Source: Paraspadella gotoi (Eukaryota > Animalia > Chaetognatha). From it: a DNA stretch of 64,000 bases. Below, in pieces: positions 1 through 64,000 of this stretch. The position numbers and the translations under genes were made by a program. The DNA is taken from positions 10,725,045-10,789,044 of the forward strand of contig CM119267.1 of NCBI GenBank assembly GCA_051294375.1, read 5' to 3'. The notes under the pieces are model-generated. The model did not search any database, was not told the DNA's origin, and saw only the letters and a list, made by a program, of their open reading frames with translations. Position 1 is the stretch's first letter; each line of letters opens with the position of its first letter.

Positions 1-1074
1 TTTAAAGTCATACGATCGTGATGATTAAAATTTTACAATGCTTTTCAAATCATTGAAAGAGCAATTGCACTAAGCGAAAATCAACAACATTCAAAAACTC
101 AAAAGTTATTGTAAAAATTGTGTCAGTTAAAAAATTTGAAAACAATTTCAAACAAATTGCGCATTGATTTGAAAAACTTATTACATCTAAAGCAATGAAT
201 GTTTCTACAAATAACAACAATCCACATATAATCTGTAATGTATCCTGGTTTAAATTTTTAGGAGATCAATACAAATCTAAGTACTATTTTGATCTTTGCT
301 TTTAGACCGTAGATCCTACTATTTGGTTCATTAAAGTTATATTGAACTCCATCAATAATTTACTAAGAATTTTTTTGTTTTTTTGTTTTCTTCACATATT
401 ACAAAAAATACATCAATGTATTCGTGGAAATATCCCTTGAATATATGGCAATGCAGATATTTATCTGCGATAACATCGCTGAGTGAGACTAGATAATATG
501 CTAAACTAAAGGATTAAATTTTTGATAAATACAACAAGAGTGGGAAAACTCAGATTATGGTCATCCTAAAAAAAATTAATGATGTTAAAATGTATGAAAA
601 TGCAAGAAACACCCATTTTATTATTTCATTTATTTATCATCACAACTATGAATGCAGATAAATTTATCCGGTCGTTATTTAAAAAACCGATATTTTTTTT
701 TGCAACAATATTCGACGACCGAGTTACTCCACCCTTCTACTCAAAATAAGATTTAATATGCAGTGTTTGAAATGCAAGATTTAACTTTTCACTGTGGGCG
801 TCCCTAACTATATCGTTACGGAGCGATTATCCCAGAACGAATTCCAATCCCGAAGCAGTTTGTTTTTTTATTTTTTTAAATTTGGTAAGTCGCCTCAATC
901 ATAAGATTTTTCCAAGTCAGAAATGAAAAACGTTCAGGAAGAATTACCAAGGCAGTTAAGTTCAAAAAGTTAAAAACAATCACTCTTGTTAGAATAAGAA
1001 ATGAAAAACGGTTTTAAATACTGCTAGGCTTCAACAATAAAAACAAAAACTTACAAACAAAACAAATAAGAAAT

Positions 1075-4000
1075 TTACTGAGGAGGTGGTCCGTCAGAAT
1101 ACCTCAGTTGCGGTTGCAACGACCACCTAAGGTTATTCCTAGAATGACAACAATCAGGGGAAAACAAAATGTTGAGAGCGATGAACAGCACGAGAAATGC
1201 GATGGAAACGAGGGCCAACGTGGAACGGCGGCGGAATATGCGAGATAGAAAACTGGACGAGATTCTTGAGTCGGTGTCATCTTCGGCGTCGTCGTCGTCA
1301 TCATGGGATTCGCAAATAAAAGGCCACCTCTTATCTTCAAAAGTATCCTCGACGCCTTCATCGCAAGACGGGTTCAACCAATCGGCGGCGCTCAATTCAT
1401 TAACTTCCCGACACAGAGCTCTCAATTGCGAGAGGAGAATCTCTCGCGCCGCGGAAGACGCAACTGGGAGTAACTCATTCGCCAATTCCTGCAAGCGTCG
1501 TAGGTCTTCTTCCAAAAACTCGGCGTGCCTCTCTAAAAGTCGACGATCCATTTCAAAAGACTCAAAATTGAAATCTTTCGCATCCTTCGCAGATCCACGA
1601 TTTTCCAATGTCGCTCTTCGCAGCATCTGCCCTCGTCGACGTTGAATTTTAAGTCCAAAAACAGTCTCTCCTACGAATTCATCAAACATCAACCACTGCT
1701 GAAACGTGGCTTTCAGATCGATTAATCGTTGCGCGAGCACATTCGCTAATCCTTCCAATTCTTCGTCTACTGCGGCAACGGAATCTGAGATTTTCTGAAC
1801 ATTGTACCTCGGATTTGTGTCGGCAAAGAGGATGAGGCGGCTCTGTGTCTCGTCGAGCAGTAAACGACGATCGGCTATATCGCGGCCGAGATTCTGTAGA
1901 TCGGAGACCAACGCTTCAAGACGAGCAGCATCGTCGGCGACGACGTCTGTTTCGATCCAAGACGAAACTGTGTCGCGGAAGTCGATGGCACTGAGGAGAT
2001 TGGCGTGAAGTCCCTTGAGATCCGCGCAGCGACTCTGCTTGTCCGTGGTGACGGCACGAAGGATCTCCCACCGGTCAATGATCTCCTCAACGTCGCGCAA
2101 ATCTTCGTCTGGGATGGAAGTTTGATTGGGGCATTTCAAATGCTGATGAATTACTTGCAGGCACTTGATGTTGGTCTGACAAGTGGCCAGCAGCTCCTTG
2201 TACTTGGATGGCTCTAAAAAGTTTCCCCTCTCGATCATGTCCCTCTTGATTTTTCCGAGGGTGACGTCGGTGACTTGGAGTTGAGCGCGAGATTCTTCCA
2301 GCACATGGCGCAAGTCTTCGCAGTCCGAGTCGGAGTCTTCGTCGTTTTCGCGACGCGGCGCCGCCAACGGACGAAAGTTGTAGATAGGAGGAGGCGTCGA
2401 TGATGACGAATCGGCGAAACTGAGGCGCCGGGAGGAGGCCACTGCGGCGTCTGTATCGGCTACGGCTGGTAGTTCCTCATTTGAAGCGCCAAAACCAGAA
2501 CGAACCTCGTGATTTTTGCAGTCTCCGTCTCCCAACAGCCTCTTTTCATAATCGATGTATTCCCAAACCTGATCTGATATGTAAAATTCTTCTGTTTGAA
2601 TTGGTTCCTCGTTGCCATCACATCTTTCATGTTGGGTAGCATGAATTTTGGGCAACGTGTGGGAGGCATGTGCCTTCTGTTTGGCGTTGGTTCGCGGAAA
2701 AGTGTGGCTGTTATAGTGGGCTTTCTTTAAGGTTTTCTCCGCAGTTTCGGACAATTCTCCGATGGCGAAGGGCGAAAGATCTAAGCGGTGCGATTGCTCG
2801 TACATTTCAGTGACCGATTTAGCGATTGTGTTTAATGTTGGTTCCCTGTGGAAAGTGAAATCACCTTGTTCCGAATCACAATCGGAGGAAGGAGACGCCA
2901 ACTGTTGCTCTCCCCCGAGAGAAGCTTCTTCCGTTGAGGTGTATTCTCCGCTAGCCTCACGAGACGACGGGCGACTAACCCGCCGTGCCGGCGTAGCTTC
3001 GTCCTGCTTGCGCTCGAGGGCGACTAATTCGTCCACTTCGAGCACGAGCTTCTGGATGCTCTCGCGGCCGACAAGCGGCTTTCGATGACGGGGGGGCGTC
3101 TTATCTTGGGATTCGGTCTCGGTGTGCTCAAAGTCGGTCGCCGTTAGGTCCCCCGTCAAAGAATCTGTCACATCTTTCTTAAAGATTCCGACGGAGACGT
3201 CGGAGGATTCGCCGGGGCTCGCTTCAGGAATATTCGCCAAACCGTACTTTTGCTTGAGCCGGTCAATGGTGAAAGGAGGGGCCACCTCGGAATGCACGCG
3301 ATATACGTTGACGGTGGGCGGCGGCGGACGACAGCCGGGGCCGACCTCGCCCTGCTCGGATTTTTGCGCTTCGGACAATGTGTCGAGTCCCGTGTCACGG
3401 GGAGCGAAGACTCGGGGCGAGAATAAATTTTCTTCGTCGTTGCTGAATCCCTCGGAAGAGTATCCGATATCGTGGGGCTCCGCTAATCTGCGTTTTCTAT
3501 AACTAGCGTAATTTGCGTGAGTGGGTTCGAAAAGACGCACAAGGTCTTCAATGACGCGTTCGTCATCACCCATTGACAAAACTGCGTCCTTCTCTAGCCT
3601 TTCGGGAACCAAAGCTTCCTTCGTTGGTCGCTTGCAACGACTGCAAATTTGCGGACTTCTCTCTTTTTCAAACTCGTCCTGGTCGGAAAAAACAAAGTCG
3701 TCCATAAAGCCACAACGACAGACGTTTTCAGTTCCGGTAGAAACAGAAGCCATTTGTGCGGCGGCCGCGCCCGCTTGCACGCCCGCATCATACTCAGGCT
3801 CGTTGCTGGCGACCGATTTAACTTCTGACGTATTTGGGGGATCAATGGCCTCTTTTTGAAAGATTGAACTTAAATCCATTTTACACCAACCAGAAGGAAA
3901 TGCCCTCTTTTTGTCCAGAAAGGGGGAGAGGGAGAAATTGGAGACGACCTTTTTGCTAAGACGCTCTTCAAGACAGCATTGCCATTCCAGAGCCAAGAGC

Positions 4001-5887
4001 CAAACCTCGTGCCATCGTTTTTGCAAAACGGTGGCTGTCTGTCGCAGAGAATCCTTCCTTTCTATCTTCCACTCGGCTTCTGCCGCCGGGTCTTCAATGG
4101 CCAACTGCGGCGAAGTATTTTCGTGGGAAGAATCCAGTCGGTCACAGAGCTTGAAAACGGCGGAGATGACGCGTGCTTGTGACTCGATCTCGCTCTGGAT
4201 TGACTGATACTCCTTCAGCTTCTCTTCCAAATCGCTCATTTCTTTCACTTTGCGAAGCGTCAGCGGGCCCAGACGGCTTTCAACGGAGGTGAGCCATTTC
4301 TAGAAGGGTTAAGAACATGGGAAAGAAATAATAAAGATAATGAAAAAAAAAGTACTCAATTACAAAATATCATTATGTAAAATGTCAAATGAAGTAAATA
4401 ATTTCTTTCTCGCACAAAAAAATTACAATTCACAACTCTATTTTGCACTGAAGCCGAAATACGTTCAATTATCCATTTTTTAAAAATAAAATCGTTGTTT
4501 ATTTTATAAACATAAAAAACCCCTCACCAATCAAATATAAATCGTAATGAAATGAAACCAAAAGGGAAAATGAAACAAATAGCCAAAACTCTTAACCTAA
4601 AAAAGTGACATTGAATAATGGACTTTTAATTTTTTGCATACTCCCCATTGCCCTATTACCTGCAACATGACCAAATCTTCCTCCAGATCCGTGGACATCG
4701 ACGAAAACGAGTGCGATCCTCTCCTACAATCTTTGGTGAAGGAGGGCGACCGCGATGCGTCGTCGACGAAGGACATTTCTAGGGTATCGTCGGCGGTTGG
4801 TCCGCCACTTATCTGCAACTCCAACTCTTTCCATTGGCGGTTAAGAAGTCCCAACCGGGTGCAGATTTCGTCTTTGAGATTCGGAAAGCGTCGCAGCAGT
4901 TGCCGGGCGTACTCCTTGAAGAGCTTTCGCCGTGGAGACCTCTCCATCATTTCTTCATGATAAGTCTAAAGAGCCAAAGAAAAATATGTGAGACTGTGAG
5001 AGAGTCTTAATTGAAAGCTTGCAGGGACCTGCTATGTCATTATCTTGTAAGAGTGATGGAGGCCTTAAACCACCAAAGCCTGTCCAAAGTCAGGGGCAAG
5101 ATAGCTTATTTATTAAATGAATGGATAATTTTTATATTGGTTGTACCAATTTCATAACAATTGACAATTTGAAAATAATGAAGGAGGAAATTTAATCTCA
5201 ATCAGACCAATAACCTGGTTCATGTATTTTTCCGACTGACTGTGCACCGTCTGCAAGGATATACTCTTCATCCTCTGCAGCCAGGCCGAAAGCTCCTTGT
5301 ACTGCTCGAGGAACTCTGTGAAGGAGACGCTAAAGGTGGGCGGAGATTCCGATTCCTCATCGAGCGAAAAATCGCTCTCCACATCTTTGCACTTCTCGAT
5401 GAGGCCGTCGTCCATCAACTCGTCGTAGTGTTTCTGGATGGAGGACCAGAAATCCCCTTCCTTTTCTCCGTAAGCATACGGATGCCCATAGGAAGAGCCG
5501 GGAGGACTCGACTGAGGAACCGATAATAAAAAGAAAATGAGAATAAAAGAAGGTAGAAGATAAAAAGTATAAATCGAAGGAGTTTAAAATCATTTAGCCT
5601 ACCTCTCGAGAAGATGCTTCGGGAGACGAAGGCGTTTTTACACCGGGAGTGGTAAGCGCGCTGTTTGGTGGCGCCCGGAGTACGGGACTCAAGGTTAAAG
5701 CAATAGGAGGGGTCAGGTGCCTCGGACTGAGATGCACCGCTCCAGGGCCGCTTCGGTCATATGGTGCCGGCGAGTTCCGTTTGTAAGGATCGTCGGCGAG
5801 AGAATCGGTGGAGGGCGATGAAGGATAGGGACTCTCCAATCCTCCTTCGGTCGAAGGAGAAAAATTAAGAGGATCGCCTAAATCCAT
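1075..5887 (-). CDS. Klarsicht/nesprin-like KASH-domain outer nuclear membrane protein (4 exons)
   Basis: Exons ~5887-5603, 5511-5215, 4965-~4660 and 4299-1075 are joined by GT-AG introns. Spectrin-like repeats are present (e.g. QKRWHEVWLLALEWQCCLEE). The C-terminus is a TM helix plus a luminal KASH tail ending ...LRYSDGPPPQ (PPPX). Confidence 0.85.
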
Positions 5888-6673
5888 GTTTCTTTTTTTC
5901 TGGGTCTTAATGAATTAATCTCATCGAAGCGGGGTAGTTTTCGTCTTTAAACATGATTGTTGATTAGTAACCGAATCCTTCAAAGCTTAAGGTTGTTTTC
6001 TTGAGATTTGTGAGATTTGTTTTGTCTTTTGTTTACAGTTTTATTTATTTAAGCAGGCTAATAGGTGTTTGTGAATCGGAGAAAGATTTTGAGGATGTTG
6101 TTTTGATTTTGAGGAAAAAGATTGGAAGTTTTAAAATAGATTTCCGATCCCCGTAGACATCACAGATCATATTCTTAAATCATGAATCAACATAGGCGAA
6201 AGGTTTAGTGACATTTTTTGCTTTTGTTTTTTGCTTATTTGTTATCAATCAAGAACAGATGAGCACCAAACTGATGTGAATGTTTTTATCTTTTTTCAAT
6301 TTTTTAAATCCAAGTTTTGCTTCGTTTCCTCCTTCGCAAGGAATACGAGACTTAATTACGTTTCTTTCTAACTTTGATCGGTGCCATAGTTTAACAGCAC
6401 GCCAATGAGATACCCTCTCATAGGGGTATCGGAAGTCCTAATATGCAAAAAGATTCTACGAAAATGTCAAAAGAATAAAATAATTAATGAACAATCGCAA
6501 AGAGAACAACTTAACTACATTAAAATATATATAAAAAAAGAATAATTTCGAAAGGAGGACATTCAAAATGAAATTCTTCTCAATTATAATTTTTCCAGGT
6601 CTTTGCGATCTCTTCGGCATAACTATAAAACCTTCAGGTTTCCAGTGATCTTGGCGGACGTTCGCGCTGGATT

Positions 6674-6868
6674 TCACTTCTTCCCCGACTTCTTGATACC
6701 GCCCTTGGCCAATGGTTTTCCGGCCTTGAGACTCTGCGCCAACTCGGCCGCCGCCTTCTTATCCGCCATTTGTTTCTTCTTGAACTCGACGTCGGTTTCG
6801 TCTTCGAACGTCTCGCCTTTCTTCGCCTGCTTCAGGGGCTTCTTTTTCCCTCCTTCTCGGCCGGACAT
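6674..6868 (-). CDS. TMA7: Translation machinery-associated protein 7
   Basis: 64 aa, MSGREGGKKKPLKQAKK...GGIKKSGKK. Both termini and the length match TMA7. Confidence 0.95.
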   Translation of the reverse strand: MSGREGGKKKPLKQAKKGETFEDETDVEFKKKQMADKKAAAELAQSLKAGKPLAKGGIKKSGKK

Positions 6869-7073
6869 TGTCTCTGTCTCGCACTTCCAGACGGAGGTAG
6901 GAAAAAAGTTTTTTACTTCATAAAATTAAAACAACAACGAAAAACCGTTTAACAGAATTTTCAACAAATATTCAGTAAAGCCGTATTTAATTCAAAAATA
7001 TAAAAAAATATTCAACAAAATTTTGATGTATTGGCACTTAGGATTAAACACTTTACATCATTGTAAATGGTCT

Positions 7074-10000
7074 CTACCAAGAGGGAACGCCGAACCTGGC
7101 GATATTTTTGTGTTGCGCCGTCAAATCCTTTCTGGCTTTCTCTCTCATGTAAAATATTGGGCAGTCGTTGTTAGAGCAAACGACTTCTTCGTGCAGCATT
7201 CCTTGGCACTGTTGACATTCGGTCCACAACCGAGCGAACTTCTCTTCCATCGCCCCCATCTTTTGGATCTCGTTCAAATAGATCTCGCCTTCTCTCGGGG
7301 AGCAATGCTTGCATACGACCATGTTCTCGTTGGGTAACAAAGCCTTGCACCCGATGCATGTGGCCCTCTTTTTCGTGAATGCGGCCAAACCTCCGATAGT
7401 TGAGTGTACGACGGTTTTTGAAAGGGTGTGGTCCCCCTTAAAAAGCACCGAATTGGCGCGAGATTCACCGAGAATGGGCTCGAAAATCCGCATCAAAGGA
7501 TTTGTCAACTGATGCTCAAGATAATAGTTGGTGTCGATGGGAATGTTGTGTTCCAAGACGTAGAGAGGATCTTCACTTTTCATGAACGCCGGGGTGCCTT
7601 TTGAGGCGGCGATGATAACGTATGGAACGCGGTCACCGAGTTGCGGCGCCGAACCGGCGTCGCGCTGCCGCATACGATTAGCCAACTCGACGTGCGCCTG
7701 TTTGGCCGTATACTCTTTCTCGGAGCGAGTGAGTTCTTTGGTAACGACGAGTTGAGAGATGTCGACTCGGTTGCAGAGCAAGTCGGATATCGTCTGCTTA
7801 GCGTAATCAACGGCGGCGTTCGGATCCCGTTTTATGAGAATGAGATGAAGGCAGGTGTTGATAAGGTTGGCGACGAGAGGACAGTTGTCCCGGCGAACTG
7901 TCTCGATGCCTTTGCAGTCCATCTTGTCGTAGGTTTCCGGTTTCGTAAAGTAGAGTCCGGCGTACCGCTTCTTGTTGATGAGAAGATACGGAAAGTAAAC
8001 TTTCTCGAACTCCAACTTGATCGGTTTGATAAATTTTCCCGAGACGATTTCCGCAGCTTCTCTGCCCAACTCCATCGCTTCGGCCACGGTATCGACGCCA
8101 AACTTTACCATGACAGAATCCGTGTCCCCGTAAATGACTTTGGCGTCGTTGTTGTAACCGTTAGCAATTTGGTACTTAGCTTCCACCTCGTTCTTCGTCT
8201 TTTCAATCATCATCCGACCAAAAGCGGTCACGCTCTGAGAGATTTCTAGACAGGGAAGCTTTCCAACCTGGGCGCCAGTGAAACCGTAAACCGAGTTAGC
8301 GGAGATTTTGAGCGCCAACTGGCGGCCGTCCAAAACGCGCTTTCTAAGTGGATCCGTTTCCTTCTTCAAATCAGCTTTAGCTTTTTTTCTAGCAGAAAGC
8401 AAGGATTCCAGGATCTCTGGCAAGAGACCCTTGCGAAGGGAGCTTTTGACAAAATGATTGCCTGATGGTGTGCGAATGTAGTCATCGGCGCTGAGGTTCT
8501 CCCTAACAGAAGCAGTGACAAGCGTGGTGTAGCAGAGATTATGAGCCATCATAATAGAGGGATACAGGGAAGCGAAATCGAGCGTGGCTATTGGAACATC
8601 GTAATATCCTCGAACGGGCTCGATGACAGTGGCTCCCTCAAAACCCTCGTCTCCTCCTCCCTGACTTTGATACGTCGGCATTACGAGATCTTGGAGTTTG
8701 GCTTTTCGCAATAACTGGGAAACGACTTTGATTGACTGACCGCGTGACAAAAGATAATTCATGGGTACCCCAGTCACCCTCGCCATCTCCATATAGTTGA
8801 TGACGCACATTAGTTTTTCCATCAGTTTGATCGGCAGCCAAGCGTCTTTGAGGCAATAAATGGCGAGACGACGCCGCGTTTGCTCATCGCCAGCCTGCAA
8901 ATCCGAGATGGTAGAATGATGCACGTCCTCCTTCTGCTCTTGCAGAAAATGAAAAGAGACGGCATTTAGCGTGTAGGATCGCAATTTGTACTCTCGCAAA
9001 AGAAACTGGAGCAAGTCGAACTGAACACGACCCTCGGTGTTGGTGAAGTGATTTTCCCTCTTGCCCATCTGCTTAGACTGAAGGGTCGAAACTTTGTCCA
9101 CCGTCCTCAGGTCTCTCACGCGGCCTAAAAACGGGAAGGACACACAACGCAAATGATCCGCCCGTTTCACCAGGTACGGAAAGTCAAAATTTTGGATGTT
9201 GTATCCGGTGATGATATCGGGATCGATTTGGCGGATAAAATCGGCCCATTTTTCCAGCAGTTCCTTTTCGCTCTCGAAGGATAAGATTTCTGCTCCGACG
9301 ATGGGGGCGCAAGATTTTAGGGTAAAAACGTTCTTTACAAAGGGTTCCGGCGCGCCGTTCGTGACAACGTTGGCGATTTGAATAACGGGATCTTTGTCCG
9401 GCTCTGGAAAAACGCCTTTTCGCCCGGCGCACTCTATGTCGAAACTAAGAACCCGTAAGGGCGCGACTTTGCCGTATTCGCCCTCGGTCGAGTGCGAGAT
9501 TAAGTCCTTCCAAGCGACGTCGACTTCGATCTGGCACCGAGTTTTGCTTGCATGCTTGCCCTCTCCTGGGTACCTCCGATGATATTTTCCGGCCGGAATC
9601 GTGATCCAATTACAGCCCACGACGTCGGCGTCAACCATAAAGCGAACCTCAAAGTCAATGTTAGCCTCGTAAGCAGAGAACTGCTGTGGCTTGAAGACGT
9701 CGGCGACGCCGAACCCTTGGTCCAGGAGTCGTTTAGCTGGGGCGATGAGTCGAGGTAGAGCCACGGTGATTTTGAGGAAGGTGAGCTTTTTGTTGTAGTG
9801 AAAGCCATACATGCTCTCTCTGATGCAAGTCTCTACGGCAAGAACGGGATCCGTTATGTTCTCTCGGTTGGACCTCATGTCGTTCTTGACAACGTTGTTC
9901 AAAGCCTGGCGAAATGCTTGACAATCTTCTGCGCGAAAATCAGGCGGGGCCGTCACGTAAAAGTATGGCAGAAAACCGTGGACGTGAACGGCTACTGAGT

Positions 10001-10367
10001 GGTGGTCCATTGTGATGCCGAACATGCGGATGACGGCCACGTTCGATTGTCGAGATCCCGGCATCCCCTTTAACGGCTCGGCGATGTAGTGGTCGGTGTC
10101 CATCTGTTGGAATGTGATGTCCATGTTTTTGGGATTAAACGTCGACGGGACTTGTGGGCGTGCCCACTTTGATTTGGTACAAAAGACGTCCGGACCCTTG
10201 GCGCCGCTTAAAGGAAGAACGTCCTCCTCAGTTTCTTCCTTTATTTCCGCCTCGATGTCGTCCATCATCGCCAGTTCCAATTCAAAATCGTCTTCTTCCT
10301 TCGAGCGGGATTTTTTGTTAGGACCCGCACCGTCTGACGACCCCGCCTTTTTGCGCTTTTGTTCCAT
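7074..10367 (-). CDS. POLD1: DNA polymerase delta catalytic subunit (single coding exon)
   Basis: 1097-aa ORF with ExoI SFDIEC, motif [10 protein letters not shown], motif [10 protein letters not shown], motif C YGDTDS, and C-terminal CysA/CysB clusters. Confidence 0.98.
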
Positions 10368-10638
10368 ATCTCGTTTTCCCGTTATCCTTGTAGATAATCA
10401 AAGCGTACAAAAAATTGAATCACCAAACTTTAGAATATAAAGAGTATAACAAAAATATATCAATATGTCAATTAGGCCACAAATTCTAAAAAGGATATAA
10501 ACAACAGACAATAGAAAAAGTGAAAAATGGTATCACTGATAGAATTTCGCCTACGACTAAGTTATGCCGATAACCATGAACAATGCCGCTTCTTGTTTTC
10601 CTATTAACCCCAAATTATTTCGTAGTAGTTCTAGTTTT

Positions 10639-12109
10639 TCAATTGCCATTTGACGCCCGTCGTTCAATCTTGGCCCGCAAAATTTTCTCAAGTTTAATGG
10701 CGTCGGCAGCGAATTTTCGAATTCCGTCGGCTAACTTGTCAGTCGCCATCGCAGATTCGTTCATCATCCAACGGAAATTCTTTTCGTCCATGGGAATCTT
10801 CTTAAGATCCATCTTTTGAGCGGCTGCAACGCTCAGCGAAGGCTCCAACTCTTCCGCTTCCCTGTCTAACTCGGCCAACAACTTGGGGCTAATGGTTAGC
10901 AGATCGCATCCGGTCAGGGCTTTGACCTGAGAAAAGATTCATTTTTTTCCTTACCATTAGACACCTAAATCTTGAAAAGAGGGTATATATATATTAACCT
11001 GTCCAACGTTGCGGAAACTGGCGCCCATGACGACAGTTTTATAACCGAACTTTTTGTAGTAGTTGTAAATTTCTGTGACGCTTTTGACGCCCGGGTCGTC
11101 ATGGGGTTTATAAGTTTTCTGGTCCGTATTTGCGACGTACCAATCGAAAATCCTGTAATGAAAAAAGTTAACAGCGGTTGGATAAAAAAATTACGGAAAT
11201 TTTAAAAGAAAGACGGATTTTTCCCGACCTTCCCACGAAGGGCGATATGAGTGTGATACCGCCTTCGGCGCAGGCGATCGCTTGAGCAATGCTGAACATA
11301 AGAGTCAGATTGCAGTGAATTCCGTATTCCGACTCGAGGACCCGACCGGCCTGGATACCTTCCCATGTAGAAGAGAGCTTTATAAGAATCCTCTCTTTGT
11401 CGATGCCTGAAACGAGGAAAGAATCCAACTTTCATAACTAGAATAGTATTGCTCAATTAGTCTTGCTCAATGCTCATTTATCGTTTGAAAGTCAAATTGT
11501 TTCTTTTATCTTTTTATCGTTTTATCGTTTTATCTTTTTATCATTTTTATCGTTTTAACTGTCAAATTGTTTCTTTTATTTCAGAAAAAAAAAAGAATAT
11601 GAAAGACACAAAGCTAGTTCAAAAGCAAGAAAAAGTTCTACCGGCGGATTTGTAGAGTCTAATGAACTCTCTAGCTTTCGCTATCATGGCTTCCTTGTCA
11701 AAAGAGAGTCGTGCGTCGACTTCCGTGGAGACACGACCGGGAATAATTTTGAGAATTTCGCAGCCGAACAAAACTGCAACTTTGTCCATTGCTGCTTCCA
11801 CCTAAGATACGATCATATTATGTTATTTGGCCTCACTCACCTAATTTAAAATGATAACTTTCTCGACGAAAAAAATGTCCAAACCTTTTCCTCGATGTCT
11901 CCTTTAACGGCGGCTCCATGCTCGACAGCACGATCAATCAGAGCCCCGTACTTCTCGATTCCCGCCGCCTGGAGAATTAAGGAAGGGTTGGTGGTTGCGT
12001 CCGTGGGTTGGAAGACGACCATGGATTCGAAGTCGCCCGTGTCGGCCACGACCACCGTGTGGCGCTTCAGTGAATCCAACGCCGAGGGACTCGATTTCTT
12101 GGTCGCCAT
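10639..12109 (-). CDS. TALDO1: Transaldolase (5 exons)
   Basis: Exons 12109-11885, 11801-11642, 11406-11229, 11152-10999 and 10926-10639 are phase-compatible. Motifs [46 protein letters not shown]. Confidence 0.96.
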
Positions 12110-12404
12110 CTCGTTTTTGTTCTTCGGTCTATCGAAGTCGCGATGGATAAAACTTAGATCCTCTCGCGCTGGAAGGTTAGTAATAGTAGTTCTGAAATTA
12201 AACCTCAGAGATTAAAACGCCATCTCATGATAGGCGAAAATAAATAATAAATATGGAGATTAATAAATCGAGAGTGGTAACACGAGAAAAATTATGTTGG
12301 ACACAATGGTGCCTCTTAAATCGAATCCGATATATTACGTAAAAATTGATTGTGTAGCTCTAACGCTAACCGGACCAGAAGTAAAACGTGACAGTTTCTA
12401 GTTT

Positions 12405-15117
12405 TCATTCCGACTCGCTGTCGTCGTCGTCGTCGTCATCGTCGAACATGACGAGGTCCTGCTCGGTCGGGCCCAGAGACCACTTGGCGCGTCCCCAATC
12501 AAAGTCCTCACGCTGCGCGACGCCCGGCACTTCTGGATCAGCCGCTGGGAAAAAGACGGTGAATGGTCCGTCGCTGGCGTCAACATAACTCTGATCGATG
12601 GTAATAAGCAACGCCCCCGTCCGATATGTCTCTCCTAACTGACATCCCTCGTTAGCCGTCCCACGAATGTTCTTGTCAACGCGGCTCATCCGCTTAGCTT
12701 CATCCATTAGGTCGCGATGAAGCCAGGGCATTTCGCCGGGGAGTTTTCGGCAAGGGTGTTCTCTCTTCCCGAATTGCCACTCCTTTTCAGAAGTGAGGTC
12801 GATTTCCCAAACTTCCTGCCCAATGAAAAATAAATTGAAGCGACGATGTGAATGATACAGAATATACAAAATCAGGGGAAGTCGACGGTGCAATTATTAA
12901 ACCTGATCGATAAGGTGTTTGTGACAATCTTGAATTCCACAGTCCCCGTTGTCATCCGGACCAATGGCGCAAAAAAGAACCCGAATGAAGGTAAGTTTGA
13001 TGACGAAGGTTGACGAGACAAGCAGGTTGTAGAGCAGACGATCTTTTCCTTTCCGTTGTCAAAAAAAATCTTAAGTATAGTGGATCTGGCCAGACGTTAC
13101 TATCAAAGAAAATTAATAAAAAATTCCGGAAGAAAAAACGATTGATGGGATAAAGAATTGATTGATATAATAGTAATTGATTAATGAAATATTAATTTAA
13201 TAATGTAATATTAATTTATTAATGTAATAGTAATTGATTGATATAAACGTGATTGATGTAATCGTAATTGATTGATGTAATCGTAATTGATTGAAGTATT
13301 TGTAATTAATGGATGTAATCGTAATTGATGGATATAATCGTAATTGATGGATGTAATTGATTGATGTAATCGTAATTAATCGATGTAATCGTAATTGATT
13401 GATAATAGTAATTGATTGATATAATAATAATAATAGATTGATGTAATAATAATAGTAATTGATTAATAATGCGATGATAACTAATTATTGATGCAATGAA
13501 AACTAAATATTGATGAGATGATAACTAAATATTGATATGATGATAACCAAATAATTGATGCGATAATAACCAAATGATTGATGCGATAATAATAAAATGA
13601 TTGCTGCGATTTCCAGCCGCTGCAATGATTGAAAAAAAAAATACAATTGTTTACAATTAAAAATTGTTACAATTTTACAATTGGAAGTTAGATCTTTTAA
13701 ATTATCAAGTTTCATATAGATCTAAATATTTTTTGTATAAATTTCCTTAATATTATAACTTACTACAAAATACAAATTAGAATATAATATAATGTATCCA
13801 TATGAATCATGACAATTTCAAAGATCTTAAAGATGAGAAGCCATATTTAAATTTTTAACTTACTATGATAGCATAGTTTTATAAAAATCAATCGTAATTC
13901 GTCGTAGTTTTTATGTAAAAAAATAAGACGACGACGACGACGACAACGGCACAAGCAGTTTTAAATATAAATAAAAAATATGAAACGAAAGATGTGAAAA
14001 AAGGATTGAAACCATTCGTCGCTTACCTCTCAACCCTTCAGAGGAGAAGACTCGTGGGTTGTACTTGTGCTCGAGCACTAGTCCGATCCTTTTCGGGGTT
14101 CCGTGTCCGTGATTAGCGAGAGCGCGCAGGGTCTTGACCACCGCGTTTTCCTCTACTTTAATAGGAACCGCGCGAGGGACTTCCCCAGTTTTGCTTTTAC
14201 CGTAGATATAGTACATGAGGCTGACACGTGCGCCGGACGTCACTTCCTTAACCTGGGCGACAAATTTTGGGAGCGGATTAAAAATTAAATCTTTGTCGAG
14301 AGGAAAAATTGAATATAATTTTTTTCTTGCCAACCTCGTACTCGGCCTCGTTAAAAAAGGCCGCCCAGGTGCATCTCACAACCGATTTGCGTTTTGAAGA
14401 ATCGACGCACCACTCTTCGCCCTGGTGGCGGACGAGCAGATTTCCGCCGGTGTGCTTCACGGGTAGGATAATGATAAGGGTGCCAAAGTGGTGGGGGCCG
14501 CGCGGAGATTCTCTATGAGGCAAATACTTGGCGTTTTCCTCGTAAACGAGCATCTTGTGAAAAGTGAGCGAAACGTCCTTTTCCTTGAGAGACTTAGGTG
14601 AGGCCATCGCCTGGATGATTTTCCGCTTCAGAGTCTTCAGTGCCTTGGTCTCCCAATCGTGGTAGTTCTTGAAGAGAATTCGCTCTGGCTCCAACTGCCA
14701 GCACCGACGGTCGGTGTCGGCGGGGTTGCCAGCACGCGCCATCCCGCGCTCGGTTCCGCCCCAGGAAGCTGGACCGCAATGGGATACGAGATCGCGAATC
14801 TGGTCCTCGGTCCACGGGTAGGAATCGAGGGTGAGGATCTTTGACTGATCCGCCGTCATGGTCCGCGGTTGATACGACGAAAAAGGATCTTGGTTCGGCT
14901 TCTTGCGAAGGTCGATCTGAAGCGAAGGAACACTGTAGAGGGCACCTTCGGCGCACGCGGTAACACCTTTCACGTTTCTTTTGATGGCTTTTTCAACATT
15001 TGTCAGTTTCTCCATGAGGTCTTTGTCGTTTTCCATTTCCCGGATGGCGGCCAAGCAATCGCATTCATCCTCGGTGCGCGATTTTACATTAGGATTGGGT
15101 TCGGCCCAGCAAACCAT
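12405..15117 (-). CDS. 2OG-Fe(II) dioxygenase-fold (prolyl-hydroxylase-like) protein, ~521 aa, 4 exons
   Basis: Exons 15117-14335, 14252-14027, 13048-12903 and 12815-12405 splice in frame. Motifs HKMLVYE, FGTLIIILP..HTGGNLLVRH, WAAFF..AEYEVKEVTSGAR, LEHKY, LRGKD and GTANEG resemble the Fe2OG dioxygenase-domain family. Confidence 0.75.
13062..13970. mobile_element. Helentron/DINE-like non-autonomous repeat, family B, copy 1 (intronic)
   Basis: Shares AAAATCTTAA(AA)GTATAGTGG..GCCAGACGTTACTATCAAAGAAAATTAATAAAAAA, a GATGA.AAGCCATAT block and a (GAC)n tract with 57378-58066. Ends are approximate. Confidence 0.6.
13140..13600. repeat. AT-rich minisatellite, ~19-bp unit GATTGATGTAATCGTAATT
   Basis: Tandem degenerate units are directly visible inside the family-B element. 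Confidence 0.85.
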
Positions 15118-15156
15118 GGTACAATAATTCTCGAAAAAGATCTTTTGGACTGCTAC

Positions 15157-15175
15157 CTAAACATGAAAAGGGTAT
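15157..15175 (-). promoter_or_regulatory. Candidate trans-splice acceptor upstream of the 2OG gene
   Basis: Minus strand CCCTTTTCATGTTTAG|G lies ~40 nt before the ATG and ~83 nt after the LMF1 stop, preceded by a U/G-rich tract. Confidence 0.55.
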
Positions 15176-15240
15176 AATTTCAAGAGCAACAAATCTACGA
15201 CTAACTACACAAATTGTTAAAAACTACAAACTCAAAAATT

Positions 15241-17688
15241 CTATGAAAGGCGATTTTGTAAGTCATGTAAGTCCATTGGTGGCCAATAGAATTTATTTGT
15301 ATTTTTTCGACACCACCATTGTCCATTCATCCATTGTTTTCCAAATACGGTACAATACTTGTATTCGTAAAAGAGAATACGGATAAAATTGGGACCCTTT
15401 GCATTCGGCTCTACAAAAGGGTTACAAACTTTTTTATAAACACGCCAAAAACAAACGGCAAAACACCTAAACTCTGAGATAAATTGTAAAATTACCGTCT
15501 TCACGAACTAAAAAAGGGTTGCGACTCAGTAAGGATGAGACTATGGGATCATTTTGAAGCAACTTAATACCAAACTTTAATAACCATTCGTTTTGAAACG
15601 GTTGCTGAAACGCTGCAAACCACATAAGCCAATCCAGCCTATAAAAAGTAAATCTTACACGAAAAATGCGAATAGATTGAATCGCGAAAATATAAACACA
15701 ACCTGTAGTGGTAAGGGCTTATGAAGCATGGTCTTCGAAACGGATTTCCTGGTTTACACTTAAATTCATACGTTAACCAATATCTATCTGAGGCCCACTG
15801 ATCCGTCGAGTTGGTGCCCTAAACTCGAAAAAAAATGTAAATGTATGTGATTTCACAAAGTTACTAGATCACTCACCAGTCACTACAAGACAAAGAAAAA
15901 AAAATACTGTAGTACCTGCACAATTAATTCGTTTCTGGTTTTTGTAACACTTCCAAATGCTCCGTAAGTATTTACAATTCGAAACGGTTCGAACGATGTA
16001 TTCATAACCTATTTTGGGCCACAAAGTCAATGAACGAGCATCAAATTGAAAACTTTCCAAAAATGAATAACTAAAGTGTACCTGTCGTGAAGATACTAAA
16101 TTCAAAGCTACTGGCAAACTGAGATAACAGAGTAATAAGCCTACAGCTATATCAAAACACCGTCGAAAAGTCAGATCAAATTCTTTAGGTTTTTGTACAG
16201 AGGAGCGACGAGAATTCTAAATAAAGATTTTTGACAATTGCACTTAAAGTGTTGAAGAGAGTAAAATATAGAAGAGGTTACCTGCAGCTTAAAAATATTT
16301 CTTGAAGTTTCCATAGGGAAAAACCTGCTTAGGGTAAGATCATCGAAACAAGCCAGACTCGGGATTATAGTAAGCCAATTTAAAAAGCTTAGATTTCCAC
16401 TTATAATCAGTATAACCTGAAACAAAACCTACGGAACAAAGGTTTTCATTTGATATCAGTAGTTTTTTAAGTTTTTATGCAAATGGCGGCATCTATGTAT
16501 TTGGCATATCTCATTGATGATACAAAAAATAAATTATGTTTGCATAAATTAATACCTGAAAGACTCCACATAAGTTCCTACACCATCTTGGAAAAATTGG
16601 AACCAAAAGCAAAGGTAAAAAAAGTTCCACGATGTGATTGGAAAGAACTTCGAACTTATGGAACCAAACTGAATTTAAAACCGTTAATATTGATCTCAGA
16701 AACATCGCCAAGTTAAATGAAAATTACCAGGAGTAATATGAAGAAAGGGAGCAATTGGATTAGGAACAGGCTGTGTGAGATAATGATAATTCATACATGT
16801 CAAATCACGCCAACACTGATCCCCACGTATTTTAATTAAACCAGCTCCAATCATTATTCGAAATATTAGCCATCGATAACAACCTTTAAAATACAAAATT
16901 CAGCAATCAGTACAAACAAACAAACAAACAATTATAAAAAATTAAAGAATAAAATAAAAACAGACCCTTATAATATAAACAATACCTATATATATTCGAG
17001 ATGGTCCCTCATCAGCTGCTTTGAGATAGTTCAATTTAAACGCGCGACAAAGGAATATAGCAAGAAAACCCGTCTCTAACAGTTGTGACTCCCAACCGAA
17101 GCTGTACCATCTTTGTCCCAGATTAATGATTGAATGATAGAGTATCCAAAGAAGAAACATTATTATCATGTTTGCTTTTCCTAAGATAATTGGATGTCTC
17201 ACTAAAATTCATTCAAATTTTGGAAACTGCCATAGAATTACCCGTCATAATAACTAGTAAAGATATAACCAGCCCTGCTGTTGCCATCATATCGAGACCA
17301 AAATCAATATTAGTTTCATAATTCATAAACCATAATAAACTAGGTGATGCAAGCTGCAAATTCAACATATAGTCACCGACGTAGCGACGAATCCTAAAAT
17401 ATATACATTCATTGCAATTAATGTGTTGATATATTGTCAGAAATCATATTTTAATTGCTCACTTTATTACCTCTTCATATACTGATCAGCTGGAAGAATA
17501 CCATTTTTTCCTATAAGAGCTTTATTTTGCTGCAAAGCTACTAAAAATGCAACAAAATAAACGCATGCTATAGACCGCAGAATCACTATTCTCGTTAACC
17601 AATACGTATCTGGTTTTAGAGCAAACTTTTTTAAATGCTTCGATGTTTCTTTTTCTCGAGTTTTAGGGTTATCTTCAGTTTCTTCCAT
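15241..17688 (-). CDS. LMF1: Lipase maturation factor 1 (multi-exon)
   Basis: Exon fragments TYWLTRIVILR..AFLVALQQNKALIGKNG, GQRWYSFGWESQLLETGFL, WLIFRIMIGAGLIKIRGDQCWRDLTCMNYHY.TQPVPNP, SGNLSFLNWLTI and a C-terminal GQWW.R. The ATG at 17688 is inferred. Confidence 0.92.
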
Positions 17689-17943
17689 TTTGCTTTTTGT
17701 CTTCAAATCTATCTTAAACAAACATATACTTCTTCACCAAAAGTTACAGAACAATTAGCATTGTTTTTAGAATAATGGAATGTTCATATAAAATGACTTA
17801 TTTTTCACTATTCTCATAATATGCAGTAAAATATATTGATAAAACTAAAAAGTGAAAATATCAGAATTCTTGGAGTTGCTTAATGCTTATCTCAGAATAT
17901 AATGTGAAACCTTTATTAATATATTAATTTACTTTTTCTATCT

Positions 17944-18540
17944 TTAGTTTTGCGATATCGTCCTATATTTATCCAAGGTTTCAGACGAGAGGATACCAGC
18001 AGATTTCAAGCCCAGAAGCAACTGGGCTTTGGCGTTCCCGACGAAATTGTTTTTTAGAAAAGCAGGTAATCCCCGATCGGAGTTCAAGCTATATAATGGA
18101 ACCCTGAATATCCCGAGCGTCTCGGTCCCGAAATCAGCGGCCCTAGTGACGTTTCGTTCGATCTTAAGAAACGAATTTTCCGATATCCGTTTCATGAAAA
18201 AGTGAAGGCAAATGTCATCGCCTTGAAAACGGTTGGTGACCAAATGAGATGCGATCTGATCCTCCCCGGTGACATTAACGTCTTCGGCATCCACTCCGAT
18301 TTCCTCTTTCATTTCCCTCGCCAGACCGACTTCGATCTCTTCGCCTGGGTCAACGAAGCCACCAGGAAAACCCAAGAAACCGTCAAACCTCATCGTCATT
18401 AGCACCAGCGAATTTAGTGGAATCTCGTCGAACAATTTCGTCTCTGTCTTGGCCCACAACATAACGTGCGCTCCATGGCGAAGATTTTTGTAACTTTTAC
18501 GAGCCAATTGGACGTTGATGTCCGAAATAATCGGTTTCAT
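17944..18540 (-). CDS. NUDT16: U8 snoRNA-decapping Nudix hydrolase
   Basis: 198 aa with MRFDGFLGFPGGFVD, Nudix box GLAREMKEEIG, HFF, G.E.LG..RVPLY, GLPAFL.N.F.GNA..QLL. Confidence 0.92.
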   Translation of the reverse strand: MKPIISDINVQLARKSYKNLRHGAHVMLWAKTETKLFDEIPLNSLVLMTMRFDGFLGFPGGFVDPGEEIEVGLAREMKEEIGVDAEDVNVTGEDQIASHLVTNRFQGDDICLHFFMKRISENSFLKIERNVTRAADFGTETLGIFRVPLYSLNSDRGLPAFLKNNFVGNAKAQLLLGLKSAGILSSETLDKYRTISQN

Positions 18541-18812
18541 TTTTAAGGCAGATTAGTTACATTACGTCTGATTAACAATAGTTACAAAAAAACTATACCC
18601 AGAAAAATAATAAACAATCACAAAATATAAAAATAAATATTTACAGAAAATCTAGACATTGTATTATTCCTTTCTTTTTCGTTGAGTTTGGAGATTTAGA
18701 AAAAGTTTGAATTTTGCTTCGTCAACGAATTTTATTTATATACGGACATGTTTCGATTTCATCAGCGTTGATGAAGACTCGCAACAAAAAGAGTCAAAAC
18801 ATGTCCGTATAT

Positions 18813-21800
18813 AAACAAGTTTGAGCAAACAATGTCGGATCTGCCTACGATAATTAATAATTAATCGATTAATTAATTAATTAATTTTAATATGTAATAA
18901 TTAATTTTAAATTTATATTCAACTTATCATCATCGATGTCCTTAAAATTGGGTTAGGACAGTTATTAAATATGTTTTGTTTACATTTTATCAAAAACAAA
19001 CAATAATCCTATATTTATTTTATGTCTCCTCTCTCTCTCTCTCTCACTCCTCTCTCTCTCTCTCTCTCTCTTTTTTTATGCAATTGCGACGATCTTTATG
19101 CTTTTAAGATTTTTTAACTTGCATGATTAATTAATTAATTAATTAATTAATTAAAACATTTATTAGCAATCATTAATATTAAAGATTCAAGTAAATGTGA
19201 CTTATGTTTTTTCCATCTAAACTCATTTCCACTGGCACAATTCCGTCAAACTTTATAATTATTATATATCAATAAATATTTAAAAGCTTCAGTGCAACAA
19301 CCCAATGAAATAATTCAAAAAGTTACATTGAAAATCGATTTAGTAGTAGAAGGAAAAAAGAAATTTTTTTGAGAGAAATAGAAGTTATAAAAAGAATTTG
19401 GTCAACTGGCATATTTTTGTCAATGGCATAATTTCGTTAATCAATCAATCAATCAATCAATCAGAGAGAGATAGAGAGAGAGAAACTTTAAAAATTCAAA
19501 TAAATGTGTCTTTTGGTTTTCTAATTTGAACTCTTTTCCACTCCTACGATTCCATCAAAAAATTTATATCCAGCTTTATCACATACTTTCCTACCCACAC
19601 ACAAAATTCAATTTCGATTTATCTATCCAATTTTTAATAAACATAATAATTATGAGTAAATTTAAGTAAAAATACTTCAAGTAAATATGACTTTTGTTTT
19701 TTCCATTTTAACTCATTTCCACTCGCACGATTCCATCGAAACTTTCAATCCAGCTCAATCACACACTTTCCTACCATCATACAAAATTTCAAGTCAATTG
19801 CCCTAGCCATATATGAAAAGTTTTGAAATCAAAAAACGAGTATTGTGTAAAAGGTGCCCATACATCATATGAATTTTTTGACCATTTTTTTTCAAAAAAA
19901 AATTTACAGTAAATGCTGCCAACTTTGAAAAAAATGAAAAAAAATGGTAAAAAATGGACTTTTTGCTAAATACTTTAAAGCTTTATTGCTAGAGGGACGA
20001 AACCCAAACTATCTTGTAGAGTGGAAAAAATTGACTATGTTACATACCTCGCGTTATAAATTAAGTTAGTTTTTTACTAAGGAAAATTTTTTTTAAAAAC
20101 CTATTGTTTTGGTCAATTTTTGATAAAATTTTTAAAAAATGATATTTTTAACAATGTTCGTGAAATATTTTGTAAAAAAAATTATGGCGAATTGAATAAA
20201 GAAATAATTACCTTTGTTTTGCTGAAGAAATTTAAAAAAGGATTATTGGTTAAAGAGTTATAATTTTTTAAATTAAAAAAAATCACTTTTCTTAATAATT
20301 ATTTTTATTTAATAGTTTGAACTAAGCTAAAGGGGGAAAAAGGGAATGCACTTTTTTCAGAGTAAATAAAACAAATAGTAAATTCTGATTTGACAATGGG
20401 TAACTTTAATATTTGTTTCACCAGGTCATTAAAGTTTTTTTTGAATTTTTATCATTTTATAATGGAATTATGACTTTTAAATAAGGTAGTTTTTTTAATT
20501 TTTTTATATAAAAGAAAAAAAAATTGACAAAAGTGATTAAATGATTAAAAATTGATAAAATGAGACAAAAAAGAGTAAAATTAATGAAAGTTAAATAACT
20601 GAGAAAAGAGTTTGCTTGCTGCTTGCCGGTCGAGAAAAAAAAGGTTTAGTGCCAAAGAAAGAAAACTAATTTTTCTATTTTTTTATCTATTCATGATTTA
20701 TAGTTAATAATTAAGTCTATTGTAAATAGTCGATTTTAGTTTTAAAATATAATTTTTAATTCATCTTTGATTTTTATTCATTTCATATCTTTTATAGTTG
20801 ATGAATTTATCAACAAGTCGGATCTATTCTTAAATTTATCAAGCAAGCTTAATATATTTTTCTAAGTCTTTTACAACTTTTGATTAAGCAAAATATTTAA
20901 CACAAATTATAATTCAACTCAGTTCTGAGAACAAGCTTGACAAAGGTGAATTTATGAAAGAAATAGAATAACTAGTTTTTTTTCTTTGGCACTCTTGATG
21001 ACTTTTTTTTTCTCGATCGGTAAGCAGCAAGCAACTCTTCTCTCAGTTGCTTTTTTTGTCTCATTTTATCAATTTTTAATCATTTAATCGCTTTGTCAAT
21101 TTTTCTTTTTCTTTTATATAAAAAAATTAAAAAAACTACCTTATTTAAAAGTCATAATTCCATTATAAAATGATAAAATTTAAAAAAACTTTAATGACCT
21201 GGTGAGACAAAATATTAAAGTTACCCACTGTCAAATCAGAATTTACTATTTTTTTATTTACTCTGAAAAAAGTGCATTCCCTTTTTCCCTTTAGCCTAGT
21301 TAAAACCTATTAAATAAAAATAATTATTAAGAAAAGTGATTTTTTTTTAATTTAAAAAAATTATAACTTTTTAACCGATAATCCTTTTTTAAAAATTCTT
21401 TCAGTAAAACAAAGGCAATTATTTCTTTATTCAATTCGCCATAATTTTTTTTACAAAATATTTCACGAACATTGTTAAAAATATCATTTTTTAAAAATTT
21501 TATCAAAAATTGATCAAAACAATAGGTTTTAAAAAAAATTTTCCTTAGTAAAAAACTAACTTAATTTATAATGCATGGTATGTAACATAGTACATTTTTT
21601 CCACTCTACAAGATAGTTTGGGTTTCGTCCCTCTAGCAATAAAGCTTTTAAAGATATTTAGCAAAAAGTCCATTTTTTACCTTTTTTTTCATTTTTTTCA
21701 AAGTTGGCAGCATTTACTGTAAAGTTTTTTTTGAAAAAAAATGTTCAAAAAATTCATATGATGTATGGGCACCTTTTACACAATACTCGTTTTTGATTTC

Positions 21801-22186
21801 AAAACTTTTCATATATGGCAAGGTCTACTATCCACTCATGAGCAATTGGCGTTCAAATAGTGAAACATATTTTTTTTTTTTTTCCATTTAAACCAATTTC
21901 CACTCGCACGATTCCCTCGAAACTTCATATCCATCTCAATCACACAGTTTCCTACCCACACACAAAATTTCATACCAATCCATCCATCCAATCACGAGTA
22001 ATTGGAGTTTTTTGCTAAGGTGGGACGGACGGACGGACGGACGGACATCGTTTTTTTTGTATAATTAATCATAATTCGTTGTTCTGACATGATATAAGTG
22101 TGTGCCCGACAATATTGAGGGGGCGGACCGACGGACGACAAAGTGAGTTATAGAGTCGGGATCTGCTGACAAGCAGATCCGACTAA
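18813..22186 (-). mobile_element. Helentron-associated (HINE/DINE-1-like) element, family A, copy 1, carrying a nested foldback
   Basis: Perfect 11-bp subterminal IR GTCGGATCTGC (18834) / GCAGATCCGAC (22173). Terminal hairpin GGATCTGC-tgacaa-GCAGATCC, (GGAC)n microsatellite at ~22023, AAACAAG end, insertion in an A/T run. A second copy lies at 35661-36240. Confidence 0.8.
19806..21828. mobile_element. Foldback-like palindromic non-autonomous transposon, copy 1 (~2 kb, ~870-bp inverted arms)
   Basis: CCATATATGAAAAGTTTTGAAATC... at the left end, with its reverse complement at ~21795-21819. The arms pair inward to ~20680/20960. No ORF. Confidence 0.9.
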
Positions 22187-22241
22187 TAAAATTCGTTGAA
22201 GCAGAATTCAAAACTTTTTCTAAATATAAAATCTAGAATAA

Positions 22242-23531
22242 CTAAGAAAACAAAACATTCTCGGCCTCCTCGGCCTTTTCGACTTCAAATTTCGGCTTTT
22301 GATCCTTGGCCTCAAACATCTTAATATCGTTAACTACGAAGCGCCACTTCTTTGGATTCCATCCTTCCAATTCTCGTAGAGCAACGGAGATTGCCAGTCT
22401 GTAGGAACGAAACTTCCTAGGGACAGGCACGGTGCACTCATGAGCCCTCCAATAAGCTCCCAGTTCGTACGATCGTTGAGTGAGAGTCTTCCAATTCATC
22501 TCCCTGGCGCAGCCTTGTAGCTTAATGGTTACTGGGCTAGCGCAAGTCCATCGGAACTCCACGCGCATGACTCTCAAGGGTTCGTTGAAATCGAAGCGCA
22601 CCCAATGGTCGTCGGTCAATTTGACGAGCTCAGGGCTGGTGTAATGAGCGACCGCATTGGATGCCACGTTGACGTCGCCACAGATGAACCTCTTGCCTCG
22701 GTGTCGGGGGCGACTCCACCAGCGAAGTTCCCGCGGTCGAACCGAAGAGGGCATTCGTCGAAATTCGCGAGCGTCTTTGAGAAGTTCGAGGCAAGATCGG
22801 CTCGACGCGAGAACCTCCTCGTTGACGGCGGCCAAAGTCAAAAACTCCGTGGTAAGCAGCGGGAGGCGAACGCAACGAAGGACGCGATGAAGCAATGAGG
22901 AGCGAGCAGAGGCGTCAGCGCGCGCCCAGTTGAGAACGGCCTCGTAAATGCAGTATTCCGATTCGACGCGGAGGTTGGAGAGGGAAACCAGGTCTTCAAT
23001 TTCCTCGACTTTCAGTTGCAGAAAAGATTCTTCATCCATCAGATCGACGAAGTGGTACTGAATGAATTGAACCGCCGCCTCCTCGAGCTTCTTCAAGTCG
23101 TGGGTCCGAGCCAATTGCCGAATCTCCAAGCAGTTAGACATGTCCAAGTTCAGCTCTAAAACTTCGCAACACACTTCTCTCGCTTCACGAAACTGAAAGA
23201 AGCAGGCCGTGGTTAGTAGATTTTTTGCGTTGTCTGGGCGGATCTCGAGTTTGCATGTGTAGCAAAACTCGAGGAGCGCGACGAGCGATTTAGCGTCGAC
23301 GTCGTGGAGGCGAATCTCGCGCGTATAGGACTCGCTGAGGCCAGAGTAGAACATCGCGCGGAAATATTCGGAGTAGGCGGAGAGGACCAGACGTTGAGCC
23401 GGGATACGAGTCTCGCCAACGAGTAAAACCACGTCGCAAAATTTGGGGTCATCACGGAGCCACGCCAAGGACGAGACCATATAGTGCGCGTGCTTGCGAG
23501 AGATGTAAGGAGTAGTACACATAGTAAACAT
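22242..23531 (-). CDS. BTB-BACK domain protein with C-terminal discoidin/galactose-binding-like beta-sandwich (no Kelch repeats)
   Basis: BTB FCDVVLLVG...AQRLVLSAYSEYFRAMF; BACK L.VESE..IYEAVLNW...VRLPLL; C-terminal WVRFDF.EP...KLQG....WKTL...FRSYRL. Confidence 0.85.
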   Translation of the reverse strand: MFTMCTTPYISRKHAHYMVSSLAWLRDDPKFCDVVLLVGETRIPAQRLVLSAYSEYFRAMFYSGLSESYTREIRLHDVDAKSLVALLEFCYTCKLEIRPDNAKNLLTTACFFQFREAREVCCEVLELNLDMSNCLEIRQLARTHDLKKLEEAAVQFIQYHFVDLMDEESFLQLKVEEIEDLVSLSNLRVESEYCIYEAVLNWARADASARSSLLHRVLRCVRLPLLTTEFLTLAAVNEEVLASSRSCLELLKDAREFRRMPSSVRPRELRWWSRPRHRGKRFICGDVNVASNAVAHYTSPELVKLTDDHWVRFDFNEPLRVMRVEFRWTCASPVTIKLQGCAREMNWKTLTQRSYELGAYWRAHECTVPVPRKFRSYRLAISVALRELEGWNPKKWRFVVNDIKMFEAKDQKPKFEVEKAEEAENVLFS

Positions 23532-25279
23532 GAGGAAAATCGTCGAAATGAAACTTTAAAAGAAAACGTCAAAGGCGGGCGAAATGTTCTTCGATCACGA
23601 ATATTGAAGGTTTCAATTAAAGCACGTTTATGTCCAACACACGTAAGGAAACCGGTTTGCCAAATTCAGGTTTTTCTCGCTTCGATTTATTCTCTATCAA
23701 ATCGATTCGCCTTAGATCAAGATGATAAATATTTTCATCGGAGAGAGGTTATTCAACGACAGAGTGATTAAAACGTCCCGATCATCAGTTGATGTTTGTC
23801 TCTTTTCTCAAGCGAAATAGTTTCAAATACAAGACCGGTCTTTTGGTCATGCGTCGCCTGTGAAACAAGGGAACATCAAGTCTAAAACTTTTACGTTATC
23901 ATTATCGTAATTCAATAAGAAGATAATCCCGTGCCATATCATTATTAAGAGTCTGAATATATTGTGCTTATGAAAATAATGATTTAGAAAGCTACGAGAA
24001 AAAAATGTAAAGACCCATTGTAGCAAAATTCTTTGTAGATTTCTGTAGATGACTTGAAATTTTTAGGACAAAAATTGTTTTGAAAATGGTGATTCCCCTA
24101 AATTAGAAATACAAAATAATAACACGAAAATAACTACATTGGCAATGTATATGAGAAATTTTGCGTGATAAAATTGAATCATGCCCCATCCATGGTAGTA
24201 ATTCCCTGCTAAGTTAATAGCATGCGCAAAAACAATTACCGCCTTAAATATTAATTTGACGAAAACAAATGACAACATAGAGAGGACAATATTTAAATTT
24301 TTTTTCGGAGACGAAGTGTAAAAAATACCCGTCATACTGACAAATGGCAAGAATTTCAACTGTTAAGACGATGAAGATGAAATAAATTAAAAAGCCTTAA
24401 ATGCGTACTTTTTAAGTTAAAAAAATATGATAAAAGGAAGAAAAAAAAAACTTTAAATTTTGTCATAAAAATGTTGAAATAAAAAAATATGCGAAACTCT
24501 GCCATAATAAATTTATAATTGGTTACAATTGATAATCGTTAGTTATTCATGATTATAGATACTTTCAAAATTCAAATTGGGGGGAAATAATGGAGATAAT
24601 GGTGATAAAAATTCCAAGCGTTAGACAAACAAACCTAAAATAAATCACCGCTTATGAGCTGTGATTTATATATTTTTTTTGTTTATTTGAAATTTCCAGT
24701 GCCCACGAAAGGATTTAACCGTTAAAGCAAGCGTCTCAATTTCATTTATTTCGCTATAAATTAAATAGAGTGACTAGGGGGAAACTTCCTGCCAACGAAT
24801 TAATTAATTTACTAATTTTAATGCACCGTCAAAGAGAAAATATGAAGTAACTACATGATGACCACGTAATAAATATAAGATGTTCAAATACTGATCCCCC
24901 CCGCAAACAGTTATTAATAAGCATTGAATGATTATGATAAACACCTTTAAGCTAAATAATTATTTTAAAATTACTTTTTCCATTCCGAAAATTAGTTTAT
25001 TTAATTATATTTTTTTTTAAATTTAAGAGAAAAGAGAGTGGGTATACATTGACATTTTGAACCACATTATACATATTTTGTGAAGATAATATCTATCGTT
25101 AGCTTACGGTTTTTAAAAAAATATATAAACAGAGGCGGTTGGAAAGCAATTCATGTAGCAAAGACGGGAATCGATGCATGCATACCAAACGAACAATGTC
25201 AGCATCTTCGCTAAAGAGAACATCAAATTTTAAAGAAGTAAAAGTAGCGAAAAACATAGCTAAGTCTTGTACTATGTTA

Positions 25280-27044
25280 CACTGCGGCGCAAAAAAAAAA
25301 AAAAAAAATAACACAAAAAGTAGCCACTATTTCCCATTTTAATTTTGAAAAAATATACATAAAAAGTATAGCTTTTTTAAAAAGCTATCGATTGGTGCAA
25401 AATTTTTTTAATTGGTTCCGGCAGTAAAATATAGCAATACTTTAAAGTCTGAATCTCAAAACGGAATTGGGAAAAAGTTATTTCCATAGGTTAGCGTTGA
25501 TGACACTTCTTTTTCTGACTGATGTTTACTATATAGAATTGAAAATCATAATAGAATTAAATACATAAAAGGGTTGGCAAAAAATTTTCTTTACTTTTAT
25601 AAAAAAAATTTTTTTCATTATTGCAAATATAATATTTTAATAATAAATACTAACATCAACGTAATAGACCTATAGACAAAAATAAACAATTTAGTTTTAA
25701 TATAATTGTGAAAATTTATATTAGTCTGCTTCAACACGAGATGCTATAAGGAAAAAAACTTAAATGTGAAAAAGCGTTGAAAATAACCTTGAGTAAATTA
25801 TAACTTAAGTGCTTTTTTTTTACTTTTAAAAGATTATTTTTCCAAATCTATAGTTTCCCCACTTATTTCAATTTGATTTAGGTTAAACATTTTTTTTTTC
25901 TGAAAAGAAAACAGAGCAAACAAATAATTGCGGGAATGGTACCAAAAATATCTTATGTCAACAATAAACGAGAACAAAAAAGGGGAAGATAAAAAGGAAA
26001 AAGAAGAAGAGATCGGGAGACAAAGTCAAGCAACTCCGTCCACATGAGGCGGCAACTCAATCACGGGACTTCGGGAAGCGAGCAGATCCCCGTTCTTCCC
26101 CGTTAAAAAATGGTTGATTCAAGTCCTTAAAGAAAGAAATCAACAGGCAGCAGCATAAGCAGCAAGATAAAAGAGAAAAAGAGAGAGCCCCTGCAGAGCC
26201 AGCTGCAGACTCAGAAGGCAGCAGCAGAAGCAGCAGGAAAAAAAAGAGAAAAAGAAAGAGCCCCTGCAGAGCCAGCTGCAGATTCGTTTTTTCCCCGATG
26301 AATCAGCACTGGGGAAAAGAGAGAGAGAGAGCTACATATATTTAAAAGAGAAAAAAGAGAGAGAAGGAAACATAAAAATAAAAGAAAGGAAATTTGTTTG
26401 TTTTGTTAAAACGTAAACAAAACATATAATAACTGTCCTGACCTAATTTTAAGCACATGATTATGAGAAGCTGTATATAAATTTTCAGCTTCATACACCC
26501 AAATTTAATCATAAAAAAGGTGATCTATAATTTGGAACGCCGACGTTTCAATATCATCGCAAACGCTAAGCGATTGCGACGATAAAAATTTCACTTTATG
26601 GCAACAGCCGGGTTGCCTGTGATGCCATTGGGATGGGCATCTCACTGTTGGCTTTAGGGGCTTTCCGACCCTCAGTGACGCCTCCTGTCACTGGCGCGGT
26701 TACCCTAGGACGGGTCTCGCTTGCCACGCAGAGGGAAGTCGTTAGGACTGTGGATGGAACACTACGCCTGGGATGGTGTGTTCCCCTCTGAGCCAATGGA
26801 TTTGGCTGAACGATGGTGGACGTGAGGCGGTGTGAATATACCGCCACAACTTCAGATTTTTTTTACCAATCGTGTTTGACGTCCTATAACTTTTGAACGC
26901 GTTGATCGATTTTAATAGAACTTAGGACAATCGCTTCATCTTTCAATAAACTTTATTAATGTTTCAACATCTCTGTTAAATTCGGCAATCCAATGCGGTT
27001 TTTTCGGTGTGAAAAAAGAAGCTACTTTTTTTTGCGCCGCAGTG
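25280..27044. mobile_element. Tc1/mariner-type non-autonomous element (~1.77 kb)
   Basis: TIR CACTGCGGCGCAAAAAAAA at 25280 and its reverse complement ending 27044. Both ends are flanked by TA (25278-9, 27045-6). Confidence 0.8.
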
Positions 27045-27226
27045 TAGTAACTACATCTTTCAACTATGTATAAGTTGTATAACCTAAAACCTTAAACGGA
27101 CCCTAATAGACAGGATCTCCAACGAATTAACGAAGAGGGAGCGGGATATATTTTTTCACATGCGATTTTTTCCCATTTTCCTTCGTAAATTATGCTTGTA
27201 CTCAGAGTGATAAGAGATGTACGTAT

Positions 27227-30200
27227 TTAATTCGGCCACTTCATGTTCCTTTTTTCTTTTGCTCGCGCGTTTTGAAACCAGACATTGACCACTCTGACAT
27301 GTACCCCGATCTTCGCCGCTATTTCCGCGACCCGCATGGCGTTGGGATACTTGTCAACGTCGTAGTAGGCTTTGAGAACCGCTACTTGCTCGTCCGTGAA
27401 TTGAGTTCTGTTCCGGAAGAGATTTGACATGTCCATAGAGCCCGAGGCCCATGCGGGAGTGCTGGAGAAGGACTGAGCGATGCCCGGTAGCTGGTTGCTG
27501 GGGCCGGCCGTGTTGTACCCGCTGGGTCCGTGAAAACCACTATTCATGAACGAGTTTATTTTACCGGGGCCACCTCCCAAAGCGTTGGCGAAGATCCCAT
27601 TGAGAAAACCCGAAGAACCAGGTCCGGCGCAGTTGTTGCCGAAGGCTTCTCTTAAGCGGCCGAGATGCAGCATGTCCAATCCAGGATTGCCGCCTCCGCT
27701 GCCAGCTCCCCCCATATCCCCGAGGCTGGCGGTCATTCGGGCCAAGTCCATTGAGTTATTGGAAGAGTCGGTGGATTCGCCATGTTGCGAGGGGTTCAGA
27801 GAAACGGGTTTCGTTTCTATAACTTCGCAACGATGGTTACTGTCCTCATCACCGGAATTTATAGTGTCTCCGTTTCTAGTGGAATCGCATTCGTTTTTTC
27901 CTGCAGAAGGTCCCTGCTCCTGATGTTCCTCCTTGACCTAAAAACAATTTGAATGCTTACATAATTGCAACGTTAAAAAGAAGCCCAAAACGAGGCAAGG
28001 GAATCTATTGCTACGCCGTGTCCGTTCCCGAGTGACACCAAACAAATCTTGACTATACTTTAAATATTTAATAAACATAATTCATAAGTATATCATTGGT
28101 AGACCTTGCCATATATGAAAAGTTTTGAAATCAAAAAACGAGTATTGTGTAAAAGGTGCCCATACATCATATGAATTTTTTGAACATTTTTTTTAAAAAA
28201 AATTTTACAGTAAATGCTGCCAACTTTGAAAAAAATGAAAAAAAATGGTAAAAAATGGACTTTTTGCTAAATATCTTTAAAAGCTTTATTGCTAGAGGGA
28301 CGAAACCCAAACTATCTTGTAGAGTGGAAAAAATTGACTATGTTTCATACCTCGCATTATAAATTAAGTTAGTTTTTTACTAAGGAAAACTTTTTTAAAA
28401 CCAATTGTTTTGGTCAATTTTTGATAAAATTTTTAAAAAATGATATTTTTAACAATGTTCGTGAAATATTTTGTAAAAATAATTCTGGCGAATTGAATAA
28501 AGAAATAATTGCCTTTGTTTTGCTGAAAGAATTTTTAAAAAAGGATTATTGGTTAAAAAGTTATAATAAAATTTTTTTAAATTTAAAAAAAATCACTTTT
28601 CTTAAATAATTATTTTTATTTAATAGGTTTGAACTAGGCTAAAGGGAAAAAGGGAATGCACTTTTTTCAGAGTAAATAAAAAATAGTAAATTCTGATTTG
28701 ACATGGTAACTTGAATATTTTGCTCACCAGGTCATTAAAGTTTTTTTTAAATTTTATCATTATAATGGAATTATGACTTTTAAATAAGGTAGTTTTTTAA
28801 ATTTTTTTCTATATAAAGAAAAAGAAAAATTGACAAAAGCGATTAAATGATTAAAAATTGATAAAATGAGACAAAAAAAGCAACTGAGAGAAGAGTTGCT
28901 TGCTGCTTACCGATCGAGAAAAAAAAAGTCATCAGAGTGCCAAAAGAATAAAAACTAGTTATTCTATTTTTTTCATAAATTACCTTTGTCAACATAGTTC
29001 TCCAGAACTGAGTTGAATTTAATTTGTGTTAAAATATATTCTTAATCAAAAGTTGTAAAAGACTTAGAAAAATATATTAAGCTTGCTTGATAAATTTAAG
29101 AATAGATCCGATTGTTGATAAATTCATCAACTATAAAAGATATGAAATTAATAAAAATCAAAGATGAATTAAAAATTATAATTTTAAAACTAAATCGACT
29201 ATTTACAATAGACTTAATTATTAACTTTAAATCATGAATAGATAACAAAAAAACAGAATAACTAGTTTTCTTCTTTGGCACTAAACCTTTTTTTTCTCGA
29301 CCGGCAAGCAGCAAGCAACTCTTTTCTCAGTTATTTAACTTTCATTAATTTTACTCTTTTTGCTCATTTTATCAATTTTTAATCATCTAATCGCTTTTGT
29401 CAATTTTTCTTTTTCTTTTATATAGAAAAAATTTAAAAAACTACCTTATTTAACCAGTCATAATTCTATTATAAAATGATAAAAATTAAAAAAAACTTGA
29501 CCTGGTGAGACAATTCAATTCGCCATAATTTTTTTTACAAAATATTTCACGAACATTGTTAAAAATATCATTTTTTAAAAATTTTATCAAAAATTGACCA
29601 AAACAATAGGTTTTAAAAAAATTTTCCTTAGTAAAAAACTAACTTTAATTTATAATACGAGGTATGAAACAGTCAATTTTTTCCACTCTACAAGATAATT
29701 TGGGTTTCGTCCCTCTAGCAAAAGATATTTAGCAAAAAAGTCCATTTTTTACCATTTTTTTTCATTTTTTTCAAAGTTGGCAGCATTTACTGTAAATTTT
29801 TTTTATTTAAATGTTCAAAAAATTCATATGATGTATGGGCACCTTTTACACAATACTCGTTTTTTGATTTCAAAACTTTTCATATATGGAAAACTACTTG
29901 ACGTTTTCTATATATAAGTTTCATTTTGTGTTTAATTCATTTATTATTCTTTGTTTAATTTTTTATCTAACACAGTAAAATTGGCAAAAAAAGACCATTT
30001 TAGGCGTGTTCTTGATTGAATTTTAAAAAAAAATTATATCATAAGAAATCCCTATTAATCCCAGTAGCGTATCTGAATATTGTAATGTTGATATTTTATT
30101 AATTTGATATATTATTTATTTTTTTAGTTGTAAATCTTAAGTTTTCTTAAGTTTTCTTTATGCAGAGAAATGGCAGGCAATAAACAATATAACAATAAGG

Positions 30201-32008
30201 AGTTTGATGTTTGTTTCTTGAAGGTAAGTTGAAGAGTGATCATGTTCCCTCTCTCGTTTCTCTGCCGTCGGTTTCCTGAGGGAAGCCTCCTCTCTGATTG
30301 GTCAATCAGAAGAAAAGACGGAGAAGAAAAGACGGAGAAGCCAAGAGAGACAAGCCACTTGATAATCCATTCTCTGCGTTTATACAATTTGTCCAATTAG
30401 AAAAAAATGCTGTCCTGATCATGTTCTTGACTGGTTTGAAAAATTATTTTATATCGTAAGGATTCCCAGATAATTCTTAATTTAATGGTGTAAATGAATT
30501 TTAATAATTTTAAGTATTTAATGAATAATTAATTTATAATGATTTTCTTTTTTTAAAAGATTCAGTTTTTTACTGTAGATAAAATTGGATGACCATTAAA
30601 GAAAAGTTGTTTTACATAAGTAAATATCAAATTAATCTTATGAAATTAAAATATAATAAACGTCAAGTACTTTGCTACAGAATGAGGAAAAAAATTTAAA
30701 AAAATATTTATCCAATGAGAAATGGTACGCATTTTTTTGGTGTCACTCGCGAACGGACACGGGGTATATTATAATCATGACGAAAAAAAACTTTTTTAAG
30801 GCTATGGTACTGTTACGAATTCCCAAACATGAATAAAAATTAATTGATATAAACTAAGTCGGTGAAGACACTGAAAGAAATTCTAATCAAATAAGTAAAT
30901 CAGTTTCTTAATAACTAAATAAGACATTTTTTACGGCTTACTTTGACGGCATCGGCTAAAATGGAATCCAGCGCCGACGCCGGAAGCTCAGACATCAAGG
31001 CCGCGGCTTCCTCATCGGTTCCACCAGAACCCGACGCGTTTGGCTGAGGAACGGATTGACTTTTCTCGTTGGGACAAGAGATTTTGGCCGGGGTTGCATT
31101 TTCCGACACTTCACTAAAAAGACAACGGAAGGGTGAATCACCACATCGTCTTTAATTAAAACAAGTTATAACATGTTTGTAAGCTTTCGTGGTCCTCAGT
31201 CTATAAGAGCAAAAATTGTTAAACGCTCCATTGACGCTACACGTTCAACAATTCGCACTTCGAGTAACAACCAGAATCCGACCTGTTACTGTTGGAAGCA
31301 GCACGCTTTCTGGGCCATTGCATTGATTCGGCAGCGGAGGTGACAACGGTAACGTCGCCGCCGCTGGAGGTGGGTGCTGCCATCGGGGATGGGGAAGAAC
31401 GACAGGAAAGTCCGGCGGCGGCAGCAGCAGCAGCCGCTTCGGGTCGGGAAGTGGAATGAGATGTCACTTCATTCATGGAAGCCAAAGATTGGTTCGTTGT
31501 CAAAGATGGTGTCGAGCTCATGTGAGACGTCTAAAAGATAAAATAAACAATTGATTAATCTTTATTTTATTCCTGAAGTTAGTGTTTTAAGAACCTTTTG
31601 CTGCTGTTGCTGTTGTTGTTGTCGTTGAAAAATAGCGTCCAGGTTTGGAAAGGGCGGATAAGGCTTTCCACGAATGAGCTGTTTGGAAGGATCTATCGCG
31701 CATTCGACGTCACCGGGACATGGGTGAAGACCTGACGTGAGGAACTCTTCCTTGAGATGCCGATTGCCCGCCCATTGTCGACCTTCTGACGTTTCCACGA
31801 GTATAAAAACGTTAGCGTCTGTAACGTTCGAGAGTTTCAACGCTGATTCCAAAAGAACTGAAAGAATAAAAGCAGATTGCGATTTATTTTCCGATAATAT
31901 GCGTTTCCTAATCCTAAATAAGACGGTTGTACCTCCTGTAAAGGCCGATTCCATGGATTGAAGATGACTGACGAGGCCGAGAAGCGAGGCCGCAGTCGTA
32001 GCCGCCAT
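27227..32008 (-). CDS. Homeodomain protein (ZFHX/LIM-like WFQNARAK homeodomain) with N-terminal MADS-like segment, ~522 aa, 4 exons
   Basis: Exons 32008-31595, 31530-31259, 31113-30942 and 27937-27227 splice in frame (phases 0, 2, 0). C-terminal homeodomain RNRTQFTDEQVAVLKAYY..DKYP...IAAKIGVHVRVVNVWFQNARAKEKR. Confidence 0.82.
28014..30764. mobile_element. Tc1/mariner-type MITE in the homeobox intron (hosts foldback copy 2)
   Basis: ~34-bp TIRs C(G/C)CCGTGTCCGTTC(C/G)CGAGTGACACCAAA, flanked by TA at 28012-3 and 30765-6. Confidence 0.8.
28099..29897. mobile_element. Foldback-like palindromic element, copy 2 (inverted relative to copy 1, with a deletion in one arm)
   Basis: Near-identical to 19806-21828, and its central spacer is the reverse complement of copy 1's. 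About 250 bp are missing near 29510. Begins GTAGACCTTGCCATATATG, with a possible TTG duplication at the flanks. Confidence 0.9.
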
Positions 32009-32089
32009 TTTTTTTTCAGTTAACTTTATTATCCACAAAAATAAATCCCTAATTATGTAAATAAGTCAATTGAATTAAAAAAAGACTAA

Positions 32090-34774
32090 TTAATCACTTT
32101 TATACGACTTCTTCGCGTAAAAACAATATTGAAAAACGCAGCTAAAACCCGCGATAAACCAAAGGAAGAGATCGTAATAATAGCATCTATATAGCGAATG
32201 CTCCGTGGTAAAGAAGATAAGAAAGAAAAGAGTCAACGCCGATATCTTTGTTCCTTCAGATGCCCAGATGAATTCTACGTCGCTGGAGTCAAAGTGCAAG
32301 GTGGTCCACATTAATATTCCCAAACACGTATGCGGTGTGTTCAAATTTGAAACAATATTCTCAACAAAGTAGGCCATGTTAAATCTTGTTTCCAGCAAAT
32401 TCTTTAGCAAAACGAAAAGACTTGGAAAATTCAAAACAAATAAGAACAACCGACTTAAGGTTGACATTGCATTCATATTGAAGGAGAATTTTTCCACTTG
32501 ACCTTTCAACCTCCAGCACATCCATGCATAGCACATCAAATGAGTGAGCGAAACATTTATAACCGGCGAAATGATAAAAAAAGATGACCCCAGGAAGTAG
32601 AAAGTGTTCTTAACGAGGTGGTTTTCTTTAAATAGATAAGAACACCAAATCAGAATATTTTTGACGATTTTATTCAGTTGGCCAAATAAAAGCGCAACGC
32701 TTATCACCACCGAGCCAGAAATCAAGAAATTTAAGGAAGGAATACATACGCTCCAAGTTCCCAAGTAGTATAATTGGATGGCATCGATTACAAGCCTTGC
32801 CTGTTCCGTTTCCTCCATAAGATTAAACGCCAAGATAACTATCGATGACATAAATGTCTTGGAAAAGGCAGCTCCCACAATTGTCAATCCTAAAACTTTC
32901 CACATTACAGTTGGTTTCTCGAGTTCATGTTGACACAACCCAAGGCTCAGAGAGAAAAGACAAATAGACAAATAGCCATACAGTATAAGGCTAACCCCAT
33001 TAAATCTAAAATATTGTCCAAGACTATGGTAAAGACTCCATCGAATATTCACGTGAAATTTAAACTTGGATGTCTTGTAAAGAGTCAGAAGTGGATTTCG
33101 ATTGAACGATCGCATAGGCGGTGTGGAAAGCAATAACACCATTTCCTCTGTGGGTTCGGGAACTCTGCAGTCGTACGCGTAAAAAATATCGTCATTGGCC
33201 CAAGGGATCCACAATCTGACGTAAACAGTATGATCAATAGTTTCGTCAAGGCACAGTCCGTCATCATCGTCAACGACCAAATTAAGGACATAAGCGTGAA
33301 AATGAGTCAAGAAACTCGCCATTTCGATGCGAAGGATGTTTTCGTGAAAACCAAATTCGACGGGGAAATTGGAAGAACAGCAAGAATGCATTAAACTGTC
33401 GTTGCCCGCGGTAGTTAACGACAAAAGAGCCGAACTGGCTTCGGATCTCTTCCGGACCGGAGGAAGTTTTACCACGACATTTTGTAAAGAGTCATAATCG
33501 GCTAGGTCGAGGGAGAACGCTTTGACACGCCCGCCAACCAAAACGAGATTCGAGGGTGCGACCGAGTCGCAATCCATTGAGACGTCCATTTCATCCGATG
33601 GACAAACGAGAATCAAATCCCCATCGAGAATATTTGTCACGACCGTCAGGAGTTGGCCATGAGCGCGCAAAAATTCCACGCGAGATGAATAGAATTTGGC
33701 TTTTTTAGTTACGCCGTAATCACGAAGAAACCAGAAAGGCAGAGAAATAGATGCCTCGTCTGCTTTTTTGATGTGACGTATTTTCACGGGATCTAAATTC
33801 GGTGTAAGGAAGTGTCCGTAGAGAATTTGCGCCCTTTTCTGGGAGTTGGAGATCAGAGAACGGGTGGTGTTCTCGTCGACTAATTGGAACATGGAACGGA
33901 CAGTGGCTAGAATTAATTGTTTGCACCAAACGACGCAGAGATGATCCGTGGATGCCCAGACCCAGGGTATTCCGGAGGTTGAGGCGGACAAACTACCCTT
34001 AGCCACTTCGATCCCGTCCAAAGAGGCGAGAAAATCGGTGATAATGACATCTCTTCTTCCGCCAGAGACGGAGACGACGGGGGTTTTGAAAAGTTTGATT
34101 CGCCTCTCGTTCGCTTCCATCGTCCGGTAAAAGGCGGCAGTCTCGGCGTCCAAAGCGATGACGGGCGCGCGATGTGGCGTTGCCTGAGTGTAGATCAGGG
34201 AGACGACGTCCCCAAAGCCGTTGGCGAGGACGGAGCGAGCCACGACTCCGCCCATAGAATGGCCAACCAGGACGATGGATCTTTCTTCGCGGTACAAAGA
34301 TTGAAGAATGTGTTTCACGACGGCCTCCGTGAATTCGGTCTGCTTCCAAAGTAGATTCCCGACGAGCCCGCTGAGTTCCTCGTTAAAATCCACGCTGAAG
34401 TAGTCGAACCAGATTCTGAGATTGACGTCCTCTGATTTTCTCAAAGAAACGGAACCCAAAGAACGGACCTGGCGATAACTCCCCCCGTTACCAGGCAAAA
34501 AAAGTACGGGAATGCCGAAGAACTCGCCCCGACGAACACGGGCGTTGTACCTGCCTTCGCTGTAAGCATAGAGGCCGTACTGGGAAAAACGCTTTCTTAA
34601 AGGTTCGGGCAAGTCTAATTTGGTGTAGGTCGGATATTCGAACATATAAGTCATTTCGCATTTATTCGGCCCAACGTCGAGGAAATAATTATATAGTCCA
34701 ATAGATAATGTCGTAATGGCGAAAAACACTGCCAAAAGCGGGCAAAGGGTGTCCAGTTTTTTTCTTCCGGACAT
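32090..34774 (-). CDS. PGAP1: GPI inositol-deacylase (single coding exon)
   Basis: N-terminal TM, NKCEMTYMFEYP, PVLFLPGNGGSYRQVRSLGS, lipase motif VGHSMGG, TDHLCVVWCKQL, and multiple C-terminal TM helices. Confidence 0.95.
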   Translation of the reverse strand: MSGRKKLDTLCPLLAVFFAITTLSIGLYNYFLDVGPNKCEMTYMFEYPTYTKLDLPEPLRKRFSQYGLYAYSEGRYNARVRRGEFFGIPVLFLPGNGGSYRQVRSLGSVSLRKSEDVNLRIWFDYFSVDFNEELSGLVGNLLWKQTEFTEAVVKHILQSLYREERSIVLVGHSMGGVVARSVLANGFGDVVSLIYTQATPHRAPVIALDAETAAFYRTMEANERRIKLFKTPVVSVSGGRRDVIITDFLASLDGIEVAKGSLSASTSGIPWVWASTDHLCVVWCKQLILATVRSMFQLVDENTTRSLISNSQKRAQILYGHFLTPNLDPVKIRHIKKADEASISLPFWFLRDYGVTKKAKFYSSRVEFLRAHGQLLTVVTNILDGDLILVCPSDEMDVSMDCDSVAPSNLVLVGGRVKAFSLDLADYDSLQNVVVKLPPVRKRSEASSALLSLTTAGNDSLMHSCCSSNFPVEFGFHENILRIEMASFLTHFHAYVLNLVVDDDDGLCLDETIDHTVYVRLWIPWANDDIFYAYDCRVPEPTEEMVLLLSTPPMRSFNRNPLLTLYKTSKFKFHVNIRWSLYHSLGQYFRFNGVSLILYGYLSICLFSLSLGLCQHELEKPTVMWKVLGLTIVGAAFSKTFMSSIVILAFNLMEETEQARLVIDAIQLYYLGTWSVCIPSLNFLISGSVVISVALLFGQLNKIVKNILIWCSYLFKENHLVKNTFYFLGSSFFIISPVINVSLTHLMCYAWMCWRLKGQVEKFSFNMNAMSTLSRLFLFVLNFPSLFVLLKNLLETRFNMAYFVENIVSNLNTPHTCLGILMWTTLHFDSSDVEFIWASEGTKISALTLFFLIFFTTEHSLYRCYYYDLFLWFIAGFSCVFQYCFYAKKSYKSD

Positions 34775-35660
34775 TTTTCCAGTTTATTCAGTTTCCCCTT
34801 CTACAATCGAAGATAATGCCTAATTAGCAATGAGTAGAATGCGATGGTAGATTTAATAAAATTAGTTATACAGAAGGGCACATGCAAACAAAACTACGAG
34901 AATTTTGTTCATGAGTAAACGTGTTCAACAAAAAAGTTAACAACAACAACAGGGTATAGAAGACAATTTATCGCTTACTGTATGCCATTATTAAAATAGC
35001 TTTTAAAAGGCTTTGACAAAGTAAGCAAATATTTTATAATCCTGACCAAGAGCTAATAATGATTTATACTGACTTATGATGGAGTATATTTCTGCATTAT
35101 AGCGAATGACTAATATCTGCGATTAAATTGCTAAAACTATCCCAAATTTTTGACGGCATGCTTTTACTAAAACTAAAAAGTCCCTATTAACAATAGTGTG
35201 TTATGAAGTGCTTTTTTATTATTTTTATACGTTTTATAGAGGGGTAACTAGCTTGGAACAGTTGGCATAAGTAGACAACTTTAATAGTGATAATACTACT
35301 TTTTTGGGGTTTTACTCTGAGGGCTGTTTGTTCCACTCTTTAAAATGATCACTAGGCGTTTAAAGTATGAAAAATATGAGATGTTTTTTTATACTTTAAT
35401 TCTTAATTGGTTTAATAATAATTAATTTTTAAAAAAAATTTATAAAATCTGTTATCTACCTTTTTTGAAATAAAAATTATTGTTAAATAATATATATTAA
35501 AAAAAAGATCAATAATCAATAAATAGCAAAGTAAAAGTCAGATGCAACTAAAATAAACTAAACTTATAAATTACATTCATTATATGAAAAAAAAAAATTT
35601 TTAAAGAGGTATCTTCTGCAAAAAAATAAAACCTTCCTTCATTTTTTCACCCGTTAGCTG

Positions 35661-36240
35661 AAAAACAAGTTTGAGCAAACAATGCCGGATCTGCCCACGA
35701 TCATTAGGGGTAAACAACTGATCAGATAATTAATAAATAAATTAAATGATTAATTTTTTTTTATTCACGTCAAAATCGTTTGCCACTTTGACTCTCTTCT
35801 CAATCACAAAACAACAATCTCGATTACAAAAGTAATAAATTAATCAAATACAAAAAAAAATAATTAATTAATTACTAATAATTAATAATTCATTAATTCA
35901 GCTTGAATTTACATTTTATATAAAGAGAAAAAAGCATAATCAAATAGTGAAATAGATTTTTTGTTTTTTTCCATTTAAACTCATTTCCACTCGGACAATT
36001 CCATCGAAATTTGATTTCAAGCTTAATCACACACTTTCCTACCCACATACAAAATTGCTCCATCCATTCATGAGCAATTAGCGTTCAAAGCTAAGGGGGG
36101 ACGGACGGACGGGTGGACGGAAATTTTCTATAATTCATGTTCTGAGATGATATAAGTGACTTGCCGACAAAATGGTGGCAACCGACACACGACAAAGTGA
36201 ATTATAGAGCCGAGATCTGCTGTAAGAAGATCAGGAATAA
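35661..36240 (-). mobile_element. Helentron-associated (HINE/DINE-1-like) element, family A, copy 2
   Basis: Same AAACAAGTTTGAGCAAACAATG.CGGATCTGCC end, internal CATTTAAACTCATTTCCACTCG module, (GGAC)n tract and degenerate terminal hairpin as 18813-22186. Confidence 0.8.
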
Positions 36241-37524
36241 AATATAAAATGAAGATAAAAATGGAGGTAAAATTTTTTTGTGCGAGTATTACAAATAAAG
36301 AAATTATAAGTTTGTACTTTTTAAAACCATACATTGCGTAACAATTAAAAAACAATTATATAATTCGAAAATTCTGACTTTTTTACTAAAATTCTAACCA
36401 AATTTTAATTCCCAGTCAAGTGGTCCATATAGCCCATAATAAAAGTTATTTTTATTGAACTTAACTTATAGTTATACAATTACAAATCAAACTTAAAAAA
36501 AAAAAAAAAAAACGATACAAATTCTAAGTTAGCCACCCCACGCCGAAGATATTTCGCAACTACCCTTCGTTAAAAAGGATTCAAAATATACTTGGGTTCA
36601 GAATTTCAAACTACGATCATTCGACTAATGAAATTTTGATTAATAACAGTTGATTACACCGTGGTCATATTATGAAATATAACTATGGCAATTCCGTCGG
36701 TAAACTAGTGATCTATACTGAAATGGCAAGAGATCAATTGTGAATTGGAATTGATTTACAAAACACGAAAACCTTGCTTAACAAAAAAACCAAGGTTATT
36801 TTAAAATCCATTTAATAGATGCTCATGTTACTTCGTCAATCGTCATGAACCTCTGAGTATCATGAGTGTGGTACAGCATCGTTGTGCAAGCACCGCTTAA
36901 AAAAGAAAAAAAATGTAGATGAATTACATTTCTATACAGGAAATCGATAAAAAGTAAATGGAAGCCGTTTTCGAGATCAGCGGAGTAAACAAGATAAATT
37001 AGTGTATAAGAGATCGAAATAACCAAGTTTAAAAAAAATTACCTATTCTAAAAATTTAACAAAAAATAATTTAGTACAATAAATATTAAATAAATAAATT
37101 AATACTGATAACCGTAATTCTCATTCATATAAGTAATTTCAATATACAATTACCATGAAACGGGTGGCGATAACGATTTTATCATTGGGACGGCAAGTTT
37201 TTACGTGAAGCACAATGATTGTTGTCCAATATTTGGAACGGTCGTTTACGCATTTAAGTTATCATACAAACTAATAAAATGCGTTTTAGTTTAAATGAGG
37301 AAACAAAATCGTTAGTATAAAATGAATCACAAAAAGGGAATGCCATGAGTTTTAATAAATTTAATTATTAAATGACCATCATTAAAATAATGTGATGGCG
37401 ATTACACTGGGGAGAGGTGGAGCATTTATGCGAAGAAAATGAGCGAGGAATGAAATGAAAACTATAGTGAATGCTCTCTACCCGCGCTTATAAATTTTAT
37501 CCTCTGAGAAACATTTGATGGCAT

Positions 37525-40500
37525 TTATATCTTTTTACAGACTTTTTTGCAGGCGTGGTGCAAGATAGCGTCGATGAGTTCAAACGTGGTGAGAATGGAA
37601 GCACCAACGAAGAGTCCCATAGCCCCACCAATGTCGCACAGCAAAGTATAAAGTCCGTAAGCTTCACGGTGATGAATGATCTGTCTCCCCTTGTCGGAAA
37701 AAAACAATTCGATTAGAACCACATTGTTTTTCACAAAATCGGAATCTGTAACGCTTGTAAGCTTAAAACGGTTCATATCTTGCTGAACCTCGGCGAGCAT
37801 ATCGAGGAATTCAGTGTCGATGTGACCGATTCTCTTTTTGAAGCTCGTCTGCTTGATAATTGACTGAACGGAATTCTTTATTTGTCTCGTCACTTGATCC
37901 AAAGTAAGATTGGCCACCGTCGAGTTGATGTGAGTGTAATACGTCTTGGAATTTTCTTGATTAATAATGACGGACCACAATTGGAGAAAAGACTCTGCAA
38001 TGCGACCCCATTGATCCTCGAAGTAGTTCTGCCTGACGCGGGCTTCAGCCATGAAAATTGAGACTTCCCGAGCGACCAGCCTCATGTCTGGGGAGATAAA
38101 GTAATTGGCCAACTGGCTCCGCTCAAAGCTCGCGTTTGTGTAAAACTCTTCGATCAATTTACGACCTTCGAGCAATTTGGGCAAAATATCCTCCCTTATG
38201 CTTTCCAAAGACGCTTTTTGCGACTGAATTCTTATGACTAAATCTTCCATCTTTTCCAGGGTTTCTGTGTAATACTGCGTCAATTCTTCCTTTTTTTTAA
38301 CTATTGTTTCACCCCTTGTATAGTATTCGAATGATAATAACAAATTCTTGTAACTAACGTATCTCCGAGCGCCTCTGTCGTAATCTTCTTTAGCCGACTC
38401 CAGTTTTTCCTCGCTTATGGTGTTGACAAAATAAGCTGTTCTGGTTATGTTTAACAAACTGTTGATCGAGTTGATGTACAGATCTAAATTTTGCAGAGTA
38501 TACTTGAACTTCCATTCCGTGGACTCCCTGGTTAACATTCCCTTGGGTATAGCCGCCATCATGGTTTCATTGAGCGGAACCCATCTATAGCACGGTTGCT
38601 CCTTGCGGAAACAATCGTCCAGGTAAGTCAATGCCTCTCTGCCTCTCACAGCGATCTCTTTGTGCGCGATCATGTCTGCCTCAATGACGTCCAGCATCGC
38701 CTTCCTGTAACTTTTGTCCTCCTGCGGCATGGTTATCATCTGTCTCAACCTGTGTTCGAAGGTCAAAAGGACCACGTTGTAGCCCAAAGCGATTTGGCCT
38801 AGGACTCTGGCTTCCCTGTCGTTTACTTCTCTTTTGAAGAACCATTCGTAAATCATAGTCATTGCGTCCAAAAGGTATTCGTGATCCTTGAATCTCCGTT
38901 GCAATTCCTTTCTCAAACTATTTAATTCCCGCTCCGCGGTGTGAACTATGTTGGGAAGTCCGTGCGTCACCAGTATCTCGAAATTGTCGGCAGCTTGGAC
39001 AAACTTATTTAAGACGGCCCGATCCTTGTTCTTCTGCCGGACGTCCGATCTAGCACGCACCTCTTTGGCGACGCGCACCCGACGCCTTAACGATTCCTCC
39101 AAACTCGCGTCGACGACACCTTCCAGAACGGTGGTGCGCAAGGCCGCGCTCGACACAGAGTAGTCGAAGTGGTGCTCCTGGCAAGACTTGGGGCAAGCGT
39201 CGCACACGCCAAGAATTTTAGCCCGGGCGACTTGATAATCTACGCATCCCTCGACGTAACGCTGCCAAACGGAACAGACTTTAGGATATCCCGTGGCCCG
39301 GTTTTCGCTCATATAAGCATCGCGACAGCCGCAGTTGGCGGCGACGAATCGCGAGAGGCAGCGCAAATGACAATCTTCGGGAAGCGGATCGGCCGGTGGA
39401 ACAAACGAAGAAAACCGCAGCAGATCGCCCGATTCCGGGGGAGCGGTACAATTTCCGTAAGGAGACGGTAAAAGATTAACCTGTTCCGCCAGGATACCTA
39501 TTTTAGTCTGACTACCCGGGCCGACGATGATGGCGTTGTCGGCGACCGATGGGGATGACTCTGATGGGTCATGAACGACGACGTAGAAGCCGGCCGAGTG
39601 GTGACCACCCTTCATATACTCGTACTGCTCCGTGTTCAAGGTAAGACGAAGGCCGTAGCTGGCTCCCGTCCCGTTCACTCTCTTCACAGCCTTCGGGTTC
39701 CAATTGAAGGTGTGACATAGTCCGAAGTCAGTGAAGGTTCTGGCAAAGTCCGTGCTGCCGCAGGGAGCCCCGTTCCACTCGCACTTGAGGAGAGCGTCGG
39801 AAATATTATGGCCGAGTCTTTCGAGGACCTGCTTGACCGAGGCGTCGGAGGCGTTGTTGCGCGACGGAAACTCTGAGCTGGAGAATTTCAACGGATCGGA
39901 TGATGTGTCGGCGACGACCGAGAGAAGATCGTATAAATCGCCGTCCACGGCGGAGGAGATTCGAAACCTAGAATAAAGACAAAATTGAATATACAACCTC
40001 GAATAGAATACATAATTTGGGAAGAAAGTTTATCGGGTTAAACAAGCAACTTGGTTGCAAGGAGCCTCACTTGTTTTGATTGCAAAAAGTTATGGCTGGG
40101 AAATCGAGAGGTCCCGACGTTTCGTAAGAGAGATCGATTTGAACGGGAAATGAGAAGAAGAAAGTGAGGCGGACCCATAAAATCCAGGCCAGCGAAAGAC
40201 AGCCCGTCAACACGAGGACGAACCATACGAAGCGACGAAGGGAGAAGGGCGTCGGTTCACAAATAAATCTTAGCAAAGCAGAATAAAAGTAAATCAACAA
40301 TTGGTAATATTGATAATTCTTTTAAGACTGCCGACAAACCTAACGCCATGCCAGGTCGTGTTTTGGCTGCAATCGAAGAAGGCATTTTTCCAGGTGAAAT
40401 GCGATGGTTGAGCGTGAGTTCCGTTACAATTATTGGCGGGTCGGTGGTCGCCGTTGCTGAGGCTTAGGCGGGGACCGACCTTACGCGTTCCCGTCGAGTG

Positions 40501-40662
40501 GTTGTCTGGATTGTCGCGCAATTCGAAGCGATCGTGCTTGGGTTGAAAAAGAAAAATAAGTAGAGTTGAAGTACGTATGGCTCTTGTAAACCTCTCTCTT
40601 ACCTCAGAAGGATGAATATTAAAAGGGTGTATCCCGTATTCATTTGTCATCTTTTCGTCCAT
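37525..40662 (-). CDS. DEG/ENaC (ASIC/FaNaC-like) ion channel subunit with giant extracellular insertion
   Basis: Pre-TM1 TTWHG, TM1, FPAITFCNQN, TDFGLCHTFN, G.G.SYGLRLTLNTEQYEY, Cys-rich thumb, and TM2 LLCDIGGAMGLFVGASILT. Short 5' exons splice to the long exon 39967-37525. Confidence 0.92.
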
Positions 40663-41249
40663 ACTTCGAGCGATTTGACTAGAAATTAAAGTTTCTGTTG
40701 CTTGATTAAGACATAGTTAAACGGATTAAACCATCATTAGTTTTCAATCCCGAGTTTGGTCAGCTTGGAAAATGTATTTACGAAATCCCTTGTTTTTTGA
40801 AATACCTGAGTCGATGAATATGAACATAAAATCATTAAAAAACGTCTAAATGATAGATAAAATATGACGTGTTTGTTTATCGTTAAACAAATACAAAATG
40901 ATAAAAAGAAAATAAAACAAAAAACATTTAGTAAAACAAAAAGGTCAAATAATCATTTAATTCCGAAAACAACTACGAGAAAATAATTCAATATTTGCCA
41001 TGTACCAGGTACCATGTCGATCTAACGAAAATATTGTTTAAAATAGCATTTTTGTCTCTAGCAGAGAAAAAAAATTTTCAAGTTGAGAGCAAGTAAAACC
41101 TAATGTACGTATTATCAATAATCCAACTCCATTGGCTATACGATAATTATGAATAAGAGGGGGGAAAAAGGGAATGTAAAGAATATGACTAGCGCACTAT
41201 GAACATTTGTACATTCCCTAGCATAAATCACTATACTCATTCGCAATCA

Positions 41250-41644
41250 TTAATCTGTGGTAGAAATTCCTTCGCACTTAATGGCGAAGTCGAGAATTTC
41301 TCCTTGAACGAATTTCGAGAGTTCTTCCTGAGAGGCGTTTGGGTGTTCGGCGCAATAAGCGCAGATCTTCCTCACGGTCTCGTCCCGCATTCCATCAATG
41401 AGGGTCTGACCGGAGACGCGCTCGTAAACCTGCTTCATCACGCGGGCGCCTATATCAATGGGAATGAGTTACTGACAACTGATTTCCCAGTAAAATTTTT
41501 AAAAACAGAAATTTTAATGGAAGTGAAAATACCTGTTATGAGGCGAAACATATCTTCTCCCGTTTCGCTCTTATTGAGCCATGCAAGTAATGCGATCTCC
41601 CGAACAAGGTCATCGTTTACCAGAGATTCCATTAATCCAGCCAT
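41250..41644 (-). CDS. Small uncharacterised helical protein (~103 aa, 2 exons)
   Basis: Exon 41644-41533 (donor ACAG|GTATT) joins exon 41449-41250 (ATAG|GCGCC) in frame: MAGLMESLVNDDLVREIALLAWL...ITGARVMKQVYERVSG...CEGISTTD. The composition is coding-like. Confidence 0.7.
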
Positions 41645-42266
41645 GTTTTTAGTCGGAATTTTTCCTGCGACAAAACAGTTTTCCTGGATGGGTACATCAG
41701 TAAAAAATAATTAAGGAATTACAAGGTGTATAGTATGGATGCAAAGAATAAGGATCAGTGAAAGCAATGATCACTACAATCGAATCTTCCAACAATTTAA
41801 TAAATACAACGTAAGAGTAAAAAACTCAATGGAATGTTAACAGGACATTTGGGAACCAAATGGTTTTACCCATAACACATTCCCAAATCTAAACTACATT
41901 CACGGTAAATGAGTCTCTCAGCATTTAGATATATTTTCTTCACGTAACATTCTAAAAGCTTAAAAATTATTAATTAATAACGTTAATCATAAGGCAATCT
42001 AGTTAGATGAAATTAAGCGCAACTATTTTTTTTTTTAAACCGGTCTTACTATCTCGGGAGAAAGATTTAATGACTAGATTCGAATGCAAATAGTCCGAGT
42101 TTGCAGGGTTTTTTTTTCATTTTTGTCTTCTTATTATAATACTTAGCGCTTTAGCTATAGCATTTTCATACGCTATTAAAAAGTTTTAAAATTTTTACAA
42201 AGTAAAAACTTAAATCGAATTTATTTCATCTTTAAAATGCCTACAAAATATAAAAACTAAAAATAA

Positions 42267-45200
42267 TTAAGAGCACATTGAGACAGGTCTTGTCTTACTA
42301 ACATTTCTCGTTTTTGCGGTTTGCCATAAATGATTATGTATTGTAAACGCGTCAATTGTTACAGAAATGTTTTTGGCATATATTTCAGAGAACTTTTTCC
42401 CACCACTGCTGTACTTAAAAAATTTTTCCACCATTGGTGGGCTCACGACCTTTGGTCCGCTGCCACAGATTTTTTCTACTGCTTCACTATCCGGGTCAAA
42501 CGTAAAGACTCCACGATACTGGCATTTCGAATCTCGAAACAAAATGAGGAAGTGCTTTGCGTCAGAATTTTCAAGTTCCGCCACAACTTTCATTTTTAGA
42601 TCGTGGTTTACTGCTCCAGCTAAACAACACTGAGAAATAGAGTTGCAAATTATTTTTTTGTTGGTTCTTTGACTAGGTTGAACATACAGACGAGGACCAG
42701 AATAGTCACTAGTTATTGACTGAGTTTCACTGTGGTCATTTAAAGTAGAAACAGAGCCTCCATGTGTTGACAAAGGACGACTCATACGTCGGGAGGAACT
42801 ACCTGAACGCACGCCGCTACTTTCAGTACGCATGAGGGGTACATGGGAGAAATCAACAAAGTTGTCTACTGGAGCATAACCAGATTCTAAATCTCGAATA
42901 GTGGAGCAAACCATTGGAGCGGAATTTGGTTTGGAATTCTGATGCGAAGGAGAGCGACCTCGACTGTAACGATCTGGGGATGTTCCTTTCGGTAATGGCG
43001 ATGAAACTTTAGGTATAGGCAATGTCGCAGTCTTCTTTTTGACTCCCTTTCCTGTTGATCTAAAAGTTTCTTTATCGACAGGACCAAGTTTTTCCTCTTT
43101 TTTTTGATCAATGTACTCTTTTAAAATTAGTTCCTTTTTCAGTCTTTCAGCTTCTCTTTTTCTTTCTTGTTCTTCAAATCTTTTTTGTGTCTCTTCTCTT
43201 TTCGCCGCAGCTTCAGCCTCCCTTTTTTGACGCTTGAGCTCTTGTTCTTCCTTACGTTTTAACTGCCTTAATATCATTTCTTGTTTTTTTCGTTCCATTT
43301 CTACTTCATGAGTATCTGGTTCGGGAATTGTAGGAGTTTCAAGATCAATAATTTCTTGAGGTTTTCCTGATGCATCCAAAAGCATCATAACACCTGGTTG
43401 TGGAACACGATAAGACGGTGTCTGATTCTTATACTGCTCTGTAGAAGTAGCGGAAATATCAATATTGCTATCGCAAGTTTTAGACGGCTCATTTACGGAT
43501 GTGGAGCTACTTGTATGAGTGGGAGTTTGCACCGCCAGACTTGCCCTAACTTTCCCAGCACTTGACGGTGGAGTCATCCATGCCACATTTCTCGGGCTTC
43601 TTTCATTACACACACTTTTATTTAAATCTATATTTTCATTGTTCTCTGGACCTTGATTCAAATTATTTTCATTAAAATATTCAACTTCACTACTCAAAAT
43701 TGTATTATTTTCGTTACAACACGTTTTGGAAAAATCTGAATTATCTATAGATGATTTTATTACATCATTAGCAATGTCAATTGAGGATTTATATCTATCA
43801 CTATTACTTTGCTCCGAAATAGCATTGTGCTGAGGGTTAAGCGAAGTATTTAATACTGCTGAACTCACTCCAGAATGAATTGATACAGCACTGCCGTAAT
43901 GGGTTGACAGTTGATTTTGAGATGGATGTTGGATAATATTGCTGAGAGAACTGTAATGTGGCATCATAGGTGGTTGACTCTGCAGCTGATGTTGTGAAAG
44001 TTGAGACATCTGGTCCGGTAAATTTAAAACAGGAGTGCAGTGTGGGTACTGAGTAGGCATAGCTTGCAGAGGATATCCTAAAAAGTTACTGTTACAAAGT
44101 TCAGCTCTTGGTGGAGAGAAAAGGGTTTGTTGCGAAGCAAACTCGGGGTTAGCACTAAATTGGCTTTGCAGCTGTTGAGATTTTAATTGCTCTTGTTGCA
44201 ATGATAATCTTTGAATTTCTGCCTGTAGCTCAGAAACACTAGCGGTCAATTGATCTATATGATGTTCAGCTGCAATGCTGCTACTAGTAGGCGAAGGTGT
44301 GTCTCGAATAGGGTCACTTCCAGCGGAAACACTTCTAGCTCTATTCCCTGAATCATAAAAAGATGATTTGTTATCAGTATCACAGTCATTTATAACTTCT
44401 TGCCCACTGACTTCTTTGTGATTAACTTTTTTATCATTACTCAAACTTTCGGTTTTTTCTTCTTTCACTGTTTTCAGAAATAAATCATCAGAACAAGTGT
44501 CGGCCCTTGACGAAATTTCCGGTTTAAGAAAACCATTTTTACCCAATTCATGTGTAGGGGTTTGGCCTGGTGAAGTACCAGGTGTTTCGCGTTCTTCTAA
44601 AATACTGTCATGTCGAGGAGATTGAACACCATTGGCTCCAATAACTTTTAAAAAGGCTGTTTTACCAAACCTTTGTCTGTCTTTATTTATTTTACTTTCG
44701 AGTTTTAGCTTATCTCTTTCAATTGCTCTACGTTTTTCTTCGAGTCTCATTCTCATTGCTGCTAACTGAGTTGATAAAGGTGACTTTATTTGAGGGCCAT
44801 TAGGTTTTAGAGTTTCTATATCACACTCCGTAGCTTTATTTTTTTCATCTTGACCGATTTCACCCCATGTAGTAGGATTTTGAAGTTTATGTTCAACATT
44901 TTCAAGGGCATTTGAGTTAACCCTCGATGATTTTAAACTACTCTTTGGGGATGCTAAAGCAGAAGAAGATGCAGGATCATCACTGTTGCTTTTAGTTCGT
45001 CCTGCAGCTGCCAATTTGTCGGAAATATCTACAAAACTCGTAGTTACAGGAGAATCTAACTTTTTCTCAACAGTTTCATCTGCTTGATAAGCGTTAGAAT
45101 GTCGTAACACAGAAGTAAAATTATCACAGGAACCAAATAAAGCACTTAATCGGTTGCCAGGTGGAGTCTCCGTTTGATTGTTTTTTAAAAATACCTGACC

Positions 45201-47171
45201 ACAAACGCCTCCAGATTTTATATCATCTTCAGTTTTCACATCCTCTTTGGCTCGACATAGGTTTTTACTTTCTTCATTGTATTCAGGGTTTCCAAACTTC
45301 GGTGTAAACGGCGAGGATCTTCTTTTCTTAAAATCGCTATTTAACGTTTTTGGAAGCCCAATAGGAGTTTGTTTTAAAAAAAACTTTACTTGTAAGGCAT
45401 CTTCCGAATTGTCTCCATCAATGACTGGTATATTGGCAGCTCTCGCCGCTTGCTCTGTTATAACTTTTTCTCCAATGTTAAAGCTTTTTGAGGAAATTGG
45501 TTTTTCATCAAATTTTCCTGGATGGAGCATTGGTGCTGCAGAGATAATAACCGGAGACATTGATTTTGACCACGTGCCATTGTTTTTACTTAACTTGAAA
45601 TTAACGTCTTCATTTGATGATTTCCATTTTTTTCTGTAAGTTTTTTTTGATGCCAAATTATTCGAACCATCTTTCTCATTAGCGAGATGGCATTTTGAAA
45701 GGCTAATTTCGTCATCCATGTCACAATTTTCAAGTAGATTTGAGATAGCAGTTCTGGAACTGTTGCAAAACATCTGACCGTCTCTAGAAGAAGAAAGAGT
45801 AGAGTAAATAGACCCCGCAGTCGGTCCTGTTTCAAAAGCTGATCTTGGTCGGATTTTCTTTTCTTGCGAGTTAGTTCTAAACTTTACTAGTAAATCATCA
45901 TTTTCACTGGGATCAATTTTTTTTGGAAGAAGGTTACTTAAAGGATCGGCGGAAAGTCTCTTAGCGACTCCGGGTGTTACGGGAGATTTTGGGGTGTATA
46001 AGCAAGAATCAGTAGTGAGGCTATTGGAGCTTCTTAATCCTGCCTGTTGGACAAAGCTCTGTTTAGTTACTTTCGATATTGGAGGAATATTCGCCGATGA
46101 GAAAAACAATGTTTGTGGTCGCTCTCCATTTGGAGAATTTGTCAATAAGCCACCAAGATTTTCTTCAGCATTTAGATTTAACTCCGGTAAAGTATTGACG
46201 CAAGTTTTTGGATATGATTCTCTTTTTAAAAATCCTCTCGAAGAAAGTACAGAGAACACTTCAGCCAACAGGCACATGAAAATTGGTTTTATCGCACAAG
46301 GAGAATATAAAATGTCTTCTGTTTTTACATCATTAAATGGAAAATCTGGGAAAAGGATTCCAGATGTCCTTAAAAATAACTGAATGTTGTGAATCGAGTC
46401 AGCGATGGATATAGGAACATTTGATGATATAACCGGAGCGTGTCCTTTGAAGATATGCTTTCCGAAATAGAAATAAAGAATTATGCACAAGTACATTCCA
46501 TCAGATAAATCTTCGGAATTTGTAGCAATCTTATTTTCATAGCTATCCAAATTGTCATTCAATTCATTCTCGATGATTTCGAGAAATGTATTATTACTGC
46601 TGATATAAACCTCAGCTATTTTATTAATCCAAAAAAATACCGAATCATCTTGCGATTCCGGAAGATCAGTTGAGGGGCTAAATCTCGCTCCAGATTCTTT
46701 TACAGCTTTAACCGAACTTTCTATAGTAATTGATTGCTTTAAAAAGGCATCCATCATGGCATCAATTAAAAGTAAATGAGCGTTTAATCGCAATGGGGCC
46801 GTTTGCTTCAAGACAGATTCTGTTACTGCAATTCCATTGTCCTCTTCCATGTAGAAACCTTTCCTAGCTAGGCTGCAAATGACACTCGGGACATTGTGGA
46901 AAGGAAGGTTCCAGCTATAGAATAAGTTTGCAGCTGCCTGACAGTAGAGTTCACCAGAACAGAGTAGATTAATTAGATGCGGTTTCAAATTAAAGTTGCC
47001 ATCTATATCGAAGTAAAACGGATCCAAAAGATCATGAGGAATTTCGTTGACGTGGAGGTGACTCTTTAAAATTAGCCACTTCACGGATAGTCTTTGCTTC
47101 GCTGCTCGTTCATCGTAATCTGACATTGGCGTCAGTTCCAACGATGAAGTGTCCCATGAGTCGCCAGTCAT
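42267..47171 (-). CDS. CAMSAP: CAMSAP/Patronin microtubule minus-end-binding protein (single coding exon)
   Basis: N-terminal CAMSAP CH region (AKQRLSVKWL, DLSDG...SIADSIHNIQL), coiled coils (RLEEKRRAIE) and C-terminal CKK domain (GPRLYVQPS..TN..II.NSISQCCLAG.VN...HFLILFRD..CQYRG...IDAFTI). The ATG at 47171 is inferred. Confidence 0.95.
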   Translation of the reverse strand: MTGDSWDTSSLELTPMSDYDERAAKQRLSVKWLILKSHLHVNEIPHDLLDPFYFDIDGNFNLKPHLINLLCSGELYCQAAANLFYSWNLPFHNVPSVICSLARKGFYMEEDNGIAVTESVLKQTAPLRLNAHLLLIDAMMDAFLKQSITIESSVKAVKESGARFSPSTDLPESQDDSVFFWINKIAEVYISSNNTFLEIIENELNDNLDSYENKIATNSEDLSDGMYLCIILYFYFGKHIFKGHAPVISSNVPISIADSIHNIQLFLRTSGILFPDFPFNDVKTEDILYSPCAIKPIFMCLLAEVFSVLSSRGFLKRESYPKTCVNTLPELNLNAEENLGGLLTNSPNGERPQTLFFSSANIPPISKVTKQSFVQQAGLRSSNSLTTDSCLYTPKSPVTPGVAKRLSADPLSNLLPKKIDPSENDDLLVKFRTNSQEKKIRPRSAFETGPTAGSIYSTLSSSRDGQMFCNSSRTAISNLLENCDMDDEISLSKCHLANEKDGSNNLASKKTYRKKWKSSNEDVNFKLSKNNGTWSKSMSPVIISAAPMLHPGKFDEKPISSKSFNIGEKVITEQAARAANIPVIDGDNSEDALQVKFFLKQTPIGLPKTLNSDFKKRRSSPFTPKFGNPEYNEESKNLCRAKEDVKTEDDIKSGGVCGQVFLKNNQTETPPGNRLSALFGSCDNFTSVLRHSNAYQADETVEKKLDSPVTTSFVDISDKLAAAGRTKSNSDDPASSSALASPKSSLKSSRVNSNALENVEHKLQNPTTWGEIGQDEKNKATECDIETLKPNGPQIKSPLSTQLAAMRMRLEEKRRAIERDKLKLESKINKDRQRFGKTAFLKVIGANGVQSPRHDSILEERETPGTSPGQTPTHELGKNGFLKPEISSRADTCSDDLFLKTVKEEKTESLSNDKKVNHKEVSGQEVINDCDTDNKSSFYDSGNRARSVSAGSDPIRDTPSPTSSSIAAEHHIDQLTASVSELQAEIQRLSLQQEQLKSQQLQSQFSANPEFASQQTLFSPPRAELCNSNFLGYPLQAMPTQYPHCTPVLNLPDQMSQLSQHQLQSQPPMMPHYSSLSNIIQHPSQNQLSTHYGSAVSIHSGVSSAVLNTSLNPQHNAISEQSNSDRYKSSIDIANDVIKSSIDNSDFSKTCCNENNTILSSEVEYFNENNLNQGPENNENIDLNKSVCNERSPRNVAWMTPPSSAGKVRASLAVQTPTHTSSSTSVNEPSKTCDSNIDISATSTEQYKNQTPSYRVPQPGVMMLLDASGKPQEIIDLETPTIPEPDTHEVEMERKKQEMILRQLKRKEEQELKRQKREAEAAAKREETQKRFEEQERKREAERLKKELILKEYIDQKKEEKLGPVDKETFRSTGKGVKKKTATLPIPKVSSPLPKGTSPDRYSRGRSPSHQNSKPNSAPMVCSTIRDLESGYAPVDNFVDFSHVPLMRTESSGVRSGSSSRRMSRPLSTHGGSVSTLNDHSETQSITSDYSGPRLYVQPSQRTNKKIICNSISQCCLAGAVNHDLKMKVVAELENSDAKHFLILFRDSKCQYRGVFTFDPDSEAVEKICGSGPKVVSPPMVEKFFKYSSGGKKFSEIYAKNISVTIDAFTIHNHLWQTAKTRNVSKTRPVSMCS

Positions 47172-47611
47172 TTTAAGACGTAGTCGACTGTTCACGCCAT
47201 TTTAAAAATCCATAACTATCTGAAATAAAAAGAAATTTCAACCTTAAGTGAAAAAAATAATAGTTTCGATCACTATCATCGTGTTACATATTAATTTTAC
47301 GCAAAACAATGGTGCACGGCTTGATTTTCTTGGGCTTAATATTATTATCGGTAATATACTTTTGCATAAAAAGATCGAAATGAAAAGTAACGGGAGGCGA
47401 TTTGCGTTGATCATCAACCTTTACCAGAGTTAAGGCTTTCATAAAAGTTGCTCGATAAACGTGGTCGTCGTCGTCATGTAAAACAATCGATGCCATTAAT
47501 ATTATACAATATTAGTAAAATTATAAGCATTTGAGCAGCAAGTCCCTTTTTGGTTGGTCGGTCTGTCGGTCGGTCGTTCTCACCCTTTTGCTTCGAGTAC
47601 TCGCGGCACAA

Positions 47612-47635
47612 CTAAAAATAAAAACATCGAAACAA
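47612..47635 (-). promoter_or_regulatory. Candidate trans-splice acceptor for the CAMSAP 5' UTR micro-exon
   Basis: Minus strand GTTTTTATTTTTAG| lies ~39 nt after the DXO stop. It is followed by a 28-nt exon and donor AGG|GTGAGA at 47583. Confidence 0.5.
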
Positions 47636-47651
47636 AACCCATCTCGTGCTG

Positions 47652-48857
47652 TCATCGCCCATCGAGAAACCACCCAGGCAGAAAAACGCAAGCGGAGTTT
47701 CTCGGGCACTTCCATACTAAGATCTCTTTGCGAGGTTCGAAACAAAAAAGGACGACGTCGGCGGGATCCTGCGAGGTCGCAGAGGCCTTGACTTGGTCAA
47801 GAAAATGATTCAAGAATCGCAGACAGACTTCCCCGTTCCACGAATCCGACACGCGGCTCGCCCGAGTAGGCAACGACAGCGTTTCCATGGCCTCAAGTCG
47901 ACCGACACGTCCTTCGTCGTCGCGAAATCCGCACACCACCTTCGGGATCCCGAGGAGGTAAGATTGAGCCCAGAACTTGAGCGCCTTGAAACGCCAAAAA
48001 TTGTCCCGCTGTCGTTGAGAAAACCACTCTCGCGAAGTTTTTAATTCAACGTATTCTGGCGAAGGAGTCCTCTCGTTAAGGCAATCGACTTCGCCCGCAA
48101 ATAATAGAGCGTGTTCGTTCAATTTTGATCTGACTACGCGACAATAACCTTCACTGTTGTTAACGGGTTTTGCGATATCCGGAAGGCCATTCCGTACGTC
48201 GCTCGTGACGTACTGTTCGAACTTGTAACCCCAGTAGGACATTCGTTTCTGATCCTCGTTTTCGCTCTCGCGTTGCAAGAGTCGAGATTCCGTTTCAAAG
48301 TCGACTAAAAACCAAGTTTCTCTAAATTTCGAGGCAGCGACAATCCAACCGTCGCGCTTTTCGAACGGCGCCGTCATGACTTTGGTCAACAATCCGCGCC
48401 AACACACAAAATCGACGCCGTTTAGATCGACTCCATTGGCGACGATCCACCGCAAAACAAAGTCGAGGTATTCTTTTTCGGAATCATCATGCCTCTGGAA
48501 CTCGGAAAACCCGACGGTGAGGTCCATGTCGACGCAGTTCCAATCGCCATCAAAGGCGAAGAAGCGTTTGGCGCGAAAGTCGTTGTGGAATCGACGCCGA
48601 TCGTCGAGCGAGAATTCCCCGACCTTCAGCGGCTGCTTGAAGACGATGGGGGACGAACGTGGGAGACGTAGTGTGGGATTTAGAGGGATTATTCCGCCAG
48701 AGACGGAATGCCGAACCAGTCCAGTAACATCGGGCTGGGTGCGTGATCTGTTGTCCTCGGGGTAGCATCGCGACCAACCCTCTAAGAAAGATTTTTTCGA
48801 AGGTGGACCTTCTTCATCCTCCTTATTCTCAGCAAGTTTTCTTTTATTTTTACTCAT
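47652..48857 (-). CDS. DXO: Decapping and exoribonuclease protein (Dom3Z/Rai1)
   Basis: DFVCWRGLLTK, YWGYKFEQY, GEVDC, YVELKTS, KFWAQSYLLG.P.VVCGFRD. First in-frame ATG (MSKNKRK) is at 48857. Confidence 0.95.
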   Translation of the reverse strand: MSKNKRKLAENKEDEEGPPSKKSFLEGWSRCYPEDNRSRTQPDVTGLVRHSVSGGIIPLNPTLRLPRSSPIVFKQPLKVGEFSLDDRRRFHNDFRAKRFFAFDGDWNCVDMDLTVGFSEFQRHDDSEKEYLDFVLRWIVANGVDLNGVDFVCWRGLLTKVMTAPFEKRDGWIVAASKFRETWFLVDFETESRLLQRESENEDQKRMSYWGYKFEQYVTSDVRNGLPDIAKPVNNSEGYCRVVRSKLNEHALLFAGEVDCLNERTPSPEYVELKTSREWFSQRQRDNFWRFKALKFWAQSYLLGIPKVVCGFRDDEGRVGRLEAMETLSLPTRASRVSDSWNGEVCLRFLNHFLDQVKASATSQDPADVVLFCFEPRKEILVWKCPRNSACVFLPGWFLDGR

Positions 48858-48876
48858 TTTATACGGTTTATAAGTA

Positions 48877-48900
48877 CTAAAGAGGAGAAAATTCAAAAAA
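48877..48900 (-). promoter_or_regulatory. Candidate trans-splice acceptor upstream of DXO
   Basis: Minus strand TTTTTTGAATTTTCTCCTCTTTAG| lies ~20 nt before the ATG and ~144 nt after the upstream stop. Confidence 0.55.
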
Positions 48901-49021
48901 GTACTGGAACGTAAACTGGAAAATGGTGCAGTAAAGGTAATCTCAATCAACAATTTTGAAAGCGGTTTTCTTTACTGTTTTCAAACCGTGAGAAACAATA
49001 AAACAACCCAGCTTTTGGTTG

Positions 49022-51013
49022 TTACTTTCGACCGCTCGCTTTGCCCGACGTTTTGTCAGAGTAATCTCTGGCCCTGCTTTTCCTTTCTTCATTTTCCATA
49101 CGGGCCATTTCTTTTTCGACTGCTTTGCGAAACGTGGTTTTCCTTTCGGGATGCCGATAATAGCATCCTTCATTTTTACAATCTTTAAATCGGCAAAGCA
49201 ATCTACCCATTTTTTCTTTAGCTCTTTCTACGCCGTTTACTCGCTCCACGTCCTCTTGCAATTCACGCATTTTCCTATTACCAAAAAGACGATGGTAGTA
49301 CTCCCATGAGAAGTTCCGGGTCGGTGTCATCCTTGGACAGCGGGAACTAAATGAGCGTCGACATCTTGAACGGTCCGAATCCGACTCGCGAGATCGATCC
49401 CGAACGGGCGAACATAAATGCTCCCCATCAGACGATGAGTTACGAAATCTTTCTTTTTGTTTCAATGTGTTGCAATCACGAGAAGGCTCACAATCCTGGG
49501 TCACCGGCATATGATTTTGGTCAGAGCCTGTCGCCCGTTCTTCCATTCTGCAGGTTTGCGATAACTCGTGATTTTCCCTTTCATCTTCCAAACAGTGAGG
49601 CGAAGCATCTTCCTTCCTCGAATTTTCGGAAATAAGCTCTCGCGCAGATTCCAGGAGTTTCGTCAACGAAAAGTTTTGAGAATGGCTCCCTGAGAGAATC
49701 TTCCTCCTTTTCGGCTGTACCGACTTCGAACCGTGCATTCTTGAAAAGCCGACGTCGACAGAACTGGCGTAGGAAAGTTGATGCGTCGGCAACGGACGAA
49801 TCAACGGGGTCACCGTCGTCTTTCCGGATTGAAGCCTCGAACGAGTTTCCATCTGGTCGCTGCCCGGGCCTTTTTCCAGCGTGGAAACGACCGAGGAAGA
49901 TTTGGAATCTGTAAACGAAAGTCCTCTCTTTCGTGGAGTTTTAAATGAGGAGGAAGGAACGAGAACCGGAATCATTGACTTCTGGACTTTTTCCGACAAT
50001 TTGCCGTCTTTTTTCGAGGAAATACTACGAGAAATAAAACTGCTTGCTGGCACCGTATTAGACGATTCATTAGAGAGAATCCCATAAATATTATATATGT
50101 CCTCGTCTTTGTCGGGGACGTAGATGATGGGGATGCCATCGTCAGAGGCGACCACTCGATCGGTGGATTCGGCTCGATCCGAATGGCAGAGAGAAGACGA
50201 CTCATCGTTCGCTGAGGATAGAATCTCGATTTCGGAAACGCGAAAGTGCGAGGCAGAAATGGGAGGAGAGCCCGCGGAAGACTGGTATCCAGGAAAACCT
50301 TTCGTGATGTCTCCATCCTGTCCGCTCAACAATTCGTTTTTAACAAAACAATTAGTTTCTCCTGAAGAAACTCCTCTATAAATTTTCGAGGGCGTTTCCG
50401 GTAGAGCCCTAATGTCGCTAGTCTCGCCGGGTTCGGCGGAAAGAGCAACGGACCTGAAGGGCGTCTCCTTCGTTGAAGCGTTTTGGCCATCACGTCCTAA
50501 AAAAGGCGAAAAGTCAACTTCTTTTGGAATAGAAATTTCGAGGACATCGGACTTTTTGTCGCAATGACTTGTCTCGTCGTGAATCCCCGAGTCGTCCGCC
50601 TCAAAATGGTTCCTTTCACTCGCTACGTCCAAGCCGGAAAAGTCCTCCATACGATCGTTATCTACGTAGAGTACGGTACGCGCCGCTTGCGACTCCACGC
50701 TGGCTGAAGAGAAAGCCTGCGCCTCTAACTCGGGAAGCTCGATCTTTTGAACTGAGGCGACGCCGGAAGTCGGCGAAGATGAAGCCATCGCGACACAAAG
50801 ACGATGTTCGGAGCGCCCCCGATAAAACCGCTTAACCTGAATAGCTTCCGAAGTGAGATCGCAACGACGGACCACGTCATCGAGCATTGTCTCCACGCAG
50901 CTGATGCACAGTTTGTCTATGTGTCTGTTCAATCGGCTGTTTAAAAGTCGCAAGTCTTCAACGATGTTTTCGTGCAGAGTTATGCACAGCGTCATCACAG
51001 ACTGCCAATCCAT
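49022..51013 (-). CDS. Uncharacterised largely disordered Ser/Arg-rich protein with C-terminal CCCH-type zinc-finger-like motif
   Basis: Uninterrupted 663-aa ORF with CRFKDCKNEGCYYRHP near the C-terminus and an acceptor-like TTCTTTTTAAAG shortly upstream of the ATG. Confidence 0.72.
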   Translation of the reverse strand: MDWQSVMTLCITLHENIVEDLRLLNSRLNRHIDKLCISCVETMLDDVVRRCDLTSEAIQVKRFYRGRSEHRLCVAMASSSPTSGVASVQKIELPELEAQAFSSASVESQAARTVLYVDNDRMEDFSGLDVASERNHFEADDSGIHDETSHCDKKSDVLEISIPKEVDFSPFLGRDGQNASTKETPFRSVALSAEPGETSDIRALPETPSKIYRGVSSGETNCFVKNELLSGQDGDITKGFPGYQSSAGSPPISASHFRVSEIEILSSANDESSSLCHSDRAESTDRVVASDDGIPIIYVPDKDEDIYNIYGILSNESSNTVPASSFISRSISSKKDGKLSEKVQKSMIPVLVPSSSFKTPRKRGLSFTDSKSSSVVSTLEKGPGSDQMETRSRLQSGKTTVTPLIRPLPTHQLSYASSVDVGFSRMHGSKSVQPKRRKILSGSHSQNFSLTKLLESARELISENSRKEDASPHCLEDERENHELSQTCRMEERATGSDQNHMPVTQDCEPSRDCNTLKQKERFRNSSSDGEHLCSPVRDRSRESDSDRSRCRRSFSSRCPRMTPTRNFSWEYYHRLFGNRKMRELQEDVERVNGVERAKEKMGRLLCRFKDCKNEGCYYRHPERKTTFRKAVEKEMARMENEERKSRARDYSDKTSGKASGRK

Positions 51014-51634
51014 AGCAAATGTTTGGACTCGAATGGCCTTTAAAAAGAATTTAAAAAAAAAATCACCAAAAAAGTCTTCTTAACAACTTTAATAAAGCAC
51101 AATGTCAAAAACTAAATGAGCGTAAGGAAGAAAAACATGCAATAAACATAAGGGAATCGCATGCTTTGAAAAAATGTCAAAAAGATCTAATATTGTTTCA
51201 AAATTTCAAATATTCAAATAAAAACATACATTATTGTGTTATTGAGATTGGATAAAATCTAAATTAAAATAAAGCTAAAGAAATTTAAATTAATGAAATA
51301 ATTTTTAAAAAAGATTCGCAAAATCAAATACCAACACTGAGGTAACAGAGATAACATATGCATCTATTCGTAATTATGTAAATAACTAAATGTCACCTAC
51401 AAAATACGTCTACGTAAACAATGGACAAGCAATAGTTATGTAAATAAAAATCAGTAAATATATATTTTTTAAAAAAACAAAAAAACAAAAAACACGCCAA
51501 TAAAGTAAACAATTATTCGGTGTAAATAAATCTCATTTGTCATGGACAAATAAAAACGTTTTCAAGCTTTTAACAATACTGTTAATAAACAAACAATAAG
51601 GCAGAGGCAAGTTAGAGAAAGGCTTTCAAAAGTT

Positions 51635-54600
51635 TCATAGTCGTCCACCGTAGACTGGGTTTCTATAAGTCGTCTTGGCTTCCTTATAGATTGGATTTTC
51701 GCCGCTATCCCACTTGGCGTTCTGGCGCTCAGCCTCAAACTTGGCGAACTCCCGACTATCGGAGATCGTGGTGTAAAGCTTCCAAATGAGGAGAAGAGCC
51801 AACCCCACAGCAACGATGCCGATGATCACGCCTACAGAGAGTATTGGACATAAATAAAACGTTACAAAGGCGTTACAAACAACGCTATAATCAGAAGATT
51901 ACAGACCTAAAATAATGGCGAGCAAATCTATCTCTTGCGGACAAAGTTTCTTCTCTTGAACTCTGATAAAGACGCGGTTTTCTTTGTCGTAGCGATAAGC
52001 GAAGAAAAAGTTACAGTCGTCGGCTTCATCTTTGAACTGGCATCGTCGGAATCCCCCTTCTTCCAAAACCTTTTTTTGGCATTGGAAATGGTTTTAACTT
52101 TTCAAAAATAATCTAGTCAAGGCATTTCGCTATCGGCAATATGCAATTATAAAACAACATTCAATTTTCGTCCCTCTAACGTACCTCCTCTGGGTCTGGA
52201 AGAATTTCCATATGAAACTCGCATTCGCCATCCGGGTGGCATTCCTCAGGAGACCTTGGGCGACCGCGAAAGGCTCGGCACTCGACACAGTCGCGATACT
52301 TCTTACAAGTTCCTTTGCACTTAGGACAGTCTTCACAGGTCGGCCCTCGGTAAGTAGAATTTGTGTTACATCTGCGAACAAAAGTTTTCATCGTTGACAA
52401 AAGTTAAATAGGGTTAATGGCTAACAGAAAATTCTGACCTGCATGTACCGCACACGCAAGACCCGTAACCGTTGCAAAGTTTTCCGTTTGAGGCGATGCA
52501 GGTGGCGTTAGAGGTGGCGCATGCGCAGTCGTTTCCGGTAAAGCCAGGCTCGCAGCTGCATTTTCCACATACGCACTGGCCACGATCAGCGCCCCCACAG
52601 AGTTCGCCCTGTCGAACGGAACCAATTCATTACTCGGCAAACGGTCAAATTCTATTAGACTCAAGTTACCTTATATCTGTCGCAATTGAAGTTTTCACAC
52701 TCGCAGAAAGGCCCCGATATGATTTCACCCTTGTTTGGCCTTTTATCGCACTGGCAGAGGCCACACATACACTTTCCCTTTCCGGAACACACTTCCGTTT
52801 GGTTTTCTTTTCGGCACGTTGCTTCGAAGTCTGTCAAATCTAAAAATAGGAGTTCAATCAATATCTTAATAGGAGATTAGGTTTTCTTTTTTCCCGCTTT
52901 ATTACAGTATTTTAATGAATGTACCAATGTTGTGATGAGCTGGGTTTTCACTTTTTTCACTTTTCACTTTTACAAAAGTTAAGAGCGACGAATTACAACG
53001 AGAGTTTATGTCCTACAGTTGCATCAACTGTACCATAGGTTTATTCTCATACTTCCTTTTAATCGGTCAGTCAGAAATGGTATGTTAATGTTATCAGATA
53101 ATATAGTTTATAAGAACAGTTTCTCGTTAACCAACCTGGGTCAGTCTTGGAGCATTCGCACAAACGTCCGTATCGGTCATCGTGGCAAGTACATTGCCCG
53201 CATTCAAACGTTCCGTTTCCTGCTGTGCACCTTAAGCGTAAAATTATAATCCCGATTACTAATGACATACATAGATAATAGGTAGTCAAAAAAGGTAATT
53301 ACAATCGCAGAAAAAGGTCAAGATCGACTAACCTTGGGGAAAGAGGCTCCTCGAATCCCTCTTTTTCGCAGTCGCACTCGCAGACCGAGTGGATCTTGAC
53401 CTTTAGGACCTCATTGAGACCGACGGGTTTGATTTTGACGACTTGGCGCCTACGAGAGGGGCATGCTCGAGCAACGAGTTCCACCTCGAACTCCACAGTT
53501 TCGTTGATTCCGACGTCGTTGCAGATGGGCGTCTCTTTGAGTTCAGTCCCCTTGCACCTACTGAAGAACTTAACTTGGACATCTTCGGAGTCGCTCTCCG
53601 CCACCATCTTCACCTCGGAGGAGATGTCTCTGTAATTGTCGCGAATGAGTTCCACGACGTTGTTGGAATCCCGGGCTAAGCGAGCCGCACGGGAGCCTTC
53701 GATGTGGTCGGCGAGCCGCTATAGGAAACATTAAGGGAAATAAATATCAAATGGTAAATTAAATAAAAGCTTATCACGACTCAATGAAATTAAAGCTATT
53801 TCTTTCACCTTGTATACAGGAAGTTGTTTTTCGGTGACGGCGAAAATGATGTTGACGCTGTTTTCACTCACCGCGTGATTGATTTGGGAAATGGACGGAT
53901 AATCCTAGGAAGAGATATAAAAACGGGAACGCAGGGAAACATTTTAAATTTAAATTTCAGATAGCATAATAAATAGTTTAATTACATATAAATGCGACAT
54001 CAGTCACCTGTATCGTCGAGTATTCATATTCGTAACCGTTGGCGTCCAAATGGCAGAGTCCGTCATTGGGTTCAACGATGCCACCCAATTTTCCGTCGCC
54101 AGCGTAGTGAAACTCGGAATCCGTGGAAAACAGAAGTAGTTTTCGGGAACGCTTGCGCCAGTTGATTGCGTCGTGACAAACGACTGCCTGAATAAAGTTG
54201 TAACTAAAAATGTAACTTATTTATTATAAAAAAGATAAACGTAACAAAATTTGCCCATTCAAAATTAACAAGGGCTTGTAAATAGACTTCAGCGATGTCA
54301 ATTGTTTAGGTTTTTTTTCCTCAAGAGACGTCGCGACGAAAGGAAAAAATTATGTGAAGATTCCATTCCCATCCGAATATAAACAAAAGTCATGCGGACG
54401 AGCAAGAGCTTGACAGATATGTCATTTGCCTCTTCACACACAATCCCTTTTTTTGCCCGTTCTTATCAAAATGTCAAAACACGGAACAGTTGGCGACAGA
54501 GGAATTCCCGCGTCGAATTCAAAAAAAGGCCATTACCAAAAATGGAATGAGAGGAAAAAGGGAAAAAAAATTATGGGCAAAATTTTCGCAACCTCAATCG

Positions 54601-57086
54601 CAAAGGCGACGAAGGAAACTAAAAGGAAACGAAAACACTAGATTTTTAAATGAAAAAAATTCATAGTTTAATTTATAGCTCTGGTGCTTTCTTTTTCCAA
54701 CTCATTTGAAATTGACATTAGCAGTGCCTTAAAACATAAATTTCATAGTTAACTGGATTCAAGCATTTTTATTATAGAAGTAATAGAACCAATTTCATAA
54801 TAAGTAATTTTCGTGGGCAGCCGAAGCGTAGGAATAGCAAAATATAATATATATTTTTTTTAAACAAAAAACGATATTATATCTGATAAAGAGAAACCTG
54901 AGGGGAGGAGATTGAGTAATTGATGCACTACCTTAGATTCTCAAAAACTTGTACCCACGTTTTAATCTTAAAACCCTTCTAAATTTCTTCGATTGAAGCG
55001 GTCTCAATAGAGATTTTCTATAAGGATAAGACCGGAATAATCACTTCTAAGGATCAGCTGTCTTTGACTGTAACGAGACGTTTCCTTTGAATGGGAATCT
55101 CGTTTAAAGATTAACATTAAAATAACTTCAAAATTAAAATTAACAATATTGGTGGGATGGGGTATTTTTGAATAAACTGGGTTGGTTAGAAACTATGAAT
55201 TATTGTCTCTTAAAATGGCCCTTGAGAAATTGATTGAGCGCGATAACTACAACAGAGGAGCGATCACGAAAGTAAGCCCACTTCAAGCCTTTCATTCGGG
55301 CCAGGATTTCCAAAAAGGAAGACGACGAAGACGTAAAAGCAGATTCTGACTAAACTTGAAACTTTTTTATGAATTCAAATATTTGATTGCTACCATTATA
55401 ATTATTGACATAATTAAAATAATATCTTTTAACGACAATTATCATAATTATAAATATCAATTCTATTATTATTGTTATTATCATTTTAAACATTATTATT
55501 ATTGTAAGACATAATATTATGTTATTGTTATTATTATTATTATTATTATTAGAATTTTCAAAATAAAAATAATATTTTATTATAAGGGTATTAACTGTAG
55601 AATCAACTCGGCTTCTTACCTGCATGATGGCGTCGAAACCTCCTTCAGGAGCGTCGAGGTTTCCACTGACTTTGGCCTCTTTGACTTTGGAGGCAAATTC
55701 GCGGTGGTTTGCAGTGAGAGGAAGGTCGTTCCGAAATCCGTACGGTGGGGCGCAGTCTTTGCAAGGCTCCTTCAACTTTCGCTCAACGGTGGAGACGTAA
55801 GGCATCACCTAATGAAACGATCCGAAAAAAAATACAAAAAAGAATAAAAATAAAACAGAAAAAATAACAGAAAGAAAATTCTACGTACAAAGAAAGAGAA
55901 AGAAAAAAAAGAGACAAAAAGAAAAAGAGAGAAGAAAGGAAAAAGATGTATGACGTCTTCGAGTGGATAATCAGCAATTATGACCAGAATCGTCCCACTT
56001 GAATCAATAAAAATATATACCATGGGAGTTTATCAAAGATCGATGTAGAAAACTAAATAAATACTATATATAAGCCTATGAAATACTAAACGATCCGGGA
56101 TCCACAATTAAGTTGCTCAATGCTCAATTACTCATCCTCCAACTTTCACTACATATAATTGATACAAAAATTACAATTTTTTAACGAGTTCTTTATGAAA
56201 ACTGGAGAAAAAACGATATTTTTGCGTACCGTTTTATCGACAAACGATCCAAATCCTAGTCGAAAATCTCTTGTTATTTTCTCCATCTTCTGTGCGAGCT
56301 CGACACCGAGAGTCGCGAGTTTGTCTTTGTCGTCTCTCATGGAAGCGGAGAGATCCATGAGGTAATAAAGATCAACTGGGTAATCCGCCTCCTGGTGATA
56401 TTGAATCTGAGTGGGAGCGAGGGTTGGACAAAAATATTTAAGAACAAAAAACAGAAACAAGTTGGCGAATTTGAAAGTCTTAGAAAGACAACTAAAGCAG
56501 AATCTGAAAAAATGTTCTTTATAGGAAAAATGGAAAGAAATATATTAATAGACGCTGGTACTAATCATTTTCACCTTGAATCTGGCGGGAGACTTTGGTC
56601 TCAATTTGACGTTCATCTCCTGAGGATGAATCTGAACCCGACCGTTGGATCCCAAAGGTTTTTGTTTGGTGACAATGGCCTCGCTCTTTTCGTTCCGAGG
56701 GTGGACATTCTCGATTCGGCACCCAGCGGCCCTGAGATTCTCCACAAGGTCACAACGGGAATTACCCGATTCCACATAGTCGGCCTGTTCGCACCACCCG
56801 CACCTTAATGGAAGTAACGGCCACGATGTATTATATTCAAATAAGAGAAATAAGTTAAAAATAAGTTAAAAACCATACCAAAAAATGAGAATATTTGTAA
56901 TTTGTAATTTGAATGAGTCCAGTTTGGCCTTTAGTACCTCGGATCAGCGACGATGCAGGGACCGCAATACTTTTGCTCTGTGCAGACGGAAGCCTCTTCG
57001 TCGAGGGATTCAGAGGCGACGAGAAGGAAAAAGCCGAGACAGAGGAAAGAAGACGTAAGCGCGTGGTCGATGATCATCCTCATCAT
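51635..57086 (-). CDS. Integrin beta subunit (multi-exon)
   Basis: Signal peptide, PSI cysteines, [15 protein letters not shown] (MIDAS), [27 protein letters not shown]-like repeats, TM, and a cytoplasmic tail with NPIY and NPVY motifs. Confidence 0.96.
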
Positions 57087-57377
57087 CGGCGCAGGACGGA
57101 GAGACCGCGAGGATGGGGGGACTCGCAACGGGGGGCAATCGGGGTTAGAGGGGCAGAGAAAGGCAGGCGGTAAAGGCACGTCGTATGTAGATTGGAAGAG
57201 AGCCTTCTCGGTGGGGAGGATTTCCCCGTCGCATCCGCGAGACGTTAGTTTTTTTGGAATGTTTTGGTTTTTAAAAAAGATAATTAAAAATATGCGTTCT
57301 GTTGTAAAAATATTCCAAAAATAAGTAAACCAATGTAAATACGGTGCAATAAACGTACAGATAGGAGAACAAAACTA

Positions 57378-58066
57378 AAAAAATCTTAAAAGTATAGTGG
57401 TCTTGCCAGACGTTACTATCAAAGAAAATTAATAAAAAAATCCGAAAAAAAAAGAATGATTGATGCGATAATAAATTATTGATGTATATAGTAATTGATT
57501 GATTGATGTAATAGTAATTGATTATTGATTGGATGATAACCAAATATTGATGCAATAATAATCATATAATTAAAAAAGATAAAAAAAAAAAAATAAAATA
57601 AAGAGAAACTGGACAGCCGCTGAAGCAGATTAATTTGTGGATTATCTCATATTGTCATATATTGATTAAGCTCTGATAAATTTTTGTTCTATTGTATTAA
57701 AGGTTTAATATTAATATTTCACATTGGTAAATGATTATGTTTATTTGTGGTTCAATTAATAGCTAAATAATTAATGATTTAATTATCATAATTGTTAGTT
57801 TATAACTTTAATTATTCTTATACAGCTGCTGCAGAGCTGAACTCGTCTATATATAAAAAATTAATTTGTAAATAAAACAAGCAAATGAGTATAGGAAGAT
57901 AAAACATAACAATTTAAAAGACTTCAATGATGAAAAGCCATATCTAAATTGTCAACTTATGATTTCACACTCGAGCTATTTTTAACATTAAAATACCGTA
58001 ACGACGACGACGACAATGATGGTCAAAAAAAGCAGAAACGAATTAACATCTCGTCTGGCGAGATAA
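57378..58066. mobile_element. Helentron/DINE-like non-autonomous repeat, family B, copy 2
   Basis: Homologous to 13062-13970. Subterminal IR GCCAGACG (57405) / CGTCTGGC (58052), terminal hairpin ATCTCG-tctgg-CGAGAT, and a (GAC)n tract. Confidence 0.65.
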
Positions 58067-58161
58067 AAATGTTTCACCTACGAATATATATCTCAAAATT
58101 TGGACAAAAAGAAAATGTAATATAACTTTGGCAGAATTTTAAAACATGATAGAAAACAAAA

Positions 58162-59703
58162 TCAGTATTTCTCATCATTTGTGACAAATTCTTCCTTAAT
58201 GCTTTGGACATTTTGGTCACTGTCGTTGCACAACTCCCTTTTAGCGTTTTGAACGTCTAAATACGACAATTGACTATCGACTGAACGTTTCCAACGAGAT
58301 CCTAGTTTATTGGCATGATTTCTTAGTCTTCCACGCCCAAAGGAAGAGGGTCCAACGCTTATAAGCCCCATTCTTCCTAACATTCCACCGAAATGCAACT
58401 TTTCACGACCATTACGAATGATAATTTTATCTCTCGACTGAGCCTTATCATGTCCATCTTCCTTTATTTCAGGAAAATCATCGTTATCCGACAGATCAAC
58501 CGTCAAATACAATTTTTCCTTTAATTTCATGTACTCCTCGTGCGTTTTAACAATCAATTTTTTCTCGAACTTATCAGTTTTTTTGACCATTACTAAGGTA
58601 TTAAATGCGTCCACTTCAGATCGGTAAGTCACAAAAAGGGATCCTTTAAATTTTCCACAATGTGAATGACCATTACGATATAACTTGTAGACAAGATTTT
58701 CAAAGGGAGCAGCGCTGCTTAGAAACGGCATAATATCTTGGGAAGTTGCATTAAGAGGAAACCCTTTAAGGTAAAGCGTTCGGCGTCTTACATCCTCAGC
58801 CCAGAGCTTTTGTGCGTCTTGCAAAGGAGAAGAGTCGTCATCTTCTTGTTCCTCACTCGGGAGATACAATTTTCGATCTAAATTACATTTTTTCTTCAGA
58901 CGCTTTAAACAATTGTGGTAATATCCAAGACCTAATTTTCGTAGGGTATTTATAACGTCCGTCTCATTCAAATTTGGACAGGAACTTAGCCATTTATCAA
59001 AACCGGTTTTAAACCAAGTGTTCACATCATAACCTTTCAAACCCTCAAAAGGACACGTCATGGCGAGATTTTTCGAAACTTTGTACATAAGCTTGTTAAC
59101 AATTCTTCTTGCGCAACTTCTTTCAGTTTTGATGTCCTCGACTTCCAGCAAACTTGTATTTTCAGGCATCGGCTGTTTGAGTTCAGAAATTTCAAGCGTA
59201 TCTTTGTGATTCAAGCAATAAGCCGCAAACTTTAACTTATGACCCTCCTGACTTTCAATAACAAGCAAACCAAAAACTTGACCGCAAGTAACGTGAAAAT
59301 GGAGATCGCAATCAATAAAATCACAACGCCTACAAACTCCCTCCACTCTTTCACAAATATTGCATGCTTTTGCGAAAAGATTAATAAAGGAATTTTCATG
59401 AGGTAAAATAACTGCATCCATTTCGTTTCGATTACAAAACTGCACCTCAGGAACGAACAGGGCACAAATTACATGAACCCAAACACCAGTGACAGTCCTT
59501 ATAAAAGCTCCTTGACGCTGTGGACAAAGCTGACAGGTCACTTCTTTTTCACCCGCTGCACATTTCTGACAAAGCCACGGAAAAGTCGGTTGAATAAATA
59601 TGCCATAGCAAAGTGAATGTGCTGGGATACAGCATTTACTGCAAATTAATAGCTGATTGTAAGGAAAACTACCTCCTAGTGAACAAATACTACACGTTTC
59701 CAT
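58162..59703 (-). CDS. PZP (PHD-Zn knuckle-PHD, AF10/BRPF-like) plus La-type RRM protein
   Basis: C..C...N.L..C..C...H..CYG...W.C.KC; CQLCP...GA....G.WVHVICALFVPEV; C.LHFHVTCG. Later DVRRRTLYLKGFPLNAT and FKGSLFVTY. Acceptor TTGTTTCAG at 59722-3 precedes the ATG at 59703. Confidence 0.85.
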   Translation of the reverse strand: METCSICSLGGSFPYNQLLICSKCCIPAHSLCYGIFIQPTFPWLCQKCAAGEKEVTCQLCPQRQGAFIRTVTGVWVHVICALFVPEVQFCNRNEMDAVILPHENSFINLFAKACNICERVEGVCRRCDFIDCDLHFHVTCGQVFGLLVIESQEGHKLKFAAYCLNHKDTLEISELKQPMPENTSLLEVEDIKTERSCARRIVNKLMYKVSKNLAMTCPFEGLKGYDVNTWFKTGFDKWLSSCPNLNETDVINTLRKLGLGYYHNCLKRLKKKCNLDRKLYLPSEEQEDDDSSPLQDAQKLWAEDVRRRTLYLKGFPLNATSQDIMPFLSSAAPFENLVYKLYRNGHSHCGKFKGSLFVTYRSEVDAFNTLVMVKKTDKFEKKLIVKTHEEYMKLKEKLYLTVDLSDNDDFPEIKEDGHDKAQSRDKIIIRNGREKLHFGGMLGRMGLISVGPSSFGRGRLRNHANKLGSRWKRSVDSQLSYLDVQNAKRELCNDSDQNVQSIKEEFVTNDEKY

Positions 59704-59800
59704 CGTATCTGCAAGTACTACCTGAAACAATGAAAGAGTACAGTAATTATTAAGTTTTTACTTTAACTATACAGTATACACTAAGTATACATTAAGTATA

Positions 59801-60881
59801 CAGGGGTGGGACCATATATCGAGAAAAAATTAAAAAAATCATTACTCTAAATTTTTTTAAATTAATTGTTTTTAAATTCTTTTATATTATGCTTTTTTGA
59901 TGCAGCAAAGGCAACTGCTCAGTTTTCTCCGCGCGGTTTGGAAGAAAAATGTTTGCATGTACTTATTGTTTTGGAAGTACTTATTTGTAGTATGCTTCTG
60001 GCAATGTTTACATGGAATTTTGGTTTAAAAAATTTTAAAGTAAGCAGCAAGATCCAGGCGAAACTCATGAATGAAAACAAATGAAAAGAACTATCGTCTT
60101 CACAGCAATGCCAAACCCAATGGATTTATGTGGTCTGAAATCTGCAGAACCTCAGAAAACGTCGAAATAGACCAAAAGACGGCGAGGCGGCACTCCAGAG
60201 GGAGGAGTGGCAAATTGTTAAAATTGATCAAAACCACACACAAGGCATGGAAAAAAGGACGATGCACCACTGTTAGGGAGCAAACCTTGCGGACCCCCTA
60301 ACGGGTCGATGGGCGGCTGCAGACCAAAGGGGCAGCTTAAAGAGTCTCGGCGTGAACAGTTTCACAAGCCCAGAGTCATTACACAGTAATAATATATCAA
60401 GAGAGAAACACAATGGATCAGTAGCCACAGCTTAGTGAGCACAAAGGGATCACTAAGAAAACACGAAGTAAAATATAATTAAGATATAAAATATTAATCA
60501 TTAACTCATGATAGCTGAGGGGAGAAAATAGTAATGAATCAATTAAATAATTATCAATGGCGAATGAATGAATAATCAATAAAACTTTATTTAAATAAGA
60601 CGATCAAAGAATGAATTAAATCCACAAATGTTTATACAGATTTCCACAAGATCCAATCGATATTCCACAATAGTTTGTTCCTGACAAAGGTTCGGGTAAG
60701 TTACTGTTATGGTTTAATTTTTATCATCCACGACTCCTTGTTGCTTAAAAAATTATTTTAATTAATTGTATATGAAAGTAAAGACAGAAAAAAAGTTTGC
60801 CATTTATTTTATTATTGTATCTCAAATCGTCCAGACAGGGCAGGCCATTAAGTTTTGTCTCGATATCGGGTCCCACCCCTG
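59801..60881. mobile_element. Tc1/mariner-type MITE (~1.08 kb)
   Basis: TIRs CAGGGGTGGGACC...ATATCGAGA / TCTCGATAT..GGTCCCACCCCTG with a TA on both flanks. Confidence 0.82.
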
Positions 60882-63800
60882 TACACTGTACATTATACAA
60901 TATAGGGTGAAATGAAAGTTTGGAATCAAAATTTAGCAGTTATATCTTGAAAACTATCTTATTAGTGAATACTAATAATACTAATCTATAACTCGACAAG
61001 TCACTTTTCATAGCAATCTTACCGCCGGATCCGAAGTTCCGGAAACCACAAAAATTGATTGAAAAATGTCCCAGACCCATTGGACACTAAGTGTGGGGGC
61101 TGTCTCTTAGGCTCTTCATCTTCAATTTAGCCGTGAGGCTTCCTATTTTAATTACCTGTCTTGGTTATGTAATCACTGCTCGCCTTATTATCTTGGAGTT
61201 CACAATGGTACCAAACGACGAGAACCTGAAAAAAAAAATAGTAAAAATGTAAAAAAATATGAATTTTTTTGGAAAGAACGTAACAAGTATATTTTAAATT
61301 TATCGAAAACTATAATAGTAATACAAAAAGGCACTGATTTTGAATCGTGGTTTTACCATTCATGACCATCGAATCGCAGCCCCTGAATTTGGAGCTTGGA
61401 ATCTGGGATTAGTTCAGCCCTTCGGAACGACTAAGTCTCTTCGAGAAAATCCCACTTGTCAAGACCAAGCTTAGTGTATCTCAAATTTATTCAAGGCGAT
61501 TCTCATCGGCAACTCCTGACAGTTTTCTTTTAAATTATCGGTAAACAGTAACGACCTACAAAATATTTACATGATGGCAAAATGAATTATTAACTGAAAT
61601 TATCATCGTTTATACTAGTCTCAAGATATAATTTTCTATATGTTTATGAATTAGGGTTCGAAGCACGTCATAAAAAAAAACCTTATGCGACATAGCGCCC
61701 CTCAGCGACATCGTACAAGATAATGATGTTATCGCAAGGCATCTGGCTTCGTCACGCTTGCGGAACGGCAGCATCACCACCATCATGCGAGCACTATTGA
61801 GCTGTCACGTGCATTTAGTCTGAGAGCGTATGGAGGAGGAAAATTGAGTTGCATTAGAAATGATCCACGACAGAAAAGATTCAAGACAATACATATAAAC
61901 GCAAAAATATTTATACTAAAAAAACGATCGGTAATAATTTAAAGCATTACGACAGACACCATAAAATAAGTTAATAATTATGGTGGACTCGATCCTAAAC
62001 CTTTCCACTTCCTCACAAAAGTTACAATGAAAGCACTCTATACGGGAATGAAATTGGCCAAAACCCACTCTTACGGAACAAAAAGTCAGGAACCCTTTCA
62101 GACTGGAAAGTCTGACCTTCGCTAGAGACAAAGTAACTTCGTCAGAATTAATAGACTTGGACAATAGAGCGTAGTGAAAGTTACGTACAAAAATTCTATA
62201 AGTCTATTATTATTATTATATCAAAAAACTGTTTTGAAATTTTAAGATTTATAGGATTAGTACTATGTATAAATAGGGCCTACTGTGTAAATTGTAAAAT
62301 TTATATTAATTTTTTTTATACATAAATGTTCATTAGTATAATGTTGTTCCTTTCTCACTTTTAAAATTTAAGTTAAATTTAGAATTTTTACTACGCTTTA
62401 TTGGACAACTATTACTTAAGTTATGGTCACATAATTTGAAAGTATTTTCATCAGAAAGGCGACGATCTGAACAAATCAATTTTTTTTAAGGAGTTATGTC
62501 AGCTATCTTCTTTCTACTATCGGTGGCAAAGGAAAATTAACGAGATCAACCCCGAGTTGGGAATCCCTAACGTGTCAAATCAAAGTTAGTTAAAAATATA
62601 ATGGGCTGACAACATCTCTAATGCAATATTCAAGAACATAATTGAATCCGCGATCATGGTTGATGAAACTGTCAAAAGGTATGCTTCGGTGAATTTTCAA
62701 AGCCTAATAAGATTGAGAAAACCTAATTAGCACAAACTATGCATAACTTGCGCCATGGTCTTTATCTGTTCGAAAAATAGGAATTTTGAAAATTTCTAAA
62801 CTAAAAACTTAATGATTATCTAAAACGTGCCCACTGAAAAGAGAATAAAATCAGGTCAACAGTCAATACTCAACTAAGCGTCTAAAAATAAATTGAAACT
62901 CTCTCAAAAGTATCCAACTATGAAATAGCGCAATTTCAAATATTTAATGGAAAGAGAATAATTCGAGGTTAACGCTGCCAGCACAGCGCATCTGACTTCA
63001 TTCAGCAATCTCAAGTCAACTTAGAAAAACTCAAACCGTCATTGGTCTCCCATTGAAAACTAAACTTAGCCTCAGGTGAGGTTTTTAATGCTTGTTGAAA
63101 AATAACGCCATATACCCGTGGGGTATTTGTGAATACGAAATCCTGTGCTTACTGTCAGCTATTCAACTACAGAGCAGATTTGAATGACACAAATATCGTT
63201 TGAAAAGAAGAAGAAAAGTATCGCTTTCTGCTTCAAGCCATTCGTTGGATTCCATTGTTAGGCCTGACACTAAATAAAAACCCTGCAAAAATATCATGAA
63301 TCCCTCCTCTTAAGCGTTCTATGGAAGCTAAACGTATAAAAAAAGGAATGAAAACCGATAGTGGATTTCACTAAAAAAATTTCAGTTTTCGAAATTATTA
63401 TAAATAAAATGAACAATATATTTAAATTCCACAGGCAACCGACGTCGTTCCGTTTCTCTCCCCGTTGTCTCGGTTCGTTGCTCCATGCGGAAATGCGCGC
63501 CCCAGGAGGTCTCACCATCATCCGGCTTTCCTCCGTTTCAACAGTGAACGATAGGGACGGAATCAATTTTGCCTCATCAGTAAAAATTTAATTATTCTAA
63601 GCTGATGTTAAGACCAAATTTTAAAAAAGTCCTAAAAAAACCTATAAAAATTTACCTTTAGCTAGTAATAGTAGTGTGAATATGTAGATTGCAATTTATT
63701 TGACGTAATAAATGAATTGTCGACTTCATACTTATAAAGTTTCTTTGATCAAAAATACTCAGTCGGTTTCAAATGGACACAGTTCGTACTGTGATACCAA

Positions 63801-64000
63801 AATAAAATTAATTTTTGTACGGGTACATGCAAAATTTTACTACACAGTAATGAGTAAACATATTGGATGAGACACGGTAAAATATTCTGAAAAAAATCGA
63901 TGGAGCTTGAGTTTAGCAAGTTTTAATTTAAACGATAAAAAAATTAATAAAAAACCTAAAAGAACAAAAAAATTTAAAAATCAAAATCTCAGAGCGCTTT

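Follow-up and report, generated by a model that had tools for sequence, protein, structure and literature searches.

Seventeen genes on one strand of a very likely chaetognath locus: a probable row of operons resolved by spliced-leader trans-splicing

How are 17 genes transcribed that lie in a single orientation over ~59 kb of an animal genome? The preliminary description of the 64,000-nucleotide stretch analyzed here (the window) placed 17 unrelated genes on the minus strand, and this stands: all 17 models on that strand (1075..59703) are intact, running from ATG to stop without internal stops, and 13 of them match Pfam families at E<0.01, with LMF1 matched in a separate Pfam search. On the plus strand, 70 ORFs are 80 aa or longer and not one of them passes the Pfam cut-off, a result that leaves room for short plus-strand exons of novel genes. 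The models contain 40 GT-AG introns spread over eight genes, and the coding sequences of the other nine are intronless. Neither end of the run is seen within the window. The genes and elements, in the direction in which the genes are read, are:

58162..59703, minus strand: PHD/zinc-finger gene; intronless CDS, 513 aa; Pfam zf-HC5HC2H_2 and PHD_2, RRM_1 weak (E=0.064); upstream exons possible
51635..57086, minus strand: integrin beta (ITGB); 12 introns, 795 aa, intact model; Pfam Integrin_beta
49022..51013, minus strand: "CCCH" ORF; intronless, 663 aa; C-terminal CCCH-like finger (zf-CCCH_2, E=0.023)
47652..48857, minus strand: DXO/RAI1 decapping nuclease; intronless; Pfam RAI1 (E=1.5e-91)
42267..47171, minus strand: CAMSAP/patronin; intronless, 1634 aa, ATG at 47171; Pfam CAMSAP_CKK and others
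41250..41644, minus strand: orf103, family unassigned; two exons, 103 aa; two relatives in ENA assemblies (71-72%)
37525..40662, minus strand: ENaC/DEG channel; 3 introns, 965 aa, long insert; Pfam ASC
32090..34774, minus strand: PGAP1 GPI inositol deacylase; intronless, 894 aa; Pfam PGAP1
27227..32008, minus strand: homeobox gene, beginning 81 bp past the PGAP1 stop; 4 predicted introns, exon joining predicted; Pfam Homeodomain
25278..27046, no strand: 1.77-kb element in the homeobox-BTB spacer; 21-nt perfect inverted arms at both ends, flanking TA included; likely, from its sequence, a non-autonomous DNA transposon
22242..23480, minus strand: BTB-BACK gene; intronless, ATG at 23480; Pfam BTB and BACK
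19800..21810, no strand: fold-back repeat; direct and inverted families; second copy at ~28100-29890, in homeobox intron 4
17944..18540, minus strand: NUDT16; intronless; Pfam Nudt16-like; the long RNA contig (record 3) is predicted to begin with this gene
15241..17688, minus strand: LMF1; 10 introns, 3 of them RNA joints, 545 aa; Pfam LMF1 and LMF1_C
12405..15117, minus strand: 2OG-Fe(II) oxygenase-like gene (2OG); 3 introns, RNA joints; Pfam E=0.031
10639..12109, minus strand: transaldolase (TALDO1); 4 introns; Pfam match, RNA joints; a relative's orthologue bears the leader SL2.0
7074..10367, minus strand: DNA polymerase delta catalytic subunit (POLD1); intronless, 1097 aa; Pfam match; best full-length matches 68%
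6915..6917, minus strand: candidate trans-splice acceptor, predicted 47 nt upstream of the TMA7 ATG; AG at 6917-6916, exon beginning at 6915
6674..6868, minus strand: TMA7; 64 aa; Pfam TMA7
1075..5887, minus strand: KASH-domain gene, which we take to be klarsicht-like; 3 introns, RNA joints, 1370 aa; Pfam KASH

The 663-aa "CCCH" ORF is the weakest of the 17 calls. The 2OG gene had an Atlas match of 0.95 to 2OG-FeII_Oxy_3 clusters, at low recognition, and an Atlas search with the 103-aa ORF gave no usable match. An Rfam search of the window returned no matches, and a bacterial promoter scan, which is irrelevant here, found none.

The genes are closely packed in places. The seven short stop-to-ATG spacers reported earlier (81, 123, 164, 205, 255, 271, and 295 bp) were exact on remeasurement and are the seven of 16 below 300 bp; four spacers exceed 1 kb (upstream of ITGB, PGAP1, BTB, and NUDT16), and that between TMA7 and KASH is 786 bp. 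The non-coding DNA had been described as U-rich in the sense direction, and indeed sense-strand T exceeds A in 14 of the 16 spacers (p=0.004), the skew continuing through the large gaps and in all eight windows of the 4.3-kb upstream flank (59.7-64 kb). That the larger gaps are mostly transposon insertions holds for BTB-NUDT16 (0.80 repeat) and is less well borne out for ENaC-PGAP1 (0.15), PHD-ITGB (0.14), and homeobox-BTB (0.04, plus the 1.77-kb inverted-repeat-bounded element), these fractions being underestimates from within-window self-comparison. Poly(A) hexamers are not in excess in the short spacers, of which four of seven lack both AATAAA and ATTAAA, a number not below chance. Several spacers contain upstream ATGs.

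The host is very likely a chaetognath, judging from the sequence of one gene. In a tree, the window's transaldolase groups with the plankton transcript L001 (UFBoot 100), at 75-80% identity versus 59-69% for the others, and L001, which is monocistronic, opens at its 5' end with the final 26 nt of SL2.0, a leader published for chaetognaths. A homologue search and tree for POLD1, in which no named chaetognath is present, gave no close relative and set the window beside a fluke (0.96), a kinship that we dismissed as a likely long-branch effect.

Transcription across gene boundaries is suggested by RNA contigs aligned to positions 700-16,900, a region with five gene junctions. Two spliced, intron-free contigs of run X1 (RNA by its splicing), record 3 (9197 nt) and record 2 (5228 nt), retain the spacers with the introns removed and bridge four of the five junctions (LMF1-2OG, 2OG-TALDO1, TALDO1-POLD1, and TMA7-KASH), although a contig is not a single molecule and overlapping UTRs would yield the same picture. 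Thirteen of the 15 joints shown for this run are skips, all GT-AG and on the minus strand, the contig offsets equal the intron-model prediction exactly (370=370, 492=492), and RNA bin depths agree with the LMF1 model up to 16883. Residual intron depth is -1 to 5 in six of seven intron-containing bins and 14 in the other, versus 157-179 for the contigs, and genomic DNA or unspliced RNA as the source of the bridging is thereby ruled out. Part of the POLD1-TMA7 spacer (6933-7067) is in neither long contig, a gap that proves nothing. The length of record 3 would place its 5' end near 18686, close to NUDT16, and this end matched no one single acceptor. Runs X2, X3, and X4 hold little matching sequence; one 345-nt contig of X2 is identical to 6480-6824 (TMA7) at depth 5.8 and share 0.06, too slight to serve as evidence.

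The 5' end of record 2, the contig that starts at TMA7, does not match the genome, with eight unaligned letters and five mismatches outside the variant table. With a leader joined at the sole AG within 6940-6896, SL2.0 gives exactly five mismatches and SL1, SL3.2, and SL4.2 give eight, nine, and eight, a fit of mismatch counts, not of leader letters, and one picked out of four leader forms tried. A shuffled leader gives exactly five with P=0.0035, and none of 186 indel alleles fits. The implied leader stretch is 25 letters, versus 24-26 expected at a branch point with an assumed k=31, and the alignment end at 6932 was reproduced in one of four scoring schemes. These data fit, indirectly, trans-splicing of SL2.0 at the AG at 6917-6916 upstream of TMA7. 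None of the 24 loose ends listed, of 344, is leader-like. Splice-acceptor scores upstream of the 17 ATGs did not rise clearly over background: one score, computed with two ATGs misplaced, had p=0.053 relative to random and 0.28 relative to after-stop windows, and the corresponding values for a simpler score were p=0.03 and 0.25.

We propose that the 17-gene cluster is probably several operons in a row, resolved into single mRNAs by spliced-leader trans-splicing. RNA polymerase II would initiate at the heads of a few blocks, the likeliest sites being the spacers above 1 kb (before ITGB, PGAP1, BTB, and NUDT16), and read through a whole block, and the spliceosome would join the 36-nt leader at an unpaired AG tens of bases 5' of each ATG so that the precursors are cut into single capped mRNAs. 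The 3' UTR of the upstream gene would occupy most of each spacer, such that a few uncut molecules are enough to join contigs. One block is likely the seven-gene series NUDT16-LMF1-2OG-TALDO1-POLD1-TMA7-KASH. Since the contigs cover 700-16,900, the upper blocks are drawn from spacing, and these candidates are likely PGAP1-homeobox and ITGB/CCCH-DXO-CAMSAP-orf103-ENaC. The earlier suggestion of a leader-resolved operon chain in an animal is supported by the chaetognath placement, the bridging spliced contigs, and the indirect TMA7 leader fit, whereas the chance of 1.5e-5 attached to it, which is correct as arithmetic, is too strong as a significance since it ignores operons and genome-wide multiplicity.

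The proposal rests on a known chaetognath trait. In Paraspadella gotoi, 18% of genes are operonic, with operons defined by gaps below 250 bp and the longest having nine genes; about half of the genes are trans-spliced, most of these lying outside operons (PMC12460157). In Spadella cephaloptera, an RPS14-PCNA operon is described, and on BAC 35A21 all 14 named non-transposon genes of stated orientation are on the plus strand over 120 kb with seven gaps above 1 kb, although co-oriented clusters were what was sought when this BAC was chosen from a pool, and its gene list is restricted to predictions that match SwissProt (PMC2481426). Chaetognath operons have been published with a 3-nt intercistronic gap. 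Like them, the cluster places unrelated housekeeping genes one behind another at close spacing, in what we infer to be the same phylum and probably with the same leader family, and the BAC is likewise a long one-strand run. The cluster differs in having 17 co-oriented genes, a run that exceeds the longest chaetognath operon reported, and in containing homeobox, ENaC, and integrin genes, which counts against the operon model in that published chaetognath operons are poor in developmental and neural genes (PMC12460157).

The same observations bear on three other arrangements. The whole cluster could be a single trypanosome-like unit of at least 59 kb, with a polymerase II start above 60 kb, read-through of 17 genes and repeats, and trans-splicing freeing every mRNA. 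The T skew that continues through the large gaps and the upstream flank is in keeping with such a unit, as are the one-strand BAC and an orientation kept across nine spacers above 300 bp (0.5^9=0.002), including the four above 1 kb (0.5^4=0.06). However, published operon numbers predict ~0.65-1.1 runs of at least 17 genes per genome by chance, the BAC is a selected case, and record 3 points to a start near NUDT16, and we consider this unit unlikely. In the same calculation, a same-strand fraction of 0.83 would make 17-gene runs common. Alternatively, each gene could have its own promoter, with many trans-spliced from short outrons, 3' UTRs abutting or overlapping the next 5' region, contigs joined by overlap, and the orientation partly due to chance. 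Most trans-spliced P. gotoi genes are indeed non-operonic, the contigs do not tell overlap from co-transcription, and the 786-bp TMA7-KASH spacer could house a promoter, but spacers of 81-295 bp must fit a 3' UTR, a 5' UTR, and an acceptor with scant room for a promoter, and the hexamers missing from four short spacers also speak, within chance, against this arrangement, which we regard as quite unlikely. Stable uncut polycistronic mRNAs, as reported for green algae, would be translated through reinitiation or leaky scanning and would explain why assembly of intron-free RNA followed the genome through four of five junctions. This is very improbable given the SL2.0 fit at TMA7, the monocistronic SL2-bearing transaldolase transcript of a relative, and the upstream ATGs in several spacers.

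Under the best reading, a row of operons, the locus is a long case of something already known in chaetognaths; its seven-gene operon candidate comes close to the nine genes of the longest one published, and parts of the cluster may already be among the published P. gotoi operon calls. Nevertheless, in two chaetognath loci from different sources, 14 and 17 genes now keep to one strand over multi-kb gaps, and extended gene clusters of a single direction may be a feature of chaetognaths that has yet to be described. In the literature searched, which included few subscription papers, neither chaetognaths nor other animals are described as having long directional clusters, and the words strand, orientation, intergenic, and unidirection are absent from the main text of the P. 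gotoi paper (PMC12460157). A bolder conjecture, which we consider rather doubtful, is that arrow worms organize their genes, much as trypanosomes do, into one-way clusters that span 60-120 kb or more and have a single polymerase II start, or very few, in each, transposons being read through and transcripts trans-spliced gene by gene, and that intronless retrocopies (for example, POLD1, PGAP1, and CAMSAP) joined by landing behind an acceptor with no promoter needed. If true, this would be a genome architecture for which the literature searched gave no description in any animal, and it bears on whether transcription in an animal has shifted towards the trypanosome style and whether retrocopies that lack a promoter can enter existing transcription units by way of trans-splicing.

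Kinetoplastid-type clusters comprise tens to hundreds of co-oriented genes genome-wide, with every mRNA trans-spliced and initiation only at cluster heads. Chaetognath leaders have no reported positional specificity, unlike nematode SL2, and the label "SL2" in chaetognaths implies no homology to the nematode leader. Nematode SL2-type operons also free their downstream mRNAs by trans-splicing but use a dedicated downstream leader and intercistronic regions of ~100 bp, and both Ciona intestinalis and Oikopleura dioica, which are tunicates, resolve polycistrons with a non-specialized leader, as proposed here, differing in leader and lineage, with a median intercistronic distance in Ciona of 1 bp (near zero) and Ciona operons of six or seven genes at most (PMC7986045). 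The kinetoplastid directional clusters (PMC2936537, PMC1805754) resemble this cluster in that unrelated genes, many of them intronless, follow one another in one direction over a long stretch, and in the trans-splicing proposed here. They differ in that trans-splicing reaches only about half of the genes in chaetognaths and in their near absence of cis introns, of which the cluster has 40 in eight of 17 genes, 13 seen as RNA joints.

As the preliminary description had it, all 17 genes lie on one strand; each model rebuilt from the sequence is on the minus strand and intact, with an open frame from ATG to stop and GT-AG introns, and of the 70 ORFs that reach 80 aa on the plus strand, none passes the Pfam cut-off. 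Read from 59,703 to 1,075, the order is a PHD-finger gene, integrin beta, a CCCH-like ORF, DXO, CAMSAP, a 103-aa ORF, ENaC, PGAP1, a homeobox gene, BTB-BACK, NUDT16, LMF1, a 2OG oxygenase-like gene, TALDO1, POLD1, TMA7 and a KASH gene. Pfam matches are clear for 14 genes; the 2OG gene is based on RNA splicing and weaker profile and Atlas matches. Two relatives support the 103-aa ORF, and the CCCH ORF is called from its length plus a single weak match. The 40 introns fall in eight genes (10 in LMF1, 12 in integrin beta), leaving nine coding sequences with none. Three single-exon genes belong to families that are intron-rich in most animals and are possibly retrocopies captured by operons:

7074-10367, minus strand, POLD1, 1097 aa, single exon
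32090-34774, minus strand, PGAP1, 894 aa, single exon
42267-47171, minus strand, CAMSAP, 1634 aa, single exon

The seven spacer lengths (stop to next downstream ATG) reported earlier were reproduced exactly, the tightest junction of all being the 81 bp from the PGAP1 stop to the homeobox start. On the sense strand, 14 of the 16 spacers are richer in T than in A (p=0.004), as is the upstream flank throughout; this bears out the U-rich non-coding DNA described before. Among the large gaps, said to be mostly transposon sequence, the one between BTB-BACK and NUDT16 fits that claim (a fraction of 0.80), as does about half of the one between the homeobox gene and BTB-BACK; for ENaC to PGAP1 and for the PHD gene to integrin beta it is not shown. 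An AT-rich minisatellite at 13150-13610 in a 2OG intron has a related copy at 57440-57570, before integrin beta. GC3 is 0.33 for LMF1 (15241-17688) and the PHD gene (58162-59703), compared with 0.50-0.75 in the remaining genes with an in-frame measurement.

The RNA run X1 contains 0.83 of the sampled words of the window, and its contigs were compared with positions 700-16,900. Of the 15 joints listed, 13 are skips, each with GT-AG borders in minus-strand orientation (34 further joints fall outside that list). Two long spliced contigs account for the bin depths and leave little residual depth on introns, so we take this run to be spliced RNA. One contig (9,197 nt) carries LMF1, 2OG, TALDO1 and POLD1 with their spacers retained, and the offsets within it agree exactly with the intron model; from its remaining length it would begin near 18,686, beyond the compared stretch, and take in NUDT16. 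Another (5,228 nt; record 2) carries TMA7, a 786-nt spacer and the KASH gene. Hence four of the five junctions within 700-16,900 are bridged, although a contig over two genes does not establish a single transcript. The contigs break at the fifth junction, POLD1 to TMA7. A short repeat in a KASH intron, at about 5030-5160, has very high contig depth.

Record 2 opens with 8 letters that do not align. In its first piece 7 letters differ, and only 2 of them are in the variant table, which leaves out differences near piece ends; variant lists are complete for the other four long contig pieces, and a further contig, record 1, lists 2 of 3. Positions 6940-6896 contain one AG, ending at 6916. With SL2.0, a published 36-nt chaetognath spliced leader, placed at this AG, the mismatches over 6932-6916 number exactly 5; three other leader forms give 8-9 at the same AG, and a shuffled leader reaches 5 with P=0.0035. 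One of four scoring schemes recovers 6932 as the end of the alignment. The leader letters implied number 25, in agreement with the 26 in L001, a transaldolase transcript-like contig from a relative, and with the 24-26 predicted from k=31 graph branching. As another source of the record 2 end, a small-indel allele was rejected (0 of 186 alleles fit). The leader 3′ end was not found within the window. The evidence that an SL2.0-type leader is joined upstream of TMA7 is good but indirect. For the non-genomic leader put forward as a check in the preliminary description, the result is a fit by mismatch count rather than by letters; among the 24 loose ends listed, of 344, none is leader-like. The window sense strand has a single A-run, C, T-run motif (A5+CT5+), at 6914-6903, immediately following the junction predicted for the TMA7 leader. 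The motif recurs just after the leader in L001 (27-50), a different gene; these are two cases only.

L001 is intron-free and opens with the final 26 letters of SL2.0; among the 80 loci examined it alone has this leader. The first exon of the window transaldolase matches JGI, Logan and MERC proteins at 70-81%, and the tree places the window protein as sister to L001 and 12 related proteins (UFBoot 100), with 75-80% identity to that group versus 59-69% to 23 others. This one gene, together with the leader fit at TMA7, makes a chaetognath origin of the window very likely. For POLD1, full-length identity to any relative was at most 68%, and the tree was uninformative.

We propose that the cluster is probably a chain of operons resolved by spliced leaders, a member of the known chaetognath kind, with the seven genes from NUDT16 to KASH as the best-supported block. 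Pol II would likely initiate at a few block heads and transcribe through several genes; introns are removed by cis-splicing, as the RNA joints show, and the 36-nt leader would likely be joined ahead of each downstream ATG, at an AG that is unpaired, which would yield capped mRNAs of one gene each. Leader addition is seen directly in the transaldolase orthologue of a relative and indirectly at TMA7, and we infer it for the remaining genes. The 3′ end of the upstream gene is probably formed near the acceptor AG, as in the RPS14-PCNA operon, where 3 nt separate the two (PMC2481426); this would explain spliced RNA over spacers while introns are empty. Across the 17 genes, acceptor strength upstream of ATGs is not clearly over background; strong pyrimidine-AG sites lie within 100 nt for PHD, CCCH, DXO, CAMSAP and 2OG.

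The preliminary description had left the choice between one very long operon and a chain. A single 59-kb transcription unit would encompass the whole co-oriented run, and we consider it unlikely. Slightly less credible still are separately promoted, overlapping genes, and an uncut polycistronic mRNA is highly improbable. The earlier chance estimate, 1.5e-5, applies to one window and presupposes no operons; published P. gotoi operon counts under a simple independence model give 0.65-1.1 expected runs of at least 17 genes per genome, and therefore an unusual genome architecture cannot be shown from the window alone.

Chaetognath leaders and one operon have been described, with mention of further co-oriented genes on the Spadella cephaloptera BAC 35A21, whose Table S5 gives 14 named non-transposon genes with orientation, all 14 on the plus strand over 120 kb (PMC2481426). 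This count leaves out transposon-labelled or grouped rows, a tyrosine recombinase and a single row that gives no orientation; all four entries on the minus strand belong to the transposon rows, and the BAC was picked for co-oriented clusters and lists SwissProt-matching predictions only (PMC2481426). In P. gotoi, nearly half of the genes are reported as trans-spliced and 18% as operonic, with nine genes in the longest operon and developmental and neural genes depleted (PMC12460157). That co-orientation across multi-kb gaps, as in the window and this BAC, is in its strong form a genome-wide arrow-worm trait seems doubtful to us. The window differs from a kinetoplastid cluster in one defining respect, its cis introns being common. 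Tunicate and nematode operon figures are available in PMC7986045. Operons are not discussed in the main text of the F. enflata preprint (10.1101/2025.03.14.643333) or, by a term search of its text, in the S. cephaloptera preprint (10.1101/2025.01.31.635879), and in the literature that we searched, long directional clusters are not described for any animal.

Several genes merit separate mention. The homeobox gene (27227-32008) predicts a 489-aa protein whose N-terminal region has no Pfam match and whose C-terminal homeodomain ends in WFQNARAK, presumably ZFHX- or LIM-like. The ENaC/DEG channel (37525-40662) has a helical-looking insert of several hundred residues separating two Pfam-matched stretches. 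The 103-aa protein (41250-41644), whose two relatives are both ENA records, one apparently sharing the exon-2 border, is possibly restricted to chaetognaths. The nearest Atlas clusters of the 2OG-Fe(II) oxygenase-like gene (12405-15117) are mostly fungal, from which transfer does not follow. A short exon-like minus-strand segment at 61155-61223, with splice sites strong-looking by eye, may belong to the PHD gene as an exon further upstream, or be a piece of an 18th gene, which would extend the run. The cluster also holds two decapping enzymes, DXO (47652-48857) and NUDT16 (17944-18540).
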